DNA of 64,000 bases, from assembly GCA_900539035.1 (NCBI GenBank), contig UQAU01000002.1, positions 20,771 through 84,770 on the forward strand. Reading direction: 5' to 3'. Positions 1 through 64,000 of this stretch are shown here, one piece after another; the first letter of the stretch is position 1; each line of letters begins with the position of its first letter. Made by a program: the position numbers and the translations under genes. Below the pieces are notes generated by a model. That model saw only the letters and a program-made list of their open reading frames with translations, did not search any database and was not told the origin of the DNA. The stretch comes from an uncultured Collinsella sp. (lineage in GTDB: Bacteria; Actinomycetota; Coriobacteriia; Coriobacteriales; Coriobacteriaceae).

Positions 1-78
1 ATTGATTTTGAGGGCAAGACCCTGCGTCACGACATCGGCCTGCGCGCGCTGCGCGGCCGCGACGCCTGGGATGCCTAA
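1..78 (+). CDS. 3' end of an upstream gene, partial (...IDFEGKTLRHDIGLRALRGRDAWDA*); product unknown
   Basis: Open frame from the window edge to TAA at 76-78. The next gene follows closely. Confidence 0.3.
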   Translation: MDFEGKTLRHDIGLRALRGRDAWDA

Positions 79-90
79 AATCCGAGAGGA

Positions 91-795
91 ATGAGACGGA
101 TGGACGAGAAGAACGAAGAGCTCGTGGACGCGCAGATCGTCGAAGAGGACAGCCGCATGTATGGGCACGCCGAGGGCGAGCCTGGTGGCGAGGTCGCTGA
201 CGAGCCGGCACTGGTGCTGGGCGACGACGACCCGCACGATGCCGAGCTGCACGAGAAGATTCTTTCGGAGGAGTGCGCCTGGAAGGGCAAGATCCTTGAC
301 GTCCACCGTCTTGAGGTTGAGCTGCCCAACGGTCACCGCAGCGCCCGCGATATCGTTCGCCATCCGGGTGCGGCGGCCGTTGTGGCACTGACCGAGAGCG
401 GCAAGATCGTGCTGGTGCGTCAGTACCGCACCGCCATCGACCGCGTGACGGTCGAGATTCCCGCCGGCAAGCTCGATCCAGGCGAGGACCCGCTCGATTG
501 CGCCAAACGCGAACTGCATGAGGAGACGGGCTTTAGGGCCGGTCGTATTCGCTTTTTGACGTCGATTGTCACGTCCTGCGGTTTTTGCGATGAGATCATC
601 CACATCTACTTGGCTACCAAGCTCGAGTTTGATGCGCCCAACCCCGATGATGACGAGTTTGTCAACGTGGACCTGGTGCCGCTGCACGAGCTGATCGACG
701 CCGTACTCGACGGCAAGATCGAAGACGCCAAGACCGTCGTAGGCGCGCTTGCCTGCGACAGCATCGCGCACCGACTAGGCGGGGCCGAGCTTTAA
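91..795 (+). CDS. NUDIX hydrolase (ADP-ribose pyrophosphatase-like)
   Basis: Nudix box GKLDPGEDPLDCAKRELHEETGF in the translation. Acidic N-terminal extension. Confidence 0.8.
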   Translation: MRRMDEKNEELVDAQIVEEDSRMYGHAEGEPGGEVADEPALVLGDDDPHDAELHEKILSEECAWKGKILDVHRLEVELPNGHRSARDIVRHPGAAAVVALTESGKIVLVRQYRTAIDRVTVEIPAGKLDPGEDPLDCAKRELHEETGFRAGRIRFLTSIVTSCGFCDEIIHIYLATKLEFDAPNPDDDEFVNVDLVPLHELIDAVLDGKIEDAKTVVGALACDSIAHRLGGAEL

Positions 796-979
796 CGAGC
801 GGGGATGATCCCGCAGGTTTGTGTAAGTCAGCGAAAGTGCTCCATTTGAGACAAGGTGGCCTAAAAGAGGAGGGAAGCGTATGGATATACGCGACCGACG
901 ATTGAAGGCCAGATTGTCCAAATGGAGCACTTGCAGCGTCGAGACGAAACGCGGTTTGGTAAAACCGCGTAAGGTGACT

Positions 980-2752
980 ATGTTTAAGAGGTTTCTTTCG
1001 TATTACAAGCCCCAGATGGGGCTTTTTGTTGCTGATACTGTTTGTGCTCTGGTGCTTGCCGCCATTGACCTGGCGTTCCCCATTATCCTGCGCAATTTGA
1101 CCGGCGGGCTATTTACTCAGGGTCAGGCTGCCATTATGCAGGCGCTCGGCATGATCGCGGTGGGCTTGGTGTTGATGTATGCCGTCCGCTGCGCCTGCCG
1201 CTACTTTGTGAGCTATTGGGGTCACGTGATGGGCGCGCGCATGGAGTCCAAGATGCGCGAGGACCTGTTCGACCAGTATGAGCGCTTTAGCTTTGCGTAC
1301 TTCGACCGCAACAGCTCGGGCGACATGATGAGCCGCGTGGTCAACGACCTGTTCGATATCTGCGAGGCGGCGCACCACGTGCCCGAGTGGATCATCATCT
1401 GCGGCATCGAGATTATCGGCTCGTTTGTGATCCTCTTTACCATCGCCCCGGTGCTGGCGCTTGCCATGGCTGTGGTGACGGCAGCGTTTGCAGTCATCAT
1501 GTTTTGGCAGAACATGCGCATGCGCGAGGTCTTTAGCGACAACCGCAAAAAAATTAGCGGCATCAATGCGCAGCTGCAGGATTCGCTGGCGGGCATGCGT
1601 GTGGTCAAGAGCTTTGCCAATGAGGAGACCGAACGCTTCAAGTTCCGCGCCTCAAACAATCGCTACCTTTCGTCCAAGGAGAACATGTATCACGCCATGG
1701 GCGTCTATACCGCGACGTATGGCCTGCTCTCGGGTGTGCTCTATGTGATCGTGGTGCTGCTGGGCGGCTGGCTGGTCGCCCAGGGACAGCTGCAGGCGGT
1801 CGATATGGCAACCTTCGCGCTCTACATTTCGCTGTTCTGCACGCCGCTTGAGACACTCGTCAATTCGGCCGAAACGTATCAGAAGGCTATCGCCGGCTTT
1901 AAGCGTATGGACGAGGTGCTCTCGACCGCGCCGGATATCCAGGACAAGCCGGGCGCTACGGATCTGCAGGTGACTGCCGGCGCCGTGGAGTATCACGACG
2001 TGTGCTTTAACTACGAGGATGTCGAGCTGGGCGAGGGCTATGCCGACGAGCGTCCCGTTATCGACCATATGGACCTGTCCATCAAGCCCGGGCAGACCAT
2101 CGCTTTGGTTGGCCCTTCGGGCGGCGGCAAGTCCACGACCTGTTCGCTGCTGCCGCGCTTTTATGACGTGGCTACCGGATCCATTAGCATCGACGGTCAG
2201 GACGTGCGCGATGTGACGCAGCAGAGCCTGCGCCGCGCCATCGGCCTGGTGCAGCAGGATGTCTATCTATTTGACGGTACGATTGGCGAGAACATCGCCT
2301 ACGGCAAGCCGGGCGCTACGGCAGAAGAGATCGCCGAGGCCGCCCGTCGCGCCAACATCGATGCCTTTATCGAGTCGCTTCCGCAGGGCTACGACACCGT
2401 GGTGGGCGAGCGCGGCAGCCGTCTTTCGGGCGGACAGAAGCAGCGCGTTGCCATCGCGCGCGTGTTTCTCAAGAATCCCAAAATCTTGATTTTGGACGAG
2501 GCGACGAGTGCTTTGGATAACGAGAGCGAGGAGGCGGTGCAGGCGTCGCTCGAAGAGCTGGCACGCGGCCGCACCACGATTATCATCGCCCATCGCCTTT
2601 CTACCATTAAGCATGCCGATGAGATTGCGACCGTTGAGCATGGTCGCGTTGTGGAGCGTGGCACGCACGAGGAGCTTCTCGCCCGTGGCGGCACCTATGC
2701 CCGTTACTATCGAATGCAGTTCGAAGGTGCGCGTGCGCACGAGCTCGACTGA
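980..2752 (+). CDS. ABC exporter, fused permease/ATP-binding protein (MsbA/lipid-multidrug exporter type)
   Basis: Six-TM N-terminal domain, then Walker A GPSGGGKST, signature LSGGQKQR and Walker B ILILDEATSALD. Start moved to the ATG at 980 (MFKRFLSYYKPQMGLF). The ORF-track start at 881 adds a non-protein-like extension. Confidence 0.85.
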   Translation: MFKRFLSYYKPQMGLFVADTVCALVLAAIDLAFPIILRNLTGGLFTQGQAAIMQALGMIAVGLVLMYAVRCACRYFVSYWGHVMGARMESKMREDLFDQYERFSFAYFDRNSSGDMMSRVVNDLFDICEAAHHVPEWIIICGIEIIGSFVILFTIAPVLALAMAVVTAAFAVIMFWQNMRMREVFSDNRKKISGINAQLQDSLAGMRVVKSFANEETERFKFRASNNRYLSSKENMYHAMGVYTATYGLLSGVLYVIVVLLGGWLVAQGQLQAVDMATFALYISLFCTPLETLVNSAETYQKAIAGFKRMDEVLSTAPDIQDKPGATDLQVTAGAVEYHDVCFNYEDVELGEGYADERPVIDHMDLSIKPGQTIALVGPSGGGKSTTCSLLPRFYDVATGSISIDGQDVRDVTQQSLRRAIGLVQQDVYLFDGTIGENIAYGKPGATAEEIAEAARRANIDAFIESLPQGYDTVVGERGSRLSGGQKQRVAIARVFLKNPKILILDEATSALDNESEEAVQASLEELARGRTTIIIAHRLSTIKHADEIATVEHGRVVERGTHEELLARGGTYARYYRMQFEGARAHELD

Positions 2753-2771
2753 TTGATATGACAGGAAGTTT

Positions 2772-3737
2772 ATGGCTGACAAGAACCCTTTGACTCCGGA
2801 AGAAGTGACGGAGTTATTCTCCGAAATCGATGCATCCGGTGTCTTGGATCCCACGCTTGCCAAAAAGCGAACCGAGCGTATGCGTGAGAAGGAGGCTGCG
2901 GCCAAGCGCGGTGACAAAGCTGCGCTAGCGCAGCTGCGCAGCGAGGACCGCGCGAGCCAGGCAAAACATATCGACCCGCTGTCCGAGGACGATCCTTCGG
3001 GTTCGCAGGTGAGCCATACCATTACGAAGACCGCGATGGCCGTGGTCATTGGTATTTTGGTGCTGATCGTGGGCATGCAGATTGGCTACGGCGTGATGCG
3101 TCGTCTGAACACCGCCAACTTGTCCGAGAGCGTTTCGGTCGATACCGTTTCGACGGCGCTGAAGGGCGGCCTTGAGTGGGGCAACGGCTTTACGCAGTTC
3201 CCGCTCGACTTTACCGTCGATGAAGCCGATGAGCGTACGGGCACGGTCGAGGTGACGGTGTTGGACACATCGTCTGCCAACGAGCTCGAGCTGCTGTCCA
3301 ACGGGCAGATCCAGGCCGCGGCGCTTGCGACCAACGCGCTGCTCAACGATAAGATCGACCGCGTGGTGTATAACGTTCACGCTTATATCGACGAGAATAG
3401 CAACATTCAGCACGATTCCTTCTTTGGCATGTTTCCCGCCCAGGGCCACCAGAGCGCCATCCTGACGTTCGTGTGGACCAAGAGCTCATCCAACGCCACG
3501 AATATCGACTGGAAGATGCGCATCGTGAGTATGGATGACACCATCGCCGAGCGCATTCAGAAGCAGGTGAACTCGGTGTCGTCGTTGATTGAGGACCCGG
3601 TGGTGAGCCAGACCAAGATTGACGAGGAAAAGGCCGAACGTGACCTGGAGCATCGTCTGCATGGCCGCGAGATTTTCCGCGGCGGCAAGCCCGACCGAAC
3701 GCCGTCCGATCTGCTGGAACAGGACAAGAAAAAGTAA
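2772..3737 (+). CDS. Hypothetical membrane-anchored protein (single TM after a charged N-terminus)
   Basis: 321-aa ORF with a hydrophobic segment AMAVVIGILVLIVGMQIGYGV and protein-like composition. No family recognised. Confidence 0.5.
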   Translation: MADKNPLTPEEVTELFSEIDASGVLDPTLAKKRTERMREKEAAAKRGDKAALAQLRSEDRASQAKHIDPLSEDDPSGSQVSHTITKTAMAVVIGILVLIVGMQIGYGVMRRLNTANLSESVSVDTVSTALKGGLEWGNGFTQFPLDFTVDEADERTGTVEVTVLDTSSANELELLSNGQIQAAALATNALLNDKIDRVVYNVHAYIDENSNIQHDSFFGMFPAQGHQSAILTFVWTKSSSNATNIDWKMRIVSMDDTIAERIQKQVNSVSSLIEDPVVSQTKIDEEKAERDLEHRLHGREIFRGGKPDRTPSDLLEQDKKK

Positions 3738-3944
3738 GACGTCGTCATCCCGCGTGAGCCACAAGCCCCGCGGGATGATTTTTCCGGGACGGGGATTAAA
3801 AAATCATTATGCATAGAAAGTCATAATTATCATTTCGTAAACATTTTGATGAAATTAACGCCATGAGGCATGCTTGCGGTTACAATACCGCGAGGCCTAA
3901 CTACACACCTTTAAGCCGGTCCTGTGAGACCGGGAAGGAGAACT

Positions 3945-5384
3945 ATGGCGAACAACCATACCGCGGGCGCTGCCGCCCGCACCTTCGCGCCCAGCGAGCT
4001 TTGCCAGCGTATGCTGGCCAAAACCAGCAAGGGCACCTGCGGTCCCTGCATCCTGTATCTTGAGGATGGGACCATTTTTTATGGACGCGCATGCGGCGCC
4101 GAGGGCACCGCGACCGGCGAAGTCTGCTTCAACACCTCGCTCGAGGGCTACTTTGAGGTCATGACCGACCCGAGTTATGCCGGCCAAATCGTAACCATGA
4201 CCTATCCGCAGATCGGCAACTACGGTATCGACGAGACCGACGTCCAGTCGGCCTTCCCCGGCGACGCCGTGCGCCCTGCGAGCGCTCCGGCCATGCGCGG
4301 CATGATCGTTCGCGACATGTGCGCCACGCCTTCTAACTGGCGCTCGGCCGTCAGCGTGCCGGAGTACCTGCGCGCTCACGGCATCGTCGCTATCGAGGGT
4401 GTCGACACCCGCGCTCTGGTGCGCCATCTGCGCGACAATGGTTCCAAGATGGGCATTATCTCTACTGAGGTCTTCGACGTCGACGAGCTTGCCGAGCGTC
4501 TGGCCGCGGCGCCCACGCTGGTAGGCGAGAACCTGGTCAAGACCGTGAGTTGCCCCGCGCCTCACGAGTTTGTGACCGCCGACCTGCCTGCCACGCATGA
4601 CTTTGCGCTTTCGGCTGCCGCTCCTGCCCGTCACAAAGTGGTCGCCTACGACTGCGGTGTGAAGCGCGGCATTCTGGAGGGCCTCGTCCGCGCCGGCTGC
4701 GACCTTACTGCCGTGCCGTGGGATACGCCCGCCCAGCAGGTACTCGACATGAATCCCGACGGCGTCTTTTTGTCCAATGGCCCCGGCGACCCCGATGCCG
4801 TGGTGGAGACCTACGAGCAGGTGCAGCAGCTGATCGGCAAGGTGCCGGTCTTTGGTATTTGTCTTGGTCACCAGATGATCAGCCTGGCCTGCGGCGCCCA
4901 GATGGAAAAGCTTAAGTTCGGTCACCGCGGTGGCAACCAGCCGGTCATGAACCTGGTAAGCCGTCGCGTGGAGATCACCGCGCAAAACCATGGCTTTGGC
5001 CTGCTGTTCCCCAGCTTGGGCAAGCTTGTCCCCGAGCTTTCCGGCGGCGAGACCGAGCATGCGGCCGATGGAGATCTGCGCGTCTGGGTGCGCCGCGGAA
5101 TCGCGCCGGTCGTGATGAACGAGCGCTTTGGTCGCATTCGCCTGACACATGTGAACCTCAACGACGGCACCGCCGAGGGCATCCAGCTGCTCGACGCCCC
5201 GTGCTTCTCGGTCCAGTACCACCCCGAGGCCTCGCCTGGCCCCACCGATGCCCACTATCTCTTTACCGCCTTTACGCGACTCATGGACGGCGAGGAGAGC
5301 TACCTGGACATCGACACCGCGAAGGACCGCCTGGCTGGCTGGAATTTCGCCGAGACCGCCGCGACCGAGACCGAGGAGAACTAA
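3945..5384 (+). CDS. carA: Carbamoyl-phosphate synthase small (glutaminase) subunit
   Basis: Class-I glutamine amidotransferase catalytic motif GICLGHQ and a CPSase small-chain N-domain. Start at MANNHT is preceded by GGAAGGAG. Confidence 0.9.
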
Positions 5385-5385
5385 C

Positions 5386-8700
<3,315 letters not shown>

Positions 8701-8707
8701 TTGACCT

Positions 8708-8905
8708 GGCCGGCCGGGGCGGCAGCCGGACACTTTCTCTCGGAAACTGGGCTTCGCGAAGTTTTCCGAGAGAAAGGACCGCCTCCCGCCCCGGCCTGCG
8801 GTGACTTGGCTGCACCGTGTGCTGCGGAAGGGGCTTGGCGCGATGACTAGGGCTGAATAAAAAGTGAGTGTGGGATCCGCCGTTCGTTCGAACGGCGGAT
8901 CCCAC
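8708..8905. terminator. Two stem-loops after carB: inverted repeat CTTTCTCTCGGAAA...TTTCCGAGAGAAAG (about 8735-8775) and perfect palindrome GTGGGATCCGCCGTTCG/CGAACGGCGGATCCCAC (8870-8905)
   Basis: Inverted repeats read directly from the sequence. They sit in the carB-purE intergenic region. Confidence 0.4.
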
Positions 8906-8935
8906 GTTAATATTTCAGCCAACGTACGTCATAGC

Positions 8936-9235
8936 AATTCCCGGTAGGTCGCAGGGTGCTTAGCGGGGGGGGGCCCGGGGTTTTGGTAAGGCATTTGGGG
9001 GGGCACGGGGGGGTGTTTATAGAGGGGCCCCCCCCCCGCGCCCCCCAACAAACCCGCGGGGGCGGGGGCGGATAAACACTCTGGTCTTTTTGGGGGGGGG
9101 GGCGGGGGGGGGCCGGCCCCCCCGCCACCCCCCCCCCCCGCCCCCCCCCCCCCCACACCACACCCCCCCCCCCCCCCCCCCCCCCCCCCACCACAAAGAC
9201 CGCAGGGACGGGAGCAGCTATACTACTCTCAGTAG
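8936..9235. repeat. Block of long G and C homopolymer runs (G8-G11 runs, then C runs exceeding 30 nt)
   Basis: Direct reading of 8941-9200. The ORF-track 'proteins' here are poly-Gly/Pro nonsense. Confidence 0.6.
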
Positions 9236-9287
9236 TTAAGGGTCGCGGATCCGCCGCGTCGCCGCTCTCAACAGGAGGTCTTTGTTT

Positions 9288-9752
9288 ATGGCAGATCAAA
9301 AGCCGGTCGTCGGGATCATCATGGGCTCCAAGTCCGATCTGGGCGTTATGGAAGGTTGCACCGCCGAGCTCGAGGCACTGGGCGTGCCCTATGAGCTTGT
9401 CATTGCGAGCGCACACCGCACGCCGGCGAAGGTCCACGAGTGGGCTTCGACTGCTGCCGACCGCGGCATCAAGGTGATTATTGCTGCTGCCGGCAAGGCT
9501 GCTCACCTGGGCGGTGTCGTGGCTGCGTTTACGCCGCTGCCGGTCATCGGCGTGCCTATGAAGACGAGTGACCTGGGTGGTATGGACTCGCTGCTGTCGA
9601 TGGTGCAGATGCCTTCGGGTGTGCCCGTGGCCTGCGTTGCCATCAACGGTGCCAAGAACGCCGCCATTTACGCCACGCAGATTCTGGGTGCATGCGACCC
9701 CGAGTACCGCAAGGTTATCGAGAAGATGAAGCAGGAGATGGCCGACGCCTAG
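9288..9752 (+). CDS. purE: N5-carboxyaminoimidazole ribonucleotide mutase
   Basis: MADQKPVVGIIMGSKSDLGVMEGCTAELEALGVPYELVIASAHRTP. AGGAGG lies 9 nt upstream of the ATG at 9288. Confidence 0.9.
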   Translation: MADQKPVVGIIMGSKSDLGVMEGCTAELEALGVPYELVIASAHRTPAKVHEWASTAADRGIKVIIAAAGKAAHLGGVVAAFTPLPVIGVPMKTSDLGGMDSLLSMVQMPSGVPVACVAINGAKNAAIYATQILGACDPEYRKVIEKMKQEMADA

Positions 9753-9787
9753 GCGTTCTGCCGTTTCACCGCAGTATAAGGAGAGCC

Positions 9788-10786
9788 ATGTCCGACTATC
9801 AGGGAAAACGATTCAAGGCTTCTCAGATTCCCGATCCGTCGAAGCCGGGTGCTGCCCATGCGGCACAGCAGGGTCGGACATCCTCTCCTCAGCAGCCGCG
9901 CGCGCCGCGTTCCGTAACGCCGACGTCCCATCGCCGCCAGGATACGCCGGCTGCGTATCGACCTTCATCTTATAGCACCGCTAAGAAGCCGCCCCGGTCT
10001 TCATCGCATGCCACGCCGTCGGATTACACCAAGCCGCCGCGTAAAAAGCGCCGCTCCATCATTCCTATTCTGCTCATCATCGTGGGCATCGGTCTGATTG
10101 TTGCCGCCGCTGCCATCTTTATCAATGCGCAGATTGGCTATAAGCAGGCAAACGATTCGTATCAGAAAATCGAGAAGCAATATATAAGCGATAAGGACGC
10201 CAGCGGCGTGCCGATTATCGACTTTGATGCACTTGCTCAGACGAACCCCGAGATTGTGGGTTGGATTTACGCGCCGGGAACCAACATCAACTATCCCGTG
10301 GTACAGACCAACAACAACTCCAAATACCTCAACACGCTGTTTGACGGTACGGCTAACGCGTCCGGCGCCATTTTCTTGGATAGTGATGACACCGCGCCGG
10401 GAATGGTTGACCAGCAGACCACGATCTACGGACACCATATGAACGATGGGTCGATGTTCAACGTGATTTCGGACACCACTGATCAGGCGACGTTCGATAG
10501 CATTGAATATGTGTACTACATCACGCGTGATGCGACGTATAAGCTGCGACCGCTGGCGACCAAGGTGGTCGAGGACACGTATGCCAAGGCGCGCACGCCC
10601 AATTTTGAGGGCGATGACGGGCTCAAGAACTACCTGTCCGAGATGCTCGACGGTGCTTCGGCAGCGGCGAGTGATGCAGGCGACCGCGCTGCTTCGGCAA
10701 CCAAGGTCGTGACGCTTGTGACCTGTCGTTCGTTATCGCTGAGCAACACGCGTGCCGTCATGGTGCTCACGCCGGTCGAGGAATAG
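9788..10786 (+). CDS. Sortase family transpeptidase with a Pro/Ser-rich N-terminal tail and a TM anchor
   Basis: TM segment IIPILLIIVGIGLIVAAAAIFI, conserved His (IYGHHM) and catalytic TLVTC motif. Start at MSDYQ follows AAGGAGAG. The ORF-track N-terminus overlaps purE and was discarded. Confidence 0.7.
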   Translation: MSDYQGKRFKASQIPDPSKPGAAHAAQQGRTSSPQQPRAPRSVTPTSHRRQDTPAAYRPSSYSTAKKPPRSSSHATPSDYTKPPRKKRRSIIPILLIIVGIGLIVAAAAIFINAQIGYKQANDSYQKIEKQYISDKDASGVPIIDFDALAQTNPEIVGWIYAPGTNINYPVVQTNNNSKYLNTLFDGTANASGAIFLDSDDTAPGMVDQQTTIYGHHMNDGSMFNVISDTTDQATFDSIEYVYYITRDATYKLRPLATKVVEDTYAKARTPNFEGDDGLKNYLSEMLDGASAAASDAGDRAASATKVVTLVTCRSLSLSNTRAVMVLTPVEE

Positions 10787-10789
10787 ATA

Positions 10790-11239
10790 ATGGGCTACTC
10801 AATGACGGTGAAAGGGGAAATGATGCTCGAGAATGGCAAAACGATGCCTTCGGTTGATGCTTGGCTGCGCGAGGCCAAGGCCGATGTTTCGGCGGCAGGC
10901 TGTGGGATGTATCTGACGCATAACGGTGTGGTGCGCGCGACACCCAAGTCCGAGGTCCGCGGGATCAAAACCGATGGCGTAGCTCCCGGGCGCAGGGTGG
11001 GCGGCATGGTGTTCGGCTTCGATGCTCAGAAAGTGCAGGCTGCTATCGAGGCCACGCGCGCGATGCCGGGTATCGGCTATGTGCGCGTGTGGCTGGCAAG
11101 CGGCGAGCTTGCCGTAGGTGACGACATCATGCTCGTGCTCATTGGCGGGGACATTCGCCCGCATGTGGTCGATGCGCTGCAGGCGCTCGTTGGCACTATC
11201 AAGAACGAATGCGTGAGTGAGGTCGAGCGCGAGGCGTAG
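10790..11239 (+). CDS. MoaE-like protein (molybdopterin synthase catalytic subunit family), orphan
   Basis: Pattern matches MoaE, G..V...GELAVGDDIMLVLIGGDIR......IKNE, versus MoaE GeL.pGDeiv.V.v.s.HR...PfWKkE. No other Moco genes are nearby. Confidence 0.45.
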   Translation: MGYSMTVKGEMMLENGKTMPSVDAWLREAKADVSAAGCGMYLTHNGVVRATPKSEVRGIKTDGVAPGRRVGGMVFGFDAQKVQAAIEATRAMPGIGYVRVWLASGELAVGDDIMLVLIGGDIRPHVVDALQALVGTIKNECVSEVEREA

Positions 11240-11273
11240 AGGCTTGCGTCGATAGAAGGCTCATTTATAAAAA

Positions 11274-11308
11274 TGCCCGCCGGTACGTGTGATACCGGCG
11301 GGTATTTT
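11274..11308. terminator. Bidirectional rho-independent terminator (GCCCGCCGGTACGTGTGATACCGGCGGGTATTTT)
   Basis: GC-rich hairpin plus T-run between two convergent genes. Confidence 0.5.
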
Positions 11309-11329
11309 GCGTTTTGGGCGCGGTGGACG

Positions 11330-12559
11330 CTACACGCGCGTCGCATCCTTGGGACTCATGGTCATGCTCTGGAAGCGATTCTCCATAAAGTCATTATCGA
11401 AGTACTTGCCGTAGAACTGCGCAACGGGAATATCCGGTTCCGTGCCGTTGACGCGCTGGTACCAGTAGTCGAGCGACTGCAGCGTCATGACGCCGTCGAC
11501 CAGCATAATGATAGTGAAGATGACGGTAGCGGAGTAGCGGCTCTTCCACGGAATCATGTTGATGAGCTTGAGCAGTCTCGGCAGCAGCAGCTTGATCCAG
11601 ATGAGGCCACCCAGGCCCCACAGGCAGGCGAAGCCCGTGCAGGTGCGTCCGCCCGTGAGGACCACGAGCGGGTCGGGCATACCGAACAGCGTTATGTGCG
11701 AGTAGCTCCACGAGACCACGCCAAACGCGGTCTGCATAAACCAGCCCACGAACACCTCAAAGCTTGCACCGAGCAGCGCACTCACCAAAAAGATAATGAT
11801 GGGGTTCTTTTTATAGAAGCGGTTGAGCACCATGGTCATGAGCACGGCACCAAAGCCGTAGATGGGGCTGAAGGGGCCAAACAGCATACCGGCGCGGTCC
11901 TGGTAGACACCCGGATCGTTGACGGTCATATGCCAGATATCCTCCAGGACCAGGCCGAGCACGCAGCAGACAAAGAATACCCAGAACAGGTTGAAGTAGT
12001 TGAGCTTGATGTAGCCCTCGCCGGTTTCATCGCGCCCGAGCATGCCCTCGGCGGCGGCGTCGCGGTCGAGCATCTCCTGCAGGCGGCGCTGCAGCTCGCG
12101 CTCCTGGCGCAGTGTGGGGTCGACGGTGGCCGAAAGCGCGACGAGGATGCCGAGCTGGATGGCAGGGCGCAGCAAGAAGGGCCCGATGCCCTGGAGCATC
12201 ACGTCAACCAAAAGCTCGACGACGGTAAACGCGATAAGGATATAGGACAGACGGGCGGCATTGCGGCGCTGGTTTTTGATAAGGTCCAGGCCAAAGATGA
12301 TCAGGATGACGGCGCTTGCCGCAGAGAGCATGATGCCGGCGACGATAAGGCCGACCGCGACGAGCGTGTTGTCGCCGAGCTTGGCGGCGGCGTTGCCGTT
12401 GATGAGCGCGGTGATGACCTGCCACATAAAGGCGCCGACCGAAGGGAGCGTGCCCACGCCGGACAGGATGCATAGGACGGCGTACACCTTAATGATGAGG
12501 GGGATCTTCTTGACCTCCGTGGCGCTGGGGACGCTGGGGTCGAGTTCGTTTCGATCCAT
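11330..12559 (-). CDS. Polytopic integral membrane protein, two-domain (possibly DUF1113 / putative type-IV ABC-transporter-like family)
   Basis: About 10 predicted TM helices. Start at MDRNELD is preceded by a short leader. The upstream 59 codons of the ORF-track model are not protein-like. Confidence 0.5.
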   Translation of the reverse strand: MDRNELDPSVPSATEVKKIPLIIKVYAVLCILSGVGTLPSVGAFMWQVITALINGNAAAKLGDNTLVAVGLIVAGIMLSAASAVILIIFGLDLIKNQRRNAARLSYILIAFTVVELLVDVMLQGIGPFLLRPAIQLGILVALSATVDPTLRQERELQRRLQEMLDRDAAAEGMLGRDETGEGYIKLNYFNLFWVFFVCCVLGLVLEDIWHMTVNDPGVYQDRAGMLFGPFSPIYGFGAVLMTMVLNRFYKKNPIIIFLVSALLGASFEVFVGWFMQTAFGVVSWSYSHITLFGMPDPLVVLTGGRTCTGFACLWGLGGLIWIKLLLPRLLKLINMIPWKSRYSATVIFTIIMLVDGVMTLQSLDYWYQRVNGTEPDIPVAQFYGKYFDNDFMENRFQSMTMSPKDATRV

Positions 12560-12853
12560 ACATAACCTTTCTCGTTTTGCTTTAGGTACAAGGATACGCC
12601 GCCGACCTGCCAAAAGACAGGACGAACGTCCCAATTGCAACAATGCAAGCCCCAACGGCGGGCGAGACGCGTCGCAACGGAAGTATGCGGGATCGTCGGC
12701 CCCGAGGCGGTTGCCCAATAAAATGTTTGGCTGCAAAACGGATTATAAGCTCGGTGGGCTTTTAAAAAGCGCTGTTCATGCGCGGGAGTGCTTGTCTTGC
12801 CGTGCGTATAATAGGGCAGGTAACGCCAAATAACGAGGCTCTGAGGGGATGCC

Positions 12854-14524
12854 ATGTCTCAAGAAACCATCCGCGCGGCCGAGCGTGCCGCGGGACAGGT
12901 GAAGACCATGTCGACGTATGATCCGGACTCCGACCAGCTGCATGAGGAATGCGGCATTTTTGGTGTGTGGGCACCCGATCGCGATGTGGCTCGACTGACG
13001 TACTTTGGTCTGCGCGCGCTGCAGCATCGCGGCCAGGAATCGGCGGGAATCGCCGTGGGTGATGGCGGCACGGTTATGGTCCGCAAAGATCTGGGCCTGC
13101 TCGACCGCGTGTTCTCCAACGCCGACCTGTCGACGCTCTCCGGCCAGCTGGCCGTGGGCCACGTGCGCTATGGCACCGCCGGCGCCAAGAGCTGGGAAGC
13201 CTCGCAGCCGCACCTCTCTACCATCAATAGCGTCATTATCGCGCTTGCTCACAACGGCACTCTGGTCAACACCGACGAGCTGCGCCGCCAGCTGATCGAG
13301 CTGGGCGTGCCGTTCCTCTCCAATTCGGATTCCGAGGTCGCGACCAAGCTTATCGGCTACTTTACTCAGCGTACAGGCCATCTGCGCGAGGGCATTCGCA
13401 AGACCATGGAGCTCGTGCGCGGCGGCTACGCCATGACGCTCATCAACGAGCAGGCGCTCTACGCATTCCGCGATCCGCACGGCATTCGCCCGCTCGTGCT
13501 GGGCAAGCTGGTGGACGAGGGTCTGGACCAGGCCGATGCCGCATCCGTTTCGCAGCTGCCCTCGCAAGACGGCGCCACGACGGTCGACTCCGCCGTCCAT
13601 GTCACGCGCGCCGGCGGCTGGGTCGTTGCTTCTGAGACCTGCGCACTCGACATCGTGGGCGCCGAGTACGTCCGTGACGTCCGTCCCGGTGAGATTTTGC
13701 GCATCAGCGCCGAGGGTCTGGTATCCGAGCAGGGCGTGCCTGCCGCCGAAGAGCCCGCAAACTGCATCTTTGAGCAGGTCTACTTTGCCCGCCCCGACTC
13801 CATTATGAACGGCAAGAGCGTTTACGCCTGCCGTTACGACATGGGTCGTCAGCTGGCACATGAGGAGCCCGTCGAGGCCGACCTGGTCATCGGCGTGCCC
13901 GACTCCGGCCTGCCGCCCGCGGAGGGGTATTCGCACGAGAGCGGTATTCCCTTTGGTGAGGGTCTTATCAAGAACCGCTACGTGGGCCGTACGTTTATCG
14001 AGCCTACGCAGGAGCTGCGCGCCATGGGCGTGCGCATGAAGCTTAACCCGCTGCGCGACAACATCGAGGGTAAGCGCCTGGTCGTCATCGACGACTCCAT
14101 CGTGCGCGGCACCACCATGGTGCAGCTCGTCAAGATGCTGCGCAACGCCGGTGCCAAGGAGATTCATATCCGCATCAACTCGCCCGAGGTCATCTGGCCG
14201 TGCTTCTACGGTATCGATACCGACGTGCAGTCGCAGCTTATCAGCGCCAACAAGACGGTCGACGAGATTTGCGAGTACATCGGCGCCGATTCGCTGGCCT
14301 TCCTTTCGGTCGAGGGCCTGCTGAAGGTCATGCCCAAGGGCGGCTACTGCGATGCGTGCTTTACCGGCCGCTACCCCGTGGCGATTCCCGAGAGCTTTGG
14401 CCGCGACAAGTTCATGGAGGGCTTTAAGCCTCGCAATCTGGACAAACCGCTGCACTTTGATGACGACGCCGTGGTCGAGAAATACGACGACCGCAGCTGG
14501 GAAGAGGAGCACGGCGAGGCCTAA
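12854..14524 (+). CDS. purF: Amidophosphoribosyltransferase
   Basis: Propeptide followed by the N-terminal nucleophile CGIFGVW, then PRTase and 4Fe-4S Cys motifs. Confidence 0.95.
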   Translation: MSQETIRAAERAAGQVKTMSTYDPDSDQLHEECGIFGVWAPDRDVARLTYFGLRALQHRGQESAGIAVGDGGTVMVRKDLGLLDRVFSNADLSTLSGQLAVGHVRYGTAGAKSWEASQPHLSTINSVIIALAHNGTLVNTDELRRQLIELGVPFLSNSDSEVATKLIGYFTQRTGHLREGIRKTMELVRGGYAMTLINEQALYAFRDPHGIRPLVLGKLVDEGLDQADAASVSQLPSQDGATTVDSAVHVTRAGGWVVASETCALDIVGAEYVRDVRPGEILRISAEGLVSEQGVPAAEEPANCIFEQVYFARPDSIMNGKSVYACRYDMGRQLAHEEPVEADLVIGVPDSGLPPAEGYSHESGIPFGEGLIKNRYVGRTFIEPTQELRAMGVRMKLNPLRDNIEGKRLVVIDDSIVRGTTMVQLVKMLRNAGAKEIHIRINSPEVIWPCFYGIDTDVQSQLISANKTVDEICEYIGADSLAFLSVEGLLKVMPKGGYCDACFTGRYPVAIPESFGRDKFMEGFKPRNLDKPLHFDDDAVVEKYDDRSWEEEHGEA

Positions 14525-14680
14525 ACCCCGCCAAAAAGGGACAGGTTCATTTTGGTAGGTTTTACCTGCTGTTTTATTGATATGACGGCGTGTACTGTTA
14601 TGGCACACGCCGAAATGAACGCAACTATGAGCACCGTTTGGCGCCCGGGCGGCGGACGGTAGTGGGAGAGGAAGGCTCAG

Positions 14681-15784
14681 ATGAGCGACAGCAAGCATGT
14701 GACGTATGAGGACGCCGGCGTCGATACCGCCGAGGGCGGCCGCGCCGTCGACGCTATTAAGCAAATGGTTAAGGACACCAACCGTCCCGAGGTCATCGGC
14801 GGTATCGGTGGCTTTGGTGGCTTATTCTCGGCCGCCGCGCTTAAGGATATGGAAGACCCGATTCTGATTAGCGGTACCGACGGCGTGGGCACCAAGCTCG
14901 TGCTCGCCCAGATCATGGACCGTCACGAGACGGTGGGCCAGGACCTGGTCGCTATGTGCGTCAACGACATTCTGGCTTCGGGCGCCGAGCCGCTGTTCTT
15001 CCTGGACTACGTTGCCATCGGTCACATCGAGGCCGAGCACATGGCAAAGATCATCAAGGGTGTGGCCGACGGCTGCAAGCTCGCGGGCTGCGCGCTCGTG
15101 GGCGGCGAGATGGCCGAGCATCCGGGCGTCATGGCTCCGGCCGACTATGACCTCGCCGGCTTTACCGTGGGCGTCGTCGACCGTCCCAAGATGCTCGACC
15201 CCGCGAATGTCCGTCCCGGCGACGTGATCCTGGGCCTGCCCTCCACTGGCGTGCATTCCAACGGCTACTCGCTCGTGCGCAAGGTCATCGGCGTCGACGG
15301 CATTAAGCCGGGCACGCCCGAGGCCGCCGCTAAGGCCGAGGAGTTGAGCCGTCCGCTCGAGGAGCTCGGCGGCGCATCGCTGGCAGACGCTCTGCTGGCC
15401 CCCACGCGCATCTACGTCAAGCCGATTCTGGAGCTGCTGCGCGGCGGCGCCAACGTTCATGCCATTGCCCACATCACTGGCGGCGGTATTACCGAGAACC
15501 TCAACCGCGCGCTCGCCGACGACGTCGACGCTGTGGTCACCCGCAACGGTGCCGAGATGGGCTGGGACGTTCCGCCCGTCATCACCTACGTGTCGCGCCA
15601 GGCCGAGCTTGCGCCCAACGAGGCGTGCAAGACCTTCAACATGGGCGTTGGCCTGTGCCTGATCGTCGCCCCCGAGGACGAGGCCGCGGTGACCGAGGCT
15701 CTGGTCTCGCTGGGCGAGAAGCCGTTCCGCGTGGGCGAGTGCGTCGAGGGTTCCGGTAAGGTCGTGTACTCCGATGAGCGCTAA
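14681..15784 (+). CDS. purM: Phosphoribosylformylglycinamidine cyclo-ligase (AIR synthetase)
   Basis: MSDSKHVTYEDAGVDTAEGGRAVDAIK... AIRS N- and C-domains. Confidence 0.95.
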   Translation: MSDSKHVTYEDAGVDTAEGGRAVDAIKQMVKDTNRPEVIGGIGGFGGLFSAAALKDMEDPILISGTDGVGTKLVLAQIMDRHETVGQDLVAMCVNDILASGAEPLFFLDYVAIGHIEAEHMAKIIKGVADGCKLAGCALVGGEMAEHPGVMAPADYDLAGFTVGVVDRPKMLDPANVRPGDVILGLPSTGVHSNGYSLVRKVIGVDGIKPGTPEAAAKAEELSRPLEELGGASLADALLAPTRIYVKPILELLRGGANVHAIAHITGGGITENLNRALADDVDAVVTRNGAEMGWDVPPVITYVSRQAELAPNEACKTFNMGVGLCLIVAPEDEAAVTEALVSLGEKPFRVGECVEGSGKVVYSDER

Positions 15785-16472
15785 CGAGCAGATGGCTGCC
15801 GCCGGGGGCCTGGACTTTGTGCCCTATACCCGTCCGACCGGCACCGATACGGCCGAGCCGCTCAAGATCGGTGTGCTCATCAGCGGTTCGGGTACCAACC
15901 TGCAAGCGCTGATCGATCTGATCGCTGCCGGCAAGCTCAACGCTTCGATTGAGCTTGTGGTGTCGAGCCGTCCTTCGGCTAAGGGTTTGCAGCGCGCTGA
16001 GCGCGCGGGCATCCAGACGCTCACACTGTCCAAGGATGTCTATGCCGACCCCATCGCCGCTGACGAGATCATCGCACACGAGCTTCTCGAGCGCGGCTGC
16101 GAGTATGTGGTCATGGCCGGCTACATGCGCATGGTGCACACGCCGCTGCTGGCGGCGTTTCCCAACCGCGTGGTCAATCTGCATCCGGCGCTGCTGCCGA
16201 GCTTTACCGGTGCCCATGCGATTGACGATGCCTTTGCGCGCGGCGTCAAGGTGACCGGCGTGACCGTGCACTTTGCCAACGAGATCTACGACAACGGTCC
16301 CATCATCGCCCAGCGTGCGCTGGCTGTTGAGGAGGGCTGGGATGTTGACACGCTCGAGGAGCACATCCATGCGATTGAGCACGTGCTGTATCCCGAGGTC
16401 GTGCAAATGCTCGCCGACGGTCGCGTCCACGTGCTGGAGAGCGGCAAGGTCGCCGTGGATCCTGTGAAATAA
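15774..16472 (+). CDS. purN: Phosphoribosylglycinamide formyltransferase
   Basis: IGVLISGSGTNLQALID...NLHPALLPSFTG. Overlaps the purM stop by 11 nt. Confidence 0.9.
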   Translation: MSANEQMAAAGGLDFVPYTRPTGTDTAEPLKIGVLISGSGTNLQALIDLIAAGKLNASIELVVSSRPSAKGLQRAERAGIQTLTLSKDVYADPIAADEIIAHELLERGCEYVVMAGYMRMVHTPLLAAFPNRVVNLHPALLPSFTGAHAIDDAFARGVKVTGVTVHFANEIYDNGPIIAQRALAVEEGWDVDTLEEHIHAIEHVLYPEVVQMLADGRVHVLESGKVAVDPVK

Positions 16473-16486
16473 TTACCCGCTTGTAA

Positions 16487-16527
16487 AGGCGGTTAGGCAC
16501 ATCGAAGACGCCTAACCGCCTTTTTTA
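16487..16527 (+). terminator. Rho-independent terminator after purN (GGCGGTTAGGCACATCGAAGACGCCTAACCGCC + T6)
   Basis: Perfect 13-bp stem plus T-run. Confidence 0.65.
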
Positions 16528-16747
16528 TTGCGCTTTATGTTGTTTGATTTAGCTGGAATTGAATGGGCTGCTCTTCTTGCCTGTCAATTACAGTAGTCGA
16601 CTCTCATGTGGAATGCCGAGCTTCCGGCATGAGATTATCTGGGAAAACGACCAGAAAACTTGGCCTTCGGCTTCAAATTGCGCATAATTCTATTTATCAT
16701 CTATTTAACATTTTGTTATCAAAAATGAGCGCAAGGAGGCTGGCTCA

Positions 16748-18214
16748 ATGGGTGAAGCAGATGGCATGGAGCTGATTTATTCACTCGTCGGTTATCCTGA
16801 TGAAACCGAGTGGCTTGAATTTAAAGAAGGCAATAGCGATCCCGTTAGAACGGGGCGTGACATCTCGGCGCTTGCCAATGCTGCCGCTTACTGCGGCCGC
16901 GCATATGCCTATAAGATCTGGGGCGTGAGCGACGGTACGCATGAGCTTGTGGGCACCCAGTTCAACCCATATCACGCAAAGGGTAAGGGAAACCAAGAGC
17001 TTTTGATGTGGCTCAAGCTTGCGCTCTCAAACAATGCGAATTACGAGTTTGCGGTTATTGATCATGAGACAAAGCACTTTGTGGTGCTGAAAGTGCACGC
17101 CGCGAGCGCTCAGCCGGTCTATTTTGATAAGACAGCCTACATTCGAGAGGGCTCTTCGACGGCAGAACTGGTTCCCGGTAGTGCACGAGAGGCGGAGCTG
17201 TGGCGTCGCTTACAGTCAGGGAACGCGGAGCTCGCTGTAGTTGAGAGAGATCTGACATCTCGAGAGGTCGCCGAAATACTAGATGTTGATGCGTATTTTG
17301 AGTTGTGCAGATTGAGAAGACCTGTCGATTTGGACGGAGTGATGCTTGCTCTTTGTGAACAAGAGCTGATTCGTCGTCAAGATAACGGCCGATATAGTGT
17401 GACGCGCTTGGGAATGCTTCTGGTGGGAAAAAAGCTCTCTCGCTACCCGGAGCTCAGGAAACGCATGCTGCGAATCGTGCGATATGCGGGAAAAGGCAGT
17501 TTTGACATTGTCGGGGATACTGAAATCGACAAGGGCTACGCTTTGGCGCTTCCACAGGCTGAACAGCTGGTCATGTCGATGATTCCGGCTGTTGAGGCAC
17601 TGGATGGCGCATTTCGACGTATTCAGACGGCTTATCCTCAAAGGGCGATTCGCGAGTTGCTATCAAACGCCGTGATTCATCAAGACATTGCTGACAATAC
17701 GGCGGGGCCTCTTGTTGCGATTTACGACAATCGCATTGAGTTCTCTAATCCCGGGACAACGCTTATTCCGGCAGAACGAGTGCTCAACGCTCAGCCGAAA
17801 ACGCGAAATTCGATGATGGCGTCCCTCATGCGCCAAATGGATCTTTGCGAAGAAGGCGGTACGGGCTGGGATTTAATCGTAGATTCGCTCGAAAAAGCCG
17901 GCATGCCTTCACCGGTTATCAAGAGTGAGGGCGGGCTGGGAACGCTCGTGACGCTCTATTGCGACTGTCCGTATACTCGAATGAAAAAAAGTGAGCGAAA
18001 AAACGCCGTGTACTGGCATGCCTGTCTTTTGTATGCCCAAGGTGAGTCGATGAGCAATCAGTCGCTGCGAGAGCGTTTTGGACTTTCCGATGAAAAGAAA
18101 AACACGGTGGCGATGTCTCGTCTAATCAAAGAGTGTCTGGAAGAGGCATTGATAAAGGAAGAGGACGAGGACGCGGGTTCCAAATACAAAAGGTATATTC
18201 CGTATTGGGCCTAA
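16748..18214 (+). CDS. ATP-binding protein with an N-terminal AlbA_2 (Schlafen-like divergent AAA) domain and a C-terminal HATPase_c_4-like domain
   Basis: YPDETEWLEFKEG... N-domain and RELLSNAVIHQD... C-domain. AGGAGG lies 8 nt upstream. The gene sits in a roughly 1.7-kb AT-rich islet, visibly lower in GC than its neighbours. Confidence 0.65.
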   Translation: MGEADGMELIYSLVGYPDETEWLEFKEGNSDPVRTGRDISALANAAAYCGRAYAYKIWGVSDGTHELVGTQFNPYHAKGKGNQELLMWLKLALSNNANYEFAVIDHETKHFVVLKVHAASAQPVYFDKTAYIREGSSTAELVPGSAREAELWRRLQSGNAELAVVERDLTSREVAEILDVDAYFELCRLRRPVDLDGVMLALCEQELIRRQDNGRYSVTRLGMLLVGKKLSRYPELRKRMLRIVRYAGKGSFDIVGDTEIDKGYALALPQAEQLVMSMIPAVEALDGAFRRIQTAYPQRAIRELLSNAVIHQDIADNTAGPLVAIYDNRIEFSNPGTTLIPAERVLNAQPKTRNSMMASLMRQMDLCEEGGTGWDLIVDSLEKAGMPSPVIKSEGGLGTLVTLYCDCPYTRMKKSERKNAVYWHACLLYAQGESMSNQSLRERFGLSDEKKNTVAMSRLIKECLEEALIKEEDEDAGSKYKRYIPYWA

Positions 18215-18244
18215 AGACAGGGAATGAAAAGAAGGAGGCGGCTT

Positions 18245-18712
18245 ATGTCTGGTAATAACGAAGCGCTGTTTACGCCTGAGCTGGTGTTTTTTGATTGGGA
18301 GTGCGCGACGCCGGATGAGGTGTTTGCGCGGCTCGAGGGCGAGCTTGCACCACGTGGCTACATTGCATCCGGTTGGCTCGACGCCGTTCGCACGCGCGAG
18401 GATACCTATCCCACGGGTCTTGCCATGCCGGCGGCAAACATTGCCATTCCGCATACCGATCCGGGGTTTGTGGCCAAGCCCTATATCGCGGTGGTAAAGC
18501 CCGCCGCGCCTGTGACATTTAACGCTATGGCTGGCATGGGCGCTCCGGTGCCGGCGCAGATCGTCATCAATCTGGGCATCGCCGAGCCGGGCGGCCAGGT
18601 CGAGGCCCTGCAGGCGCTTATGAATATCTTTATGGATGCCGACGCCGCAGCCGATGTACTCGGCCAGACCACGTGCCAAGGCATAGTCGATGCCATCCGC
18701 CGTCACTTCTAA
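18245..18712 (+). CDS. PTS EIIA type-2 (fructose/mannitol/Ntr family) domain protein, orphan
   Basis: TREDTYPTGLAMPAANIAIPHTDPGFV with the phosphorylatable His context and a ...QIVINLGIAEP... C-terminus. No EIIB/EIIC is adjacent. Confidence 0.6.
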   Translation: MSGNNEALFTPELVFFDWECATPDEVFARLEGELAPRGYIASGWLDAVRTREDTYPTGLAMPAANIAIPHTDPGFVAKPYIAVVKPAAPVTFNAMAGMGAPVPAQIVINLGIAEPGGQVEALQALMNIFMDADAAADVLGQTTCQGIVDAIRRHF

Positions 18713-18929
18713 GGTGGGGCTGAGTCGGCACTTGGGGACGTTCCTTTTCTGCCGGCAGTAAGGGGCAGTCCCCAAGTGCCGGCACATGAAGAACGTCCCC
18801 AAGTGCCACATCTGTCCCCTTTGCACCAAAATGGTGCAGATTAACCTGTCCCCCATGCACCAAGCGTGCCGCGGGGGCTGCGTTGTGACACAATGGCGTT
18901 TGTTCGATTCGTGATGCGAAAGGCCAACT

Positions 18930-20150
18930 ATGGCAAATAAGAAAAAGAACTCCGAGGCCGCGCCGACGCCCGAGCAGCAGGCCCGCGCTGCCTCCAGCTC
19001 TCGCAAGAAGCAGCGCAAGACGTACGTGTCTAAGACCGTCAAGATCGTCCTGGTGGTCATCGGCGTGCTGGCAATGCTGCTTTCCGTCTCGGCGATGGCG
19101 TGCTCCGGCCTTATGTCGCAGGCCGAGGACACCTCGGGCTACAAGCTGACCGGCGGTGTTGCTGCAACTATCAACGGCACCAACCTCACCGAGGACACCG
19201 TGACCAAGCAGATCATGAGCATGCGCACGTCCAACGGCTACACCAAGGATAAGGATTGGGCGCAGTATCTGGTTGACAACGACCTCACGCCCAAGAAGTA
19301 CCGCAAGCAACTCATCGACTCCTACACGCAGCAGATTCTGCTTCAACAGGCACAGAAGGAGAACGGCGTGACGGTGTCGGACGAGGAGGTCGAGAAGGCT
19401 TGGAAGGACGCGTGCAAGAGCGCGGGTGGTGCCAAGGCCTTTAAGAAGACGCTTAAGACCTACGGCTATACCGAGGACACCTACAAGGACTCGCTCAAGG
19501 AGAGTCTGGCGCAGCAGAAACTCAAGGATGCCGTTGCGCCCACGAGCAAGCCCAAGGACAGCGAGATTGTCGATTACATCAACGAGAACCTGTCCAGCTA
19601 CAACGACGCCCGCCGCTCGTCGAACATCCTGATCAAGGTTGATTCCGACGCCTCCGACGAGGACAAGGCTGCCGCCAAGGCCAAGGCGCAGGAGTGCCTG
19701 GACAAGATCAACTCCGGTGAGCTGAGCTTTGAGGACGCCGTTGAGCAGTACTCCGAGGACACCGGTTCCAAGGAGAAGAAGGGCGATGTGGGCTGGGATA
19801 AGCTCACCACTTTCGTCGACAGCTACCAGACGGCGCTCGAGGGGCTCAACAAGGGCGGCGTGAGCGAAGTCGTCGAGTCGACCTATGGCTACCACATCAT
19901 CAAGTGCACCGACTACTTCCATGTCGATAATCAGGTTGATGACATCAAGCAGGTACCCAAGGACATCAAGAAGTACGTTTCTAACGTGGTGAAGACGCAG
20001 GCGGCCAGCACTGCATACAGCGAGTGGCTGGAGCAGTACAAGAAGGACGCCGACATTACCGTCAACCCCATGCCCAAGGACGTATCCTATAACGTGAGTC
20101 TGAAGGGCGTCACCAAGAGTTCGACCGACGATTCGTCGACGACTGAGTAA
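18930..20150 (+). CDS. PrsA/SurA-like parvulin-type peptidyl-prolyl isomerase, membrane anchored
   Basis: N-terminal TM (IVLVVIGVLAMLLSVSAMA), chaperone-like region and a parvulin domain (...ILIKVD...GDVGW...GYHIIK). Confidence 0.75.
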   Translation: MANKKKNSEAAPTPEQQARAASSSRKKQRKTYVSKTVKIVLVVIGVLAMLLSVSAMACSGLMSQAEDTSGYKLTGGVAATINGTNLTEDTVTKQIMSMRTSNGYTKDKDWAQYLVDNDLTPKKYRKQLIDSYTQQILLQQAQKENGVTVSDEEVEKAWKDACKSAGGAKAFKKTLKTYGYTEDTYKDSLKESLAQQKLKDAVAPTSKPKDSEIVDYINENLSSYNDARRSSNILIKVDSDASDEDKAAAKAKAQECLDKINSGELSFEDAVEQYSEDTGSKEKKGDVGWDKLTTFVDSYQTALEGLNKGGVSEVVESTYGYHIIKCTDYFHVDNQVDDIKQVPKDIKKYVSNVVKTQAASTAYSEWLEQYKKDADITVNPMPKDVSYNVSLKGVTKSSTDDSSTTE

Positions 20151-20198
20151 TCATGGGGCGGTGCTCGCGCGAGTGCCGCCCACGCTATTAGAGAGGAT

Positions 20199-20648
20199 TT
20201 GCAGATGACCAACGAAGAGCTGCAGAAAGAAATGATCGCGGCCATGAAGGCCAAGGACAAGGTTCGCCTGTCCATCATTCGCCAGGTCAAGGCCGAGGTG
20301 AAGAATATCGAGGTTAACGAGCGCCGCGATGTGACCGAGGAAGACGTCAACAGCATGATCAAGCGTCTGATCAAGCAGACGAGCGAGACGCTGGAGATGT
20401 CCATCAAGGCCGGCACCGACCAGGAACGTACCGACAACCTGACCGAGCAGGTCAAGATTCTGGAGAGCCTGCTGCCCGCGCAGGTTTCGGGCGAGGAGCT
20501 CGAGGCCCTGATCGAGCAGGTTATCGCCGAGCTGGGCGCCACGTCCAAGAAGCAGATGGGCCAGGTTATGGGTGCACTCGGCAAGGCCACCGGCGGCAAC
20601 TTCGATAAGCCGGCAGCGGCAAAGATCGTCGGAGCAAAGCTTGCGTAA
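20199..20648 (+). CDS. GatB/YqeY domain protein
   Basis: MTNEELQKEMIAAMKAKDKVRLSIIRQVKAEVKN...GNFDKPAAAKIV. Confidence 0.85.
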   Translation: MQMTNEELQKEMIAAMKAKDKVRLSIIRQVKAEVKNIEVNERRDVTEEDVNSMIKRLIKQTSETLEMSIKAGTDQERTDNLTEQVKILESLLPAQVSGEELEALIEQVIAELGATSKKQMGQVMGALGKATGGNFDKPAAAKIVGAKLA

Positions 20649-20677
20649 GGGCCGAGCGGTACATAGTTGATGTTGAG

Positions 20678-20712
20678 GGGGCGTGGCCGTCATGGCCGCG
20701 CCCCTTTTTGCT
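20678..20712 (+). terminator. Rho-independent terminator (GGGGCGTGGCCGTCATGGCCGCGCCCC + T5)
   Basis: Stem-loop plus T-run 30 nt after the yqeY-like stop. Confidence 0.55.
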
Positions 20713-20718
20713 GGGCTG

Positions 20719-20785
20719 GGCGCTCATTGGGGACAGACTTAAATGAGTACCCAATGAGCGGGTACTCATTTAAGTCTGTCCCCAA
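20719..20785. repeat. Perfect 30-bp-arm palindrome, CTCATTGGGGACAGACTTAAATGAGTACCC / 7-nt loop / GGGTACTCATTTAAGTCTGTCCCCAATGAG
   Basis: The reverse complement of the left arm equals the right arm exactly. Contains the recurrent GGGACAG core. Confidence 0.7.
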
Positions 20786-20895
20786 TGAGTGGGTGGAAGG
20801 TTGCGGGTTCTTTACGGGAATGTAGTGTGGGCTGCGGAAACGTGGTTCTTTCCGTACAATAGTTCAACTCGTGTAAACGCAGGGAAGGGACATTC

Positions 20896-21627
20896 ATGGC
20901 AGACATGATCGAGATCAAGCATCTCAACAAGTACTTTGGCGACCTGCATGTGCTCAAAGATATCAATCTCACCGTCAAGCGCGGCGAGAAGCTCGTAATG
21001 ATCGGGCCTTCCGGTTCGGGTAAGTCGACGCTCATCCGTTGCGTCGATTATCTGGAGGAGCCCACATCGGGCGAGGTCGTCATCGACGGTACGCCGCTCA
21101 CCAAAAAGAATCACCTGGAGATGGCTCGCAAGTATAGTTCCATGGTGTTCCAGCAGTTCAACCTGTATCCCAACATGACGGTGCTGGGCAACCTGACGCT
21201 CGCGCCCATCAAGCTGCAAAAGAAGAGCAAGGAGGAGGCGACCGAGATCGCCATCGCCGCGCTCAAGCGCGTCGGCATGGCGCATAAGGCCGGCGAGTAT
21301 CCGCAGAATCTCTCGGGTGGTCAGCAGCAGCGCATCGCCATCGCCCGTGCCCTATGCACCAAGCAGCCCATCATCCTGTTTGACGAGCCTACCTCGGCGC
21401 TCGACCCCGAGATGGTCCAGGAGGTTCTGGACGTTATGATTGAGCTCGCGCAGGAGGACATCACCATGATCTGCGTGACGCACGAGATGGGCTTTGCGCG
21501 CCAGGTGGCCGACCGCGTCATCTTTATGGAGGACGGCCGCATCCTGGAGGAGGGCACGCCCGAGCACTTCTTCGATAACCCCGAGAACCCGCGCTGCCGC
21601 GAGTTCCTGTCCAAGATTCTGCACTAG
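20896..21627 (+). CDS. Polar amino acid ABC transporter ATP-binding protein (GlnQ-like)
   Basis: Walker [10 protein letters not shown], signature LSGGQQQR and Walker [12 protein letters not shown]. Confidence 0.9.
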
Positions 21628-21632
21628 GCGCG

Positions 21633-22511
21633 GTGATGGACATGACGGATATGACGAGGGCGGACGTGACGCGCCGTCGCTTTTTGCAGCTGGCTGGCGC
21701 CGGCATGCTCGCGCTGACGGGGACCGCGCTTGCCGGTTGCGGCAACTCCACCAGCGGCGAGGGCTCCGACAAGGGGTCCAAGCTTGCGGCCATCAAGTCG
21801 CGTGGCCATCTGAATGCCGGCGTTAAGAAGGACGTTCCCGGCTATGGCTATTACGATACCGCCAAGGGCTGCTTTGAGGGCATGGAAGTCGATTTGTGCT
21901 ACCAGATCGCCGCTGCCGTCTTTGGTGTGAGCTACAAGGATGCTCGCGCCCAGGAGCTAGTCGAGTTTACCGATGTAACGCCCAAGACGCGCGGCCCGCT
22001 GATCGATAACGGCCAACTCGATGTAGTCGCGGCGACCTACACCATCACCGACGAGCGCAAAAAGAGCTGGGATTTCTCGACGCCGTATCGCACCGACTAC
22101 GTGGGACTCATGGTCAAGAAGCGTTCGGGCTTTACCTCGATTGAGGACCTGGACGGCAAGGTCATCGGCGTGAGCCAGGGTGCTACCACGCAGGGCCTGA
22201 TCGAGCAGATGATCAAGGACAACGGCTTTAGCTGCAAGCCCGAGTTTAGGGCCTTTAGCGGCTACCCCATCATCAAGAGTTCGCTCGACGCCGGCAATAT
22301 CGACGTCTTTGCCATGGACCGCTCCACGCTGGCCGGTTACATGAACGAGACCGTTGAGCTGCTGCAGCCCGAGGTTAAGTTTGGCGAGCAGGGCTACGGC
22401 GTGGCGACCAAGAAGGGCTGCGACCTTTCGGCCGTGGTCGATCAGGTGATTTGCGATCGCCTGGCCGACGGCTGGCTCGACCAAGAGGTCAAGACCTGGG
22501 GTCTTGTATAG
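21633..22511 (+). CDS. Amino acid ABC transporter substrate-binding lipoprotein
   Basis: Tat/lipobox-like signal RRRFLQLAGAGMLALTGTALAGCGN followed by an SBP family-3 fold. The exact start among the tandem ATGs is uncertain. Confidence 0.8.
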   Translation: MMDMTDMTRADVTRRRFLQLAGAGMLALTGTALAGCGNSTSGEGSDKGSKLAAIKSRGHLNAGVKKDVPGYGYYDTAKGCFEGMEVDLCYQIAAAVFGVSYKDARAQELVEFTDVTPKTRGPLIDNGQLDVVAATYTITDERKKSWDFSTPYRTDYVGLMVKKRSGFTSIEDLDGKVIGVSQGATTQGLIEQMIKDNGFSCKPEFRAFSGYPIIKSSLDAGNIDVFAMDRSTLAGYMNETVELLQPEVKFGEQGYGVATKKGCDLSAVVDQVICDRLADGWLDQEVKTWGLV

Positions 22512-22536
22512 GCGCATCGTCCAAGGAAGGAATCAA

Positions 22537-23283
22537 ATGCTCGAAGGATTATTTGACGCTGACCGTTGGTCGACGACATTTCAAAACATGGGGCCCTTCT
22601 GGGAGGGCTTTAGCGTGACGCTACAGGTGGTCGTTGCCGGTCTGCTGCTGTCGCTGGTGCTGGGCACGCTACTGGGTGTGTTCTCTACCACTCGCTCGCG
22701 CGTGCTGCGCGCCATAAGCCGCGTGTACGTGGAGTTTTACCAGAACACCCCGCTGCCCGTACAGGTGCTCTTTATGTACATGGCCGGTCCGCAGTTTTTG
22801 CAGGCCATAACCGGTGCCGACCAGCCGGTGCGCATCGCGCCGTTCGTGCTGGGCTTCTTGGGTGTGGGCCTGTATCACGCGGCCTACATTTCGGAGGTCA
22901 TCCGCACTGGTATCGAGGCGGTTCCGCGCGGTCAGATGGAGGCGGCCCAGAGCCAGGGCTTTACCCGTGCGCAGGCGTACTGGTACATCGTGCTGCCCCA
23001 GACGTTCAAGATCATTCTGCCGCCGCTGTGTAACCAGGCGCTCAACCTGGTCAAGAACACGTCGGTGCTGGCGCTCGTGGCCGGCGGCGACCTTATGTAC
23101 CGTTCCGACAACTTTGTGAGTCTGTACGGTTACCTGCAGGGATACATCGTCTGCTGCCTTATGTACTTCATCATCTGCTTTCCGCTCGCCATGCTGGTGC
23201 AGTGGCTCGAGCGCCGCTCCAAGGAGCGTCCGCGCGGCGTGAGCCTGGCCGAGCTGGGGCTCGACAACGTAGAGGAGGCCTAG
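22537..23283 (+). CDS. Amino acid ABC transporter permease
   Basis: Polytopic, with an EAA-like loop (EAAQSQGFTRAQAYWYIVLPQ). Start at MLEGLF follows AGGAAGGAA. Confidence 0.8.
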   Translation: MLEGLFDADRWSTTFQNMGPFWEGFSVTLQVVVAGLLLSLVLGTLLGVFSTTRSRVLRAISRVYVEFYQNTPLPVQVLFMYMAGPQFLQAITGADQPVRIAPFVLGFLGVGLYHAAYISEVIRTGIEAVPRGQMEAAQSQGFTRAQAYWYIVLPQTFKIILPPLCNQALNLVKNTSVLALVAGGDLMYRSDNFVSLYGYLQGYIVCCLMYFIICFPLAMLVQWLERRSKERPRGVSLAELGLDNVEEA

Positions 23284-23286
23284 CGC

Positions 23287-23925
23287 ATGGAAATCTTCAA
23301 CGCGACCAACCTGCTCTACATTTGGGGCGGCTTTGTTAAGACGATCGAGATCTCGGCGCTGTCGATCTTTTTCTCGCTCATCTTTGGCACGGTGCTGGCG
23401 CTCGTTAAGAGTTATGCGCCCCGCCCGTTCCGTATTTTGGTGAGCGCCTATATCGAGTTGTTCCGCTGCACGCCAAACCTGCTGTGGATTCTGTTTATCT
23501 ACTTTACGGTGCAGGGTTTGGACATTGTGATTTCGACCATCGCCTTTACGCTGTTTACTAGCGCTGTTATGGCCGAGATTGTGCGCGGCGGCCTCAACTC
23601 GATTCCGCGCGGCCAGTTTGAGGCAGCGCAGAGCCAGGGCTTCGGCTTCTTTGCCACCATGCGCTACATCATTCTGCCGCAGACGTTTAAGACGATCATT
23701 CCGGCGCTGTTTAGCCAGTGCACGACCGTCATTAAGGACAGCTCGTATCTTTCGGGTATTAACGTGGCCGAGCTCATGTACACGGCGAACGTCGTGATGG
23801 CCCACGCGATCGACCTGTCGCAGGTGCTTATGCTCTACGGCCTGGTGTTTGCGATGTACTTTGTGCTCAACTTTGGTATCTCGTTGCTGGTGAGGGCTTA
23901 TCAGCGCCGTATCGTGGCAGCGTAG
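23287..23925 (+). CDS. Amino acid ABC transporter permease (second)
   Basis: Paralogous to the previous permease (EAAQSQGFGFFATMRYIILPQ). Confidence 0.8.
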   Translation: MEIFNATNLLYIWGGFVKTIEISALSIFFSLIFGTVLALVKSYAPRPFRILVSAYIELFRCTPNLLWILFIYFTVQGLDIVISTIAFTLFTSAVMAEIVRGGLNSIPRGQFEAAQSQGFGFFATMRYIILPQTFKTIIPALFSQCTTVIKDSSYLSGINVAELMYTANVVMAHAIDLSQVLMLYGLVFAMYFVLNFGISLLVRAYQRRIVAA

Positions 23926-23973
23926 AATGTGACAAAGGGACAGTCCCTTTGTCACATAGAGAAAGGAATCGCG

Positions 23974-24597
23974 ATGAGCGATCTGGAGAACAAGAAGAAT
24001 CCTGTGGTCATTACCATCGCGCGCGACTTTGGCGCCGAGGGCCACGAGATTGGTCGCATGCTTGCCGACGAGTTGGGGATTCCGCTGTACGACAACGAGC
24101 TGCTGGTGCGCGCGTCTCTGCGCGCGGGCGAGTCGCTCGATAAGATGGCCGCCTATGACGAACGTCTGGCCGTGGAGAACATGGCGTTCCTGCCCGACCG
24201 CTACGATGCGCGCTCGTACTCGGACAAGTTGTTCCAAAAGATGAGCCAGGTGATTTTGGATCTGGGCGAGACCGAGAGCTGCATTATTGAAGGTCGCCTG
24301 TCCGATTACCTGCTGCGTAACAACCCCAACCATATTGCCGTGTTGGTGACCGCACCCTTTGAGGACCGCGTCGAGATCGTGCGCAAGAAGCGTGGACTTA
24401 ACAAAAAGAAGGGCGCCAAGCTGGTCAAGCAGCAGCAGAAGGCGCGCGAGGCGTTCTACAAGCGCTACAGCGCCGGAAAGTGGAAGATGACGAGCGGCAA
24501 GGATATCGTCGTCAACCGCGCCAAGCTGGGCCGCGAGGGCTGCAAAGACGTTATCGCCGCTGCCTACCGCTACAAAGTGGCGCAACTCGAGGCTTAA
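23974..24597 (+). CDS. Cytidylate kinase-like family protein (AAA_33/Cytidylate_kin2)
   Basis: VVITIARDFGAEGHEIGRMLADELGIPLYDNELL. Start at MSDLENKK has an RBS. The upstream extension was discarded. Confidence 0.65.
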   Translation: MSDLENKKNPVVITIARDFGAEGHEIGRMLADELGIPLYDNELLVRASLRAGESLDKMAAYDERLAVENMAFLPDRYDARSYSDKLFQKMSQVILDLGETESCIIEGRLSDYLLRNNPNHIAVLVTAPFEDRVEIVRKKRGLNKKKGAKLVKQQQKAREAFYKRYSAGKWKMTSGKDIVVNRAKLGREGCKDVIAAAYRYKVAQLEA

Positions 24598-24723
24598 CCG
24601 ACCAAAACCACCACAAAGGGGACAGGCACCTTTGTGGTGGTGGGACGGCCGGCATAGAAAAAGTCCCCGCCGAGCGTGTGCTCGACAGGGACTTTGCCGT
24701 TTAATGGCTAGCGCTGAGGGTGA

Positions 24724-26133
24724 TTACTCGCCCAGCAGGCTCTTGGTGATGGAAGCGGCGGCCTTCTTGCCAGCGCCCATCGCCAGAATGACCGTAGCGG
24801 CACCGGTGACGATGTCGCCGCCGGCCCAGATGCGGGGATCGGTGGTCTGGCCGGTCTCCTCGTCGGCGACGATGTAGCCCCACTTGTTGAGCTCCATCTT
24901 GCCGCCGATCTTCTTTGCGAAGGGGTTGGCGTTGGTGCCGATAGCCGAGATCGCGACGTCGCAGGGGATCTCCTCGATGGCGCCCTCGATGGGCACCGGG
25001 CGACGACGGCCGGACTCGTCGGGCTCGCCGAGCTCCATCTTCTGGACCTTGACGGCGCACACGGAGCCGTCTTCGCCAGCGACAAACTCGAGCGGGGAAA
25101 CGAGCGGCAGAACCTCGACGCCCTCGGCCTTGGCGTGGTGCAGCTCGGCACGACGGCAGGGCATCTCGTCCTCGGTACGGCGGTAAGCGATGATGGCGTG
25201 CTCGGCGCCCAGACGCTTGGCGGTACGGACGGCGTCCATAGCCACGTTGCCGCCGCCAAAGACAACGACGTTCTTGCCGTGCTTGGTGGGGGTGTCGTAC
25301 TCGGGGAACTTGTTGGCCTTCATCAGGTTCACGCGGGTGAGGTACTCGTTTGCGAAGAAGACGTTGGGCAGGTTCTCGCCGGAGACGTTGAGGAACTTGG
25401 GCAGGCCAGCGCCGGTCGCCACGTAGATGGCGTCGAAGCCCTGCTCGAACAGCTCCTCGGCCGTGGCCATGTTGCCCACGACGGAGTTGTACTCAAACTT
25501 GACGCCCATGTCCTCCAGGCCGTCAATCTCGCGCTTGACGACCGCCTTGGGCAGACGGAACTCGGGGATGCCGTAGACCAGCACGCCGCCGCCGGTGAAG
25601 AAGGCCTCGAAGACGGTAACGTCAAAGCCGTTACGGGCGAGCTCGCCGGCGCAGGTGATGCCGGACGGGCCGGAGCCGATGACGGCGACCTTCTTGCCGT
25701 TCTTGGGGGCCATCTTGGGCGTGGAGGCGAGCTCGGGGCGATCACCCAGGAAGCGCTCGAGCTGGCCGATGGCCACGGGCTCGGACTTCTTACCACGGAT
25801 GCACTTGCCCTCGCACTGGTTCTCCTGCGGGCAGACGCGGCCGCAGATGGCGGGAAGCATGGAGTCCTCGCGGATGGTATCGAGAGCGCCGCCGAAGTCC
25901 TTCGCGCGGATCTGCTCGATAAAGCGGGGAATGTTGATGTTGACGGGGCAGCCCTCAACACAGAACGGCTTCTTGCAGTTGAGGCAGCGCTCGGCCTCGG
26001 CCAGCGCCATCTCCTCGGTGAAGCCCTTGTCGACGGGGCGGAAGTCGCAGGCGCGCTCGGCAGCCGGCTCCTCGTTATCGGGGGTGCGGGGCGACTTCAT
26101 ATCGGCAACGAAACGACCGTTAACTAGTGGCAT
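24724..26133 (-). CDS. nfnB: NADPH-dependent glutamate-synthase-small-chain-like FAD/NAD(P) oxidoreductase with an N-terminal 2x[4Fe-4S] region (NfnB/SudA type)
   Basis: CLNCKKPFCVEGCPVNINIP ferredoxin-like motifs followed by VAVIGSGPSGITCA and a second Rossmann motif. 469 aa. Confidence 0.8.
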   Translation of the reverse strand: MPLVNGRFVADMKSPRTPDNEEPAAERACDFRPVDKGFTEEMALAEAERCLNCKKPFCVEGCPVNINIPRFIEQIRAKDFGGALDTIREDSMLPAICGRVCPQENQCEGKCIRGKKSEPVAIGQLERFLGDRPELASTPKMAPKNGKKVAVIGSGPSGITCAGELARNGFDVTVFEAFFTGGGVLVYGIPEFRLPKAVVKREIDGLEDMGVKFEYNSVVGNMATAEELFEQGFDAIYVATGAGLPKFLNVSGENLPNVFFANEYLTRVNLMKANKFPEYDTPTKHGKNVVVFGGGNVAMDAVRTAKRLGAEHAIIAYRRTEDEMPCRRAELHHAKAEGVEVLPLVSPLEFVAGEDGSVCAVKVQKMELGEPDESGRRRPVPIEGAIEEIPCDVAISAIGTNANPFAKKIGGKMELNKWGYIVADEETGQTTDPRIWAGGDIVTGAATVILAMGAGKKAAASITKSLLGE

Positions 26134-26963
26134 GCGCAGCTCTTTTCCTCATAGGCCTTGAGGGACTCGCCCTCTTCGGAACGGTAAGCGGCCTGGCGGG
26201 CACGAAGGTCATCCCAGTCGACCAGGGTGGCATCGAAGTCGGGGCCGTCGACGCAAGCGAACTTGGTCACGCCGCCCACCTCGACGCGGCAGCAGCCGCA
26301 CATGCCGGTGCCGTCAACCATGATGGGGTTGAGGGACGCGGTGATGGGGGTGTCGTACTTCTGGGCGGTGAGGGTCGAGAACTTCATCATCGGAACGGGG
26401 CCGACGCAGAAGACCTGGCTCACGGCCTTGTCCTGCAGCAGACGCTCCAGCGGAGCGGTGACAACGCCCTGCTCGCCGTAGGAGCCGTCGTCGGTGGTGA
26501 TGTGGATGTGGTCCTCGTCGAGGAGCTCGCGGAACTGGTCCTCCATGAGCAGGAGGTCCTTGGTGCGGGCGCCCATGATGGCGTGAACCTCGTGGCCGGT
26601 CTCGACCAGGTGCTTGGCGACCGGGAAGGCAATTGCCAGGCCGACGCCGCCGCCAATGACGGCGCAGGGGCCCTCGGCCATCTCGGTGGGAACGCCCAGC
26701 GGGCCCACGACGTCGCGCAGCGACTCGCCTGCCTCGTAGGTGGAAAGCATCTCGGTGGTCTTGCCGATCACCATGAAGATGAACTCGACCCAGCCCTCGT
26801 CACCGTTCCAGCCGGCCAGGGTAAACGGGACACGCTCGCCCGTCTCGTTGGCGCGGACCATGAGGAACTGTCCAGCGTGCGCATGCTTGGCGATTGCAGG
26901 CGCCTCGATGCGGAACTTGAACACCTTCTCCGAGAACTGCGTCTTCTCCAGGATCTTATACAT
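26124..26963 (-). CDS. nfnA: Ferredoxin-NADP+ reductase-like FAD/2Fe-2S subunit (NfnA/SudB/PyrK type)
   Basis: FNR-like fold with a C-terminal Cys cluster CGCCRVEVGGVTKFACVDGP. Overlaps the nfnB start by 10 nt. Confidence 0.75.
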   Translation of the reverse strand: MYKILEKTQFSEKVFKFRIEAPAIAKHAHAGQFLMVRANETGERVPFTLAGWNGDEGWVEFIFMVIGKTTEMLSTYEAGESLRDVVGPLGVPTEMAEGPCAVIGGGVGLAIAFPVAKHLVETGHEVHAIMGARTKDLLLMEDQFRELLDEDHIHITTDDGSYGEQGVVTAPLERLLQDKAVSQVFCVGPVPMMKFSTLTAQKYDTPITASLNPIMVDGTGMCGCCRVEVGGVTKFACVDGPDFDATLVDWDDLRARQAAYRSEEGESLKAYEEKSCACH

Positions 26964-27322
26964 AGAACCCCTCTCTTGTTAGGGCCGCCGAACCGTGCCT
27001 CCACGGAAATGGACGGTAGCCCGAGTAAAACCGTACGCGCACAGGCGTTGTGCAGACATACGGTGCAAATTATACCCTCATGGACATGTCACTTACGTGT
27101 GTCTTCGGCAGGTGGGAAAAGTGACCTGCCAAAAAGGGACAGGTTTATTTTGGTCGGTTTTATCAGGCAAAACGGCAAAGGGGGCCGGCCTCGCGCTTCG
27201 TTGAGGCCGGCCCCCTTTGGGGCGTTGCATATGTATAGCGGCACAGGGTTTATTGCGACGCAGCCGCCGCGGCGTTTCCGCAGATGAAACCTGCCAAAAT
27301 AAACATCCCTAAATGGTAGGTT

Positions 27323-27958
27323 TTAGTGCTTGCCGTTGGCGGAAGCGGCGCCGTTTACGTGATCACGGGCGTAGATTACGCCGTGGACGATGGCCAGACC
27401 GGCGGCATCTGCGGCGCGGGCGCAGGTGTCCTGGAAATCCTCGGCTTCGCGGGCGCGCAGCTGCTTAAGAACGTAGTCGGCGACGGCCATCTTGCCGGGA
27501 GGGTTGCCGATGCCGGTGCGGATACGGCTAAAGTCGCGGCTGCCCATCTTGTCGATGATGGAACGCAGGCCGTTGTGACCGGCATGGCCTCCGCCCACCT
27601 TAACACGCACGTCGCCGGCGGGAATATCGAGCTCGTCGTGGATGACGAGCAGCTCCTCGGCCTTGATCTTGTACTCGCGGCAGAGCTTGGAGATGGGCCC
27701 GCCCGAGGTGTTCATGTACGACTGCGGCTTGACCAGTACAATCTGGCGCTTGCCGTTCTCTTCCTCGGCATCGTTGATGTTGATGAGCGCGACCTCGGCG
27801 CCTGCTTGGTTTTTCCAGTACGTGACGCCGGCCTGACGGGCCAGCTCGTCGATCGCCTTAAAACCGGCGTTGTGGCGGGTCTCGGCATACTCATCGCCAG
27901 GGTTGCCAAGTCCGGCAACCATGCGAATCTTAAGCGGCTGTGCAGCTGCCATGTTCAT
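27323..27958 (-). CDS. pth: Peptidyl-tRNA hydrolase
   Basis: KIRMVAGLGNPGDEYAETRHNAGF. Start moved to MNMAAAQ; the ORF-track N-terminal 33 codons look non-coding. Confidence 0.9.
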   Translation of the reverse strand: MNMAAAQPLKIRMVAGLGNPGDEYAETRHNAGFKAIDELARQAGVTYWKNQAGAEVALININDAEEENGKRQIVLVKPQSYMNTSGGPISKLCREYKIKAEELLVIHDELDIPAGDVRVKVGGGHAGHNGLRSIIDKMGSRDFSRIRTGIGNPPGKMAVADYVLKQLRAREAEDFQDTCARAADAAGLAIVHGVIYARDHVNGAASANGKH

Positions 27959-28067
27959 CCTTTCGTTGATTTGTCGCCTGCTATGGTGAGCGACCCTGTT
28001 GCCGCTGTCAAATGGAGGGCAATTGAGGTTGTTTGGGGGCGTTTGGACGGCCGTCAAAATCCGAGGT

Positions 28068-28269
28068 GGACAGTTAGTTCAGATACGTATAAGTTCTGAG
28101 GACTCGAATTGCTCAATTCAATGCCGATACGTTGTTTTGGAACTTTAGTTAGTCCATATGACGCTGTTTTGAAGTCTACCCCGCTTTCAAATAGGGCGAA
28201 TGGTATAGAGATAGCTGCAAAACAGCCTAATTCAATGTGTCTATTTATACGTATTTGAACTAACTGTCC
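28068..28269. mobile_element. 202-bp element bounded by 25-bp terminal inverted repeats (GGACAGTTAGTTCAGATACGTATAAG ... TTATACGTATTTGAACTAACTGTCC), MITE-like, copy 1
   Basis: The TIRs are reverse complements with 1 mismatch. The ends are shared with copy 2 at 29598-29799. Confidence 0.5.
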
Positions 28270-28303
28270 AGCCCTGTTCGACGGCGCACGGGTGATTCGC
28301 CGT

Positions 28304-29431
28304 TTAGACCGGCGCAAGGCCGATTCCGGCCCGCAGAGCGTTGAGCCAAGCGGCCTGACGCTTGCGATAGCCCTTGATGCGATATCGGAATCGGACTCCT
28401 GCGAGTCGATGCATCGTTTGGGCGAAGGCTTCGAGTGCAACAAGGTCTTTCATTTGGTCGCGATTGATAACCAGGACGTGGATACCCATGGCTTTAAGGC
28501 CATTGTTGCGATTGCCATCGTGGATGCGGGCGTTTTGAAGCTCATGTCCAATTCCGTTGTATTCGTTGTCGACTCCGGCGGCCGGGCAATATAAGTCGCA
28601 GATGGCGTAGGGGATGCCCGAGGACATGTTGACCGCAAGGGTGTCGAAATCGACACGATAGTTGAGCAGCAGGCCTCCCATGGGCAAACTGCAACACCCG
28701 AATCCGCCAAAGCGCATGGGCGCGCCCAGGACGGCGAACATCAATGATTCCGCTGGGGATGCGGATCCGGCCCGGGCGAGTTTGACAGCCGTACGAAACG
28801 AGGCGTAGGAACTACTTTTGGCAAACCGTGCGACTGCCTCGAGCTCTTCGATGGTTGTAGCGGGTTCGCATCTATAGTGTGCCTGTTCGTAGCGTGTTTC
28901 GGCTGGCTTTTCGGGTGTCGGTTGGTCGCCCTGGCAATCGAGGTCGTCCATCGCTTCGAAGCTGTTGGCCTTGGGCCACGTGTCGTCGTAGGCGATGGGG
29001 TAAGTTGCCTCGGGCGGAAGTGAGTAGGTTCCGAGCAGCTCCATAAGAAGCATCAAGGTTTTGGCGACTGATTCATTCTTGGAACAAAGCATGGCTGTCA
29101 TGGCAGGAGACGTAGCGTAGATGTCGGCCTCGACGTGCATAATTGCACCTTCAGGAAGCGGAGCGGAGAGAATATGCTGAAGAAGTCGCTTGTCGGGGCG
29201 CCTGTTGTCTTCGTTTGAAACGAGAAGATCGAGTAGTTCGGAATCATCTTCATTCCAGGCGTCGAGTATCGAAAGTGCGCCAAAGTCTATCGCGTCATTG
29301 TTGGGAATGCAGCCAGCCAAGGCCTGTGCTTGCTGTTCGCTATCAACGGAGTCCCAGGGTAGGGCAGAGTACGCCCGTCGTGCGCGACGAATTGCGCGGA
29401 GGGCGGAGAAATGTGAAATCACGGTCGTCAT
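28304..29431 (-). CDS. Hypothetical protein (375 aa), orphan gene flanked by the two TIR elements
   Basis: Long ORF with protein-like composition. No family recognised. Sits between pth and prs. Confidence 0.5.
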   Translation of the reverse strand: MTTVISHFSALRAIRRARRAYSALPWDSVDSEQQAQALAGCIPNNDAIDFGALSILDAWNEDDSELLDLLVSNEDNRRPDKRLLQHILSAPLPEGAIMHVEADIYATSPAMTAMLCSKNESVAKTLMLLMELLGTYSLPPEATYPIAYDDTWPKANSFEAMDDLDCQGDQPTPEKPAETRYEQAHYRCEPATTIEELEAVARFAKSSSYASFRTAVKLARAGSASPAESLMFAVLGAPMRFGGFGCCSLPMGGLLLNYRVDFDTLAVNMSSGIPYAICDLYCPAAGVDNEYNGIGHELQNARIHDGNRNNGLKAMGIHVLVINRDQMKDLVALEAFAQTMHRLAGVRFRYRIKGYRKRQAAWLNALRAGIGLAPV

Positions 29432-29597
29432 AGCTATAAGGTACTAATCCGTTGGCGAAACGATATTGCCGTATCGTTCTTTTCGCTCAAAGGGGAGTCG
29501 CGCGCCGCGGGCGGTAGCGTGATCATGTGGAATTCCTTGAAAAAGTGGAGAATGGAGCGATGTGCTGGCCTTGGAGGCATCTACTGAGGTGGGTGTT

Positions 29598-29799
29598 GGG
29601 CAGTTAGTTCAGATTTGTATAAGGCGACCGGGGTGTATTGCCGTTGTTGAAGGAATCGGTGGGCAAAATGGGGCCAATGGCATGGTGAAGAGATCCATAG
29701 GCGGAGGGATCGAGCGGAATTATGCCGGCAAGAGGGCTTTCGACGTATTAAATGACCCAAACGAATGCCTAAATAAATACAAATCTGAACTAACTGTCC
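29598..29799. mobile_element. 202-bp TIR-bounded element, copy 2 (GGGCAGTTAGTTCAGATTTGTATAAGG ... AATACAAATCTGAACTAACTGTCC)
   Basis: Same terminal 25 bp and identical 202-bp length as copy 1. The interior is strongly diverged. Confidence 0.5.
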
Positions 29800-29827
29800 A
29801 TAGCAGGTTGTCGAGGGGTAGAAAAAG

Positions 29828-29862
29828 GGTCGGAAGCGAGCTTCCGACCCTTTAAAAACACC
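29828..29862 (-). terminator. prs terminator (GGGTCGGAAGCTCGCTTCCGACCC + T-run on the minus strand)
   Basis: Hairpin immediately downstream of the prs stop. Confidence 0.5.
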
Positions 29863-29886
29863 AAAGATGATGAGATGCACGCTGGA

Positions 29887-30873
29887 TTACAGCGCGAAGT
29901 CGCCGCCGACGAGCGTAGAGACGGGCTCCTCGTGGTAAACGGCGGAGATGGCCTGAGCGAACTCCTCGGCGACCGAGATGGTCTTGATCTTGCCGCCGAC
30001 CTCGACGGGAATGGCGTCGGTGACGAGGCACTCGACGATCGGGGCGTCGTTCAGACGCTCGATGGCCGGACCGGAGAAGATGCCGTGGGTGGCGCAGACG
30101 TAGATGTCGCCAGCGCCCATAGCCTTGAGCTCCTTGACGTTGGCGCACAGGGTGCCAGCGGTGTCGATCATGTCGTCGTTGATGATGCAGGTCTTGCCCT
30201 TGATGTCACCGATGATGCCCATGACCTCGGCGGCGTTGTGGCGCGGACGGCCCTTGTGGGCGATGGCCAGGTCGCAGCCGAGCATGTCGGACAGCTTCTT
30301 GGCGGCCTTGGCGCGGCCCACATCGGGGGAGACGACAACCAGGTTGTCGGTGTCGAAGTGCATGTCGTTGTAGTACTGGCCAAACAGCGGCAGTGCGGAC
30401 AGGTGGTTAACCGGGATATCGAAGAAGCCCTGGATCTGGCCCTGGTGCAGGTCGAGGGTGATGATGCGGTTGACGCCGGCGCGCTCGAGCAGATTGGCGA
30501 CGAGGCGGGCGGTGATGGGCTCACGCGGGCCGGCCTTGCGGTCCTGGCGGGCATAGCCGTAGTGGGTGATAACGGCGGTGATGGAGCGGGCGGATGCGCG
30601 CTTGGCAGCGTCGGTGGCGATGAGCAGCTCCATGAGCATGTCGTTGACGTTGCCGCCGGCCACGGACTGAATCAGGAAGACGTCGGCGCCGCGGACGGTC
30701 TCGTCGTAGCGGGCGTAAATCTCACCGTTGGCGAACTGCTTTAGCGTAAGGCCCGAAAGCTCGACCCCAAGGTACTCAGCAATCTTCTGAGCGAGGGGAC
30801 GGTTGGAGGAACCGGAATACACGCGGATGGACTTGCGCATATTCTCCGACTTCTCGGGATCATTAATCGGCAT
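29887..30873 (-). CDS. prs: Ribose-phosphate pyrophosphokinase
   Basis: IRVYSGSSNRPLAQKIAEYLGVELSGLTLKQFANGEIY plus a PRPP-binding motif. AAGGAG RBS. Confidence 0.9.
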   Translation of the reverse strand: MPINDPEKSENMRKSIRVYSGSSNRPLAQKIAEYLGVELSGLTLKQFANGEIYARYDETVRGADVFLIQSVAGGNVNDMLMELLIATDAAKRASARSITAVITHYGYARQDRKAGPREPITARLVANLLERAGVNRIITLDLHQGQIQGFFDIPVNHLSALPLFGQYYNDMHFDTDNLVVVSPDVGRAKAAKKLSDMLGCDLAIAHKGRPRHNAAEVMGIIGDIKGKTCIINDDMIDTAGTLCANVKELKAMGAGDIYVCATHGIFSGPAIERLNDAPIVECLVTDAIPVEVGGKIKTISVAEEFAQAISAVYHEEPVSTLVGGDFAL

Positions 30874-31063
30874 TACCCTTCTCCTTTATATCGAATGCCA
30901 TATAGATGCCTTGTTGCATTGTAACCGCGCGGCGGGGTTTATCGAGTCTTGATAACGTCTTTACCGTCAACGGACACGAACCGACCACTCATCCGGCCGC
31001 GCAGGTCACGATAGAAAAAGGAGCCGTTCCCAGGGAACAGCTCCTTTTGTGCTTGGTAAAACG

Positions 31064-32476
31064 TTATACCTCGTCGTCCTCGTGCAGACGGCGGCGATAG
31101 TCGGCGGCCCAGCCCTCAATATTTACCTGACGGGCACGACCCAGGCCAAGTGCGTCGGCCGGGACCGGCTCGGTGATGACGGAGCCGGCGGCCACGAGCG
31201 CGCCGTCGCCGATCTGGGCGGGCGCGACCATCATGGTGTCGGAACCGATGAAGGCATCCTTGCCGATGACGGTCTTGTGCTTGTGCACGCCATCGTAGTT
31301 GCAGGTGATGGAGCCAGCGCCTACGTTGACGCCGGAGCCCATGGTGGTGTCGCCGATGTAGGACAGGTGCGGCACCTTGGAGCCCTCGCCGATCGTGGAC
31401 TTCTTGATCTCCACGTGCGTGCCGGCCTTGGAGCCGTCGAGCATGTGGGTGCCCGGGCGCAGGTAGGCGCGCGGGCCGCAGTCGACGCCGTTCTCGATGA
31501 CGGCCTCGATGGCGATGGTCTCATCGATGGTGCAGCCGCTGCCGACGGTGGTGTCGGTGAGGCGGCTGTTGGGGCCGAGCTGGCACTCCTCGCCCACGGT
31601 GACGTGGCCGATCAGGTGCGTCTGCGGCCACACGACGGTGTCGCGGCCGATGGTGGCATCGGGGCCGATCCAGGCCTGCGTGGGATCGATGAACGTGACG
31701 CCCTCGGCCATCCAGTGCTCGTTGATGCGGTCGCGCGCGATAGCGGTGAGCTGCGCGAGCTGAATGCGGCTGTTGACGCCCAGGCCGTCGCGGTAGTCAT
31801 CGCAGTGGAAGATGGAGACCGCCTGGCCGTGACCCTTGAGGATTTCGAGCATGTCGGGCAGGTAGTACTCGGACTGCGCGTTGTCGTTGCCGATCTCGTT
31901 AATGTGGGCGGCGAGCTGCGCGCCGTCAAAGGCGTAGCAGCCGGCGTTGCACTCCAGCAGCGTGGCGGCCTGCTCGGGCGTGCAGTCCTTCTGCTCGATG
32001 ATGCGCTCGATCTGGCCGTCGGCGCCCAGCTTGATGCGGCCGTAGCCGAAGGGGTCGGGCGGGGTCATGGTCATGACGGTGCAGGCGAGCTCGCCGGTAA
32101 CGACGGTCTGTGCGAACTTGGCGACGGTGTCGGCGGTGATGAGCGGCAGGTCACCGTTGAGCACGACGACCGGGCCTTGCGTGATGCCGCAGGCCTCGAG
32201 CGCGACCTTCACGGCGTGACCGGTGCCCAGGCGCTCGGTCTGCTCGACGCACTCGACCTTGGTGGCGCTGCTGGCGTAGGCGCCGTCGATGAGGGCGCGC
32301 ATCTCGTCGGCGTGGCTGCCGATGACGACCACGACGCGGCTGCAGCCGGCCTTGATGGTAGCGTCGACGATCCACTGGACCATGGGCTTGCCCAGGATCT
32401 TGTGCGAAACCTTGCAGTGGTTCGACTTCATGCGGGTGCCCTCGCCGGCGGCGAGGATAATTGCGATTGCGTCCAT
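31064..32476 (-). CDS. glmU: Bifunctional UDP-N-acetylglucosamine pyrophosphorylase / GlcN-1-P acetyltransferase
   Basis: MDAIAIILAAGEGTRMKS N-terminus and C-terminal left-handed beta-helix hexapeptide repeats. Start moved to MDAIA (471 aa). The upstream 70 codons were discarded. Confidence 0.9.
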   Translation of the reverse strand: MDAIAIILAAGEGTRMKSNHCKVSHKILGKPMVQWIVDATIKAGCSRVVVVIGSHADEMRALIDGAYASSATKVECVEQTERLGTGHAVKVALEACGITQGPVVVLNGDLPLITADTVAKFAQTVVTGELACTVMTMTPPDPFGYGRIKLGADGQIERIIEQKDCTPEQAATLLECNAGCYAFDGAQLAAHINEIGNDNAQSEYYLPDMLEILKGHGQAVSIFHCDDYRDGLGVNSRIQLAQLTAIARDRINEHWMAEGVTFIDPTQAWIGPDATIGRDTVVWPQTHLIGHVTVGEECQLGPNSRLTDTTVGSGCTIDETIAIEAVIENGVDCGPRAYLRPGTHMLDGSKAGTHVEIKKSTIGEGSKVPHLSYIGDTTMGSGVNVGAGSITCNYDGVHKHKTVIGKDAFIGSDTMMVAPAQIGDGALVAAGSVITEPVPADALGLGRARQVNIEGWAADYRRRLHEDDEV

Positions 32477-32726
32477 GTGATCTCCTGTTACGTTATAGAG
32501 ACGTGTGTTTGGAAACGATACACGGCGCAATATGATACCGCAGGCATATGTTGAGCGCGTAACGATTGACGCGTGAGGGCCGATGTCGGTGCCGCCGGCG
32601 TGACGTTTGTACTGCTTGCGTGCGGCGTTGGCGGTGCTGTGGAGCTGTCGTTTGAGCGAGGGGACGGGGGTGCCCGTGGACAACATACAAGAGGAGTTTG
32701 GCGGCGAGCCCGTCGCGGCGTTCTCG

Positions 32727-33563
32727 ATGTCGCATCCGGCTGTGCCGGCACTCTATATAGTGCTGACGCTGGGGCTCACCATGTTCTCGATGCAGCCGGT
32801 GCTGATTGCGCTGTCACTTGCGGGCGGGCTGGCGTATGGATTTGCGACGCGTGGGGCTGCCCGCACGCTGGGCGCACTCCGCTGGCAGTTGCCGGTGATT
32901 TTGATTATCGCGCTGGTCAATCCGCTGTTTAGCGCCTCGGGCTCGACGGAGCTGTTCCGTATTGGCATGCGCGCGGTGTATCTGGAAAGCATGGTATACG
33001 GCCTGTGCATGGGCGGGCTGTTTGTGGCGAGCGTGCTGTGGTTTGAGGCCGCGGCGTCGATGCTCGAATACGACAAGGTGCTCGCGCTGCTGGGCAATGC
33101 CGCACCGGTGATTGCGCTCATGATCTCGATGTGCATGAGGCTTATCCCGCAGTTTTTACGCCGCGGTCGTACGGTGCTGGCGGTGCAGGATGCGATTGAT
33201 GTGCCGGGCCGCGCGCCCACCGATCCCGTGCGATCGCGCCTGCGGGCGTCGAGCGTGTTGATGGGCTGGGACATGGAAGATTCGCTGGAGCGCGCGGACG
33301 CGATGCGCTCGCGCGGGTGGGGTGCCGCGACGCGTCGTACGACGTATGCGCGGTATCGACTGGGGCGCAGTGACGTTGCCGCGCTGGTCGGGCTCGCGCT
33401 GTTTGGTGCTGCCGCGGTGGCGGTGGCGTGGACCGCGACGACGCAGTATTCGTTTTATCCGCAGCTCTCGGTGCCGGCGCCGTGGCCGGGCTATGTCGTG
33501 TACGCTGCCTGGATGGTGCTGCCTTGCGCGTTGCGCGCGATTGATGAGAAGAGGTTTGGCTGA
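32727..33563 (+). CDS. ecfT: ECF transporter T component (CbiQ family)
   Basis: Five to six TM helices and a C-terminal ...ADAMRSRGW (Ala-Arg-Gly signature). An alternative GTG start near 32676 is possible. Confidence 0.7.
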   Translation: MSHPAVPALYIVLTLGLTMFSMQPVLIALSLAGGLAYGFATRGAARTLGALRWQLPVILIIALVNPLFSASGSTELFRIGMRAVYLESMVYGLCMGGLFVASVLWFEAAASMLEYDKVLALLGNAAPVIALMISMCMRLIPQFLRRGRTVLAVQDAIDVPGRAPTDPVRSRLRASSVLMGWDMEDSLERADAMRSRGWGAATRRTTYARYRLGRSDVAALVGLALFGAAAVAVAWTATTQYSFYPQLSVPAPWPGYVVYAAWMVLPCALRAIDEKRFG

Positions 33564-35206
33564 TGGCTCGGTTTGATAGGAGCTCGGCGGCGGGTGTGGC
33601 ATATGGCTCGGCCGCGCCGGCGATTGAGGTGCGAGGCCTTAGTTTTGCCTATCCCGGGGTCAAGGCACCGGTGCTCGAGGGGCTTGATTGGCGTGTTTCC
33701 CAAGGTGCGTTTGCACTGCTTGTTGGCGGTACCGGTTCGGGCAAGTCGACGCTGCTGTCGCTGCTCAAGCCCGAGATCGCTCCAGCGGGCGAGCGCACTG
33801 GCGAACTGCGCGTGCTGGGCGAGAACGTTGCCGACATGAACGTGCGGGCATCGGCAGAGCGCGTGGGTTATGTGTTTCAGGATCCCGAGAACCAGATTGT
33901 GTGCGAGACCGTGTGGCACGAGATGACGTTTGGCCTAGAGAATCTGGGTGTGTCGCGCGACGAGATGCGCCGCCGTGTTGCCGAGACCAGCTATTTCTTT
34001 GGTCTGGAGGACTGGCTTCATCGTGATACCGATACGCTTTCGGGTGGCCGCAAGCAGCTGCTGTCGCTTGCCGCCGTCCTGGCGCTGCGCCCGCGCGTGC
34101 TGCTGCTCGACGAGCCCACGTCTCAGCTCGATCCCGTTGCTGAGAAGAATTTTCTGCACGCGCTGTTTCGTGTGAATCGCGAGCTGGGCTGCACGGTTGT
34201 TGTGGCGACGCATCAGCCGCGCCCAATGCTCGAATACGCGACGTGTGCGTACCGGATTGAGGACGGTCGCGTGCGCGAGGTGGCGGATATGGCTTCTTTG
34301 GGACGCCGAGAATCGCTGTTTTCCGATGACATGTTGGGGTGGGGTGCCATCCGATGTGCAAATAAAGGAGTATTCAGCAGGCGTGAGGACAATTTGGGCT
34401 CTCCAGAGCCGCCCGGGGACGTATCGAGCGCGAAAAAAAGTTCAGAATTGGACAAATCGTCAGAATTTGTGGCGCAAACGTCGCTCGAAAACGGCTCGGA
34501 AGCTTTCCCGCGCACGGATGGAAGCAGAATACTCCAAAAAATGCACGGCGGGTCGGCTACCACCTTGTCGGAAGGCTGGTTTCGCTACAATCGCGCGGGC
34601 GGTTGGGTGCTGCGTGGGCTCGACGTGGCGTTTTCGGCCGGTGCGGTGCATGCGACCGTGGGCGGCAACGGATGCGGTAAGTCGACGATGCTTTCAGTGC
34701 TGGCGAAGACCGCCAAGCTGCAGCGCGGCCGCATGGTGCGCGGAGCGGCCTCGGCGGCGCTGCTGCCTCAGAATCCCAAAGCATTGCTGGTTGCCGAGAC
34801 GGTTCGCGATGAGCTGATGGAATGGGCCTCGACCTGCGGATATGACGAGAACTTGGCGCGGGAGCGTGCGGTGCAACTTGGACTGGACGGCCTGGAGACG
34901 CGCCACCCCTACGACCTCTCGGGCGGACAGCGCCAGCTGCTCGCACTGGCAAAGCTGCTGCTGATCGGCCCCGAGCTGCTGCTGCTTGACGAGCCCACGA
35001 AGGGCTTGGACCTGGAGAGCCGCCGCATCATCGCCCGCGCCCTGCGTGACCATGCGAAGGCTGGCGGCACCGTCATCATGGCCACGCACGATCTGGATTT
35101 TGCCGAGCAGGTAGCCGACGACGTCGCCATGATGTTTGACGGCGAGATTGCCTGCATGGAGCCCCCGGCCGACTTCTTTGCCGACAACGTGTTCTATAGG
35201 GCGTGA
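33563..35206 (+). CDS. ecfA: ECF transporter ATPase, fused tandem EcfA-EcfA' with a roughly 85-aa low-complexity linker
   Basis: Two complete ABC domains: GGTGSGKSTLLSL...LSGGRKQ...LLLDEPTSQLD, and GGNGCGKSTMLSV...LSGGQRQ...LLLDEPTKGLD. The ATG overlaps the ecfT stop. Confidence 0.8.
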   Translation: MARFDRSSAAGVAYGSAAPAIEVRGLSFAYPGVKAPVLEGLDWRVSQGAFALLVGGTGSGKSTLLSLLKPEIAPAGERTGELRVLGENVADMNVRASAERVGYVFQDPENQIVCETVWHEMTFGLENLGVSRDEMRRRVAETSYFFGLEDWLHRDTDTLSGGRKQLLSLAAVLALRPRVLLLDEPTSQLDPVAEKNFLHALFRVNRELGCTVVVATHQPRPMLEYATCAYRIEDGRVREVADMASLGRRESLFSDDMLGWGAIRCANKGVFSRREDNLGSPEPPGDVSSAKKSSELDKSSEFVAQTSLENGSEAFPRTDGSRILQKMHGGSATTLSEGWFRYNRAGGWVLRGLDVAFSAGAVHATVGGNGCGKSTMLSVLAKTAKLQRGRMVRGAASAALLPQNPKALLVAETVRDELMEWASTCGYDENLARERAVQLGLDGLETRHPYDLSGGQRQLLALAKLLLIGPELLLLDEPTKGLDLESRRIIARALRDHAKAGGTVIMATHDLDFAEQVADDVAMMFDGEIACMEPPADFFADNVFYRA

Positions 35207-35210
35207 TGGG

Positions 35211-35924
35211 ATGACGGACTGTCGTTTCTCGCGCTTGCTTGCAAAACTGGAAATCCCGCTGCTGCTGGCGGTGCCAGCCGTGATGGCTGCGGCGTTGCTG
35301 TCGGGTGTTGAGCAGGCAGCGTTGGCCATGCTGGTTGTGGTGGCGCTGGTGCTCGCGCTGTTCTTTGCGGGTTACGAGGCATCTCGTCCGGGTTTGCGCC
35401 AGATTATGCCCACGTTGGTGCTGGCGGCGCTGGCGGCGGCGGGGCGCATCCTGTTTGGGCCCATTCCCGACTTTAAACCGGTGAGTGCCATCGCCATTAT
35501 CGCGGGGGCGACGTTGGGTCGACGCAACGGCTTCATGGTCGGTGCGCTGGCAGCGCTGACCAGCAATTTCTTTTTTGGACAGGGCATGTGGACGCCATGG
35601 CAGATGTATGCCTGGGGTCTGGTTGGCTATGTTGGCGGCGCGCTGGCGCATGCGGGCGCGTTCGACCGCGCCGACGGCACCGCGCGATTGCCGGCGCTAC
35701 TGGCGTACGGCTTTGCGTCGGGCTTGCTCTATGGCGTCGTGATCAACGCGTATGACATCATTGGTTTTGTGCAGCCGCTCACGTGGGCGGGAGCCGTGGC
35801 GCGTCTTGCCACGGCAGTGCCGTTCGATATCACACACGGCCTCGCGACCTGCGTGTTCTTGGCCGCCTTGTACAAGCCCTGGTGCCGTCGCATTAACCGT
35901 GTCGTCGTGAAATACGGGCTGTAG
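35211..35924 (+). CDS. ECF transporter S (substrate-capture) component, substrate unknown
   Basis: Small polytopic membrane protein directly after ecfA. Start at MTDCRF lies 5 nt after the ecfA stop. Confidence 0.55.
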   Translation: MTDCRFSRLLAKLEIPLLLAVPAVMAAALLSGVEQAALAMLVVVALVLALFFAGYEASRPGLRQIMPTLVLAALAAAGRILFGPIPDFKPVSAIAIIAGATLGRRNGFMVGALAALTSNFFFGQGMWTPWQMYAWGLVGYVGGALAHAGAFDRADGTARLPALLAYGFASGLLYGVVINAYDIIGFVQPLTWAGAVARLATAVPFDITHGLATCVFLAALYKPWCRRINRVVVKYGL

Positions 35925-35953
35925 GGCATTTTGCGTTCCCTCACGAACTTGCG

Positions 35954-36012
35954 GTGGAATAGTTCTTGTTTTTGGCTATTTGCTACCCAAACGGGAACTA
36001 TTCCACCGCAAC
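35954..36012. terminator. Stem-loop with a 17-bp stem (TTGCGGTGGAATAGTTC ... GAACTATTCCACCGCAA) between convergent genes
   Basis: Perfect inverted repeat with a 25-nt loop. Confidence 0.4.
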
Positions 36013-36073
36013 TTATAGGGGGGAGAGGGGTCACATGATCTGTTTTTCTCTGTCCCCCAGGAATTACTTGGGG

Positions 36074-36892
36074 CTAGAGCTCTAGCGTGAGGGTGACGGG
36101 GCAGTGGTCGCTGCCGAAGATGTCGCCGCGGATGCCGGTGTCGCGTACGTTGTCGGCGATTGCGTCGCTTACCAGGAAGTAGTCGATGCGCCAGCCGGCG
36201 TTGTTCTTGCGGGCATTAAAGCGGTAGCTCCACCAGCTGTAGACGCCCTCGACGTCCGGATTTGCCGCGCGCCAGGTATCGGTAAAGCCGGCGTCGAGCA
36301 GCTCGGTAAACTTGCCGCGTTCTTCGTCCGAAAAGCCGGCGTTGCCGCGGTTGGACTTGGGGTTCTTAAGGTCGATCTCCTCGTGCGCCACGTTAAAGTC
36401 GCCGCAGGTCACGACGGGTTTGCCGCTCTCGCGCTCAAGCGCGCTCAAAAAGCCGCGATAGGCATCATCCCAGGCCATGCGCACGTCGATGCGGGCGAGT
36501 TCGTTTTGCGCGTTGGGAGTGTAGACATCCACAAACCAGAACTTGTCGAACTCCAACGCGCAGACGCGGCCCTCGGTTGCGGCTTGGGCGACGAGCTCGG
36601 CCGCCTTGCCCTCGCCGGCGTAGGGTAACAGCGCGTCGGCGTGCAGCACGCGCAGCGGTTCCTGGCGGCTAAAGACCGCAGTGCCCGAATAGCCTTTACG
36701 CTCGGCGTAGCTCCAGGTTTGGCGATAGCCGGGCAGGTTAATATCAACCTGGCCTTCTTGCAACTTGGTCTCTTGCAACGCCAGGATATCGACGTCGAGT
36801 TCTTGCGCGATCTGGATAAAGCTCGGGTCCTTTTTGAGCACGGCGCGCAGGCCGTTGACGTTCCACGAGGCGAAAGTGTAAGTCTGAGGCAT
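36074..36892 (-). CDS. xth: Exodeoxyribonuclease III / AP endonuclease
   Basis: MPQTYTFASWNVNGLRAV...; EEP family. Confidence 0.9.
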   Translation of the reverse strand: MPQTYTFASWNVNGLRAVLKKDPSFIQIAQELDVDILALQETKLQEGQVDINLPGYRQTWSYAERKGYSGTAVFSRQEPLRVLHADALLPYAGEGKAAELVAQAATEGRVCALEFDKFWFVDVYTPNAQNELARIDVRMAWDDAYRGFLSALERESGKPVVTCGDFNVAHEEIDLKNPKSNRGNAGFSDEERGKFTELLDAGFTDTWRAANPDVEGVYSWWSYRFNARKNNAGWRIDYFLVSDAIADNVRDTGIRGDIFGSDHCPVTLTLEL

Positions 36893-37028
36893 GGTGTCCT
36901 TTCGACGGGGTTGGCAGGCTTAAGATTAGCGCAACAGGGGCGGTGGTGGGCACCGCGCGTGCTGACCCAAAGGCCGCATGCTGGGACATCGCCCGACGCT
37001 GCCCGACCAACAAGGACGGAGGACTCAT

Positions 37029-37781
37029 ATGACGCAGGCGATAACGGACTCCAAACAGGCCTCCGCCGCGCTGGCGGAGCTGTTCGGCACCCACAAGCGC
37101 GTGGTCTTCTTTGGCGGCGCGGGCGTTTCTACGGCGAGTGGCATCCCCGATTTCCGCAGCGTGGACGGCCTGTATCACCAACAGTTTGTCTACCCGCCCG
37201 AGACCATGCTCTCGCATAGCTTTTACGCGGTGCACCCGGCCGAGTTCTTCGACTTCTACCGCACCAAGATGATCGCGCTTGGCGCCAAGCCCAACCGCTG
37301 CCACACCAAGCTGGCCGAGCTGGAGCGCGCCGGCAAGCTAAATGCCGTGGTGACGCAAAATATCGACGGCCTGCATCAGATGGCCGGCTCGCAGCGCGTG
37401 TTCGAGCTGCACGGATCGGTCCATCGCAACATTTGCCAGTCGTGCGGCGCGGTCTATAGCGCCGAGTGGATTTGCTCGCGCGAGCACGAGGACGCCGCGG
37501 GCGTGCCCGTGTGTCCTGCGTGCGGCGGCCGCATCAAGCCCGACGTAGTGCTCTACGAGGAGCCGCTCGACGAGCATGTGCTGACCGGCGCCGTTGCCGC
37601 CATTGCCGCGGCCGATGCCCTCATTGTGGGCGGGACCTCGCTCGTGGTGTATCCGGCGGCGGGCCTTACGCGTTACTTTACCGGCGATACGCTGGCCATT
37701 TGCAATCTTGCTCCCACCGATCAGGATGCAAATGCCGACCTGCTGATTTCTTGCGACATCGCGGCCGCGTTTGCGTTCTAG
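37029..37781 (+). CDS. cobB: NAD-dependent protein deacylase (Sir2 family)
   Basis: GAGVSTASGIPDFRS, Zn-binding CxxC...CxxC (CQSCG...CPACGG) and GTSLVVYPAA. Confidence 0.85.
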   Translation: MTQAITDSKQASAALAELFGTHKRVVFFGGAGVSTASGIPDFRSVDGLYHQQFVYPPETMLSHSFYAVHPAEFFDFYRTKMIALGAKPNRCHTKLAELERAGKLNAVVTQNIDGLHQMAGSQRVFELHGSVHRNICQSCGAVYSAEWICSREHEDAAGVPVCPACGGRIKPDVVLYEEPLDEHVLTGAVAAIAAADALIVGGTSLVVYPAAGLTRYFTGDTLAICNLAPTDQDANADLLISCDIAAAFAF

Positions 37782-37876
37782 CCCGCGCGCGCGGATACAA
37801 TAGAAAGACTGAGTGCAAAGCGACCCCGCCGCCAGCTCCCCAAGCTCGGCGGCGTGGGCATTTTAGGAGGATGTTC

Positions 37877-39607
37877 ATGGCGAACGACAGCAAGACATGG
37901 CGGTGCGGAAAGTACGAGCTCAGCTTTGACCGTCCGCGCATCATGGGCGTCCTCAACGTGACGCCCGATTCGTTTAGCGATGGCGGGGAGCACTTCGACC
38001 CGGATGCCGCCATCGAGTACGGCCTGGCGATGCTCGACGCCGGCGCCGACATCATCGACGTGGGCGGCGAGTCCACGCGCCCCGGCTTTACCCCGGTCAA
38101 CCCCGACGAGGAGGCTCGCCGCGTGCTGCCCGTGGTGCGCGCGCTGGCCAAGGAGGGCGCCATCGTCTCGATCGACACGCGTCATGTGGCGGTTGCCAAG
38201 GCGGCCGTGCGCTGCGGCGCCTCGATCGTCAACGACGTGACCGGCTTCACCGATCCCAAGATGGTCGAGTTTGTTAAGACGAGCACCTGCGGCATCATCG
38301 TGATGCATGCCGGCGAGGTCGCCGCGCCCACCCGCACGCACGCAACGGTGCAGCTCGATACCTCGGCAGCGGCGTTTGTTGCCGAGAAGGCGCGCGAGGC
38401 GGCTGCCGAGGCCGCGCGTGAGGCCGAGAAGCCGGCTCGCCGCCGTCGCGGCAAGTTGCTGGGTGAGCCTAAGTCGGAGGCCAAGCTTCCGGGCGGCGTG
38501 GTGCAGCCCTCGTTGCCGTTTGGCGAACCGGAGCCCACGTCCGAGCCTGCAAGCGAGCAGGAGACGCCCGCCGCCGAGCAGACTGCTGCCGCCGAGACCG
38601 TCGCGCCCGCGCCCGCAGCCACCGAGGCCGCATCGGAGTCCAATGACCGTCTGGCCGCCATGATGCGCCGCAGCGCCCGCCGCGAGGAAGCCTACGTGCC
38701 CACCTCGCAGCTCCGCCGCTTCACCCTGCCCGATTCGGCGCCAATCATGCGCCGCGTCATGGGCTTTCTGTCTGACCAGGCCCGCACACTCATCCATGCC
38801 GGCGTGTCGCGCGACCGCATCTGCATCGATCCTGGACCGGGCTTTGGTAAGTCGGCTAACGAGGACATCGTCATCCAGCGCGAGACTGCCAAGATGGCGT
38901 CACTGGGCTATCCGCTCATGTGCGCCGTGTCGCGCAAGCGCTTTGTGGGCGCCGTCTCGGGCGTGACCGAGGCCGCCGAGCGCGATGCCGCTACGTTTGG
39001 CGTGTGCCTGGGCGCCATCCAGGCCGGTGCCAACATCGTGCGCGTGCACGACGCCGCGGGTTTTGCGCAGTTCCTGAACGGCTACTGGGCGGTTGCCAAG
39101 CCGCAGCCGCGCCGCGCGTTTGTGGCCGTGGGCTCCAACCTGGGGCATCGCTGCGACAACATTCGCGCCGCACGCGAGATGATCGCCGAGATTCCACTCA
39201 CCTGCGTGTCCAACTCCTCCAAGATCTACGAGAGCGAGCCTGCCTACGAGACGCGCCAGGACGCGTTTGCCAACGCCGTCATCGAGATCAAGACCGAGCT
39301 GGCGCCGTTGGTGCTGCTCGACGAGCTTATGAAGATCGAGGCTGAGCTGGGGCGCGACCGCTCCAAAAAGGCCAAGGCCAACGGCCCGCGCACCATCGAC
39401 CTGGACCTGCTATGGATGGACGGCGAGACCCACGGCGGCAAAAAGCTGCGCCTGCCGCATCCGCTGATCGGCGAGCGCGATTTTGTGCTGGTGCCGCTCG
39501 AGGACTTGATGCACGATCCGGCGCGGTTCTTCCGCTACAACGGCGTCGAGGTTAAGGAGCCCGAGGACCGCGTGGGCCATATCGTGGGCGAATTGGGGCG
39601 TATGTAG
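37877..39607 (+). CDS. folP-folK: Bifunctional dihydropteroate synthase / HPPK (FolP-FolK fusion) with a roughly 115-aa low-complexity insertion inside the DHPS domain
   Basis: DHPS N-part IMGVLNVTPDSFSDGG...IIDVGGESTRPG...SIDT...NDVTG...VMHAG; Ala/Glu/Pro-rich insert; DHPS C-part IDPGPGFGKS...AVSRKRF...IVRVHD; then HPPK AFVAVGSNLG...GPRTIDLDLL. Confidence 0.8.
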   Translation: MANDSKTWRCGKYELSFDRPRIMGVLNVTPDSFSDGGEHFDPDAAIEYGLAMLDAGADIIDVGGESTRPGFTPVNPDEEARRVLPVVRALAKEGAIVSIDTRHVAVAKAAVRCGASIVNDVTGFTDPKMVEFVKTSTCGIIVMHAGEVAAPTRTHATVQLDTSAAAFVAEKAREAAAEAAREAEKPARRRRGKLLGEPKSEAKLPGGVVQPSLPFGEPEPTSEPASEQETPAAEQTAAAETVAPAPAATEAASESNDRLAAMMRRSARREEAYVPTSQLRRFTLPDSAPIMRRVMGFLSDQARTLIHAGVSRDRICIDPGPGFGKSANEDIVIQRETAKMASLGYPLMCAVSRKRFVGAVSGVTEAAERDAATFGVCLGAIQAGANIVRVHDAAGFAQFLNGYWAVAKPQPRRAFVAVGSNLGHRCDNIRAAREMIAEIPLTCVSNSSKIYESEPAYETRQDAFANAVIEIKTELAPLVLLDELMKIEAELGRDRSKKAKANGPRTIDLDLLWMDGETHGGKKLRLPHPLIGERDFVLVPLEDLMHDPARFFRYNGVEVKEPEDRVGHIVGELGRM

Positions 39608-40309
39608 ATGATCGAGATGAATGCTGTTGTTGCCGGTACCGAGCTTGACGCCGCGCGCGACGCGGGCCGCGAGGGTGCGTCCGCGGGCTGGTGCGCTTGG
39701 AGCGCGGGCGATGCTTCGCTGACGTTTTCGCTGGTCGTGCGCCCGGACGTGAACATGCATGCCTTCCACGGCCTGCCGTTTGTGGCGGCGATGGGCATGA
39801 TGGATGCGCTTGTGGGCACGGCTTCGACGCCGGGGTTGGGCCTTGCCGGTAAGGTGGGTATCCAGTGGCCGAGCGATATCGTGTGCGGTGCGCCTGCGTT
39901 TGAGACGTCGCTCGCGCGTGTTGCCGTGAACGGCGGTGCCGGTGCTGCGGGCATGTTCGGTGCCGTGACGGTGGATATTGAGCGTTCGGCGTTGAGCGAG
40001 CTCGGTGTGGGTGTGGCTGACGAAGCGCTGGTCGAGGCGCTGGCCGCCGCCATGCTGGCCCGCGTGGACGCCTGGGCGGTTGTTGCCAACACGCCGCAAG
40101 GCGCCGCGGGGCCGCTGGCTCCCGTGCTGGGCGAGTACTTTGACATGGTGCCACTGCTGGGCCGCCAAGTTGCGGCGGTGTCGCCCAACGGTTTGCCGCT
40201 TGCGGTCGGTGTGTTTGCGGGCCTGGACATCTGGGGCCGCGCGACCATCAAGACCGATGCCGGCGAGCAGGAGTTTCCGCCCGAGGCTGTACGAATTCGC
40301 GGGCTGTAG
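39608..40309 (+). CDS. Biotin-protein ligase (BirA)-like protein, degenerate
   Basis: GLAGKVGIQWPSDIV resembles the BirA KWPNDl core, and the C-terminal GVFAGLDIWGRATIKTDAGEQEF resembles the BirA C-terminus. Start immediately follows the folK stop. High-GC amino-acid bias. Confidence 0.45.
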   Translation: MIEMNAVVAGTELDAARDAGREGASAGWCAWSAGDASLTFSLVVRPDVNMHAFHGLPFVAAMGMMDALVGTASTPGLGLAGKVGIQWPSDIVCGAPAFETSLARVAVNGGAGAAGMFGAVTVDIERSALSELGVGVADEALVEALAAAMLARVDAWAVVANTPQGAAGPLAPVLGEYFDMVPLLGRQVAAVSPNGLPLAVGVFAGLDIWGRATIKTDAGEQEFPPEAVRIRGL

Positions 40310-40454
40310 CGCGGGGCGCTCGCGCTCAAAGATAACGATGACAACGAAGCCCTCTTCGGCCTGTGCCGGGGAGGGTTTCGCCTGTCTGGGGAATGGGCTT
40401 GGCGAACGTTTGCGGGGACTGTGGCATCGGGCGTGCTTGACTTAAGCTCCTGCT

Positions 40455-41228
40455 CTATCCCAGCTCCTGCATACGGCGGTAGATTTCGCAGATACCCTTG
40501 ATGGTGAGCTGTCCGTCGACCACGTCGAAGGCATCGGTCGAATCGGCGACGATGCTGGCGAGACCGCCCGTGGCGATAACGGTGGCATCCTCGCGGCCCA
40601 GCTCGCGCTTCATGCGCGCGACCAGGCCCTCAGCCATGGCGGCGGCGCCCGTTACGGCGCCGACCTTGATGCACTCCTCGGTATCGCGGCCGATGGCGTG
40701 CTCGGGCGCCTCGAGCGGCACGCTGGCGAGCTTGGCGGCACGGGCGGCAAGCGCGTCCATGGAGATGCGAATGCCCGGCGCGATCGCTCCGCCAATGTAA
40801 TAACCGTCCTCATCGATGACGTCGATATTGGTCGCGGTGCCAAAGTCCACCACGATTGCCGGCGCGCCGTAGAAAGTTTCGGCCGCAACGGCGTTAGCGA
40901 CGCGATCGGCGCCTACGGCTTGGGGACGCGCCGCGCGCAGCTTGGTCACCGCGGCCGTCTGCGGCCCGATGACGATGGCGTCCGCGGCAATGCGGTCGGC
41001 CACGGCGTGCCATTCGCGCGAGAGCTGCGGCACCACGCCGGCAAAGGCGATCGCGTCGACCGCGTCGAGCGAAAGGCCGTACATCTTAAAGAAACCCATC
41101 AGGCGCACATGGATCTCGTCGGCGGTATAGGAGCGGTCGGTGGGCATGCGCCACGACTGCACCAGCTCGTCTCCGTCAAACAGGCCCATGGCCGTCTGCG
41201 TGTTTCCCATATCGATAGCGAGCAGCAT
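40455..41228 (-). CDS. coaX: Type III pantothenate kinase
   Basis: MLLAIDMGNTQTAMGLF... plus ASKHA-fold motifs. Start moved to MLLAID (GGGAG RBS). The upstream 85 codons were discarded. Confidence 0.85.
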   Translation of the reverse strand: MLLAIDMGNTQTAMGLFDGDELVQSWRMPTDRSYTADEIHVRLMGFFKMYGLSLDAVDAIAFAGVVPQLSREWHAVADRIAADAIVIGPQTAAVTKLRAARPQAVGADRVANAVAAETFYGAPAIVVDFGTATNIDVIDEDGYYIGGAIAPGIRISMDALAARAAKLASVPLEAPEHAIGRDTEECIKVGAVTGAAAMAEGLVARMKRELGREDATVIATGGLASIVADSTDAFDVVDGQLTIKGICEIYRRMQELG

Positions 41229-41424
41229 GTCTACTCCCAGTGTTGGCATAAAAGGACGCGCACCATTGTATACGCGCCGCCGACGGCACTCGGCTGCGAT
41301 TCGTTTACGGTGATAGGGGCTGAGAGGTTTAAATATGAAGGAATTATGCTCCACGAGTTTTTCCTTGCCGTTTACCGAACTCCCGCGTAATATACTTTCT
41401 TGCGCACATGAGGCGCCCAGACAT

Positions 41425-41501
41425 TGCGGGGTGGAGCAGTCTGGTAGCTCGCCGGGCTCATAACCCGGAGGTCGTAGGTTCAAATCCTGCCCCCGCGACC
41501 A
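41425..41501 (+). tRNA. tRNA-Met (anticodon CAT) with initiator-like features (three G:C pairs closing the anticodon stem, non-Watson-Crick 1:72)
   Basis: Cloverleaf can be drawn by hand: acceptor TGCGGGG/CCCCGCG, D-arm GGAGCAGTCTGGTAGCTC, anticodon arm CCGGGCTCATAACCCGG, T-arm GGTTCAAATCC, 3' CCA. Confidence 0.85.
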
Positions 41502-41694
41502 AGACCTTTAGCAGCTCAGAGGCATTGTTCCTCTGGGCTGTTTTCTTTTATCTTGACAATGCAGCGAGGACTCCTGAGCGGAATATGAGCAGATTGCAAC
41601 GACCGCCAAGGCAAAACAGATGCCAATAAAACTAAAACCAGCTAAATAGAAGTGAAGAACCCGTAGAATCTTCCTCAGTGGAAAAGGCTATCAA

Positions 41695-44484
41695 GTGAGG
41701 GTCCGTATGCCAGGAAAGAAAGCCGATGCAGAAGCTTTTGCAAGCAGGTGGGCGAACAAGGGAAATGAGAACCAGGACACGCAACGGTTCTGGATCGACT
41801 TCTATCAGAATGTCCTGGGCGTGGAGGATGCGGTCTCGAGACTTGAGTTCGAGAAGCCCGTCTCCACCGATGCGAGCACGCACGATGGGTATATCGACGT
41901 CTTCATACCATCGGCCAAAACCCTTGTCGAGCAAAAGTCGCTGGGAATCGATCTCGCCAAGGAGGAGACGTGCCAGGGCCGCAAGGTGACGCCCGCGAAG
42001 CAGGGCAACGCCTACGCTCAGGGCATGCCCCTCTCCCAACAGCCTCGCTACATCATCGCTTGCAATTTTGCCGAGTTTTGGGTCTTCGACCGCGAGCGGG
42101 ACTCGCTATGCCGGGAGCCGCTTTTCAAGTTGCCGCTCGCCGAGCTCCCCAAGAACCTCGCTGCCATTCAGTTCCTCAAGGGCGGGGCGGAGGCCCCGGC
42201 CACGATCTCCCGCGCCGTTTCCGTCGAGGCCGGCAAGATCATGTCGAAACTCCATGACCAAGTCGCCGAGGCGTTCGATGACCCCGACACGCCCGAGAAT
42301 CACCATGCGCTCTCCGTGCTCATGACGCGCCTCATGTTCCTCATGTTCTGCGAGGACTCGGGACTCGTTGCCCCCAACGCCTTCCGCGACTACGTCTCGC
42401 ACTTCCAGGCGGGTGATCTCAGGCGAGGCCTCAAGGACCTTTTCGTTTGGCTCGACACCAAGGACGAGGACCGCGACAAGTACGCCGAGCCCTGGCTGAA
42501 GAAACTGCCCTACATGAACGGTGGCCTCTTCCGGGAGAAGACGGAGATTCCGCCCCTGTCCGAGAACTTCCGCCATACGCTCATCGTCGAGGGGTGCCAG
42601 GAGTTTGATTGGTCGGGCGTGAGCCCCACGGTCTTCGGCTCCATCTTCGAGGGCGCGCTGTCCCACGACCACCGCCGCGCAAACGGCCAGCACTTCACGA
42701 GCCCCGAAAACATCCACAAGGTCATAGACCCGCTCTTCCTCGACGGCCTCAAGGCTGAGTTCGAGGAGGCCCGTGTCAAGCCCGTCGCGGGCGGTGCGAG
42801 GACCCGTGCGCTCAAGGACCTGCATGAAAAGATCGGTAGCGTCTCTATCCTCGACCCGGCTGCCGGGTCAGGCAACTTCCTGACGGAGAGCTACCTGTGC
42901 CTGAGGCAGCTGGAGAACCGCATCCTCTTCGAGCTCCAGGGTGAGCAGACGTCATTCAGCTTTGAGGATTCCGGCGATCGCGACGTGCTGGTCAACCTAA
43001 AGAACTTCCATGGTATTGAGCTGGAGGACTTCGCTTGCTGCGTTGCCCGCACGGCTCTCTGGATCGCCGAGAAGCAGGCGGACGCTGACACCGCAAAAGT
43101 GACGCAGCGCGTCTACCAGGAACTTCCGCTCACGGACTATGAGGGCATCGTTAACGCGAATGCCCTTCGTATCGACTGGAATGACGTCGTATCAGCGGAT
43201 GAGGTCGATTATGTGCTCGGAAATCCTCCTTTTATAGGCAGTTCGCGCCTTGAAGACGCTCAAAAGGAAGATAGGAAGGCGATTTTTGGCAAATCCGCTG
43301 GTTTGCTCGACTATGTTGCATGCTGGCATAAGAAAGCGGCTGAATATATGGATGGGCATCGTGTTCGATGTGCATTCGTTTCAACTAACTCTATCTGTCA
43401 GGGACAGCAGGTTGAGCCCCTGTGGAAGCCCCTGTTCGACAATGGCGTTCATATCGATTTCGCCTATAAAACGTTCGTTTGGGATTCCCAAGCATCTGAT
43501 AAAGCGAATGTCCATGTTGTCATTGCCGGATTTTCTAAAAGTCCCGATATACAACCTCTACTGTTTAGCTCAACGGGTGCAACAAAAGCGGACAACATCA
43601 ACGGCTACCTCTCGAATGCTCCGGACGTTTTTGTCGAAAAGCGAAGGCAGCCCCTCTGCTCTGTTCCGAAGATGTCGCGAGGTGGCGGCGCTGGTGATTG
43701 GGGATTTTTAACCCTCGATGAGGCTGAGGCACATCGTTTACTGACTTCATATCCTGCTCTCGAACAGTACATTAGGCCATTTTCAATGGGATCTGAGTTT
43801 ATCAAGGGCATTAACAGGTATTGCTTGTGGTTTGCTGGACTATCGGGAGCCGAGCTATCCAAACTTCCCAAAGAAATAAGGGATCGGTTCGATGAAATCC
43901 GCAAACTAAGGTTGGCTTCTCCGCGTTCTGGCACGCAAAAGAGAGCCTGTGCCCCGTGGGAGTTCGATGAGGTTAAAGCGCCTGCCGATGGCGCATTCCT
44001 GGCCGTTCCACAGGTGTCTTCCGGACGGAGGAAATACATTCCGGTCGGATTCATAACCAACGGCACTATTCCTGGAAACAAGCTCTTTTTTGTCGAAGAG
44101 GCGGATTTGTATGATTTTGGAATCATCTCAAGTCAGTTTCACAACGCATGGATGAGGCAGGTTGCTGGACGCTTAAAGAGCGATTATCAATACTCGAACA
44201 CTATCGTCTATAACAATTTTGTCTGGCCTTCTCCATCTGCGAGTCAGAAGGATGAGATACGCCAGTGTGCTAGGGATGTGCTTGAGGCGAGAAACGCTCA
44301 ACGCGGGGCAACTCTTGCCGACATGTATAGCCCCGATAAAGCCCTCTTCTTCTCCGATCTCATGAAGGCTCATGCACGGCTCGACGCTGCTGTCGAATCT
44401 GCCTATGGCGTTGATTTTGGCGGAGATGAAGAGAGGGTTGTTTCGCATCTATTCAAGCTTTATGCCGAGAAGGTCGGTGAGTAG
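41695..44484 (+). CDS. MmeI-family type IIL (IIG) restriction-modification enzyme, single polypeptide with N-terminal nuclease, gamma-class N6-adenine MTase and TRD
   Basis: N-terminus FWIDFYQNVLGV...GYIDVFIPSAKTLVEQKSLGIDL matches the MmeI N-terminus from memory. Central NANALRIDWNDV...VLGNPPFIGS...RCAFVSTNSICQGQQVEPLWKPLF and C-terminal YQYSNTIVYNNFVWP are near-identical in pattern to MmeI. 929 aa, against 919 for MmeI. Confidence 0.85.
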   Translation: MRVRMPGKKADAEAFASRWANKGNENQDTQRFWIDFYQNVLGVEDAVSRLEFEKPVSTDASTHDGYIDVFIPSAKTLVEQKSLGIDLAKEETCQGRKVTPAKQGNAYAQGMPLSQQPRYIIACNFAEFWVFDRERDSLCREPLFKLPLAELPKNLAAIQFLKGGAEAPATISRAVSVEAGKIMSKLHDQVAEAFDDPDTPENHHALSVLMTRLMFLMFCEDSGLVAPNAFRDYVSHFQAGDLRRGLKDLFVWLDTKDEDRDKYAEPWLKKLPYMNGGLFREKTEIPPLSENFRHTLIVEGCQEFDWSGVSPTVFGSIFEGALSHDHRRANGQHFTSPENIHKVIDPLFLDGLKAEFEEARVKPVAGGARTRALKDLHEKIGSVSILDPAAGSGNFLTESYLCLRQLENRILFELQGEQTSFSFEDSGDRDVLVNLKNFHGIELEDFACCVARTALWIAEKQADADTAKVTQRVYQELPLTDYEGIVNANALRIDWNDVVSADEVDYVLGNPPFIGSSRLEDAQKEDRKAIFGKSAGLLDYVACWHKKAAEYMDGHRVRCAFVSTNSICQGQQVEPLWKPLFDNGVHIDFAYKTFVWDSQASDKANVHVVIAGFSKSPDIQPLLFSSTGATKADNINGYLSNAPDVFVEKRRQPLCSVPKMSRGGGAGDWGFLTLDEAEAHRLLTSYPALEQYIRPFSMGSEFIKGINRYCLWFAGLSGAELSKLPKEIRDRFDEIRKLRLASPRSGTQKRACAPWEFDEVKAPADGAFLAVPQVSSGRRKYIPVGFITNGTIPGNKLFFVEEADLYDFGIISSQFHNAWMRQVAGRLKSDYQYSNTIVYNNFVWPSPSASQKDEIRQCARDVLEARNAQRGATLADMYSPDKALFFSDLMKAHARLDAAVESAYGVDFGGDEERVVSHLFKLYAEKVGE

Positions 44485-44485
44485 C

Positions 44486-45400
44486 GTGAAGGGGAACGTC
44501 ATAAAGCCGAAGGGGGAGACGATACCATCCGAACCCGATTCCGTGAAGGGGAGCATTGGAGATCTAAGGGCCGAGGCCGATCGACAGGAGGAGGAAGCCC
44601 AAAGATATGCCATCGCCTTCCTCAAGAAGGTTATGAGGCTGAAAGGCGTGGCAATCGAGCGCGACCATTTCCTCCGCTCAGAGTTTCGTAAGCGGGGCGT
44701 TGCGGACGAGCAGGTAGAGCTCGCGATTTCAACGAGCCCAGCCGCCGCCGGGATGGATTCTGACCTTGTCGACTCCATCGCGAGGGACGTCATTGATTTC
44801 GAGACGAAGAAATCGACCGTCCTTTCGTTCTCCGCGGGATTGCCCGGCGGGCTCGCGATGCTCGGAACGATCCCGGCGGACGTGACGCAGTACTATGTCC
44901 ACGCCTTTCGAATCATGCAGAAGCTGGCGTATCTCTACGGCTGGCAGTCATTTATCGACGATTGCGACGAGATGGACGATGAGACCTTGGCGGCCTTCGC
45001 CCTTCTCCTGGCCGTGATGGCCGGCGTGAGCGGTGCCAACTCCGCCTTGACGGCGTTTTCCAAAACGGTTCAGGCCAATGTGGCCAAGAAGGTCGCCAAC
45101 AAGGCGCTTATGCAGACAAGTTACTACCCGATTATCAAAAAGGTCCTTGCCGGGATCGGCGTCAAGATCACCAAAAGCAGTTTCGGCGACGTGGTGAGCA
45201 AAGTCGTTCCGGTCGTCGGCGGGTTCATCTCGGGAGGCCTCACGTTCGTCAGCCTCAAGGGCGGGTCGAGGAGACTTGCAGGGGAGCTCAGGTCATTGCC
45301 GCAGGCGACAGGTCCCTTGACCGCAGCGGCGGTTGATTCTTTTACTGATTTTGCCGAAATGAAGGGGATGACGAGCGATGACGATGCCCAAATGGCATGA
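44486..45400 (+). CDS. EcsC-family protein (hypothetical), translationally coupled to the RM gene
   Basis: GTG start 2 nt after the RM stop. Motif SAGLPGGLAMLGTIPADVTQYYVHAFRIMQKLAYLYGW resembles the EcsC core (GGMSGTGG...PA....V.....GSAYGYD) as recalled from B. subtilis EcsC. Confidence 0.45.
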   Translation: MKGNVIKPKGETIPSEPDSVKGSIGDLRAEADRQEEEAQRYAIAFLKKVMRLKGVAIERDHFLRSEFRKRGVADEQVELAISTSPAAAGMDSDLVDSIARDVIDFETKKSTVLSFSAGLPGGLAMLGTIPADVTQYYVHAFRIMQKLAYLYGWQSFIDDCDEMDDETLAAFALLLAVMAGVSGANSALTAFSKTVQANVAKKVANKALMQTSYYPIIKKVLAGIGVKITKSSFGDVVSKVVPVVGGFISGGLTFVSLKGGSRRLAGELRSLPQATGPLTAAAVDSFTDFAEMKGMTSDDDAQMA

Positions 45401-46316
45401 GACCATGCGGCCCATCCTTGAAGCGCTGGCGCATGTCGATGGATATCTGGCCGGCACCGACCTCCAGGATGCCGTGGCGATCGAATTCGACATGACCGAT
45501 GACGAACGGGCCGAGCGTCTTAAGAGCGGCCAGTCGAGACTCTACAACCGCGTGTACTGGGGTATCACCGATTTGGAGAAGGCTAAGCTTCTGGAATACG
45601 GCGAGAAGAAGGGAACCTACCGTATCACCGATGCCGGCAGGACGTACCTCTCTGATTATCCCGGACCCATTACAGCCAAGGGTCTCTATGAGAACTGCAC
45701 GGCATTCAAGAAGTGGAAAGACGGCTATCAGGCCGCAAGCAAGGCCAAAAACGCTTCAGAGCCCGAGGGCGTTTCGACGCTGGAGGACCAGGAGTCCCCT
45801 CAGGAGGCGATGGAGTCTGCCTACGGCGAGATTCGCGACGCGCTCGCCGACGACCTCATTTCGATCATCATGGGAAAAGATCCGTATTTCTTCGAGCACC
45901 TGGTCGGAAAGCTGCTCGTGGCGATGGGTTACGGCGAGAGCCTGGACTCCCGTGCCGACGTCACCAAAAAGAGTGGTGACGAGGGGATAGACGGCGTCGT
46001 CCGTGAGGACCGACTCGGATTCGGAACCATCTGCTACCAGGCTAAGCGGTGGGATCCGCAAAGGACGGTCGGACGGCCGGAGGTTCAGGCATTCGTCGGG
46101 GCGCTTTCCGGAAAGGGCGTATCGAAGGGCCTTTTCATCACCACGGCTCGCTTCTCCAAGGATGCCCGCAAATATGCTGAGGGCCTCCTGGGGCAGACGG
46201 TCGTGCTCGTCGACGGCCCCGCGCTCGCCGGCCTCATGATCGACTACGGCGTCGGCGTGAGCACGAGACAGGTCTACGAGATCAAGGCCGTTGACACCGA
46301 TTTCTTCGACGAATAG
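45378..46316 (+). CDS. mrr: Mrr-family type IV (modification-dependent) restriction endonuclease
   Basis: Mrr_N winged helix (MPKWHETMRPILEAL...) plus Mrr_cat PD-(D/E)xK domain (...DEGIDGVV...ICYQAKRW...). Confidence 0.8.
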   Translation: MTMPKWHETMRPILEALAHVDGYLAGTDLQDAVAIEFDMTDDERAERLKSGQSRLYNRVYWGITDLEKAKLLEYGEKKGTYRITDAGRTYLSDYPGPITAKGLYENCTAFKKWKDGYQAASKAKNASEPEGVSTLEDQESPQEAMESAYGEIRDALADDLISIIMGKDPYFFEHLVGKLLVAMGYGESLDSRADVTKKSGDEGIDGVVREDRLGFGTICYQAKRWDPQRTVGRPEVQAFVGALSGKGVSKGLFITTARFSKDARKYAEGLLGQTVVLVDGPALAGLMIDYGVGVSTRQVYEIKAVDTDFFDE

Positions 46317-46336
46317 CGCGTGTCTGCAACGCGCCG

Positions 46337-47086
46337 CTACCGCGCGCCCTTCCGCCCGTTGCATTTCGAGCAGAGCACCTGCAGGTTGGATGGAACGGTC
46401 TTGCCGCCCTTCGCGACCGGCACGATATGGTCGACGTGCAGGCCCACGCCGTCCGGCATGTATTTCCCGCATATCTGGCAGGTGTAGTTGTCCCGGCGGG
46501 CGATCTGCTCGCGCAGCTGCTTCGTCATCAGCCTTCGCTGGTTCCTGGCGTGATAGTCCCTGAGCGTCGCCTCGTCGTTGATGGCGGCGAGGCGGATGCG
46601 GCGCTCGACGATCCACTCCCAGTTCACGTCAAGCTCGGAATCATCCATCGACACCTTGTAGGACGTCTTCACGTAGTTGGCCTGCTTGTACCTCGTCTGG
46701 TCGCGGCAGGTGATGAACCTAAAGGCCCTGTCATCGTCGACCGCCTCGGCGTACTGACGCTCGCGCCGGCTGCGGAGCCGGCAGGTTTTCAGATACTCTT
46801 CTTGCTCGTGCTTCCAGTTCTGGATGTATGCCCTATGGGCGACGATGGCGTCCCAACCGGCCGGGTCCATCAGGTGACGGTCGATGTAGTCCTCGATCCT
46901 CACGTTGCGCCTGCCAGACACATCGAAGCGGGCCACGTAGTAGGGATACCTAAAGGGGCTCGCCAGAATCCTGCGAACCAGGACCGCGATTGCACATACC
47001 AGGGCTATGGCCAGCACGCCGAGAACGAAATGGGGCGTCAGGTCGACTATATAGTGGTACCCGTCTATCTCATAGAGCTGAGTCAT
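46337..47086 (-). CDS. Membrane-anchored HNH endonuclease
   Basis: N-terminal TM (FVLGVLAIALVCAIAVLV) and C-terminal HNH motif CQICGKYMPDGVGLHVDHIVPVAKGGKTVPSNLQVLCSKCN. Start at MTQLYEID is preceded by GGAAGGAAG. Confidence 0.7.
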   Translation of the reverse strand: MTQLYEIDGYHYIVDLTPHFVLGVLAIALVCAIAVLVRRILASPFRYPYYVARFDVSGRRNVRIEDYIDRHLMDPAGWDAIVAHRAYIQNWKHEQEEYLKTCRLRSRRERQYAEAVDDDRAFRFITCRDQTRYKQANYVKTSYKVSMDDSELDVNWEWIVERRIRLAAINDEATLRDYHARNQRRLMTKQLREQIARRDNYTCQICGKYMPDGVGLHVDHIVPVAKGGKTVPSNLQVLCSKCNGRKGAR

Positions 47087-47246
47087 GGCATTCTTCCTTC
47101 CCCAAGGATGGCAAAATGATACCAAGACGCGGGTCTTCCGGATCGCGGGCGCTTTCCACGCGGTACACCCATGCCCCTCCGTCCGGACACCGCACACCGA
47201 ACCCCCACACCACGTTCGCTTTACAATCAAGAACATTCGTTCGACA

Positions 47247-47606
47247 ATGAAGCCCGTGAGATACAAACGGATGTTCGGGGGTACGCGCATGATCATGAAA
47301 AAGCACTCGCTTGCGGGAACCTGCGGCATACCCACCGATGCACAGCGCATCTACATCCCCGTGGACGCCAACGGCGCGGACGACCCCGACCACGGCCCGT
47401 CCGATCCCGTCACCATCCACTGGCCGGACGGCCGCAGTTGGAAGGTTGAGAGCATCTACGCCCGCCAGGAGTTCGGCCGCGCCATCTTCGGTAACCTCTG
47501 TGTGCGTTACGACGTCTGCATCGCGAGGCAGCGCAAAACGGTCTGGTGGGAGCACGGCGACTGGTTCGTCGAGCGCGGTGGCGGCATGGCGGTGACGCCC
47601 GAGTGA
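47247..47606 (+). CDS. Hypothetical small protein, paralog A (WPDGR-motif family)
   Basis: Shares ...ADG....PV.I.WPDGR.W.V..I... with the next ORF. Start uncertain (47247, 47289 or 47295). The ORF-track start overlaps the HNH gene on the opposite strand. Confidence 0.35.
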   Translation: MKPVRYKRMFGGTRMIMKKHSLAGTCGIPTDAQRIYIPVDANGADDPDHGPSDPVTIHWPDGRSWKVESIYARQEFGRAIFGNLCVRYDVCIARQRKTVWWEHGDWFVERGGGMAVTPE

Positions 47607-48004
47607 TGGGCCACACAAAGGACTTCGGCGGCGGCATCACCGTTCGCGCCAACGGCGACAAGCCCGGCAGACGCGTCCATAAGCAGTACGTAGACGTCTA
47701 CGCCCGCACTAACGCCGACGGAACGACGGTGCCTGTCCGCGTCTGCTGGCCGGACGGCCGCGGCTTCACGATCGACCAAATCATTCGAATAGACCCCTTC
47801 GGCGCGGTCATCCACGACGCGCAGACGGCGGTCTACACGGTGCGCTTCGGCGGCTGGACCACTCAGCTCATGCTGGAGCACTACCACAGGGAGGACCCCA
47901 TTCACGGGGCAGATGACCGCCTGCGATGGTGGGTCTGGGCGTTCGAGAACACCCGCTCGAAGAACGACGTTTCCGCACCGCCTGCCGACACGCGCGTCCG
48001 GTGA
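47606..48004 (+). CDS. Hypothetical small protein, paralog B (WPDGR-motif family)
   Basis: The ATG shares a base with the paralog A stop (TGATG). PVRVCWPDGRGFTIDQII... aligns to paralog A. Confidence 0.4.
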   Translation: MGHTKDFGGGITVRANGDKPGRRVHKQYVDVYARTNADGTTVPVRVCWPDGRGFTIDQIIRIDPFGAVIHDAQTAVYTVRFGGWTTQLMLEHYHREDPIHGADDRLRWWVWAFENTRSKNDVSAPPADTRVR

Positions 48005-48047
48005 ACGCGGGTTGGGTCGTCATGCGGAACGCAGAGGGTGACGTCGG

Positions 48048-48278
48048 CTAGAGCCAAGCTCCGGTCCACTCGCTCCGGTTCCTCGTCGCCGCGAGGAGCG
48101 CACCGCATGCCGCGAGCAGTTCGTAGTCCGCGATCCTGATCCCGACCGACATGGCCTCGGCGAGGACTTCAATCCCTCTGCCATAATCCTCGATCTCGGA
48201 GAATACCCCGATACCGTCCATGAGCCGCAGGGCGGCTTCGCTCGGCCCGTCCCCCGTCGTGACGTGACGTTCTTCCAT
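48048..48278 (-). CDS. Hypothetical small protein (76 aa), weak
   Basis: ORF only. No motif. Confidence 0.2.
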   Translation of the reverse strand: MEERHVTTGDGPSEAALRLMDGIGVFSEIEDYGRGIEVLAEAMSVGIRIADYELLAACGALLAATRNRSEWTGAWL

Positions 48279-48592
48279 GCCGAAACAATCCTCTCTATGC
48301 TAGAAAGGCGATGATAGCAGGTGCTGTCCGGGCCAGCGTAAACCGCGTTTTACGTTTTACGGCATCCGCTGACGGCGGCCACGGCTCCGTGGCCGGGTGA
48401 TGCCTCCGCTGCGCCCTGTAAAGGCCGCTCCATGAGGCCCCGCACAAACCTCCGCTCCGCTCCGGTTGGTGGAGGCCGTCATGGAGGACCTTGACAGGCC
48501 TTCGCTCCGGCATGGCTTTGCAGGGAGCAAAGCCGACGACGACGCGCGGCGTCGCCATTCGGCTTTGCCCGCAGGGGCGAGATGTTAGGGCC

Positions 48593-48919
48593 ATGCGCCC
48601 GGAGACGGAGGAAGACATGCAGCAGCTGATGACCGAGGAGATGGCCGGGAGGCTCCCGAGGCTCTACGAGCAGGACGGTGCCGGCGACCCCGTCGCGTAC
48701 GTCCACTATTTCTCGTGCTTGAGCGGGTGGGACTGGTGGCTCACCGAGTACGACCCCGCCACGGGCGAGGCATTCGGGCTCGTGCGCGGGTTCGAGACGG
48801 AGTGGGGCTATTTCAGCGTGCGGGAGATGGAGCGCCTCAACCGTGAGAAGGGGTTCGAGGCCATCGAGCGCGACGAGCATTTCGAGCCCGCGCCGGCGAG
48901 TAGGTTCGAGGGGAGATAG
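48593..48919 (+). CDS. DUF2958-like small protein, common on conjugative and mobilizable elements
   Basis: Motif YVHYFSCLSGWDWWLTEYDPATGEAFGLVRGFETEWGYFSVREMERL recalled as the DUF2958 signature (W.WY.TE.D......FG.V.G.E.E.GYFSL.EL). Confidence 0.45.
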   Translation: MRPETEEDMQQLMTEEMAGRLPRLYEQDGAGDPVAYVHYFSCLSGWDWWLTEYDPATGEAFGLVRGFETEWGYFSVREMERLNREKGFEAIERDEHFEPAPASRFEGR

Positions 48920-48923
48920 CGCG

Positions 48924-49526
48924 ATGGTCACGGTCGATTTCGATTTCATGGGCGAGGCGGTCCGCCTCGCCCTCGTGGCCGATGAGTACGTGGGCGGCGG
49001 CCTGGCCGTCCTCCTCCTCGACGCCACGGACCCGCGTTCCGAGGGCTACATGGCCGGGTGGGGCGTGCTCACGGCGAACGTGCCGTCGGCGGCCGAGTGG
49101 TGCCGCGGGCACGGCAACATCGCCATCGACGCCGCGGTGCCCGCGGCGCTCCTCGAGGCGCTCGAGGCCGCCGGCATGCTCCGCATGGCCGCCCGCTCGG
49201 CGGCGTCCGGGATGGCCCGCTACCCGCTTGCCACGGTCGTCGGGCACGCCCTCGCCGACATGGGCGGCCTGCCCGAGACCTTGGAGGAGGCCCTCGGCTC
49301 GACGGTCGTCGTCGAGTACGAGTCGGGCGGCGACGGCGGCGCGTTCGAGGTGGGGACCGCACCGGCGGGCTCGGCCGAGCTCGAGCGCCTCGTCGCCGCC
49401 GCGAGGTCCGAGGCCGACGCGCTGGCAGCCGCCGGCGGATGGGCGGCCGTCCGGGTCGGTTTCGGGGACGCCGAGACCATCGACTGCGAGGCGGGCCGAA
49501 CGGTCTACGCGACCGGGGCGGAATAG
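48924..49526 (+). CDS. Hypothetical acidic protein (possibly DUF4313-like) co-transcribed with the DUF2958 gene
   Basis: GGGAGA RBS and a 5-nt gap after the previous stop. No confident family. Confidence 0.4.
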   Translation: MVTVDFDFMGEAVRLALVADEYVGGGLAVLLLDATDPRSEGYMAGWGVLTANVPSAAEWCRGHGNIAIDAAVPAALLEALEAAGMLRMAARSAASGMARYPLATVVGHALADMGGLPETLEEALGSTVVVEYESGGDGGAFEVGTAPAGSAELERLVAAARSEADALAAAGGWAAVRVGFGDAETIDCEAGRTVYATGAE

Positions 49527-50229
49527 CCGCGGCCGCCACCCGCACGGGCATGCCGGCGACGGCGTGCCCGTGCGGCGTTTCCCGGGGATGGACCGCGCCA
49601 TCCCCGGACCCCTGCGCGCCAAAGGGCCTAGGCCCCTTGGGACCCGTGTCCGTGTGACGGGCATGACGGGGATGACGGCACGGCGGACACATGCCTTCGG
49701 GCGTCACCGTGTCCCGCTGGATCGGCCTTTCGGCCGATGCGTCCCCGCCGGGATGCGGGGACGCCCGCGCCGCGTTCCGCGCCGCTCTCGCTGCGGCTCC
49801 CTGGCAACGCTCCCCAGGGTCGCGTTTCGTGCGCCTCCGCTCACGCCGGCCCCGGACGGTGAACGGCTGCATTCGATGGCTCCCAGAGGTCGCCATCATT
49901 CCGCCGTGGTCACCGGCCGGGGCCTCTCGCCCCGGGTCGCCGTGCGTACGGGGGATGCTCCCCAGGGTCGCGTCCCCCTGCGCGCGGCTCGGCCGGGGCT
50001 CACCTCGACGCAGCCTCGTCGGACGGGGCCGACATGCGGTTGCCGGTCGATGCAAGATGTGTATCCGTGCGTACACGGCGTCTTTCGGCCGCCGCGCACA
50101 CACGGATATCTTGCCCTGCGGGGCGCGTCCCCCGAGCTTGCGGGACGCTTGTTGCGTCCCGGTCCCGGGAGACGGGAAGAGGGGCCGCGGCCCCTCTTCG
50201 AGATGTGCGCGCGGCGCGTCCTATACGTA

Positions 50230-51204
50230 TCACATCTCGTTTTCCCGGCCGTCGTCCATCGCCCGCTCCATCATGCGGTAGGTCGCCATGCCGATCCCGA
50301 GCGCGTGCTGTATGCCGCCCCTCGTGAAGCCGCGACCGAGCTTTCGCCCGCTGATCGCCGCTTTCCTGAGGGCGCGCCCGTGCGCGTCCCTTCGATCGTA
50401 TGTCGGTCGGTACTCGAAGACCAGGTCCCTTTCCTTGAGATTCCGGTCACGGCTGAGGCGCATATGAACACCCCTCCGCTCAAGCGACTCGTTGAGGGCG
50501 CGCATTTTGTTCGATGCGTCTGATGAGACGATCTCGCGGACGCTTTCGCGAACGACCCGGCGAACGTGGTCCTGGTCGGTTTCGAAGCCCGGGTCGGCCT
50601 TCGAGCCGATCTCGCGGGCCCGCTGCTCGCCCCTCGACTCCTGCCGGGCGTGGACGCGGCTGTTGCGCGTCCCGCGCTCAAGCTGGGAGAGCCCCCAGCG
50701 CCCGTCCATCTCGCGCATCCTCGCCGCGTGGAGGGTCCTCTGGCGGGACGCCCTGCCGTCGTTGAGGCGCTTTCCGGTCGAGAGGTCAGTCCGGTTGATG
50801 GCGATATGCACGGCGTAACGGTCGGTCCCGTCCCTCGAGTGCTCTAGGTGGAGTGCCCACGCCGCCTCCTGGTTCGGGTAGTAGCGCTCGACCCACTCGC
50901 GTGCGAACTCCATGCAGTCGCCCTCGGACATCCTTCCCCCGTTGACGTCGCACTCGTCGGGGTTGAACGCGATGATCTGGTGATAGCAGTAGGTGCATTT
51001 CGAGCCCTTTCGCCCGGGCTCGTTGTGCCCGTAGGCCGCGCGCGTGCGCTCCATCTCGCGGGACCAGTTCGCCGGGTCGCCGAGGTTCCGGGAGTCGAAG
51101 TCGAGCACGTCGTGTTTGCTGTTCGTGTTGTCCAGATAACCCGATAAGCTCTTCATATGCTGCGTGCCTGTGATCGCCACCTGCTTGATTGCGGTCATAT
51201 CCAT
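50230..51204 (-). CDS. Relaxase/mobilization nuclease (MobA/VirD2-like)
   Basis: ...CYHQIIAFNPDE...HLEHSRDGTDRYAVHIAINRTD (3-His motif), upstream Tyr-bearing region. Start at MDMTAIKQ. The ORF-track N-terminal 98 codons (Arg/Pro-rich) were discarded. Confidence 0.8.
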   Translation of the reverse strand: MDMTAIKQVAITGTQHMKSLSGYLDNTNSKHDVLDFDSRNLGDPANWSREMERTRAAYGHNEPGRKGSKCTYCYHQIIAFNPDECDVNGGRMSEGDCMEFAREWVERYYPNQEAAWALHLEHSRDGTDRYAVHIAINRTDLSTGKRLNDGRASRQRTLHAARMREMDGRWGLSQLERGTRNSRVHARQESRGEQRAREIGSKADPGFETDQDHVRRVVRESVREIVSSDASNKMRALNESLERRGVHMRLSRDRNLKERDLVFEYRPTYDRRDAHGRALRKAAISGRKLGRGFTRGGIQHALGIGMATYRMMERAMDDGRENEM

Positions 51205-51211
51205 CCACTTC

Positions 51212-53170
51212 CTATTCGTCCCAGGCCGCCCACTCGTCCATGAACGCCGCGTTGTCCTCGTCGGCCTTGGTGGGATCGTTCGGGGCGGTCTCTTCTTCAC
51301 CGGATGCGTCGCCATCGGCGTCGAACTCGGGGCACCACGGGGTGGGGGCTTCATATGCGTCGCCTTCTGCGGCGGCTCTCGCGCGGGCGTAGTACGCGGC
51401 CCGTTTCTCGCGCTCGGCCTCCTCGTCCCCGAGCCCGAAGAACGGGCCGGCGGGCGTCCTGTTGGCGTAGTCGAGCGGGAATTCGAAGACGCCCTCACGT
51501 CCGGGCTTCGAGTTCTCCCCGCCCTTGATCGCGATGAGGCCGTCGCGGATGGGGATGCGGTTCTGCCACTCCCATTCGTTTATCAGGGGAACGCCCGCCT
51601 CGTTGTAGCTCGTGCCAGATGAGGAGCGCCCTGCGCCTTTCTGGCTAGACGTTCCCATCGAGCGCACGGTCCGCTTTCCCGCGAGTGCCGTGAAGAACTT
51701 GAAGTCCTCTGGCTCGGAGAGAGACAGAGCGACCTTGATGCCGATGGAGCCGATCAGCTTGTCGCGACCGGCCCCGCCGTCGCCTGGGTCATTGTAGGCA
51801 TTCAATTCTTTGAGATTTTGAACGAAGATTTGCTCGCGTATTCCCATCGAACGTCCGAGCGTCGCGATGGCCGGCAGACACGCGACCTTGACGTTGAGGT
51901 TGCCGATCTCGTCGAGCACGAGCGCTGTCTCGTGTGGCATGCGGCCCCCGTTCCCCTTGCACGCCCGCTGCGCCACCTGCCACCACTGGTTCAGGAAGCA
52001 GGTGTAGACGACCCCGTACGGGTCTCCCTCGTCGAGCATCTCGATGTAGACCGCCGTCTTCCTCTCGATGAGGTCGCGAATGGAGACGCTGCTCTCGGAA
52101 GTCACGGCGCGGAGCGCTCCGTCCGAGAAGATGCTCAGTGCCTCCTTGAGGGTCGAGACGACGTTCTTGCCGGCCGTCGTCGCGCCGCCGTCACCGAGGA
52201 GGTCGGACGCCGGCGAGAACGCCGGGTGCGACGGCCCGAGCTCGCGGATGTAGTCCTTAAGCGGGGCCGAGGGGTCCTTCGGGTCGTCGCCGGCGGTCCC
52301 GCGCTCCACGAGCGCGGCGACGCTCGCGAGGTTCTTCTGCCTGCGGGGGATGTCGGCCGTGCAGACGACGAGGACGCAGGCGGCGAGCATGTTGCGCGCT
52401 GCCTTGGGGAAATACGTGTTCTTCTCCCCGCCGATTGGGATGAGGTCGACGGCAACCTGCCGGGCCGTCCTCACGGCCCCGTCAATGTCGCCCGCCTCGA
52501 CGGCGTCGGCGACAAGTCCGATGGGGTTGTACGAGCTGGCACCGGGATAGCCGGTCAGGTCGAGGACGATGGTCTCGTAGCCGAGCTTCCTCGCCTTGTC
52601 GGCGGTGAGCTCAAGGATCTCGGGCTTTCCGGTGGAGACGACGTTCCAACCGGCTGCCAGGAACATATGCATATCTTCCAGGACTTGGAATTGTGACTTA
52701 CCAGACCCCGTTTTTCCAATGCTGATCGCGTGCGGAACGGACGAGTCGAACCAGTATCCGCCCTTGGTCGCGCCGAGCACGAAACCCGCTCTGGCCGGCG
52801 CGCCGGACCCGTCCCAGAAATCGTTGCGGCGGTTGAGTTCCGCTGTGCCCCGGACGACGTGGGCGTCGCCGTAGATACCTTCGTCGACGTTCCGGTTGCG
52901 TTCGGCGTCCTTTGCGACCGTATAGCCGAGGAGAACGAGAAACAGGAGACAGAACGCTGCGAACATGAACGGAATGTGACCGAGCCATGCCCCGGAAAGC
53001 CAGAAGACCGACCACATGTCGAAACCGATGGCGTCGAGCCAGGCGACCCAATCGATGGGGAGCGACGAAGCGGCGCAAGCGATCACGGGTGCTATCAGGG
53101 GATAACACGCGACGGTAAGGACGGTGGCGAACGAAGCCGAGAGGACAGCGTTGAACTTAAGATTGCGCAC
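51212..53170 (-). CDS. Type IV coupling protein (TraG/VirD4/TraD family)
   Basis: N-terminal TMs, Walker A GKTGSGKS, TraG-like central and C-terminal regions. Confidence 0.85.
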   Translation of the reverse strand: MRNLKFNAVLSASFATVLTVACYPLIAPVIACAASSLPIDWVAWLDAIGFDMWSVFWLSGAWLGHIPFMFAAFCLLFLVLLGYTVAKDAERNRNVDEGIYGDAHVVRGTAELNRRNDFWDGSGAPARAGFVLGATKGGYWFDSSVPHAISIGKTGSGKSQFQVLEDMHMFLAAGWNVVSTGKPEILELTADKARKLGYETIVLDLTGYPGASSYNPIGLVADAVEAGDIDGAVRTARQVAVDLIPIGGEKNTYFPKAARNMLAACVLVVCTADIPRRQKNLASVAALVERGTAGDDPKDPSAPLKDYIRELGPSHPAFSPASDLLGDGGATTAGKNVVSTLKEALSIFSDGALRAVTSESSVSIRDLIERKTAVYIEMLDEGDPYGVVYTCFLNQWWQVAQRACKGNGGRMPHETALVLDEIGNLNVKVACLPAIATLGRSMGIREQIFVQNLKELNAYNDPGDGGAGRDKLIGSIGIKVALSLSEPEDFKFFTALAGKRTVRSMGTSSQKGAGRSSSGTSYNEAGVPLINEWEWQNRIPIRDGLIAIKGGENSKPGREGVFEFPLDYANRTPAGPFFGLGDEEAEREKRAAYYARARAAAEGDAYEAPTPWCPEFDADGDASGEEETAPNDPTKADEDNAAFMDEWAAWDE

Positions 53171-53181
53171 AGGATTTCCTC

Positions 53182-53529
53182 CTAGACGTTCCGGGCATCA
53201 GTCAGGAAGTCCGAGACGGCGTCGGCTGCGTTTCCGACCTTTATGAGTGCGGCATCGAGGAACGGGGCGATCCGACCGGGGTCGTGGGTGATATGGACCT
53301 CGCGCGTCAACTGGTTAAGGTTCGACGCAGCAAGTCTGAAATCTCGGTACAGGAGCTTCAGCGTCTCGGGGTCGGTGGCGATTATGGGTCGGTCGCCGTC
53401 GACGAGCGAGCGTCGGCGAAGGTACTCGCTCATGCTCAGGCCAGCCGCATCGGCACGCCGCGCGATGGCGGCGCGCTCCTGCGAGGTGACTCTGACGTAG
53501 ATGCGGCCCGACCTCTGCGGGCTACTCAT
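53182..53529 (-). CDS. MobC-like relaxosome accessory protein (ribbon-helix-helix)
   Basis: RIYVRVTSQERAAIARRADAAGLSMSEYLRRR. Start moved to MSSPQRSG. Confidence 0.6.
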   Translation of the reverse strand: MSSPQRSGRIYVRVTSQERAAIARRADAAGLSMSEYLRRRSLVDGDRPIIATDPETLKLLYRDFRLAASNLNQLTREVHITHDPGRIAPFLDAALIKVGNAADAVSDFLTDARNV

Positions 53530-53968
53530 TGCGCCCCGCCGCGCCAGTGGGAACGAACACATGGGACACGCCGACTCGGCGGTCGCCTCCCATGCTGTCG
53601 CAGAGCATGAAGGCGAACGCAAACGGGGTGTCGGCAAAGGGTGTGCGGGAACGGGCTTCGAACATGAGGGCCATGAGATCGAGATAGGCGCTTTCAAGGC
53701 GATCGTAGTCCCCGCGCGTCACGGGGATCCCGCGATAGGTGACGATGGGGAGGTCGGGCTCGTCGCAATAGTAGGCGAAGAGTGTGCCGGGGATCTCCTC
53801 CTGGACGATCGCATCGATCGAGGGGATATCGGGGTAGGCCGACGGTGCGAAAGGCCAGGCGAAGAAGGCATGCTTTCGCTTTTCGGCTGCTTCGGGGTTG
53901 AGCTCGATGGTGAACTTCGGGGCGATCTCGAATCGACCGTCCGACAGTTTCAGGGATTTGAATTCCAT
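53522..53968 (-). CDS. Hypothetical protein (148 aa) in the mobilization operon
   Basis: Overlaps the mobC start by 8 nt. Protein-like composition. Confidence 0.4.
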   Translation of the reverse strand: MEFKSLKLSDGRFEIAPKFTIELNPEAAEKRKHAFFAWPFAPSAYPDIPSIDAIVQEEIPGTLFAYYCDEPDLPIVTYRGIPVTRGDYDRLESAYLDLMALMFEARSRTPFADTPFAFAFMLCDSMGGDRRVGVSHVFVPTGAAGRNE

Positions 53969-54023
53969 AACAGGTCCTTTCGATGATGCGGCGGGGCCGG
54001 GTGTGGCTGGCCCCGCCGGTCGA

Positions 54024-55010
54024 TTAGTCGCGGGTGAGAATGTGTGCGAGGGTGATTAGCCGCGCTGTCGCGGTGCGGTGGAACCCGTACTCGACTCCTC
54101 GCTCGGCGAGGAATGCGCGGTGCTCGTTGAGCCGCTTCGCGAGGACGGCGGGCGTTGCATCGGTGAGGCTGGCGTCCTCGATAAGCTGCGTGGCGGTACC
54201 TTCCCAGGCGCCGGGCCGCGCAGCCATGAAGTCGAGGACGGTGAGCACGCATGCCGGAACCTCGCGCTCGCGCAGTTCCTCGCGGCTGGTCTGCTCGATG
54301 AGGTGCCAGCGGCAGTCGGTGAATGCGAGCTTGTATTCCGCTAGGTCGACATCGCGTCCCGTGACGGAGAGAGTCGCCTTTCCGTCGAACATGGCATCTT
54401 TGGCGAGCAGCAAGCACTCGTCTGCCGCCCCGAGTATGCCGTTCGAGCCGCTGATGGTGTTGAACACGTTGGCCTCATCACCCATCTTTCGCGTGTGATG
54501 CACCAACAGGACACAGAGACCGTGTTTGTCGGCGAAAGCCTTGAGCAGGCCAACGTCCTGATAGTCGGACGCGTAGACGCTGTCCCCTCCGCTTGCAACA
54601 CGTACTTTTTGGAGCGTGTCGATGATGATGAGTCTGGTGGATGGGTGGCAGGAGAGATATCGCTCCAACTGGAGGATGAGCCCATTGTTGAGCTTGTCTG
54701 CCATAATCGCGAACTGGAGGTCGTCGTTGGCGACGTCGACGATATGGAACAGGCGGTTCTGGATGCGCGCGTACGTGTCCTCAAGGCACAGATAGAGAAC
54801 GCCGGAACGTTCTGTGGCATGGTCGAGGAACGGCTGGCCGGTGCTAACGCTGACGCTGAGTCCCAGGCTGAACCAACTCTTTCCGACTTTAGGGGTGCCC
54901 GCGAGCACTACGAGGCCGGTGGGGATGAGCTCCTCGACGAGCCAGGTGACGCTTGCGAGTGGGCTGTCGAGCAGGTCCTGCGCGGAACGGACCTCAAGGT
55001 CGCCAGGCAT
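54024..55010 (-). CDS. RepA-like AAA_25 family ATPase (replicative helicase/primase-associated)
   Basis: VVLAGTPKVGKSWFSLGLSVSV (P-loop) ... LIIIDTLQK ... LVHHTRK. Start at MPGDLEV. Confidence 0.65.
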   Translation of the reverse strand: MPGDLEVRSAQDLLDSPLASVTWLVEELIPTGLVVLAGTPKVGKSWFSLGLSVSVSTGQPFLDHATERSGVLYLCLEDTYARIQNRLFHIVDVANDDLQFAIMADKLNNGLILQLERYLSCHPSTRLIIIDTLQKVRVASGGDSVYASDYQDVGLLKAFADKHGLCVLLVHHTRKMGDEANVFNTISGSNGILGAADECLLLAKDAMFDGKATLSVTGRDVDLAEYKLAFTDCRWHLIEQTSREELREREVPACVLTVLDFMAARPGAWEGTATQLIEDASLTDATPAVLAKRLNEHRAFLAERGVEYGFHRTATARLITLAHILTRD

Positions 55011-55011
55011 C

Positions 55012-55221
55012 CTATACCGCCTCCGCGCGGATGACGCGACAGCGGCCGCGATAGTCGGTGACGATCTCGACGCCGAGGGCTGTGCAGAGCGCGTCGATGC
55101 GGTCCGCCTGTTCGATAGCGAATCCGAGAATGTCCTCATCGGTAGGATTGTGTGGGAGACCGTGGGCCTCCAGCGTGCGCGCTACGCGCTCGGCGTGCGC
55201 AAAGTAGGCGGAATAGTCCAT
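55012..55221 (-). CDS. Hypothetical small protein (69 aa)
   Basis: Tightly packed upstream of the AAA_25 gene. Confidence 0.3.
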   Translation of the reverse strand: MDYSAYFAHAERVARTLEAHGLPHNPTDEDILGFAIEQADRIDALCTALGVEIVTDYRGRCRVIRAEAV

Positions 55222-55335
55222 TTGTGCTCCTTGTAGATATGGGCCGCATGGAGCATGTAATATGGACCATGCGGTTTATGTGCCGCGGACGGGTGCGTCT
55301 TCTTGGCGGGAGGGCACCCGTTTTTCTTTTTCAGG

Positions 55336-55533
55336 CTAGCCAACGCCGGCCATCTCCTTTCGGTCGTCGGGCTCTTTTAGCCCGAGCTCGCGGTAGAGCG
55401 CGGAGCGGGCGATGTACCACGTCTTTCCGAGCTTGCGAAACGGAAGCTCACCGGCCTTGGCGAGCTTTTGAGCCTTGGAATAACTCACATTCATAATCTC
55501 GCTTGCTTCAGCGAGAGACAGGAGCTTGTCCAT
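55336..55533 (-). CDS. xis: Excisionase / HTH_17-family DNA-binding protein
   Basis: LSLAEASEIMNVSYSKAQKLAKAGELPFRKLGKTWYIARSAL. Confidence 0.55.
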   Translation of the reverse strand: MDKLLSLAEASEIMNVSYSKAQKLAKAGELPFRKLGKTWYIARSALYRELGLKEPDDRKEMAGVG

Positions 55534-55572
55534 ATATACCTCCTCTCTTATCGTTAATTCCATTGTACACAC

Positions 55573-55684
55573 TTGACAAAGAGAAACAAAGAAAAATAAA
55601 AATCAAATTGAAATGAGATATAGATAAAGGCTAAAGTTGAAACTAACATCGCTATAAAGCTTTATTTAGAAAGTTGATTAAGTA
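55573..55684. promoter_or_regulatory. AT-rich divergent promoter region between xis (minus) and the zf-FCS gene (plus); contains TTGACA
   Basis: About 30% GC over 110 bp. CACTTGACAAAG at 55570-55581. Confidence 0.35.
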
Positions 55685-56917
55685 ATGGCTAGAAAAGTAT
55701 TCATCGCGAGGAACCGAAGCACCGGATTCCACTCCCTGGTCGAGGTGGTTCGTGGGGTTGAGGCGGCGGAGAAGTCGGCTCCAATGGACTTCGAACTTGC
55801 AGAGCGTCTTATGCGCTGGGGCACTCTCGACGAGCTCGTCACGGCCATTTCGGAGTCTGGCCCCCTCATCGACCGCAGCATCTATAAAGAGGAGAATAGG
55901 CGGTTGTCTATCGACGAGGCCATCGAGGTCGTGGAGGAGTCCGTCGGCGGCGAGCGTGGTTTCACGCGTTGTGACGAAGATTTCCTCTATCTCCAGCTGT
56001 GCCTTGAGGGGATGTCTACGACGGGCAGCGCTTCGTCACTCTATCCCTCTCAGGCCTCCATTGCTCGCGATCTCAATCGCCATGGGCTTATTGAGTCCAA
56101 CGGTCTTGACGAGTTGAAGAAATGGCGGGAAGAAGATCCCGACTGCGTCGTTGTGATTGAACCCTTGAGGGACGTCGTCCTATGCCGAAATCTCGGTTCG
56201 GTCCTGCTCAGGTTGATCGCAAACATCATGTCGGGGCATGAGGACGTCCTTGAGAAAAGCGGGTTCAAGCGTTTCGAAAAGAAACGTCGCTGGTGGATTA
56301 CTGGGGAGCTCAAGGACTCCTATTACGTCCTGCCATTCCAGCACAATTCCTCCTTCGATATGACTCTCAACTACTCGACCAAGTGGTTCAAGAACGTCTT
56401 TTCCTATATGGTCATTAATCCGCTTGAGACGCGCATCCTCGATCTTAGGCCGAGAAAGAGTAAGGTTCTTTTCGGATCGGTTCCCAACGCGGTTTTGATA
56501 ACCGCGCAGATAAAGACCGGCGAGGGCGCACCGTTTTTCGATATCGGCTGGAAGCCGGAGGTCGAGAAGACCCAGCTGTATCTCGGTGTCGATGACGGGG
56601 GTGCCCAGAGAGACGAGGCCATTGTCTTTGTGGAGTCCGTTGCCAAAATGCTGGCCGGGCTGACGACGAAGGACGGCGATCAACTTGGGTGGTCTGTAGG
56701 CGGGCCTTCGATCTTCGATGATGTGCCGGTGCCCAGATACCATTTCCACTCGACGGCGGCGGCGATGTTCGGGGCTATCCTCTACCGATACGGCTGTGTC
56801 CCCACGACGTGCAAAAATTGCGGAAACGGCATTTTGGTCAAAACCAGGGGGAAGAGGCGCGAGTTCTGTTCCCCGTCGTGCAGGACGCAGTATTCGAATC
56901 GAAAGGCGGGGCTCTAG
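55685..56917 (+). CDS. Hypothetical protein (410 aa) with a C-terminal zf-FCS/MYM-like zinc ribbon (C-x2-C-x13-FCSPSC)
   Basis: C-terminus CKNCGNGILVKTRGKRREFCSPSCRTQYSNRK. The N-terminal 380 aa have no recognised family. Confidence 0.55.
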   Translation: MARKVFIARNRSTGFHSLVEVVRGVEAAEKSAPMDFELAERLMRWGTLDELVTAISESGPLIDRSIYKEENRRLSIDEAIEVVEESVGGERGFTRCDEDFLYLQLCLEGMSTTGSASSLYPSQASIARDLNRHGLIESNGLDELKKWREEDPDCVVVIEPLRDVVLCRNLGSVLLRLIANIMSGHEDVLEKSGFKRFEKKRRWWITGELKDSYYVLPFQHNSSFDMTLNYSTKWFKNVFSYMVINPLETRILDLRPRKSKVLFGSVPNAVLITAQIKTGEGAPFFDIGWKPEVEKTQLYLGVDDGGAQRDEAIVFVESVAKMLAGLTTKDGDQLGWSVGGPSIFDDVPVPRYHFHSTAAAMFGAILYRYGCVPTTCKNCGNGILVKTRGKRREFCSPSCRTQYSNRKAGL

Positions 56918-57127
56918 ATGAATCCGTTTATCATCGCGGGCGCGGTGTGGCTGGCGGTCGCCATCGCGACCTTGCTGTATCAAGTGGTCCGCAGGAAGCT
57001 CGGGGATCGGGGCTCGATGGTCGAGGCGTCTTGGCGCGACTTGGCTATGTCATCGATCGGTTTCGGGCTTCCGTTCGCGGCGCTCGCGCTTGCCGCCGTC
57101 GGCGTGGCAACAATCTTTCTTCACTAG
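56918..57127 (+). CDS. Small two-TM membrane protein (69 aa)
   Basis: The ATG overlaps the preceding TAG (TAGATG). Two hydrophobic helices. Confidence 0.4.
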   Translation: MNPFIIAGAVWLAVAIATLLYQVVRRKLGDRGSMVEASWRDLAMSSIGFGLPFAALALAAVGVATIFLH

Positions 57128-57139
57128 AGGCGCGGTAGC

Positions 57140-58504
57140 ATGGCGACGGTGCCCCGCAACAAGGGTAGTTACGCCCCTAGGACGGCTGGTAGCTCTTGGC
57201 AGGTAAAGTACCCGCTCGGCTGGAATGAGCGCAAGAAGCGTTACGACGAATATCGTGAAGAGGTCGCTTCGGAGGCCGAGGCCATCGCGCTGATCAAAGC
57301 CATCAACGACTACGTTTATCACGGGGGCCTTCCGCAAGACGTACCCGAGTGGAGACGCAGGGCAAAAGGACATTCCGAGGGTGACGTCCTAACGCTCGAT
57401 GGATTCGCCATGTCCTATATCGCGATGCGGGAGAGGCGGCGAAAAGTCCAGGAGAGGACCATCGAAAGCAACCGCGAGGCCTGGGCAAGACTCCGGCCGT
57501 ACCTCGGCGATTTGCCTCTGAGGCGGGTGACGCCCTTCGTCATCGATGAGGCATATGCCTGTATGGGGAGTCCGGGGGACGATAACCTTGCCGGCAGGGT
57601 CTACTCCGGAACGACGATTGAGAAAAGTCATGCGTTTCTGCGGCAGCTGCTCAAGGACGCCGTCGAGCGGGGTTACATCGACAAGAACCCCTGCGATTCG
57701 ATTGACGCTCCCAAAAGGGATACCAAGGAGAAGGTAGCACTCACTTTATTTCAAGCCCAGGCGCTATTTAACTACATAACGAGTCGCCCCCTGGAGGCAC
57801 ATGCCATTGGCGTGCTGCTTGCGCTGAACTGCGGGCTTAGGCTTTCCGAGATGCTCGCGTTGACCTGGCAAGATTATGAAGGCGGCGTGCTGTCTGTAAC
57901 TAAAGCGCTGAACAAAGAGAAGCAGACGTACAAGTCGACGAAGAACGAAGACAACAGGAGGGTCCCTGTCCCGATGCCGCTCATATCGGTTCTCGATGAG
58001 TGGCAGAAGACCCAAAGGCGCATTTACTCGGACAACCTCGGCCTTCGGTGGAGCGAAGACGCACCCATTGTGAACAGCAGAAACGCAAAGCACATCCTTC
58101 AGCGGTCTTTCACGCGTTGGTTCGATTCGGCAAGGCTCGAGTATCCGATACCCGACGACTTCGAGTTTCATGGGTTCAGGCATACATACGTGACCTTGTT
58201 GAGTCGCGACTGTGGAGTGGACCGGCGAACCGCGAAGAGCATGAGCGGTCACAAGAACGACCAGGCCTTCGATATCTACACTCATACAAACGATGAGTGG
58301 CAGCGAAGGGCGGCTAACGAGCTCGGTGATATCTTGCAGCCTAATGACGGCGCTCGAAAATGCTACAACTGCGCTTACTGGGGCGTATCTCCTCTAGACG
58401 CCGATCGTGGTGCCTGCTGGAACAACCCCGCCGGGCTAATCGAAGCAAAAGCGGGCGACTCGTGTGGCAAGGGCCTGTTCATCGCCAAAACCGCGAAAGC
58501 GTGA
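57140..58504 (+). CDS. int: Tyrosine-type site-specific integrase with a Cys-rich C-terminal tail
   Basis: Catalytic region ...LRLSE...HGFRHTYVTLL...DIYTH (R-H-R-Y) plus a SAM-like N-domain. Tail CYNCAYWGVSPLDADRGACWNNPAGLIEAKAGDSCGKG. Confidence 0.9.
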   Translation: MATVPRNKGSYAPRTAGSSWQVKYPLGWNERKKRYDEYREEVASEAEAIALIKAINDYVYHGGLPQDVPEWRRRAKGHSEGDVLTLDGFAMSYIAMRERRRKVQERTIESNREAWARLRPYLGDLPLRRVTPFVIDEAYACMGSPGDDNLAGRVYSGTTIEKSHAFLRQLLKDAVERGYIDKNPCDSIDAPKRDTKEKVALTLFQAQALFNYITSRPLEAHAIGVLLALNCGLRLSEMLALTWQDYEGGVLSVTKALNKEKQTYKSTKNEDNRRVPVPMPLISVLDEWQKTQRRIYSDNLGLRWSEDAPIVNSRNAKHILQRSFTRWFDSARLEYPIPDDFEFHGFRHTYVTLLSRDCGVDRRTAKSMSGHKNDQAFDIYTHTNDEWQRRAANELGDILQPNDGARKCYNCAYWGVSPLDADRGACWNNPAGLIEAKAGDSCGKGLFIAKTAKA

Positions 58505-58559
58505 CGACAGCGGGCATATCCCATTGAAGCTGTCATTTCCGTCATAGGTGTCATTTGCT

Positions 58560-58740
58560 GACTTGAGTATTGGTTGTTTGTTAATCAGCAGGGGTGATAT
58601 TAAATATGTTCAAATATGGCGGCGGAATCTGATCAGAATATGCTCAGAATGATGACATGAGCAGATAATGAGCAGATAAAAATGCTCAATAATAAGTGCA
58701 TGATACAGCTATTTACCTGCGTAAACGTATAATAGGTTCT
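58560..58740. promoter_or_regulatory. AT-rich attP-derived arm with direct repeats (GAGCAGATAATGAGCAGATAAAA, GCTCAGAAT), candidate integrase arm-type sites
   Basis: Repeats read directly. ATGAGCAGAT also occurs near attL at about 41586. Confidence 0.4.
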
Positions 58741-58762
58741 ATAGAGAAAGAGCCGCCCCGCC

Positions 58763-58810
58763 CTCATAACCCGGAGGTCGTAGGTTCAAATCCTGCCCCC
58801 GCGACCAAGA
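58763..58810 (+). repeat. attR: 48-bp copy of the tRNA-Met 3' end
   Basis: Exact match to 41457-41504. The preceding sequence is not a tRNA 5' half. Confidence 0.85.
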
Positions 58811-58817
58811 ACTTGCA

Positions 58818-58846
58818 GCTCGTCGGCCTAGCCGGCGAGCTTTTTT
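58818..58846 (+). terminator. Rho-independent terminator (GCTCGTCGGCCTAGCCGGCGAGC + T6), presumably the native tRNA-Met terminator
   Basis: Perfect hairpin plus T-run immediately after attR. Confidence 0.6.
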
Positions 58847-58896
58847 GTTATTCCGGGACCGTGTTTTCGGTCCAATTCTCGGCCTCTCAAACAAAA

Positions 58897-59194
58897 TCTC
58901 GATCTGTAACATCTAGACCCGATTTAGGCGGCTGGGTGTTACAGATCGAGATATACCGGTGGGTTGGGTCGTGTTTGTCTAAATCTGTAACACGAGGGAC
59001 GGATTTTGCCGAGTTGTTGTTATAGATTGAGATTTTCTAGCAGGCGGGTTTGGTTTGTCTCGATCTGTAACAGGTAGGGGTCAAAAGTGGGCCCAGCTGT
59101 TACAGATCGAGATTGTTGAGGATGGGTCGAGAGGAATATCTTGATCTGTAACAGTAAGACCCAGTTTTGCCGCGTAACTGTTACAGATTGAGAC
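58897..59194. repeat. Array of four roughly 55-bp hairpin units with an 81-bp period: 15-bp arm TCTCGATCTGTAACA, 25-27-nt unique loop, arm TGTTACAGATCGAGA
   Basis: Arms at 58897, 58937, 58978, 59018, 59058, 59099, 59139 and 59180. The loops are all different and the linkers are also unique. Confidence 0.7.
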
Positions 59195-59335
59195 AAACCG
59201 ACGGGCCGCCCCGTCCCATCCACCAGCCGGCACCTGATATTCGCCGATTTCCGTTGCGCTGTTGTATTCCCATGCCATATCCTCTAGACAACTACGCGGC
59301 ATCATCGCCGCCGCGCCTACAAGAGAGGAATATCC

Positions 59336-61366
59336 ATGACCGCACCTGCATCCAAGCTGCTCCAGCCCATTACGGTTGGCCCCCTTGAGCTCAAGAACCG
59401 CATTATGTTTCCGCCGCTGACCACCGGCTACGAGGAGCGTGACGGTTCCATCGGCGAGCGCAGCCTGGCTTTTTACGAGCGCTTGGCCCGTGGCGGCGTG
59501 AGCTACATCGTCATCGGTGACGTTGCCCCCGTCATGACCGCAAGCCCCACGCCCAAGCTGGCAACCGACGCCCAGATCCCCACGTTTAAGGCCCTGGCCG
59601 ACACCGTCCACAAGCACGGCGCCAAGGTCGCGCTGCAGCTGTTCCACCCCGAGTACGACGTGCCCGGCGTCGGCCGCATGGTCATGGGATCCATGGCCGC
59701 CGCCAAGGCCGCGCAGGAGGCCAAGGCCGCCGGCGACGAGGAGACCTTTGCCGCCAAGATGGCCGAGTCCAACGAGATCCGCAACCAGGCCTACGCCAAG
59801 CTGCACCACGACATGCAGCACTTTGTGAACGAGGCGAGTGTGGAGCAGCTCACCCAGATCAAGGAGGCTATCGCCGCCTCGGCCGCTCGCGCGCAGCAGG
59901 CCGGGATCGATGCCATCGAGGTCCACGGCGACCGCCTGGTAGGTTCGCTGTGCTCGGCCATCCTCAACCAGCGCACCGACGAGTACGGCGGCTCGTTCGA
60001 GAACCGCGTTCGCTACGCGCTGGAGGTCGTCGCTGCCATTAAGGAAGCCGCGCCGCAGCTGATGGTGGAGTACAAGCTCCCCGTGATCATGGAGAACCCC
60101 GACGGCACGCCGCGCGGCAAGGGCGGCTTGCTGCCCGACGAGGCCTGCGAGTTTGCCAAGCTGCTCGAGGGCGCGGGCATCGACATGATCCAGGTTGCAC
60201 AGGCCAACCACACCGGCAACATGGGCGACACCATTCCGCCCATGGGCGCCATGCCCTACAACTGGACGCTACCGGTGGCCGAGCGCGTCAAGGCCCTTGT
60301 CTCCGTGCCGGTGGCAACCGTCGGCCGTGTTGTCTCGGTCGAGGCCGGCGAGAAGATTCTGGAAGACGGCGCGGCCGACATCATCGCCTATGGGCGCTCG
60401 CTCATGTGCGACCCCGACATTGCGCTGAAGGCCGCCACGGGTGAGCCCATCCGCGAGTGCCTCAACTGTAACAAGGGCTGCGTCGACGCGATTCAAAACC
60501 GCAAGTACATCTCGTGCGTGCTCAACGCCGAGAACGGTGACGAGGCGACCATCGCTATCAGGCCGGGCGAGGGCGACAAGAAGATCGCCGTGGTGGGCGG
60601 CGGCATCGCCGGCCTGGAGGCCGCACGCGTGGCGGCCAAGCGCGGCTACGACGTGACCATCTACGAGGCGAGCGATCATCTGGGCGGCCAGATTGTGCTG
60701 GCGGCTGCGCCTCCGCGCAAGGACGAGATCATGCGCTCGGTCGAGTACTACGAGAAGATTCTGCCTGGCCTGGGCGTGAAGGTTGAGCTCAGCCACGTCG
60801 CTACGGCAGAGGACCTCAACGCCGCCGACGCCGCGATTGTGGCCGTGGGCGCGCACGACGTGGTCATCCCCGTTCCGGGTGCCGACTCGGACAAGGTCGT
60901 CTCGAGCTGGGACGTGCTGGCCGGCAAGGTGGAGCTCAGTGGGCGCGTTGCCGTCATTGGCGGTGGCCTGGTGGGCACCGAGACTGCCGAGTACCTGCTG
61001 CAGCACGGCTGTGAGGTGGCGATCGTCGAGATGCTCGACAAGATTGCCGCGGGCGAGTCCGAGACCATTCTGCCGCTGATTATGAGCGACTTTGCAGAGC
61101 ACAACGTGGAGCAGCATGTTAAGACCCGCCTGACCGCCATTACCGACGAAGGCGTGGAGGCTGTTCGCACCACCGAGGACGGCGCCGAGGAGCCGGTGAA
61201 GATCGCCTGCGATTACGTGGTGATGGCCGTGGGCTCCAAGGCCAATGCGTTTGACCTGGATGGCGTGACGGTGCCCGTGGCCTGCGTGGGCGACTGCTCG
61301 GGCGAGCGCACCGCCGACATTGCGAGCGCCATCCGCACGGCGTATCACGCGGCCAACGAGCTGTAG
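59336..61366 (+). CDS. Old-Yellow-Enzyme-family FMN oxidoreductase fused to an FAD/NAD(P)-binding domain (2,4-dienoyl-CoA / enoate reductase-like)
   Basis: OYE TIM-barrel N-domain, 4Fe-4S Cys cluster (CLNCNKGCVD) and GGGIAGLEAARVAAKRGYDVTIYEA Rossmann motif. Confidence 0.8.
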   Translation: MTAPASKLLQPITVGPLELKNRIMFPPLTTGYEERDGSIGERSLAFYERLARGGVSYIVIGDVAPVMTASPTPKLATDAQIPTFKALADTVHKHGAKVALQLFHPEYDVPGVGRMVMGSMAAAKAAQEAKAAGDEETFAAKMAESNEIRNQAYAKLHHDMQHFVNEASVEQLTQIKEAIAASAARAQQAGIDAIEVHGDRLVGSLCSAILNQRTDEYGGSFENRVRYALEVVAAIKEAAPQLMVEYKLPVIMENPDGTPRGKGGLLPDEACEFAKLLEGAGIDMIQVAQANHTGNMGDTIPPMGAMPYNWTLPVAERVKALVSVPVATVGRVVSVEAGEKILEDGAADIIAYGRSLMCDPDIALKAATGEPIRECLNCNKGCVDAIQNRKYISCVLNAENGDEATIAIRPGEGDKKIAVVGGGIAGLEAARVAAKRGYDVTIYEASDHLGGQIVLAAAPPRKDEIMRSVEYYEKILPGLGVKVELSHVATAEDLNAADAAIVAVGAHDVVIPVPGADSDKVVSSWDVLAGKVELSGRVAVIGGGLVGTETAEYLLQHGCEVAIVEMLDKIAAGESETILPLIMSDFAEHNVEQHVKTRLTAITDEGVEAVRTTEDGAEEPVKIACDYVVMAVGSKANAFDLDGVTVPVACVGDCSGERTADIASAIRTAYHAANEL

Positions 61367-61441
61367 TTGAACATCGCGGCCAGGCGGGACGGTAGCACGG
61401 ATCCGTCTCGCCCGGCTGTGCCCCATCGGGTGTCAACCGGT

Positions 61442-61480
61442 GCGGGGCCTGCAAGCGCAGCAGGTCCCGCCCTTTTTGTT
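61442..61480 (+). terminator. Rho-independent terminator after the OYE-family gene
   Basis: GGGGCCTGCAAGCGCAGCAGGTCCCGCC + T5. Confidence 0.5.
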
Positions 61481-61815
61481 TTGCTCCGGTGGATGGCAAT
61501 GCGCGGTAATCATGAGGAGTGAGGACGTCTGCTGCCTTGCAGATCACTCAAAATTATTGGGGGAGGGGTTAATAACTATATCCTCTATACCAAAGGACAT
61601 AAAGAGATGCCAATTTTGTTGACAAGCGAATGACGATTAGCTGCGAGTCAGCTACCAGCGTAAATAATCGATAAAGAAATGTCGTAATTTGGTGCCAAAT
61701 GCCCAGATAACGCCGCGTCTATTTTAATTAACTGCTTTGAGCAAACAGTAAAATGCTACTATCTAACTTGCACGTAAGAAAGCAGATTAACGGTTAAGGC
61801 TAAGAAGTGGCAGGT

Positions 61816-62214
61816 ATGTCGGAAGCAACAAGGACTCGCACGCATGCGCCTGAGGTCAGGCAGCGCGCCGTCGAGATCCTCCAAGAGGGGGTCGGTCATC
61901 GCGCCCTCGCCGCGGAGCTTGGCATTCCCCAGGCCACGGCTCGTCAGTGGGCCCGCGCGTATGCCGTGGGCGGTGCCGACGCCGTTCTCAACGCCGGTTC
62001 GCATCATCACGCCTATTCATACGAAGTTAAGCTCGCCGTGGTCAAGGACCGCTTGGAAAACGGCTTGACGGTTCGCGAGGCCATGATCAAGCACAAGATT
62101 CCCAGCGAGTCTTCGGTCAAGGCTTGGTGCCGTCAGTACCGCGAGAGCGGTGAGTCCGCACTGGTGGTCGATAAGCCGCGCGGTCGCAAGCCGCGCGTTA
62201 AAAAGGCGGAATAG
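61816..62214 (+). CDS. Helix-turn-helix protein resembling IS3-family transposase OrfA; solitary, no OrfB follows
   Basis: RQRAVEILQEGVGHRALAAELGIPQATARQWARAY... and a second HTH-like half. Preceded by a 250-bp AT-rich region. Confidence 0.4.
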   Translation: MSEATRTRTHAPEVRQRAVEILQEGVGHRALAAELGIPQATARQWARAYAVGGADAVLNAGSHHHAYSYEVKLAVVKDRLENGLTVREAMIKHKIPSESSVKAWCRQYRESGESALVVDKPRGRKPRVKKAE

Positions 62215-62498
62215 CAAACGGGATGGTGCGCCCACAGGGGCGCATTTTCTTGCCGCGCCAACTTTTTGGACCGGCGCGAGCCTGTCGGGACATCCTCCAA
62301 AGTGGCCAATAAACTGCGCGCAGTGGCCCGCGCGCCTGTCGCTGCGATAGGGGAGCGTCGCCCCACTGCTCCAAAGCGGACGTGCCCTTACCCCGTACGC
62401 CTAAAACTCCCCAGTTGACCGAAAACCTGCCGCCGCTGCTCCTCAATTGAGCTATAACGTTAAACAATTGCAGCGTTTTTGCATGGGGGAGTGATGGT

Positions 62499-64000
62499 AT
62501 GACGCTACTGTATTTCCTTACCCTGTTTCCGCTGGTACCGGCGCTGGGCATGCTGCTCGCGCGCGGTGACCGCGCCCGCGATGCGGTGGGGCTCATAGGT
62601 TCCGGCATTATTATGGCGGTGACAGTTGTAGTCGCCGTCATGTTTTTTGGCACGGGTCCGCAGAGCTTTGAGGTTGCCCCCGGCACCTCGCATGTGCTCT
62701 CGATCATCAGCTCCGCCATCGATGTCATCCTGTGCGCCCTCATCCTGTACAACGCGTACAAATATAGGAACGCGCTCACCACGGTGCTCGGCGTGGTGCA
62801 GCTGGTGGGTTCGGTTGCCTTTTCGGCCATGACGCTGCCCGCGGCCGAAGCCGTCACGGCGACGCCGCTCTACCTGGACTACATGAGCGTGATCATGGTC
62901 CTCGCCGTCGGTATCGTCGGCAGCCTAATCTGCGTGTATGCCCTGGGCTACATGAAGGACTTCCAGGCCCATGACGAGCACGAGGCTGCGCTACGCGGGC
63001 AGACCGCGCCCGACCGTCGCCCGCAGTTCCTGGCGCTTATGTTCCTGTTCCTCTCAGCCATGTTCGTCATCGTGACGAGCGACAACCTTGAGTGGCTGTT
63101 CTGCGGCTGGGAAATCACCACCGTGTGCTCGTTCCTCATGATTGGCTACACGCGCACGCCCGAGGCCATCAAGAACGCCTTCACCCAGATCATCCTCAAC
63201 ATGCTGGGCGGCATCGCGTTTTTGGCCGGACTCATGTATCTGCACGTTAACGGCATGCCGCTGACCATCTCGGGCATGATCGAGCTTTCCGGCGCCGGAA
63301 CCGCGCAATCCGCGCTGCTAGTGATGCCGGTCGTTCTGCTGTCGCTCGCCGCACTCACCAAGGCCGCGCAGATGCCGTTCCACACTTGGCTGTTGGGTGC
63401 CATGGTTGCCCCCACGCCCACGAGCGCCCTGCTGCACTCATCCACCATGGTCAAGGCCGGCGTATTTCTGATGGTCAAGCTCAGCCCGCTCTATGCCATC
63501 TATCCCGTGACCGGCTTTATGGTCACGAGTGTGGGTGCCATCACGTTTTTGCTCGCTGCCCTCATGGCCATCTCGCAGAGCAACGCCAAACGCGTGCTCG
63601 CGTACTCCACCATTTCCAACTTGGGCCTCATCAGTGCCTGCTTGGGTGTCGGCGCGCCCGAGGCCGTGTGGGCGGCCATCTTCCTGATCTTGTTCCACAC
63701 GGTGGCCAAGTCGCTGCTGTTCCTGTGCGTGGGCACGGCCGAGCATCATATCGGCAGCCGCAATATCGAGGACATGGACGGTATGTTCAGCCGCATGCCG
63801 CACCTGACGCGTCTGATGATGCTGGGCATCATGGGCATGTTCGTGGCGCCGTTTGGCATGCTCGTGTCCAAGTGGGGCGCCCTGGTGGCGTTTGCGCAGA
63901 CCGGCAACGTGCTCATGATCATGGTGCTTGCCTTTGGCTCGGCCGCGACGTTTTACTTCTGGGGCAAGTGGCTTGCCAAGCTTTCGGGCGTCGACCCCAC
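62499..64000 (+). CDS. Proton-pumping antiporter-like membrane subunit (NuoL/MnhA/HyfB family), 5' part; continues beyond the window
   Basis: Continuous hand translation from the ATG at 62499 (GGGGGAG RBS). Conserved PFHTWLLGAMVAPTPTSALLHSSTMVKAGVFLMVK motif. More than 14 TM helices. Confidence 0.7.
   Translation, partial: MTLLYFLTLFPLVPALGMLLARGDRARDAVGLIGSGIIMAVTVVVAVMFFGTGPQSFEVAPGTSHVLSIISSAIDVILCALILYNAYKYRNALTTVLGVVQLVGSVAFSAMTLPAAEAVTATPLYLDYMSVIMVLAVGIVGSLICVYALGYMKDFQAHDEHEAALRGQTAPDRRPQFLALMFLFLSAMFVIVTSDNLEWLFCGWEITTVCSFLMIGYTRTPEAIKNAFTQIILNMLGGIAFLAGLMYLHVNGMPLTISGMIELSGAGTAQSALLVMPVVLLSLAALTKAAQMPFHTWLLGAMVAPTPTSALLHSSTMVKAGVFLMVKLSPLYAIYPVTGFMVTSVGAITFLLAALMAISQSNAKRVLAYSTISNLGLISACLGVGAPEAVWAAIFLILFHTVAKSLLFLCVGTAEHHIGSRNIEDMDGMFSRMPHLTRLMMLGIMGMFVAPFGMLVSKWGALVAFAQTGNVLMIMVLAFGSAATFYFWGKWLAKLSGVDP

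Follow-up and report, generated by a model that had tools for sequence, protein, structure and literature searches.

Gene content of the interval

In the window (the whole 64,000-nucleotide stretch of DNA analysed here, from a gut Collinsella of the Coriobacteriia, Actinomycetota), a perfect 48-bp direct repeat of the 3' end of an initiator-type tRNA-Met gene bracketed 17,306 bp, in agreement with a preliminary description of this DNA. The window outside this interval held housekeeping genes. Features of the interval and its borders, in order of position, were:

41425–41501, +, initiator-type tRNA-Met (CAT), the integration target (ARAGORN; Rfam RF00005, 63 bits)
41457–41504, +, attL core, left copy of the perfect 48-bp direct repeat
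41510–41552, +, element-borne replacement terminator for the tRNA, 13-pair hairpin with a T-rich tail
41585–41594, +, arm-type repeat ATGAGCAGAT, P' arm
41707–44484, +, MmeI-family Type IIG/IIL restriction-modification enzyme, 925 aa, cargo
44462–45400, +, PDC-S30 candidate phage-defence protein, 312 aa, cargo (PADLOC PDLC04989, 292 bits)
45378–46316, +, Mrr-type Type IV methyl-directed restriction enzyme, cargo (Mrr_N and Mrr_cat)
46337–47086, −, HNH endonuclease, 249 aa, cargo (PF01844 and PF14279)
47247–48004, +, two paralogous small proteins, 119 and 132 aa, with a common WPDGR motif (gene calls)
48048–48278, −, 76-aa ORF (gene calls, substitution pattern)
48593–48919, +, DUF2958 protein (PF11171)
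48924–49526, +, 200-aa protein (gene calls; GC3 0.95; third-position bias)
49527–50229, no strand, 703-nt non-coding stretch, GC-rich, with many hairpins
50052–50114, −, conserved hairpin, candidate oriT (covariation)
50230–51204, −, relaxase, 324 aa, with a MobA/VirD2-like nuclease domain (PF03432, E 1.5e-11)
51212–53170, −, VirD4/TraG-type coupling protein, 652 aa (PF02534, PF12696, PF10412)
53182–53529, −, NikA-like ribbon-helix-helix relaxosome accessory protein, 115 aa (PF21983, E 1e-16)
53522–53968, −, 148-aa backbone protein, kept across the family (gene calls, relatives)
54024–55010, −, AAA_25 (RepA/RecA-like) ATPase, 328 aa (PF13481, E 7e-26)
55012–55221, −, 69-aa backbone protein (gene calls, substitution pattern)
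55336–55533, −, HTH_17 protein, 65 aa, excisionase-like or regulator (PF12728)
55685–56917, +, 410-aa conserved backbone protein with a C-terminal CxxC...CxxxC zinc finger
56918–57127, +, 69-aa protein, read as two transmembrane helices (translation)
57140–58504, +, tyrosine integrase, 454 aa, reading toward attR (PF00589 and PF13102)
58657–58677, +, two tandem arm-type repeats ATGAGCAGAT, P arm
58763–58810, +, attR core, right 48-bp copy, the displaced 3' fragment of the tRNA
58817–58851, +, native tRNA terminator, host DNA displaced 17.3 kb by the insertion

The cargo on the tRNA side, previously described as almost entirely nuclease and restriction genes, scored as a Type IIG restriction-modification enzyme, PDC-S30, a Type IV Mrr enzyme and an HNH endonuclease. 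The 925-aa enzyme carried all five MmeI Pfam domains above cutoff (E 1e-13 to 2.5e-84) and in order (N-terminal nuclease, helical spacer, methyltransferase, target-recognition and C-terminal) on a single polypeptide, and matched PADLOC REase_MTase_IIG at 1022 bits. The Mrr-type enzyme matched PADLOC mREase_IV at 227 bits, the PDC-S30 protein had no match in Pfam or NCBIfam, and the HNH endonuclease, whose N-terminus was read as a hydrophobic helix, gave weak REase_II and PtuB matches. Together, these four genes would restrict phages and rival mobile DNA. The 119- and 132-aa paralogues, found as internal repeat D3, had a coding-type substitution pattern and no family matches in Pfam, PADLOC and PHROG scans.

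The 1-kb bin at 49001–50000 reached 76% GC, and the 703-nt non-coding stretch gave fold z-scores of −6.6 and −6.1 and no Rfam match. A 196-aa ORF called in this stretch was rejected, as substitutions were even over the codon phases (26/22/23) and indels were present. Within it, we noticed the hairpin at 50052–50114, which was 95.7% paired and in which eight pairs had changed on both sides, compared to 3.0 ± 1.0 in shuffles (0/500). The base of its stem (GCAAGAT/ATCTTGC) and its 3' flank (ACACATCTTGCAT) were invariant, and it was retained in a diverged relative (L054) despite a relaxase identity of only 51%. The covarying hairpin is a candidate oriT; alternatively, it could be the terminator of the relaxase operon.

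Conjugation proteins in the interval were limited to the relaxase, the NikA-like protein and the coupling protein. Domain scans agreed with the earlier account of an integrase, a coupling protein and a relaxase without type IV secretion genes: a scan of every plausible ORF of the interval found no mating-pore gene, nor did one turn up in the window's remaining 46 kb, and no unassigned ORF of the interval was long enough for a VirB4-size ATPase. The relaxase had 296 homologues, fell below every NCBIfam model and had no PDB sequence match; among 72,556 plasmids it had one match only (43% identity), on a plasmid typed as 'non-mobilizable' by MOB-suite. Walker A (GKTGSGKS) and Walker B (VLDEIGN) motifs were readable in the coupling protein, whose identity to plasmid homologues did not exceed 27% and which scored 137 bits against the CD1115-family VirD4-like model NF045973, below its cutoff of 250 and so outside that equivalog. 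The accessory protein had been called MobC but was a NikA-like ribbon-helix-helix protein, and a weak MobC match occurred in a relative only. The proposed excisionase was correct in kind but misplaced: the one Xis-like gene was that of the HTH_17 protein, the first gene of the transfer operon (PHROG excisionase match, E 2e-6). The 69-aa ORF just upstream of the integrase gene is not an excisionase; it was read as a small two-helix membrane protein and had no family matches.

In the integration module, the 410-aa protein gave sub-threshold zf-FCS and TRASH matches and was always encoded upstream of the integrase; it had 162 homologues, and among the 120 matches listed all were at least 70% identical. 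Its counterpart in another relative, L048, was 26% identical, and L054 had a 411-aa ORF at the same position. The integrase carried a Cys-rich C-terminal extension, and its R...HxxR...Y motifs were readable by eye; copies at least 89% identical occurred in 13 Collinsella genome records. It was full length, and third codon positions made up 257 of its 362 variable sites, a pattern suggesting that it is probably not inactive. A third-position bias in substitutions also pointed to purifying selection across the backbone genes. Arm-like repeats had been described at both ends, and ATGAGCAGAT indeed occurred exactly three times in 64 kb (41585, 58657 and 58668), each within ~105 bp of a repeat copy, and was kept in all relatives with the same integrase.

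Empty sites, occupied sites and the tRNA junction

The target gene had two features of an initiator tRNA: three G:C pairs in the anticodon stem (G29-G31:C39-C41, GGG at 41454–41456 with CCC at 41464–41466, closing the loop CTCATAA) and, by our by-eye numbering, an A11:U24 pair in the D stem (A at 41435, T at 41448). Position 1:72 was a weak U1-G72 wobble pair, where the E. coli initiator tRNA-fMet has a C-A mismatch; the remainder of the acceptor stem, including G2-C71 and C3-G70, is presumably that of the E. coli tRNA. The direct repeat extended over 57 nt at 95% identity, with the perfect 48-bp core inside it, the two copies spaced 17,306 bp apart; the left core began at the first anticodon-loop base and ended 3 nt beyond CCA. 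Neither half of the core had a third copy in the 64-kb window with up to three mismatches (chance expectation 0), which spoke against a coincidental repeat.

Two metagenome contigs (L002 and L004) carried the exact empty site, with tRNA-Met followed directly by the flank beginning at 58811 and its terminator, as the preliminary description had predicted for relatives. Their flanks were 98.7–100% identical to the window, with precisely the 17,306-bp interval missing; in L002, most of 5.5 kb upstream and 5.2 kb downstream was 100% identical, and the 395 bp adjoining the tRNA were 98.7% identical. Because these near-identical strains lack exactly this interval, the insertion is confirmed as real. 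It was also clean: the last 48 bp of the tRNA were swapped for an identical copy, and since the element supplies these 3' 48 bp the tRNA gene remains intact. The terminator-like hairpin that sits after attR (58817–58841) directly followed the tRNA in the empty-site contigs, which upheld the earlier view that it had been displaced by a clean insertion. In its place the element added a terminator of its own (hairpin part at 41510–41542), which was missing from the empty site and was kept at the left end of related elements.

Among the matches listed in the metagenome scan, ~50 of 87 classifiable tRNA-left junctions (~57%) were empty. Occupied sites elsewhere held unrelated islands, tandem arrays, a copy interrupted by IS21, or a remnant that had lost the mobility half and retained the defence genes. 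In five loci (L010, L012, L019, L027 and L162) tandem islands, each with its own repeat, occupied the tRNA site. The initiator tRNA-Met locus is an insertion hotspot, and the region was not syntenic in all relatives; such synteny would have counted against the preliminary reading.

Sequence comparison found this backbone again in diverged relatives, there combined with other defence cargo. L054 shared the same nine-gene backbone (51% relaxase and 54% integrase identity) near a tRNA-Met gene, with a Type I restriction-modification system as cargo; the 3 kb past its integrase showed no tRNA repeat. L048 had a different integrase and a VapE-like protein replacing the AAA_25 ATPase, and ended in the same tRNA repeat. 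None of the relatives inspected had mating-pore genes beside this relaxase. In the population, defence genes and mobility genes form modules that can be separated: other strains have the two blocks apart, or in opposite relative orientation, and the present unit may therefore be a fusion rather than the original design.

Mobilization and alternative explanations

The interval combined integration, DNA-processing and coupling functions (an integrase, a relaxase, an accessory protein and a coupling protein) without a mating pore, and so fits the integrative mobilizable element (IME) as defined in the literature (PMC5704250). We consider it very probable that the 17,306-bp element is a Collinsella IME, site-specific for the initiator tRNA-Met gene, for which excision, transfer and dependence on a helper are inferred from its gene set. 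The observation in the preliminary description is thus confirmed and its interpretation largely right. We postulate that the integrase would bind both the ATGAGCAGAT arms and a core site in the anticodon stem-loop and recombine the two 48-bp repeats to release a circle, with the HTH_17 protein probably acting as directionality factor, and that the AAA_25 ATPase may aid replication or maintenance of the circle. The NikA-like protein and relaxase would then nick an oriT, for which the covarying hairpin is the best candidate, and the element's VirD4-type coupling protein would deliver the resulting single strand, with the relaxase bound to it, to the type IV pore of a conjugative element present in the same cell but encoded outside the window. 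In the recipient, the integrase would target the tRNA-fMet site, mostly empty in sampled strains. The excised-circle junction, proposed earlier as a check, did not appear when metagenome contigs were scanned for a 72-nt attP pattern, and was absent from the 120 core-containing stretches listed and from contigs encoding the exact integrase.

How the unit arose is a separate matter. It might be a composite formed by accretion, in which an older, decayed defence islet at the tRNA (MmeI, PDC-S30 and Mrr, with or without HNH) was joined by an IME of ~10 kb and the internal att site was lost, so that the two parts now move as one. This concerns origin only, the present unit being an IME in either case. 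Remnant loci that retain 41505–48695 and lack 48696–58809 would fit such a history, as would L028 and L048, in which the same MmeI-S30-Mrr block at the tRNA adjoins an inverted backbone with another integrase (41% identity), and the tandem islands at the site; cases in which an IME and an immobile remnant have accreted are on record (PMC5704250). We nevertheless regard it as unlikely, given that no third att-like sequence occurred in the window even at three mismatches, that the empty site lacked both blocks together in a near-identical background, and that L054 repeated the layout of tRNA, cargo and relaxase with unrelated cargo. Moreover, the remnant junction, at 48695, cuts the DUF2958 gene, pointing to deletion from a full element rather than an ancestral islet.

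Three further readings would change what the element is. The presence of a relaxase alongside a coupling protein, as in conjugative elements, the decay seen at the locus (the remnant form and the IS21 insertion) and the lack of an attP junction in the metagenome contigs scanned would all suit loss of the type IV secretion genes from an integrative conjugative element, leaving an immobile relic. Such decay appears improbable: the compact backbone, likewise without secretion genes, recurs in L054 and in the L048 type at 51–54% protein identity (relaxase 51% and integrase 54% in L054), which speaks against recent decay from a conjugative element, no inspected relative kept pore genes beside the relaxase, all backbone genes were under purifying selection, and the element was present and absent in near-identical flanks. 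Mobilization by a helper phage, as a satellite or cryptic prophage-like island, is very improbable. The integrase, AlpA-like HTH_17 and primase/helicase-like AAA_25 (or VapE-like) module resembles satellite layouts, and bifidobacterial prophage-like elements reportedly use tRNA-Met, as Ventura et al. are said to have described in 2005, but the relaxase, NikA-like protein and VirD4 coupling protein were present and conserved, and only the HTH_17 protein and the C-terminal zinc finger of the 410-aa protein matched PHROG families, with no capsid, terminase or packaging gene. AICEs of the pSAM2 type, from the same phylum as the Collinsella host, integrate in a tRNA 3' end with the tRNA restored, and move double-stranded DNA through an FtsK-like TraB. 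An actinomycetotal host, integration at a tRNA 3' end and an adjoining replication-like ATPase recall this class. Transfer of double-stranded DNA by a single FtsK-like translocase is nonetheless scarcely credible here, with no FtsK/SpoIIIE-domain (TraB-like) protein in any ORF scanned and with transfer genes of the single-strand type, a relaxase and a VirD4 coupling protein.

Relation to known elements

As an IME, the interval is a further member of a kind already well known. Streptococcal and other Firmicutes IMEs (PMC5357655, PMC5704250) likewise combine a tyrosine integrase, relaxase, accessory factor and coupling protein without a pore, integrate at tRNA 3' ends leaving a direct repeat, and show frequent tandem accretion, decay to immobile remnants and modular exchange of integration and mobilization modules. 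The Collinsella element differs in its host, a member of the Coriobacteriia (Actinomycetota), in a relaxase with a single plasmid relative and a coupling protein remote from plasmid homologues, in an integrase at the end far from the tRNA and in a cargo of four defence genes in one block; its mobilization, moreover, is inferred. NBU1 and related Bacteroides elements are also small, integrate at a tRNA 3' end (tRNA-Leu for NBU1) and encode an integrase and a relaxase; for the pore they rely on a helper conjugative transposon (PMC5704250). Host phylum, relaxase lineage and cargo set the Collinsella element apart from NBU1. NBU1 is not known to encode a coupling protein of its own. The 'hitcher' defence islands described in an E. 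coli survey (PMC10121019) and in pipolin and related work (PMC11551731, PMC11389934) are similarly integrative elements at tRNA hotspots with a mostly anti-phage load that varies between relatives; organism and backbone differ, and the likeness drawn here is one of layout and cargo.

A more specific reading, which we find plausible and advance tentatively, is that the element is the type example of an undescribed IME family, so far almost only from Collinsella, because of its relaxase almost absent from plasmids, the 410-aa zinc-finger protein, the Cys-rich integrase extension and the invariant covarying hairpin. Such a family would shuttle interchangeable defence cassettes to the initiator tRNA, and loss of the mobility half would leave fixed defence islets in a hotspot that also receives at least eight other island types.

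Insertion at the initiator tRNA-Met gene

The only tRNA gene in the window was a plus-strand tRNA-Met(CAT) at 41425-41501, called by ARAGORN with Rfam in agreement, and an Rfam search of the element returned nothing besides it. Read from the sequence, this tRNA had the hallmarks of an initiator: G29-31:C39-41, A11:U24 and a weak U1-G72 pair (our own numbering). A repeat finder recovered a direct repeat of 57 nt at 95% identity, whose perfect 48-bp core (41457-41504 and 58763-58810; spacing 17,306 bp) ran from the first base of the anticodon loop to 3 nt beyond the CCA. Neither half of the core had a further copy in the 64 kb with 3 mismatches allowed, where none was expected by chance. With a perfect core, this spacing and no third copy, the tRNA-Met repeat that the preliminary description had seen bracketing 17.3 kb was real. 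The arm-like repeats it placed at both ends corresponded to ATGAGCAGAT, whose only three occurrences in the window (41585, 58657 and 58668) all lay no more than about 105 bp from a copy of the repeat; these sites were retained in every relative having the same integrase.

To find empty sites, we looked up contigs encoding exactly the downstream oxidoreductase (59336-61366), which returned occupied contigs (L001) and two empty-site contigs (L002 and L004), so that the empty alleles anticipated in relatives do exist. In both, the tRNA was followed directly by the post-attR sequence of the window, including the native terminator. In the window this terminator lay after attR (58817-58841), displaced as had been proposed, and a replacement hairpin and T-tail supplied by the element (41510-41552) directly followed the rebuilt tRNA. 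On L002 the flanks matched the window at 100% identity for 5.5 kb on the upstream side and 5.2 kb on the downstream side, and at 98.7% in the 395 bp adjoining the tRNA, indicating that the 17.3 kb was gained or lost recently relative to flank divergence. The element is a clean, site-specific insertion that restored its tRNA target and is polymorphic for presence and absence.

The remaining 46 kb of the window was housekeeping DNA (among it carAB, purFMN, prs, transporters and a GlmU-like gene). The intergenic region that separates attR from the oxidoreductase gene (58897-59195) contained an array of ~55-nt palindromic units, TCTCGATCTGTAACA ... TGTTACAGATCGAGA, with three good units and one degenerate; GATCTGTAACA occurred seven times in the array and nowhere else in the window, against an expected 0.35. 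As the array was also present in the empty site it is host DNA; a 66-bp unit of it (59074-59138) was absent from five related loci (L013, L016, L018, L020 and L021). These units may act as arrayed operators or form a small repeat element. Strains also differed at a second site, likewise small and 1 kb upstream of the tRNA, at about 40310-40455 between the BPL-like and pantothenate kinase genes, where other strains had an extra gene encoding an AAA_14/DUF4143 ATPase (L007, L008 and L013) or a serpin (L005). Elsewhere, the gene at 16748-18214, encoding Schlafen/AlbA_2 and HATPase_c_4 domains, had a GC3 of 0.54 compared to 0.75-0.89 in its neighbours; the surrounding 16-21 kb form a low-GC patch, and horizontal acquisition of the gene is probable.

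Gene content and a candidate origin of transfer

Gene content was taken from gene calls on related contigs and from family searches, PADLOC, PHROG and NCBIfam among them.

Features of the element
Cargo block, about 41.7-48.3 kb
MmeI-family Type IIG enzyme, matching each of the five MmeI domains (PADLOC 1022 bits)
PDC-S30, a candidate phage-defence protein
Mrr Type IV enzyme
HNH nuclease
Two paralogous small proteins and a 76-aa ORF, assigned no function by family searches
Backbone, about 48.6-58.8 kb
DUF2958 protein and a 200-aa protein
GC-rich spacer, 703 nt
Minus-strand operon, in the order HTH_17, 69-aa protein, AAA_25 ATPase, 148-aa protein, NikA-like protein, VirD4/TraG coupling protein, relaxase
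HTH_17, the sole excisionase-like match (PHROG E 2e-6)
NikA-like protein, minus strand, ribbon-helix-helix
Relaxase, minus strand, 324 aa, PF03432
Plus-strand genes: 410-aa zinc-finger protein, 69-aa protein (read as two transmembrane helices) and 454-aa tyrosine integrase reading toward attR

The family searches upheld the integrase, coupling protein (T4CP) and relaxase of the preliminary description together with its lack of type IV secretion genes, no mating-pore genes being found in the element, which by these matches is fully equipped with genes for integration and DNA processing but not for a pore. Two labels had to be revised: the protein called MobC was NikA-like instead, and the ORF adjoining int was not an excisionase, that likeness belonging to HTH_17, which was also the only match when small ORFs without a family were compared with PHROG, NCBIfam and PADLOC. 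The cargo, described as almost wholly nuclease and restriction genes, did include the MmeI, Mrr and HNH enzymes, and also PDC-S30, the two small paralogues and the 76-aa ORF. A codon-usage profile, suggested earlier as a check, gave lower GC3 values for int and the genes of the MmeI enzyme and the 410-aa protein (0.66-0.71) than for flanking and transfer genes (0.83-0.87), marking the element as foreign in part. The backbone was under purifying selection. The relaxase had no match among PDB sequences at E <= 1, and an AlphaFold2 model of the 410-aa protein built with 14 homologues (70-95% identity) was unusable (mean pLDDT 36).

The integrase C-terminus (58360-58504) was extended by ~50 aa in which a C-x2-C ... 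C-W ... C pattern is conserved; the pattern recurred in the 54%-identical integrase of a distant relative (L054:2960-4321) and in a 41%-identical variant integrase (L048:2428-3780; as seen in the L028 copy). A CxxC...CxxxC finger likewise stood at the end of the neighbouring 410-aa protein. To our knowledge, a zinc-binding tail is unusual on a tyrosine integrase. Within the MmeI-type gene, positions 43223-44383 had no alignment in the related contig L008, nor did a similar segment (43535-44305) in the L028 type, and the rest of the gene was 90-96% identical. The non-aligning segment reached from the end of the methyltransferase domain through the target-recognition domain into the C-terminal domain; the pattern resembles an exchange of target-recognition domains, by which the recognition sequence would change.

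The stretch at 49527-50229 was GC-rich, and the 1-kb bin 49001-50000 reached 76% GC. A called ORF of 196 aa (49691-50281) was rejected as a gene. Its GC2 was 0.73, it contained indels, and its substitutions were spread evenly by phase (26/22/23), compared to a strong third-position bias among relatives in true genes of the element; the spacer is therefore non-coding. It folded far better than shuffled sequences on both strands (z -6.6 and -6.1). A hairpin within it (50052-50114) was conserved family-wide, including in L054, with an invariant base (GCAAGAT/ATCTTGC) and 3' flank (ACACATCTTGCAT). Its inner stem covaried: 95.7% of cells were paired, and two-sided pair changes numbered 8 compared to 3.0+-1.0 in shuffles (0/500), with all slid controls far lower. 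The hairpin could be read as a factor-independent terminator of the relaxase operon. Several one-sided changes preserved G-T pairs on the relaxase-sense strand only, which fits function as a single strand. In NikA/NikB-type systems an inverted repeat lies next to the nick region, and we propose the hairpin as a candidate oriT, an inverted repeat beside the nick region. If it is the oriT, the nick would fall in or beside ACACATCTTGCATCG.

In sample ERZ1310776 the element was divided between contigs NODE_361 and NODE_470, with the break at about 49373-49500. As this lies in or beside the GC-rich stretch, the stretch probably causes assembly or coverage drop-outs. Four other contigs (L003, L041, L042 and L061) ended inside the 48-bp repeat.

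A life cycle can be proposed from these parts. The integrase, with the HTH_17 protein, would excise the element between the repeats; the relaxase and NikA-like protein would nick at oriT; the element's own coupling protein would dock on the secretion pore of a helper; and re-integration would follow at an empty tRNA-fMet site in the recipient. The excised-circle junction (attP) would read ...GAGCCGCCCCGCC, the 48-bp core, then CCTTTAGCAGCTCAG, and the restored attB would be the tRNA followed by ACTTGCAGCTCGTCGG. We searched for attP with a 72-nt pattern that ran from the attR arm through the core into the left end of the element. The pattern had no match in metagenome contigs, though the locus was present there; no attP-type junction occurred among 120 core-containing stretches listed and classified by their flanks, and contigs encoding the exact integrase had it in integrated context only. 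This is weak negative evidence, because assemblies rarely capture such circles.

States of the locus across Collinsella

At this one tRNA site we found empty, full-element, IS-interrupted, tandemly accreted and defence-remnant states. An IS21-family insertion interrupted the copy in L007. Remnant loci (L006, L010, L012 and L013) lacked 48696-58809, having lost the mobility half and attR and kept the defence genes; their junction fell inside the DUF2958 gene and was identical in the four aligned loci, indicating one deletion event. L005 probably has the same remnant form, with a junction too diverged for alignment. The junction, 48695 joined to 58810 (L006:13246-13250 and the other three), lay within about 2 nt of the outer repeat edge, and the DUF2958 stretch at the other deletion end loosely resembled the tRNA 3' end (CGACCCC.TCG.CCA compared to CCCCCGCGACCA); the deletion could be a microhomology or aberrant recombinase event.

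Tandem accretion was seen in L010 (720-6080) and L012, where a 5.4-kb island encoding a PTS EIIBC gene, a family-4 glycosidase and an RpiR-type regulator lay between tRNA and element with its own repeat copy and tRNA-terminator hairpin. Other islands followed attR in L019, L027 and L162, and every accreted island had its own tRNA-repeat copy. In a variant type (L028 and L048) the same MmeI-S30-Mrr block at the tRNA was joined to an inverted backbone with a 41%-identical integrase and a VapE-like protein replacing AAA_25, ending in the tRNA repeat. The far end of this type was reached through a relaxase homologue; an exact-protein look-up of the HNH gene returned window-type contexts only. The variant type is also carried by the C. 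aerofaciens RTP21484 strains. Cargo and mobility blocks are thus separable modules. A strict tandem model, with an internal third att site, was rejected as no such site was found in the window, and both blocks were also jointly missing from the empty site. Today the 17.3 kb makes up a single putative excision unit.

Scanning metagenome contigs for exact matches to the 48-bp core gave more than 120. Among the matches listed, ~50 of the 87 classifiable junctions with a true tRNA on the left were empty, eight had the left end of the element's type, six had the sugar-island left end adjoining the tRNA, and the remainder comprised at least eight other end types. This variety makes the initiator tRNA gene an integration hotspot in Collinsella.

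A probable lineage of integrative mobilizable elements (IMEs) in Collinsella

Integrase copies at least 89% identical occurred in 13 genome records labelled Collinsella. A 'Treponemataceae' contig (L023, CAVCKO010000034.1) carried the element at 92-95% identity (integrase match 95%). Cross-phylum transfer was rejected as its explanation, as the alignment continued past attR into Collinsella flank to 61425, and the contig is probably mis-binned. The relaxase had 296 homologues in a large protein collection. Of 72,556 plasmids, only one encoded a relative (43% identity), and that plasmid, from C. aerofaciens, was typed 'non-mobilizable'; the coupling protein was at most 27% identical to any plasmid homologue.

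The distant relative L054 (relaxase 51%, integrase 54% identity) had the same backbone: integrase, 411-aa, HTH_17, 72-aa, AAA_25, NikA-like, 151-aa, coupling protein and relaxase. A tRNA-Met gene lay nearby, separated from the relaxase by a Type I R-M system, and no right-end tRNA repeat was found within 3 kb beyond the integrase. It is chiefly this conserved pore-less architecture with a tRNA-side defence slot that favours a true IME family over a freshly decayed conjugative element, and the architecture matches the IME definition (PMC5704250). A compact relative (L057:1-5500) encoded an accessory protein, a 149-aa protein, a coupling protein and a relaxase of 68% identity, with a convergent 418-aa integrase 140 bp away and two tRNA-Ser genes nearby, a layout that pairs the same mobilization module with a different integrase and target.

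The element shows the testable features of a canonical IME with relaxase and coupling protein and would work alike. It had no FtsK-like translocase, so we rejected an AICE, and no packaging genes but a relaxase, which set aside a phage satellite. Streptococci and other Firmicutes have well-described IMEs that encode a relaxase and a coupling protein themselves (PMC5357655, PMC5704250), and defence genes on mobilizable islands at tRNA hotspots are also well documented (PMC10121019, PMC11551731, PMC11389934). What is new is the lineage, with its Collinsella host, divergent relaxase and coupling protein, conserved 410-aa integrase partner and Cys-rich integrase tail; a literature search on Collinsella and integrative mobilizable elements returned nothing describing it. 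Current concepts are unchanged, and one well-documented case is added.

The gut genus Collinsella is abundant and varies greatly from strain to strain, and its mobile elements have barely been described. As the sole plasmid relative of this relaxase lineage was typed 'non-mobilizable', elements of this kind are probably undercounted when gut Actinomycetota are surveyed for mobility. The series at one site shows anti-phage genes arriving on a hitch-hiking element and then becoming fixed as chromosomal 'defence islands'.

What the first reader, a model, noticed from the sequence alone, without database searches (positions are those of the whole stretch)
41695..46316. MmeI-family type IIL RM enzyme translationally coupled to an EcsC-family protein and Mrr
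Three plus-strand genes have overlapping or 1-2 nt junctions: RM stop / GTG of the EcsC-like gene, and the EcsC-like end overlapping the mrr ATG. MmeI-family enzymes are normally stand-alone, and EcsC-family proteins have no established role in defense. An EcsC-like protein embedded between a modification-generating RM and a modification-dependent Mrr is unusual. It may be an accessory or regulatory component, for example preventing Mrr from attacking MmeI-type hemi-methylation.
Basis: partly seen in the sequence, partly recalled or inferred. Interest (0 to 1): 0.7.

Follow-up and report, generated by a model that had tools for sequence, protein, structure and literature searches.

The report
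Three stacked defence genes on mobile element
A gut Collinsella mobile element carries a tight operon of an MmeI-type restriction-modification enzyme, a distantly EcsC-like protein already listed as an untested phage-defence candidate (PADLOC PDC-S30), and an Mrr nuclease, and natural variants suggest these are three separable defence modules, not one machine.

Summary
Three + strand genes are packed with a 1-nt gap (or 23-nt overlap) and a 17-23-nt overlap. They are a complete MmeI-family type IIL enzyme, a 304-aa all-helical protein (B) and an Mrr type IV nuclease. They are the first cargo genes of a 17.3-kb integrative mobilisable element at tRNA-Met in Collinsella.

B gives no Pfam EcsC hit. 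Its relatives score 13-28 bits, below the 30.4-bit cut-off, so it is at most a distant EcsC relative. It matches PADLOC PDC-S30 at 1e-87. PDC-S30 is an untested single-gene defence candidate, proposed because such genes sit inside RM/BREX/DISARM systems.

The operon recurs with the same geometry in 31 related loci, but its alleles reassort and MmeI varies mainly in its target recognition domain. Natural variants exist as MmeI-Mrr without B (an exact cassette deletion), B-Mrr without MmeI, and MmeI-B without Mrr. Distant B relatives lack MmeI and Mrr and sit beside type I or III RM, Azaca, AbiH, toxin-antitoxin pairs, or nothing recognisable.

B is most likely an independent defence module stacked with two others, not a specific MmeI/Mrr regulator. 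Its mechanism is unknown; a membrane-acting effector is my guess. Interest is moderate.

The parts
41425..41501 (+). tRNA-Met (CAT), the integration target of the element
   Evidence: ARAGORN; Rfam tRNA, 63 bits
41452..41508 (.). attL: 57-nt direct repeat covering the 3' part of the tRNA
   Evidence: Direct repeat D1, 95% identical to 58758-58814, spacing 17306 nt
41510..41542 (+). Terminator-like hairpin after the tRNA. It is followed by about 150 nt of non-coding leader that should hold the operon's promoter, which I did not identify.
   Evidence: No sigma-70-like consensus was found on the + strand.
41695..44484 (+). MmeI-family type IIL (IIG) restriction-modification enzyme, a single chain. 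The likely start is ATG 41707 (925 aa).
   Evidence: Pfam MmeI_N, MmeI_hel, MmeI_Mtase, MmeI_TRD and MmeI_C. PADLOC REase_MTase_IIG, E=0. PDB 5HR4 MmeI, E=8e-163, with the D..ExK and NPPF motifs aligned.
44486..45400 (+). Gene B: a 304-aa all-helical protein (312 aa if it starts at ATG 44462). It belongs to the PADLOC PDC-S30 family and is distantly EcsC-like. The cassette that is exactly absent in L034 corresponds to 44487-45377.
   Evidence: PDC-S30 1e-87. No Pfam EcsC hit for this protein, while relatives score 13-28 bits. AF2 model with pLDDT 81.7 and 11 helices. dN/dS of 0.08-0.17 in the informative comparisons. Junction comparison.
45378..46316 (+). Mrr-type (type IV, modification-dependent) restriction endonuclease
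   Evidence: Pfam Mrr_N 1e-20 and Mrr_cat 2e-33. PADLOC mREase_IV 9e-68. The GIDG...QAK motif is visible in the translation.
46337..47350 (-). HNH endonuclease gene, convergent with mrr. It is part of the element but not of the operon.
   Evidence: Pfam HNH 3e-14. The same gene follows mrr in L001, L002 and L086-L090.
50230..51207 (-). MobA/VirD2-type relaxase of the element
   Evidence: Pfam Relaxase 7e-12
51212..53170 (-). Type IV coupling protein (TraG/VirD4-like)
   Evidence: Pfam T4SS-DNA_transf 6e-25 and TraG-D_C
57140..58504 (+). Tyrosine integrase, the last gene before attR
   Evidence: Pfam Phage_integrase 1e-19
58758..58814 (.). attR: second copy of the 57-nt tRNA-Met 3' repeat

Best explanation
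**What it is.** The region is the cargo end of a 17.3-kb integrative mobilisable element inserted in tRNA-Met of a Collinsella genome. Its first three genes form one operon that stacks three separable defence modules.
1. An MmeI-family type IIL enzyme. It methylates and cuts by its own recognition sequence, and it diversifies by swapping its target recognition domain.
2. Gene B, a single-gene module of the PADLOC PDC-S30 candidate family and a distant EcsC relative.
3. An Mrr type IV nuclease, which should cut modified foreign DNA.

**What is shown.**
- The gene identities and the operon geometry.
- The mobile-element context.
- Purifying selection on B.
- The modularity of the three genes.
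- The recurrent but optional placement of B relatives beside unrelated defence systems.

**What is inferred.**
- The three genes are co-transcribed from the leader after the tRNA and translationally coupled.
- B acts on its own and is not a subunit or regulator of MmeI or Mrr.
- B probably acts at the membrane as an abortive-infection-type effector. This rests only on its helical bundle with three conserved glycine-rich hydrophobic hairpins, and it is the weakest step.
For: **Identities.**

**Mobile element.** 57-nt att repeats. Integrase, relaxase, coupling protein and an AAA_25 protein. The same element occurs in L001, L002 and L086-L090, and L089 shows the integrase directly upstream of MmeI, which would be a circular or tandem junction.

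**Conservation.** 31 complete trios with the same geometry.

**Modularity.**
- MmeI is 94-99% identical across relatives in residues 1-290 but only 36-52% in the target recognition domain.
- Synonymous divergence is discordant between neighbours. In L019, B has dS 0.33 and Mrr 0.024. In L008, B has dS 0.024 and Mrr 1.16.
- 7 allele combinations occur among the 31 trios.
- L034 reads '...GGTGAGTAGCG|ATGACGATGCCC'. This is MmeI joined to Mrr with the B cassette exactly missing. The shared AGCG at both cassette ends is my reading.
- L027 lost MmeI, leaving B fused to the first MmeI codons.
- In L031 and L032, Mrr is replaced by a DUF4268 gene and a SLFN_AlbA_2/HATPase_c_4 gene.

**B as an autonomous, defence-island gene.**
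- PDC-S30 match at 1e-87. The family was defined by its embedding in defence systems.
- dN/dS of 0.08-0.17 in the informative comparisons.
- Relatives sit next to type I RM in Pauljensenia, Lactococcus plasmid pS19 and an Enterococcus contig.
- Others sit next to type III RM, Azaca ZacC, AbiH, ParE or HipA toxin-antitoxin pairs, and MazG-like plus SLFN helicase genes.

**Membrane guess.**
- Three hydrophobic Gly-rich segments at residues 111-130, 163-192 and 234-259. They coincide with helix-turn-helix hairpins in the AF2 model.
- G118, G121, G122, G180, G245 and G250 are nearly invariant.
- NCBI labels the Rhodococcus homologue 'membrane protein'.
Against: - No experiment shows that any PDC-S30 or EcsC-like protein defends against phage.
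- The tight coupling is kept in 31 loci. That is also what an obligate complex would look like.
- L034, the only MmeI-Mrr pair without B, has a 60% B paralogue next door, so B-like function is not proven dispensable.
- Several distant relatives have no recognisable defence neighbour.
- Hydrophobicity is marginal for true transmembrane helices: only one segment exceeds 1.6.
- My context sample covers about 20 lineages. It was hand-picked and is not a statistical survey.
Confidence: 0.55

Rival explanations
1. **RM guard.** B is a backup effector tied to the neighbouring restriction enzyme, as PrrC is to EcoprrI. The RM enzyme keeps B silent. When a phage anti-restriction protein disables the RM enzyme, B is released and kills or arrests the cell.
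For: - B relatives lie immediately next to RM systems of three different types in at least five lineages.
- In this clade B is translationally coupled to the RM gene.
- B stays with MmeI when Mrr is swapped out in L031 and L032.
- The family was found by its embedding in RM, BREX or DISARM systems.
Against: - Most sampled relatives have no RM gene within about 6 kb.
- L027 keeps B expressed from the MmeI start after MmeI was deleted, so B is tolerated without that RM partner.
- One protein fold would need to read out type I, IIL and III enzymes.
- There is no interaction evidence.
Confidence: 0.15
2. **The first reader's idea.** B is an accessory or regulatory component of an MmeI-Mrr system. 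For example, it stops Mrr from cutting host DNA that carries MmeI-type one-strand methylation.
For: - B sits exactly between the two genes, with coupled junctions, in 31 loci.
- The one locus lacking B in that position still has a B paralogue 370 bp away.
Against: - MmeI and Mrr are joined directly and intact in L034.
- At least three MmeI target recognition domain types pair with the same Mrr allele, so Mrr tolerates several methylation patterns.
- B alleles reassort freely with MmeI and Mrr alleles.
- B persists without MmeI (L027) and without Mrr (L031, L032).
- Outside this clade, no B relative I sampled has MmeI or Mrr nearby.
Confidence: 0.1
3. **Not a defence gene.** B is a membrane or stress-related accessory protein of mobile elements, for example one that aids maintenance, exclusion or envelope fitness. 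It hitch-hikes in cargo slots that also collect defence genes.
For: - Relatives occur on small lactic-acid-bacteria plasmids, directly followed by a small site-specific integrase gene.
- One sits on a Gordonia plasmid beside Tn7-like genes and an integrase.
- Others lie in loci with no defence neighbour.
- The EcsC namesake belongs to a transporter operon, not a defence system. This last point rests on my own knowledge of the B. subtilis ecsABC operon.
Against: - Adjacency to RM, Azaca, AbiH and toxin-antitoxin modules recurs in unrelated lineages.
- B is placed inside a defence operon, not beside the element's transfer or replication genes.
- No transporter partner genes are nearby.
Confidence: 0.15

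Closest known systems
PADLOC PDC-S30 (single-gene 'phage defence candidate'; Payne et al., bioRxiv 10.1101/2024.01.29.577857)
   Same: B matches the PDC-S30 model at E=1e-87 over profile positions 7-246 of 268. Like the founding members, it is nested among restriction genes.
   Different: The candidates were defined from type I RM, BREX and DISARM systems. Here the gene sits between a type IIL enzyme and a type IV nuclease. No PDC-S30 member has been tested, as far as the searchable literature shows.
Pfam EcsC (PF12787) / Bacillus subtilis EcsC of the ecsABC operon
   Same: Weak but consistent similarity to profile positions of about 70-225 of 240 in relatives. 29 of 77 relatives hit at E<=0.01. 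Both are small helical proteins with hydrophobic segments.
   Different: The window protein itself gives no hit. Relatives score 13-28 bits, below the 30.4-bit cut-off. There are no ecsA/ecsB-type ABC transporter genes beside it.
MmeI (PDB 5HR4), the type IIL restriction-modification enzyme
   Same: Full-length homology (E=8e-163) and all five MmeI domains. The nuclease D..ExK and methyltransferase NPPF motifs are kept. Sister alleles differ mainly in the target recognition domain, as in the known specificity-swapping behaviour of this family.
   Different: The recognition sequence is unknown. Here the enzyme is the first gene of a three-gene operon, not a solitary gene.
E. coli K-12 immigration control region (mcrBC-hsdSMR-mrr), cited from my own knowledge
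   Same: An Mrr type IV nuclease is clustered with a methylating RM system, and unrelated genes are interspersed.
   Different: There the genes are separate transcription units on the chromosome. Here they are translationally coupled cargo of a mobilisable element, and the RM enzyme is type IIL.
PrrC anticodon nuclease embedded in the EcoprrI type I RM operon, cited from my own knowledge
   Same: A non-RM gene is nested within a restriction operon. This is the model for the 'guard' rival.
   Different: PrrC is an ABC-ATPase-like nuclease that is strictly tied to its RM partner. B has no nuclease or ATPase signature, and most of its relatives lack an RM neighbour.

Membership tests
MmeI family (type IIL/IIG RM) | Domain order: N-terminal nuclease, helical spacer, gamma-class N6A methyltransferase, target recognition domain, C-terminal domain | tested here: met
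   Five Pfam MmeI domains in order, with E-values from 1e-13 to 2.5e-84. PADLOC REase_MTase_IIG, E=0.
MmeI family (type IIL/IIG RM) | Catalytic motifs D-x(n)-E-x-K (nuclease) and NPPF (methyltransferase) | tested here: met
   The alignment to 5HR4 shows IDVF..VEQK opposite VDLF..IEMK, and LGNPPFIG opposite LGNPPFVG.
MmeI family (type IIL/IIG RM) | Cuts about 20/18 nt from the site and protects the host by methylating one strand only | not testable with these tools
   Needs enzyme assays or methylome data.
Mrr (type IV restriction) | Mrr_N winged-helix domain plus Mrr_cat PD-(D/E)xK domain | tested here: met
   Pfam Mrr_N 1e-20 and Mrr_cat 2e-33. PADLOC mREase_IV 9e-68 over the full length.
Mrr (type IV restriction) | Cleavage depends on DNA modification | not testable with these tools
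   Biochemical property.
Pfam EcsC (PF12787) | Score at or above the gathering threshold (30.4 bits) | tested here: not met
   No hit for the window protein even at E<=10. The eight relatives scored individually give 13.3-28 bits. 29 of 77 relatives hit at E<=0.01, with a best E-value of 5.9e-9; the bit score of that best member was not shown.
Pfam EcsC (PF12787) | Encoded with ecsA/ecsB ABC transporter genes, as in the founding B. subtilis operon | tested here: not met
   The neighbours are MmeI and Mrr. No ABC transporter is in the element.
PADLOC PDC-S30 | Match to the PDC-S30 profile | tested here: met
   E=1e-87, 291.8 bits, residues 36-275 on profile positions 7-246 of 268. There is a weaker match to PDC-S29 at 4e-15.
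PADLOC PDC-S30 | Found nested in or next to known defence systems | tested here: met
   Here B lies between MmeI and Mrr. Relatives lie beside type I RM, type III RM, Azaca and AbiH.
PADLOC PDC-S30 | Anti-phage activity | not testable with these tools
   No published test found.
Integrative mobilisable element | Flanking direct repeats at a tRNA, an integrase, and a relaxase plus coupling protein | tested here: met
   57-nt repeats 17.3 kb apart. Integrase, relaxase and T4CP.
PrrC-like RM guard | Held inactive by the RM enzyme and activated by anti-restriction proteins | not testable with these tools
   Only the nesting in an RM operon can be seen. L027 shows that B is tolerated without MmeI.

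The most novel reading that the evidence does not exclude
PDC-S30/EcsC-like proteins are a widespread class of helical, membrane-inserting abortive-infection effectors. They are repeatedly recruited next to restriction systems of types I, IIL and III as a second line of defence that fires when restriction is evaded or inhibited. The Collinsella MmeI-B-Mrr operon would then be a compact three-layer immune cassette spread by a mobilisable element.
Probability: 0.12. Interest if true: 0.7.

Novelty: new member of a known kind. Interest (0 to 1): 0.4.

Why it matters
- **A test case for PDC-S30.** If B does defend, this locus is a clean natural test bed for an untested candidate family. The family has about 1,400 clusters at 50% identity. 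Nature has already made the deletion series: the trio, MmeI-Mrr, B-Mrr and MmeI-B.
- **Defence spread in the gut.** The locus shows how a small mobilisable element carries layered defence (type II, a candidate gene, type IV) through gut Collinsella. MmeI specificity is shuffled while its partners stay constant.
- **If B has no defence role.** The locus is then an ordinary defence-island arrangement.

Tried and rejected
- **Pfam, NCBIfam and PHROGs scans of B.** There was no usable hit for the window protein.
- **Literature.** I looked for a description of PDC-S30 in the Payne et al. text and supplements. It is not in the held files, and the table that lists the PDC assignments is truncated. 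I found no paper testing an EcsC-like protein in defence. There are only two passing mentions: a putative jukA partner and a type III-E locus gene.
- **B paralogue upstream of the tRNA in this window.** I considered this and rejected it. The upstream gene is type III pantothenate kinase.
- **Terminator-like hairpin at 45317-45336 inside B.** I considered whether it separates B from mrr. The scan found fewer such sites than shuffled sequence gives, so I treat it as chance.
- **Direct profile-profile test against bona fide EcsC.** I could not run it because I had no EcsC sequences.
- **Similarity between MmeI (42198-42246) and 60313-60361.** This is a chance match inside a flavin oxidoreductase gene.


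Full report
**1. What is in the sequence**

Three + strand ORFs fill 41695-46316.
- **Gene A** runs from GTG 41695 (or ATG 41707, the start used by gene callers in near-identical contigs; 925 aa) to TAG at 44482-44484.
- **Gene B** can start at GTG 44486, one base after that stop (304 aa). It can also start at ATG 44462, 23 nt inside gene A (312 aa), which is the length of the closest database relatives. It ends at TGA 45398-45400.
- **Gene C** starts at ATG 45378 or 45384, inside the end of B, and ends at 46316. An AAGGGG motif lies 10 nt before 45378, read from the sequence.

A tRNA-Met (CAT) lies at 41425-41501, just upstream. G+C falls to 0.51-0.58 across the three genes, against 0.61-0.70 in the five 1-kb windows upstream and 0.62-0.76 in the four downstream.

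**2. Identities of the flanking genes**

- **Gene A** carries all five Pfam MmeI domains in order. It matches the PADLOC type IIG model at E=0. It aligns end to end with the solved MmeI structure 5HR4 (E=8e-163), with the nuclease D..ExK and methyltransferase NPPF motifs conserved.
- **Gene C** has Mrr_N and Mrr_cat and matches the PADLOC type IV model over its full length.

**3. Identity of the middle gene B**

- The window protein has no Pfam EcsC hit, even with a permissive threshold, and no NCBIfam hit.
- It matches PADLOC PDC-S30 at 1e-87 and PDC-S29 at 4e-15.
- PDC systems are single- or multi-gene 'phage defence candidates'. They were proposed because such genes are found nested within BREX, DISARM or type I RM systems. 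They were added to PADLOC without experimental tests.
- The link to EcsC is real but remote. 13 of 21 and 29 of 77 family members hit PF12787. Eight relatives scored individually give only 13-28 bits against a 30.4-bit gathering score.
- NCBI names some plasmid homologues 'EcsC family protein'. These are 35-37% identical to B.
- The family is of moderate size: 1,387 clusters at 50% identity at E<=0.001.

**4. Structure of B**

- An AlphaFold2 model built on 77 sequences is confident (pLDDT 81.7, pTM 0.79) and consists of 11 helices.
- Three moderately hydrophobic, glycine-rich stretches lie at residues 111-130, 163-192 and 234-259. They coincide with helix-turn-helix hairpins in the model. Their glycines are nearly invariant, and R59, P120, D132 and Q145 are invariant.
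- The PDB holds no informative structural or sequence relative.
- The idea that B works at the membrane is therefore an inference from composition only.

**5. Genomic setting**

- A 57-nt direct repeat (41452-41508 and 58758-58814, 95% identical) brackets 17.3 kb.
- That stretch encodes an HNH protein, a relaxase, a type IV coupling protein, an AAA_25 protein and, last, a tyrosine integrase.
- Pantothenate kinase lies on one flank and a flavin oxidoreductase on the other. Both are chromosomal genes.
- The three genes are thus the attL-proximal cargo of an integrative mobilisable element.
- The host is Collinsella. Near-identical copies occur in many Collinsella species genomes and in Olsenella urininfantis, and in gut metagenome contigs.
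- In one contig (L089) the integrase lies directly upstream of MmeI, as expected for a circular or tandem form.

**6. Is the trio one system or three?**

The order and junction geometry are kept in 31 complete loci. Four observations point to separable modules.

- **(a) MmeI varies by domain.** MmeI alleles are 94-99% identical over residues 1-290 but only 36-52% identical in the target recognition domain. This is the family's usual way of changing specificity. B and Mrr do not follow these changes.
- **(b) Neighbouring genes have different histories.** In L019, B has dS 0.33 while Mrr has 0.024. In L008, B has 0.024 while Mrr has 1.16. Seven allele combinations occur among the 31 trios.
- **(c) Natural deletion and replacement variants exist for each pair.**
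  - L034 has intact MmeI and Mrr joined as '...GGTGAGTAGCG|ATGACGATGCCC'. This is exactly the window sequence with 44487-45377 removed. AGCG is present at both cassette ends in the window sequence, which I read.
  - L027 has lost MmeI. B is fused to the first MmeI codons directly after the tRNA-Met leader, and Mrr is intact.
  - L031 and L032 keep MmeI and the B core. Mrr is replaced by a DUF4268 gene and a SLFN_AlbA_2/HATPase_c_4 gene.
- **(d) MmeI and Mrr linkage is confined to this clade.** Outside it, no B relative I sampled has MmeI or Mrr nearby.

B itself is under purifying selection, with dN/dS of 0.08-0.17 in the informative comparisons.

The caveat is that L034 and L028 carry a second, 60%-identical B paralogue about 370 bp upstream of MmeI. 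L034 is therefore not a B-free genome.

**7. Where B relatives live**

I looked at about 20 lineages by hand.

| Neighbour or setting | Where seen |
|---|---|
| Type I RM | Pauljensenia (hsdM-S-R, then B 86 nt downstream) |
| Type I RM | Lactococcus plasmid pS19 (hsdRMS, one hypothetical gene, then B) |
| Type I RM | Enterococcus contig (B, then hsdR-hsdM) |
| Type III RM | Collinsella aerofaciens DSM 13712 and two IMG/VR contigs |
| Azaca ZacC | Citricoccus |
| AbiH | Gut metagenome contigs (relative P0046, 60% identical to B) |
| ParE or HipA toxin-antitoxin pairs | Several |
| MazG-like and SLFN-helicase genes | One lineage |
| Non-specific endonuclease | Planococcus plasmid |
| Small plasmids, next to a small integrase | Lactic acid bacteria |
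| Tn7-like genes and an integrase | Gordonia plasmid |
| Nothing recognisable | Two lineages |

- The Collinsella 59% paralogue sits beside tRNA-Thr (CGT) at the edge of a slot whose content varies between genomes. Only 3 of 44 such loci have an RM system there that my query panel could detect.
- Phage records hardly ever carry the family.
- The pattern is that of an autonomous gene of defence islands and mobile elements. It is often but not necessarily next to restriction genes, and those genes are of several types.

**8. Interpretation**

- **Best reading (confidence 0.55).** The operon stacks three independent defence layers on a mobilisable element, and B is a PDC-S30 candidate acting on its own. 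I commit to a membrane-acting, abortive-infection-type role as the most likely mechanism, but that step is weakly supported.
- **Rival: PrrC-like guard of restriction enzymes (0.15).**
- **Rival: a non-defence mobile-element or membrane function (0.15).**

**9. Novelty and score**

- PADLOC would already annotate this locus as RM type IIG, PDC-S30 and RM type IV.
- New here are the type IIL/type IV embedding context, the exact cassette boundaries, and the natural deletion series.
- I rate it a new member of a known, still untested, kind.
- Interest is 0.4. It is a useful experimental entry point into an uncharacterised candidate family, but it is not a surprising architecture.

Noticed in passing
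window 41452-58814: A complete 17.3-kb integrative mobilisable element at tRNA-Met. It has 57-nt att repeats and genes for HNH, relaxase, coupling protein, AAA_25, a zf-FCS protein and integrase. No mating-pore genes were seen among the annotated genes.
   Followed up: yes
L089 2363-7023: The element's integrase lies directly upstream of MmeI with no tRNA between them. This suggests an excised circular form or a tandem array captured in a metagenome assembly.
   Followed up: partly
L036-L079 (e.g. L040 7929-8978); L028 3804-4853; L034 4896-5945: A second B paralogue (349 aa, 58-61% identical) sits next to tRNA-Thr (CGT) in many Collinsella genomes. It lies at the edge of a variable slot that holds a type III RM, MmeI-Mrr, the whole trio, an ABC transporter or other genes.
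   Followed up: partly
L083 4849-5937 and 6088-7089: Two B-family genes in tandem in an Actinomyces MAG.
   Followed up: no
L101 5953-7467; L102 2454-3899; L103 5953-8368: On Lactococcus, Lactiplantibacillus and Gordonia plasmids, the EcsC-like gene is followed on the same strand by a site-specific integrase gene. In the two lactic-acid-bacteria plasmids the integrase is small (about 196 aa) and starts about 20 nt downstream.
   Followed up: no
L101 5953-6855; P0073; P0068: Some relatives carry a C-terminal SHOCT domain. Several show a weak RecX_HTH2-like three-helix match in the region before the conserved core (window B residues of about 55-82).
   Followed up: no
L031 3945-6687; L032 8960-11609: In two Collinsella MAGs, Mrr and the mobility genes are gone. 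MmeI and B are followed by a DUF4268 gene and a SLFN_AlbA_2/HATPase_c_4 gene, and then by the chromosomal flavin oxidoreductase. This looks like a decayed island with swapped cargo.
   Followed up: partly
L011; L014: The cassette is 94-99% identical in a MAG labelled Treponemataceae and in Olsenella urininfantis. The first is probably a binning error. The second suggests recent transfer between genera.
   Followed up: no
window 49001-50000: G+C reaches 0.76 in a 1-kb stretch inside the element, against about 0.62-0.67 around it.
   Followed up: no
window 45317-45336: A terminator-like hairpin with a T-run lies inside the 3' end of B, about 40 nt before the mrr start. The scan found no more such sites than shuffled sequence gives, so it is probably chance.
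   Followed up: no
L086 1286-3771: In some genomes, two PP2C phosphatase-like genes sit between pantothenate kinase and MmeI. L027 has one of them upstream of the tRNA-Met.
   Followed up: no

Follow-up and report, generated by a model that had tools for sequence, protein, structure and literature searches.

The window analyzed here is a 64,000-nt stretch of Collinsella sp. DNA (contig UQAU01000002.1). It contains a 17.3-kb integrated element bounded by a 48-nt direct repeat, one copy of which lies in the 3' end of a tRNA-Met gene, whereas the other forms attR. This element resembles an integrative mobilizable or conjugative element and encodes a tyrosine integrase, a relaxase, a TraG-like coupling protein, a NikA-like protein, and an AAA_25 protein. 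Just inside its attR end are two tandem repeats with an 11-nt period, GAATATGATCA (2.7 copies) and ATGAGCAGATA (2.1 copies), which could be arm-type sites for the integrase or an excisionase. Past attR come the original terminator of the tRNA and, starting 87 nt beyond the 48-nt repeat, a regular array of short inverted repeats, which is followed 142 nt later by the gene of an OYE-family reductase (Table 1). A sequence-only reading of the window, which had drawn attention to this array, had placed it correctly between the displaced tRNA terminator and the reductase gene.

The array consists of eight copies of a 15-nt arm, TCTCGATCTGTAACA, in strictly alternating orientation. Four of these copies match it exactly, and the others deviate at one position (two copies) or at two (two copies). 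When the 64-kb window was scanned with up to three mismatches, the same eight matches were found, compared with 0.82 expected by chance, and there was no further copy elsewhere in it. This confirms the four hairpins with alternating 15-bp arms described in the sequence-only reading. That reading was also right about the constancy of the lengths, but its ranges (25–27 nt for loops and 24–27 nt for linkers) were slightly too wide. Indeed, all four loops are exactly 25 nt long, the three linkers measure 26, 25, and 26 nt, and successive arm starts are 40, 41, 40, 40, 40, 41, and 40 bp apart. The loops of units 1, 2, and 4 and the reverse complement of the loop of unit 3 have GRCCC-nn-TTTT-GCCG in common, and unit 3 is an inverted copy relative to the other three (inverted matches of 81 and 62 nt, 73–82%). 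As assessed by folding of both strands, which had been proposed as a check, the predicted structures are far more stable than those of shuffled sequences (z = -10.7 as RNA and -9.7 as DNA).

Table 1. Features of the window around the array. Positions are those of the 64,000-nt window; mismatches are counted against TCTCGATCTGTAACA.
Feature	Positions	Strand	Remarks
tRNA-Met	41425-41501		
48-nt direct repeat, first copy	41457-41504		3' end of tRNA-Met
Integrated element	41457-58810		17.3 kb; also encodes relaxase, TraG-like coupling protein, NikA-like protein, AAA_25 protein
Tyrosine integrase	57140-58504		carried by the element
Tandem repeats GAATATGATCA and ATGAGCAGATA	58625-58679		just inside attR end
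48-nt direct repeat, second copy	58763-58810		attR
tRNA terminator	58817-58841		between attR and array
Array	58897-59193		eight arms, four units
Unit 1	58897-58951		loop 58912-58936, 25 nt, T-rich center on + strand; both arms exact
Arm 1	58897-58911	+	0 mismatches
Arm 2	58937-58951	-	0 mismatches
Linker 1	58952-58977		26 nt; W-rich ends, G+C-rich center
Unit 2	58978-59032		loop 58993-59017; both arms 2 mismatches
Arm 3	58978-58992	+	2 mismatches
Arm 4	59018-59032	-	2 mismatches
Linker 2	59033-59057		25 nt
Unit 3	59058-59112		loop 59073-59097, A-rich center on + strand; both arms exact
Arm 5	59058-59072	+	0 mismatches
Arm 6	59098-59112	-	0 mismatches
Linker 3	59113-59138		26 nt
12-nt repeat GAGAGGAATATC, first copy	59129-59140		linker 3 into unit 4
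Unit 4	59139-59193		loop 59154-59178; both arms 1 mismatch
Arm 7	59139-59153	+	1 mismatch
Arm 8	59179-59193	-	1 mismatch
Small hairpin GACGGGCCGCCCCGTC	59200-59215		G+C-rich; adjoins last arm
12-nt repeat GAGAGGAATATC, second copy	59323-59334		overlaps ribosome-binding region and start of OYE gene
OYE-family reductase gene	59336-61366		142 nt after array
135-aa ORF	61807-62214	+	downstream of OYE gene

Two contigs without the 17.3-kb element (L002 and L004) encode an identical reductase and have, after tRNA-Met and the terminator, an eight-arm array that is the same at every base. This comparison with the empty site, which the sequence-only reading had recommended, shows that the array is host-borne, i.e. 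it belongs to the chromosome and not to the mobile element, and that its proximity to attR is coincidental. The short distance to attR had suggested that the array might be part of the attachment machinery of the element, in the form of integrase/excisionase arm-type sites or iterons. Considering that the array is identical where the element is absent, and that the same repeat family occurs at dozens of loci with no integrase nearby, the likelihood of this is negligible.

In sister species, the orthologous locus has six or eight arms. The six-arm version, found in several of them, corresponds to the exact absence of unit 3 and linker 3 (81 bp), with breakpoints within directly repeated arms, which suggests that whole 80–81-bp units are gained or lost by arm-to-arm recombination. 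At the orthologous locus of one MAG (L085, 2072-2219), the array is cut within loop 1 and followed by two GGACACACATTNTGTCC palindromes at the contig end, probably another repeat or the end of a mobile element that broke the assembly.

A scan of species-representative genomes with the pattern ATCTGTAACA-N22-28-TGTTACAGATY identified at least 120 matching stretches, almost all labeled Collinsella. These contain at least 146 arrays of 2–16 arms, and clustering of the flanks resolved at least 35 distinct genomic contexts, each in up to 17 genomes. The geometry seen in the window is shared by the family. Among the matches listed, the spacing from a plus to a minus arm is 40 bp in 362 of 365 cases and that from a minus to a plus arm is 40 or 41 bp in 233 of 240, so that plus and minus arms alternate at 40/41-bp steps in 595 of 605 neighboring pairs. 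Loops are 25 nt long in 99% of cases and linkers are 25–26 nt long (same matches). Because arrays start with a plus arm and end with a minus arm (136 of the 143 listed), the module centered on the loop is the unit.

To describe the distribution of arrays over a long contiguous sequence, we examined the whole of record NZ_OY725717.1 (C. aerofaciens TSDC17.2-1.1 "plasmid 6", 899,693 bp, circular; L139-L156). This record carries recA, ftsK, rho, rpoB/C, most ribosomal protein operons, groEL, and secA/Y and has a monotonic GC skew; it is plainly a segment of chromosome mislabeled as a plasmid. It contains 13 arrays with 31 hairpins and 62 arms in 0.9 Mb. Since these arrays are unevenly placed, with none before 400 kb and all 13 in the 480 kb that follow, the family is a clumped multi-locus one at roughly 14 arrays per Mb. 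Five arrays lie within 20 kb (402.7-421.3 kb) and three within 10 kb (751-761 kb), the latter separating paralogous lac PTS/lacG modules. If the density in these 0.9 Mb is applied to 2.4 Mb, which is the length of one complete Collinsella contig, a genome would have roughly 80 hairpins (160 arms), the copy number criterion for REP sequences being >100 per genome. The hairpin pattern was also found in twelve IMG/VR viral contigs (L125-L136), in about half of them within 1 kb of the contig end. They have the appearance of host sequence flanking predicted Collinsella prophages, not of phage DNA. Two of them (L126 and L130) match on one strand only and with a shorter gap, and are probably unrelated.

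The anatomy of the unit was determined from 324 distinct units among the matches listed. Each is a 55-bp module, composed of a 15-nt arm, a 25-bp center, and an inverted arm, with the consensus G-TCTCRATCTGTAACA-nn-TAG-(G+C-rich)-nTTTT-(G+C-rich)-CTA-nn-TGTTACAGATYGAGA-C. The arm reads R-TCTC-R-ATCTGTAACA, with R at positions 0 and 5 and 97–100% conservation at positions 6–15, and reaches ~24 nt when WWW is added on its outer flank and nn-TAG on its inner flank. The linkers are W-rich at their ends and G+C-rich and unconserved in the center. A TAG..TTTT..CTA skeleton is common to loops across loci. Between contexts, identity is 92% for arms and 48% for loops, compared with 25% for shuffled or random loops. 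The loops are thus diverged homologs with a shared skeleton and not the unique segments of a variable library, as they had first been described. The only asymmetry of the unit is its central tract, an A- or T-tract that is present in 84% of loops and found on either strand (168 versus 124). Neighboring units are oriented nearly at random (113 same, 90 opposite).

When orthologous arrays of different species were compared, the number of differences per site was 0.028 for arms, 0.122 for loops, and 0.163 for linkers. In the same genome pairs, the corresponding values were 0.138 for the 4-fold sites of flanking genes and 0.083 for flanking intergenic DNA. Arms therefore evolve ~5 times more slowly than 4-fold sites, whereas loops and linkers drift roughly neutrally. 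Their lengths behave differently. At the indel-to-substitution ratio of the flanking DNA (0.104), ~31% of loops would be expected to keep their length, but 99% do. These findings show that the arm sequence and the 40/41-bp spacing are under purifying selection, with loops and linkers drifting almost neutrally. The sequence-only reading had considered that the array might turn out to be one of a generic dispersed repeat family with no loop-length constraint: it does belong to a multi-locus repeat family, but the constraint is real and strong. Loop identity is the same within an array (0.496) as between loci (0.478), and orthologous loops always have the same orientation (118 same, 0 flipped), which indicates that the arrays are old and stable, and are neither recent duplications nor switches. 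An invertible switch and a recent tandem duplication were rejected on these two grounds, and with the latter the possibility, also raised at the outset, that the loops are decayed tandem duplicates.

We found no evidence that the hairpin is selected. At the variable stem pair 5/51, we counted 100 G-C, 78 A-T, 76 A-C, and 68 G-T combinations, and the variable stem pairs (0/56, 4/52, and 5/51) vary independently (mutual information ≤0.01); the invariant pairs carry no information for or against a structure. A covariation test on 90 units detected no excess, with 84.4% paired cells versus 85.8% after shuffling and a score of 0.094 versus 0.110. Similarly, there is no strand bias of G·U pairs, which are about as frequent as A·C mismatches, also when units are oriented by the sense strand of the upstream gene (85 versus 70, p = 0.26). 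The apparent extension of the stem, between positions 16–20 and 36–40, is often unpaired and shows no covariation. Loops do fold about 1.5–2.3 kcal/mol better than shuffled loops, a slight advantage that is explained by the TAG/CTA skeleton. Partner arms thus evolve independently, and they are complementary because two independently conserved copies of one site stand inverted. A selected RNA or single-stranded DNA structure was rejected, because pair counts, mutual information, the comparison of G·U with A·C, and shuffles lend it no support beyond the inverted arrangement itself. By the same token, the multi-hairpin structured ncRNA that had been among the initial alternatives finds no support in covariation. 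It is unlikely that the arms evolve in concert through short-patch conversion.

All 146 listed arrays lie between called genes, and all 13 arrays of NZ_OY725717.1 lie between CDSs. Among the matches listed, the median distance is 76 nt from 3' ends of genes and 149 nt from 5' ends, and arrays start 20–140 nt after stop codons (44–114 nt in NZ_OY725717.1). In 32 contexts, the flanking gene pair is convergent in about 14, tandem in 10, and divergent in 8; the corresponding numbers for NZ_OY725717.1 are 5, 5, and 3. The neighbors are varied housekeeping genes, including those for Nramp, glutamate synthase, MurT/GatD, a Ser/Thr kinase-like protein, lac PTS modules, and glgP. About half of the arrays downstream of a gene are preceded by a terminator-like hairpin and about half are not. 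In one case, 21 nt separate the end of the array from a start codon with a Shine-Dalgarno sequence (GGAGG) of its own, and this array must hence lie in a 5' UTR. Some arrays must therefore be transcribed, so that a reader acting at the level of RNA or single strands is possible. A promoter scan revealed no sigma-70-like sites in or around the array of the window, and a promoter role was rejected for this reason.

The reading that we favor, with a probability of roughly 0.55, is that these are Collinsella-specific, BIME-like interspersed intergenic arrays whose arms are putative recognition sites, phased and sequence-specific, that a protein most likely reads on duplex DNA. What points to phased sites, rather than to folded RNA or spacers, is the combination of independent arms, strict spacing on both sides, and a central A/T tract that is indifferent to strand. 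Indeed, the occurrence of this tract on either strand and the near-random orientation of units fit a feature read at the duplex level. More generally, a selective signature in which motif and spacing are constrained, but the intervening sequence and the pairing of the arms are not, would suggest a sequence-specific reader. Each ~24-bp arm would be an individual recognition site, most likely read by a candidate protein on double-stranded DNA, and the fixed 40-bp phasing would bring neighboring bound copies into contact, head-to-head over the loop and tail-to-tail over the linker. Such interactions would build a regular nucleoprotein array, which could affect the structure or topology of the chromosome locally or insulate neighboring genes transcriptionally, termination between genes being another possible role. 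Of the alternatives originally listed, tandem binding sites for a dimeric protein or a stem-loop satellite would fit best, protein-binding sites being the best-supported mechanism with moderate confidence. Two caveats apply to phased recognition sites: the 40.25-bp repeat is not a whole number of 10.5-bp turns and fits only overwound or wrapped DNA (~10.06 bp per turn), and the units are predicted to be very stable as single strands. A more specific version, which is possible but doubtful, is that the arms are operator-like sites for a putative Collinsella-specific factor that would form an array with an 80-bp period, possibly wrapped, at a few dozen intergenic sites. The arrays would then be cis-regulatory or architectural elements of the host and not selfish DNA, and would be part of a system dedicated to structuring or insulating the chromosome, a kind that is not described from bacteria.

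BIMEs, the REP-built elements of Enterobacteria, Xanthomonas, and Pseudomonas, are extragenic, consist of regularly spaced repeats in alternating orientation, and have been reported to bind proteins such as gyrase and IHF (PMC2817692, PMC3333891). The Collinsella arrays resemble them in being extragenic, in occurring at many loci, and in having alternating regular repeats, short linkers, and a copy number that varies per locus; the protein binding reported for BIMEs is a precedent for a role at the DNA level. A REP sequence is a 20–40-nt imperfect palindrome with a GT(A/G)G head, in which pairing is kept by complementary mutations, and which is tied to a RAYT gene (PMC2817692, PMC3333891). In contrast, the 15-nt Collinsella arm is not palindromic (there is no dyad beyond GATC or TCGA), the ends of units have no GTAG/GTGG head, pairing of the arms is not maintained by complementary mutations, and the copy number appears to be lower (~30 hairpins per 0.9 Mb). 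REPINs are REP doublets that form hairpins and whose behavior is that of populations of replicating sequences, with a single-copy RAYT as the cognate gene (PMC3116915, PMC3337134). The Collinsella units are similar in that two inverted short conserved copies flank a spacer of lower conservation and can fold into a long hairpin, in occurring singly or in regular clusters, and in being vertically inherited within a lineage. They differ from REPINs in that units of the same locus are as diverged as those of different loci, orthologous positions are stable, arms are independent, and no cognate transposase was detected in 1.08 Mb centered on arrays.

These likenesses raise the alternative that the units are REPIN/REP-like non-autonomous mobile hairpins, copied as single-stranded DNA by a dedicated transposase (RAYT-type Y1 or other) recognizing the arms. 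Inverted-repeat units that lie outside genes, at many loci, in arrays, and in either orientation speak for this alternative, as do the local clusters (5 in 20 kb and 3 in 10 kb), which local hopping would give, and an AbiEi/DUF559-like gene that has arrays on both sides in nine genomes. We nevertheless consider it unlikely. The stem shows none of the compensatory evolution reported for REP palindromes (PMC2817692), the arm has neither palindrome nor head, units of one array are no more alike than units of different loci, orthologous sites keep their arrays even as the loops drift neutrally, and no single-unit insertion polymorphism with target duplications was seen. In addition, phmmer searches with E. 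coli RayT (E ≤ 10) and a Collinsella IS200 TnpA (E ≤ 1e-3) identified no homolog in 1.08 Mb centered on arrays, although a divergent RAYT could escape them. The only Y1 gene seen near arrays is that of an ordinary IS200, beside a lone arm and with different end hairpins, and an association with RAYT/IS200 was set aside as unlikely from the sequence near arrays. A MITE would show target-site duplications, insertion polymorphism, and terminal inverted repeats like those of a parent IS. No isolated arm pairs around a transposase were found in the same 1.08 Mb or in the 0.9 Mb of NZ_OY725717.1, in which IS21, IS256, IS3, IS30, IS110, and IS200 copies are not bounded by arms. It is quite unlikely, too, that the units are transcribed cis-acting RNA hairpins, serving as 3'-UTR stabilizers, bidirectional terminators, or RNase III-type processing sites. 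This would account for the very stable predicted folds, for arrays that start shortly after stop codons, for the over-representation of convergent gene pairs (~14 of 32 contexts and 5 of 13 arrays), and for arrays that have no preceding terminator or, in one case, lie in a 5' UTR. However, the stem displays no covariation and no excess of G·U on the sense strand, A·C mismatches being as common; either strand may carry the A-rich or T-rich central tract; and the length of linkers is as tightly constrained as that of loops. A stabilizer or terminator would not need near-perfect conservation of the arm sequence, and intrinsic terminators have a short G+C-rich stem, a 3–8-nt loop, and a U-tract, unlike the 25-nt loops found here. 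Moreover, a terminator scan of the window array found none inside it, this array lies downstream of the strong tRNA terminator, and other arrays are located between divergent promoters. No Rfam model reaches its gathering score, including Collinsella-1 (RF01700; PMC2864571), a multi-hairpin intergenic motif of the same genus; at E ≤ 10, there are weak matches far below gathering, mostly to miRNA-precursor hairpins.

As for the likeness to guide or spacer arrays noted in the sequence-only reading, the 25-nt loops and linkers would have to be acquired sequences displayed on a constant stem. The arrays do share with CRISPR constant repeats, variable segments of fixed length, and a regular period. 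However, CRISPR repeats are direct, their spacers are unrelated, and turnover occurs at one end, whereas the Collinsella repeats are inverted, the segments between them have a positional consensus (the 48% identity across loci) and are stably inherited, and units change in the interior of arrays by arm recombination rather than by addition at one end. Orthologous loops differ by point substitutions only, slowly and at about the synonymous rate, with no turnover or inversion of segments. The suggested search for matches of loops to mobile elements was also negative: neither loops nor linkers have better-than-chance matches elsewhere in the window, the integrated element included, the phage database contains no match to the array, and the only match of the array in the plasmid database is the mislabeled chromosome NZ_OY725717.1. 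A spacer library is thus very improbable, and the original verdict that this is not a CRISPR holds. In the NIMEs of Neisseria, variable RS segments are bounded by conserved dRS3 inverted repeats, dRS3 being a 20-bp self-palindrome that is a phage or recombinase target and RS segments measuring 50–150 bp with variable length. The Collinsella arrays are comparable in that they, too, are intergenic and consist of less conserved segments between short repeats of high conservation.

We found no description of an interspersed repeat family for Collinsella in the literature searched. This previously undescribed, genus-wide family is best filed with BIME/REPIN-type elements; membership in the REP/RAYT family fails on the features tested, since there is no palindrome or head and pairing is not maintained. 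Collinsella ranks among the most prevalent human-gut Actinomycetota. As loci with a variable number of repeats, the arrays can be used for strain typing; they can also mislead CRISPR finders and hairpin/ncRNA finders, and they adjoin integration hot spots without belonging to mobile elements.

Several minor observations concern genes and short sequences near arrays. The AbiEi/DUF559-like gene mentioned above encodes ~358 aa (L139, 12152-13228, minus strand; L023, 904-2040, minus strand) and is itself 87–91% conserved in the nine genomes; of the arrays on its two sides, the upstream one ends 21 nt before its start codon. Its product has a weak match to DUF559, with no match of note in Pfam, NCBIfam, or PDB, and only a 35%-identical paralog (L029, 1873-2820) matches AbiEi, at 5.5e-9. 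It is possibly a candidate DNA-binding or nuclease-like partner of the repeats, or else a chance association. As a cognate enzyme it was rejected, because one case among >35 contexts is too few. The gene is absent from the window. The IS200/IS605 copy (L139, 22700-23450), which encodes a TnpA of 152 aa and has its own CCACCC...GGGTGG end hairpins, stands directly after a lone plus arm between Nramp and flavin-reductase genes, where other genomes have a complete array; it probably inserted into the array or replaced part of it.

In the window, the terminator scan identified only the tRNA terminator and the small G+C-rich hairpin adjoining the last arm, which has a terminator-like score on the minus strand at a spot where no minus-strand gene terminates. 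The 12-nt sequence GAGAGGAATATC, which runs from linker 3 into unit 4, is repeated exactly over the ribosome-binding region and start of the OYE gene; a rough estimate of the chance of such a match in a region like this is a few per cent, i.e. borderline. Finally, the 135-aa ORF downstream of the OYE gene matches only transposase-type helix-turn-helix motifs (HTH_23, HTH_28, and others) and is kept in four of four related contigs as a stand-alone predicted DNA-binding domain.
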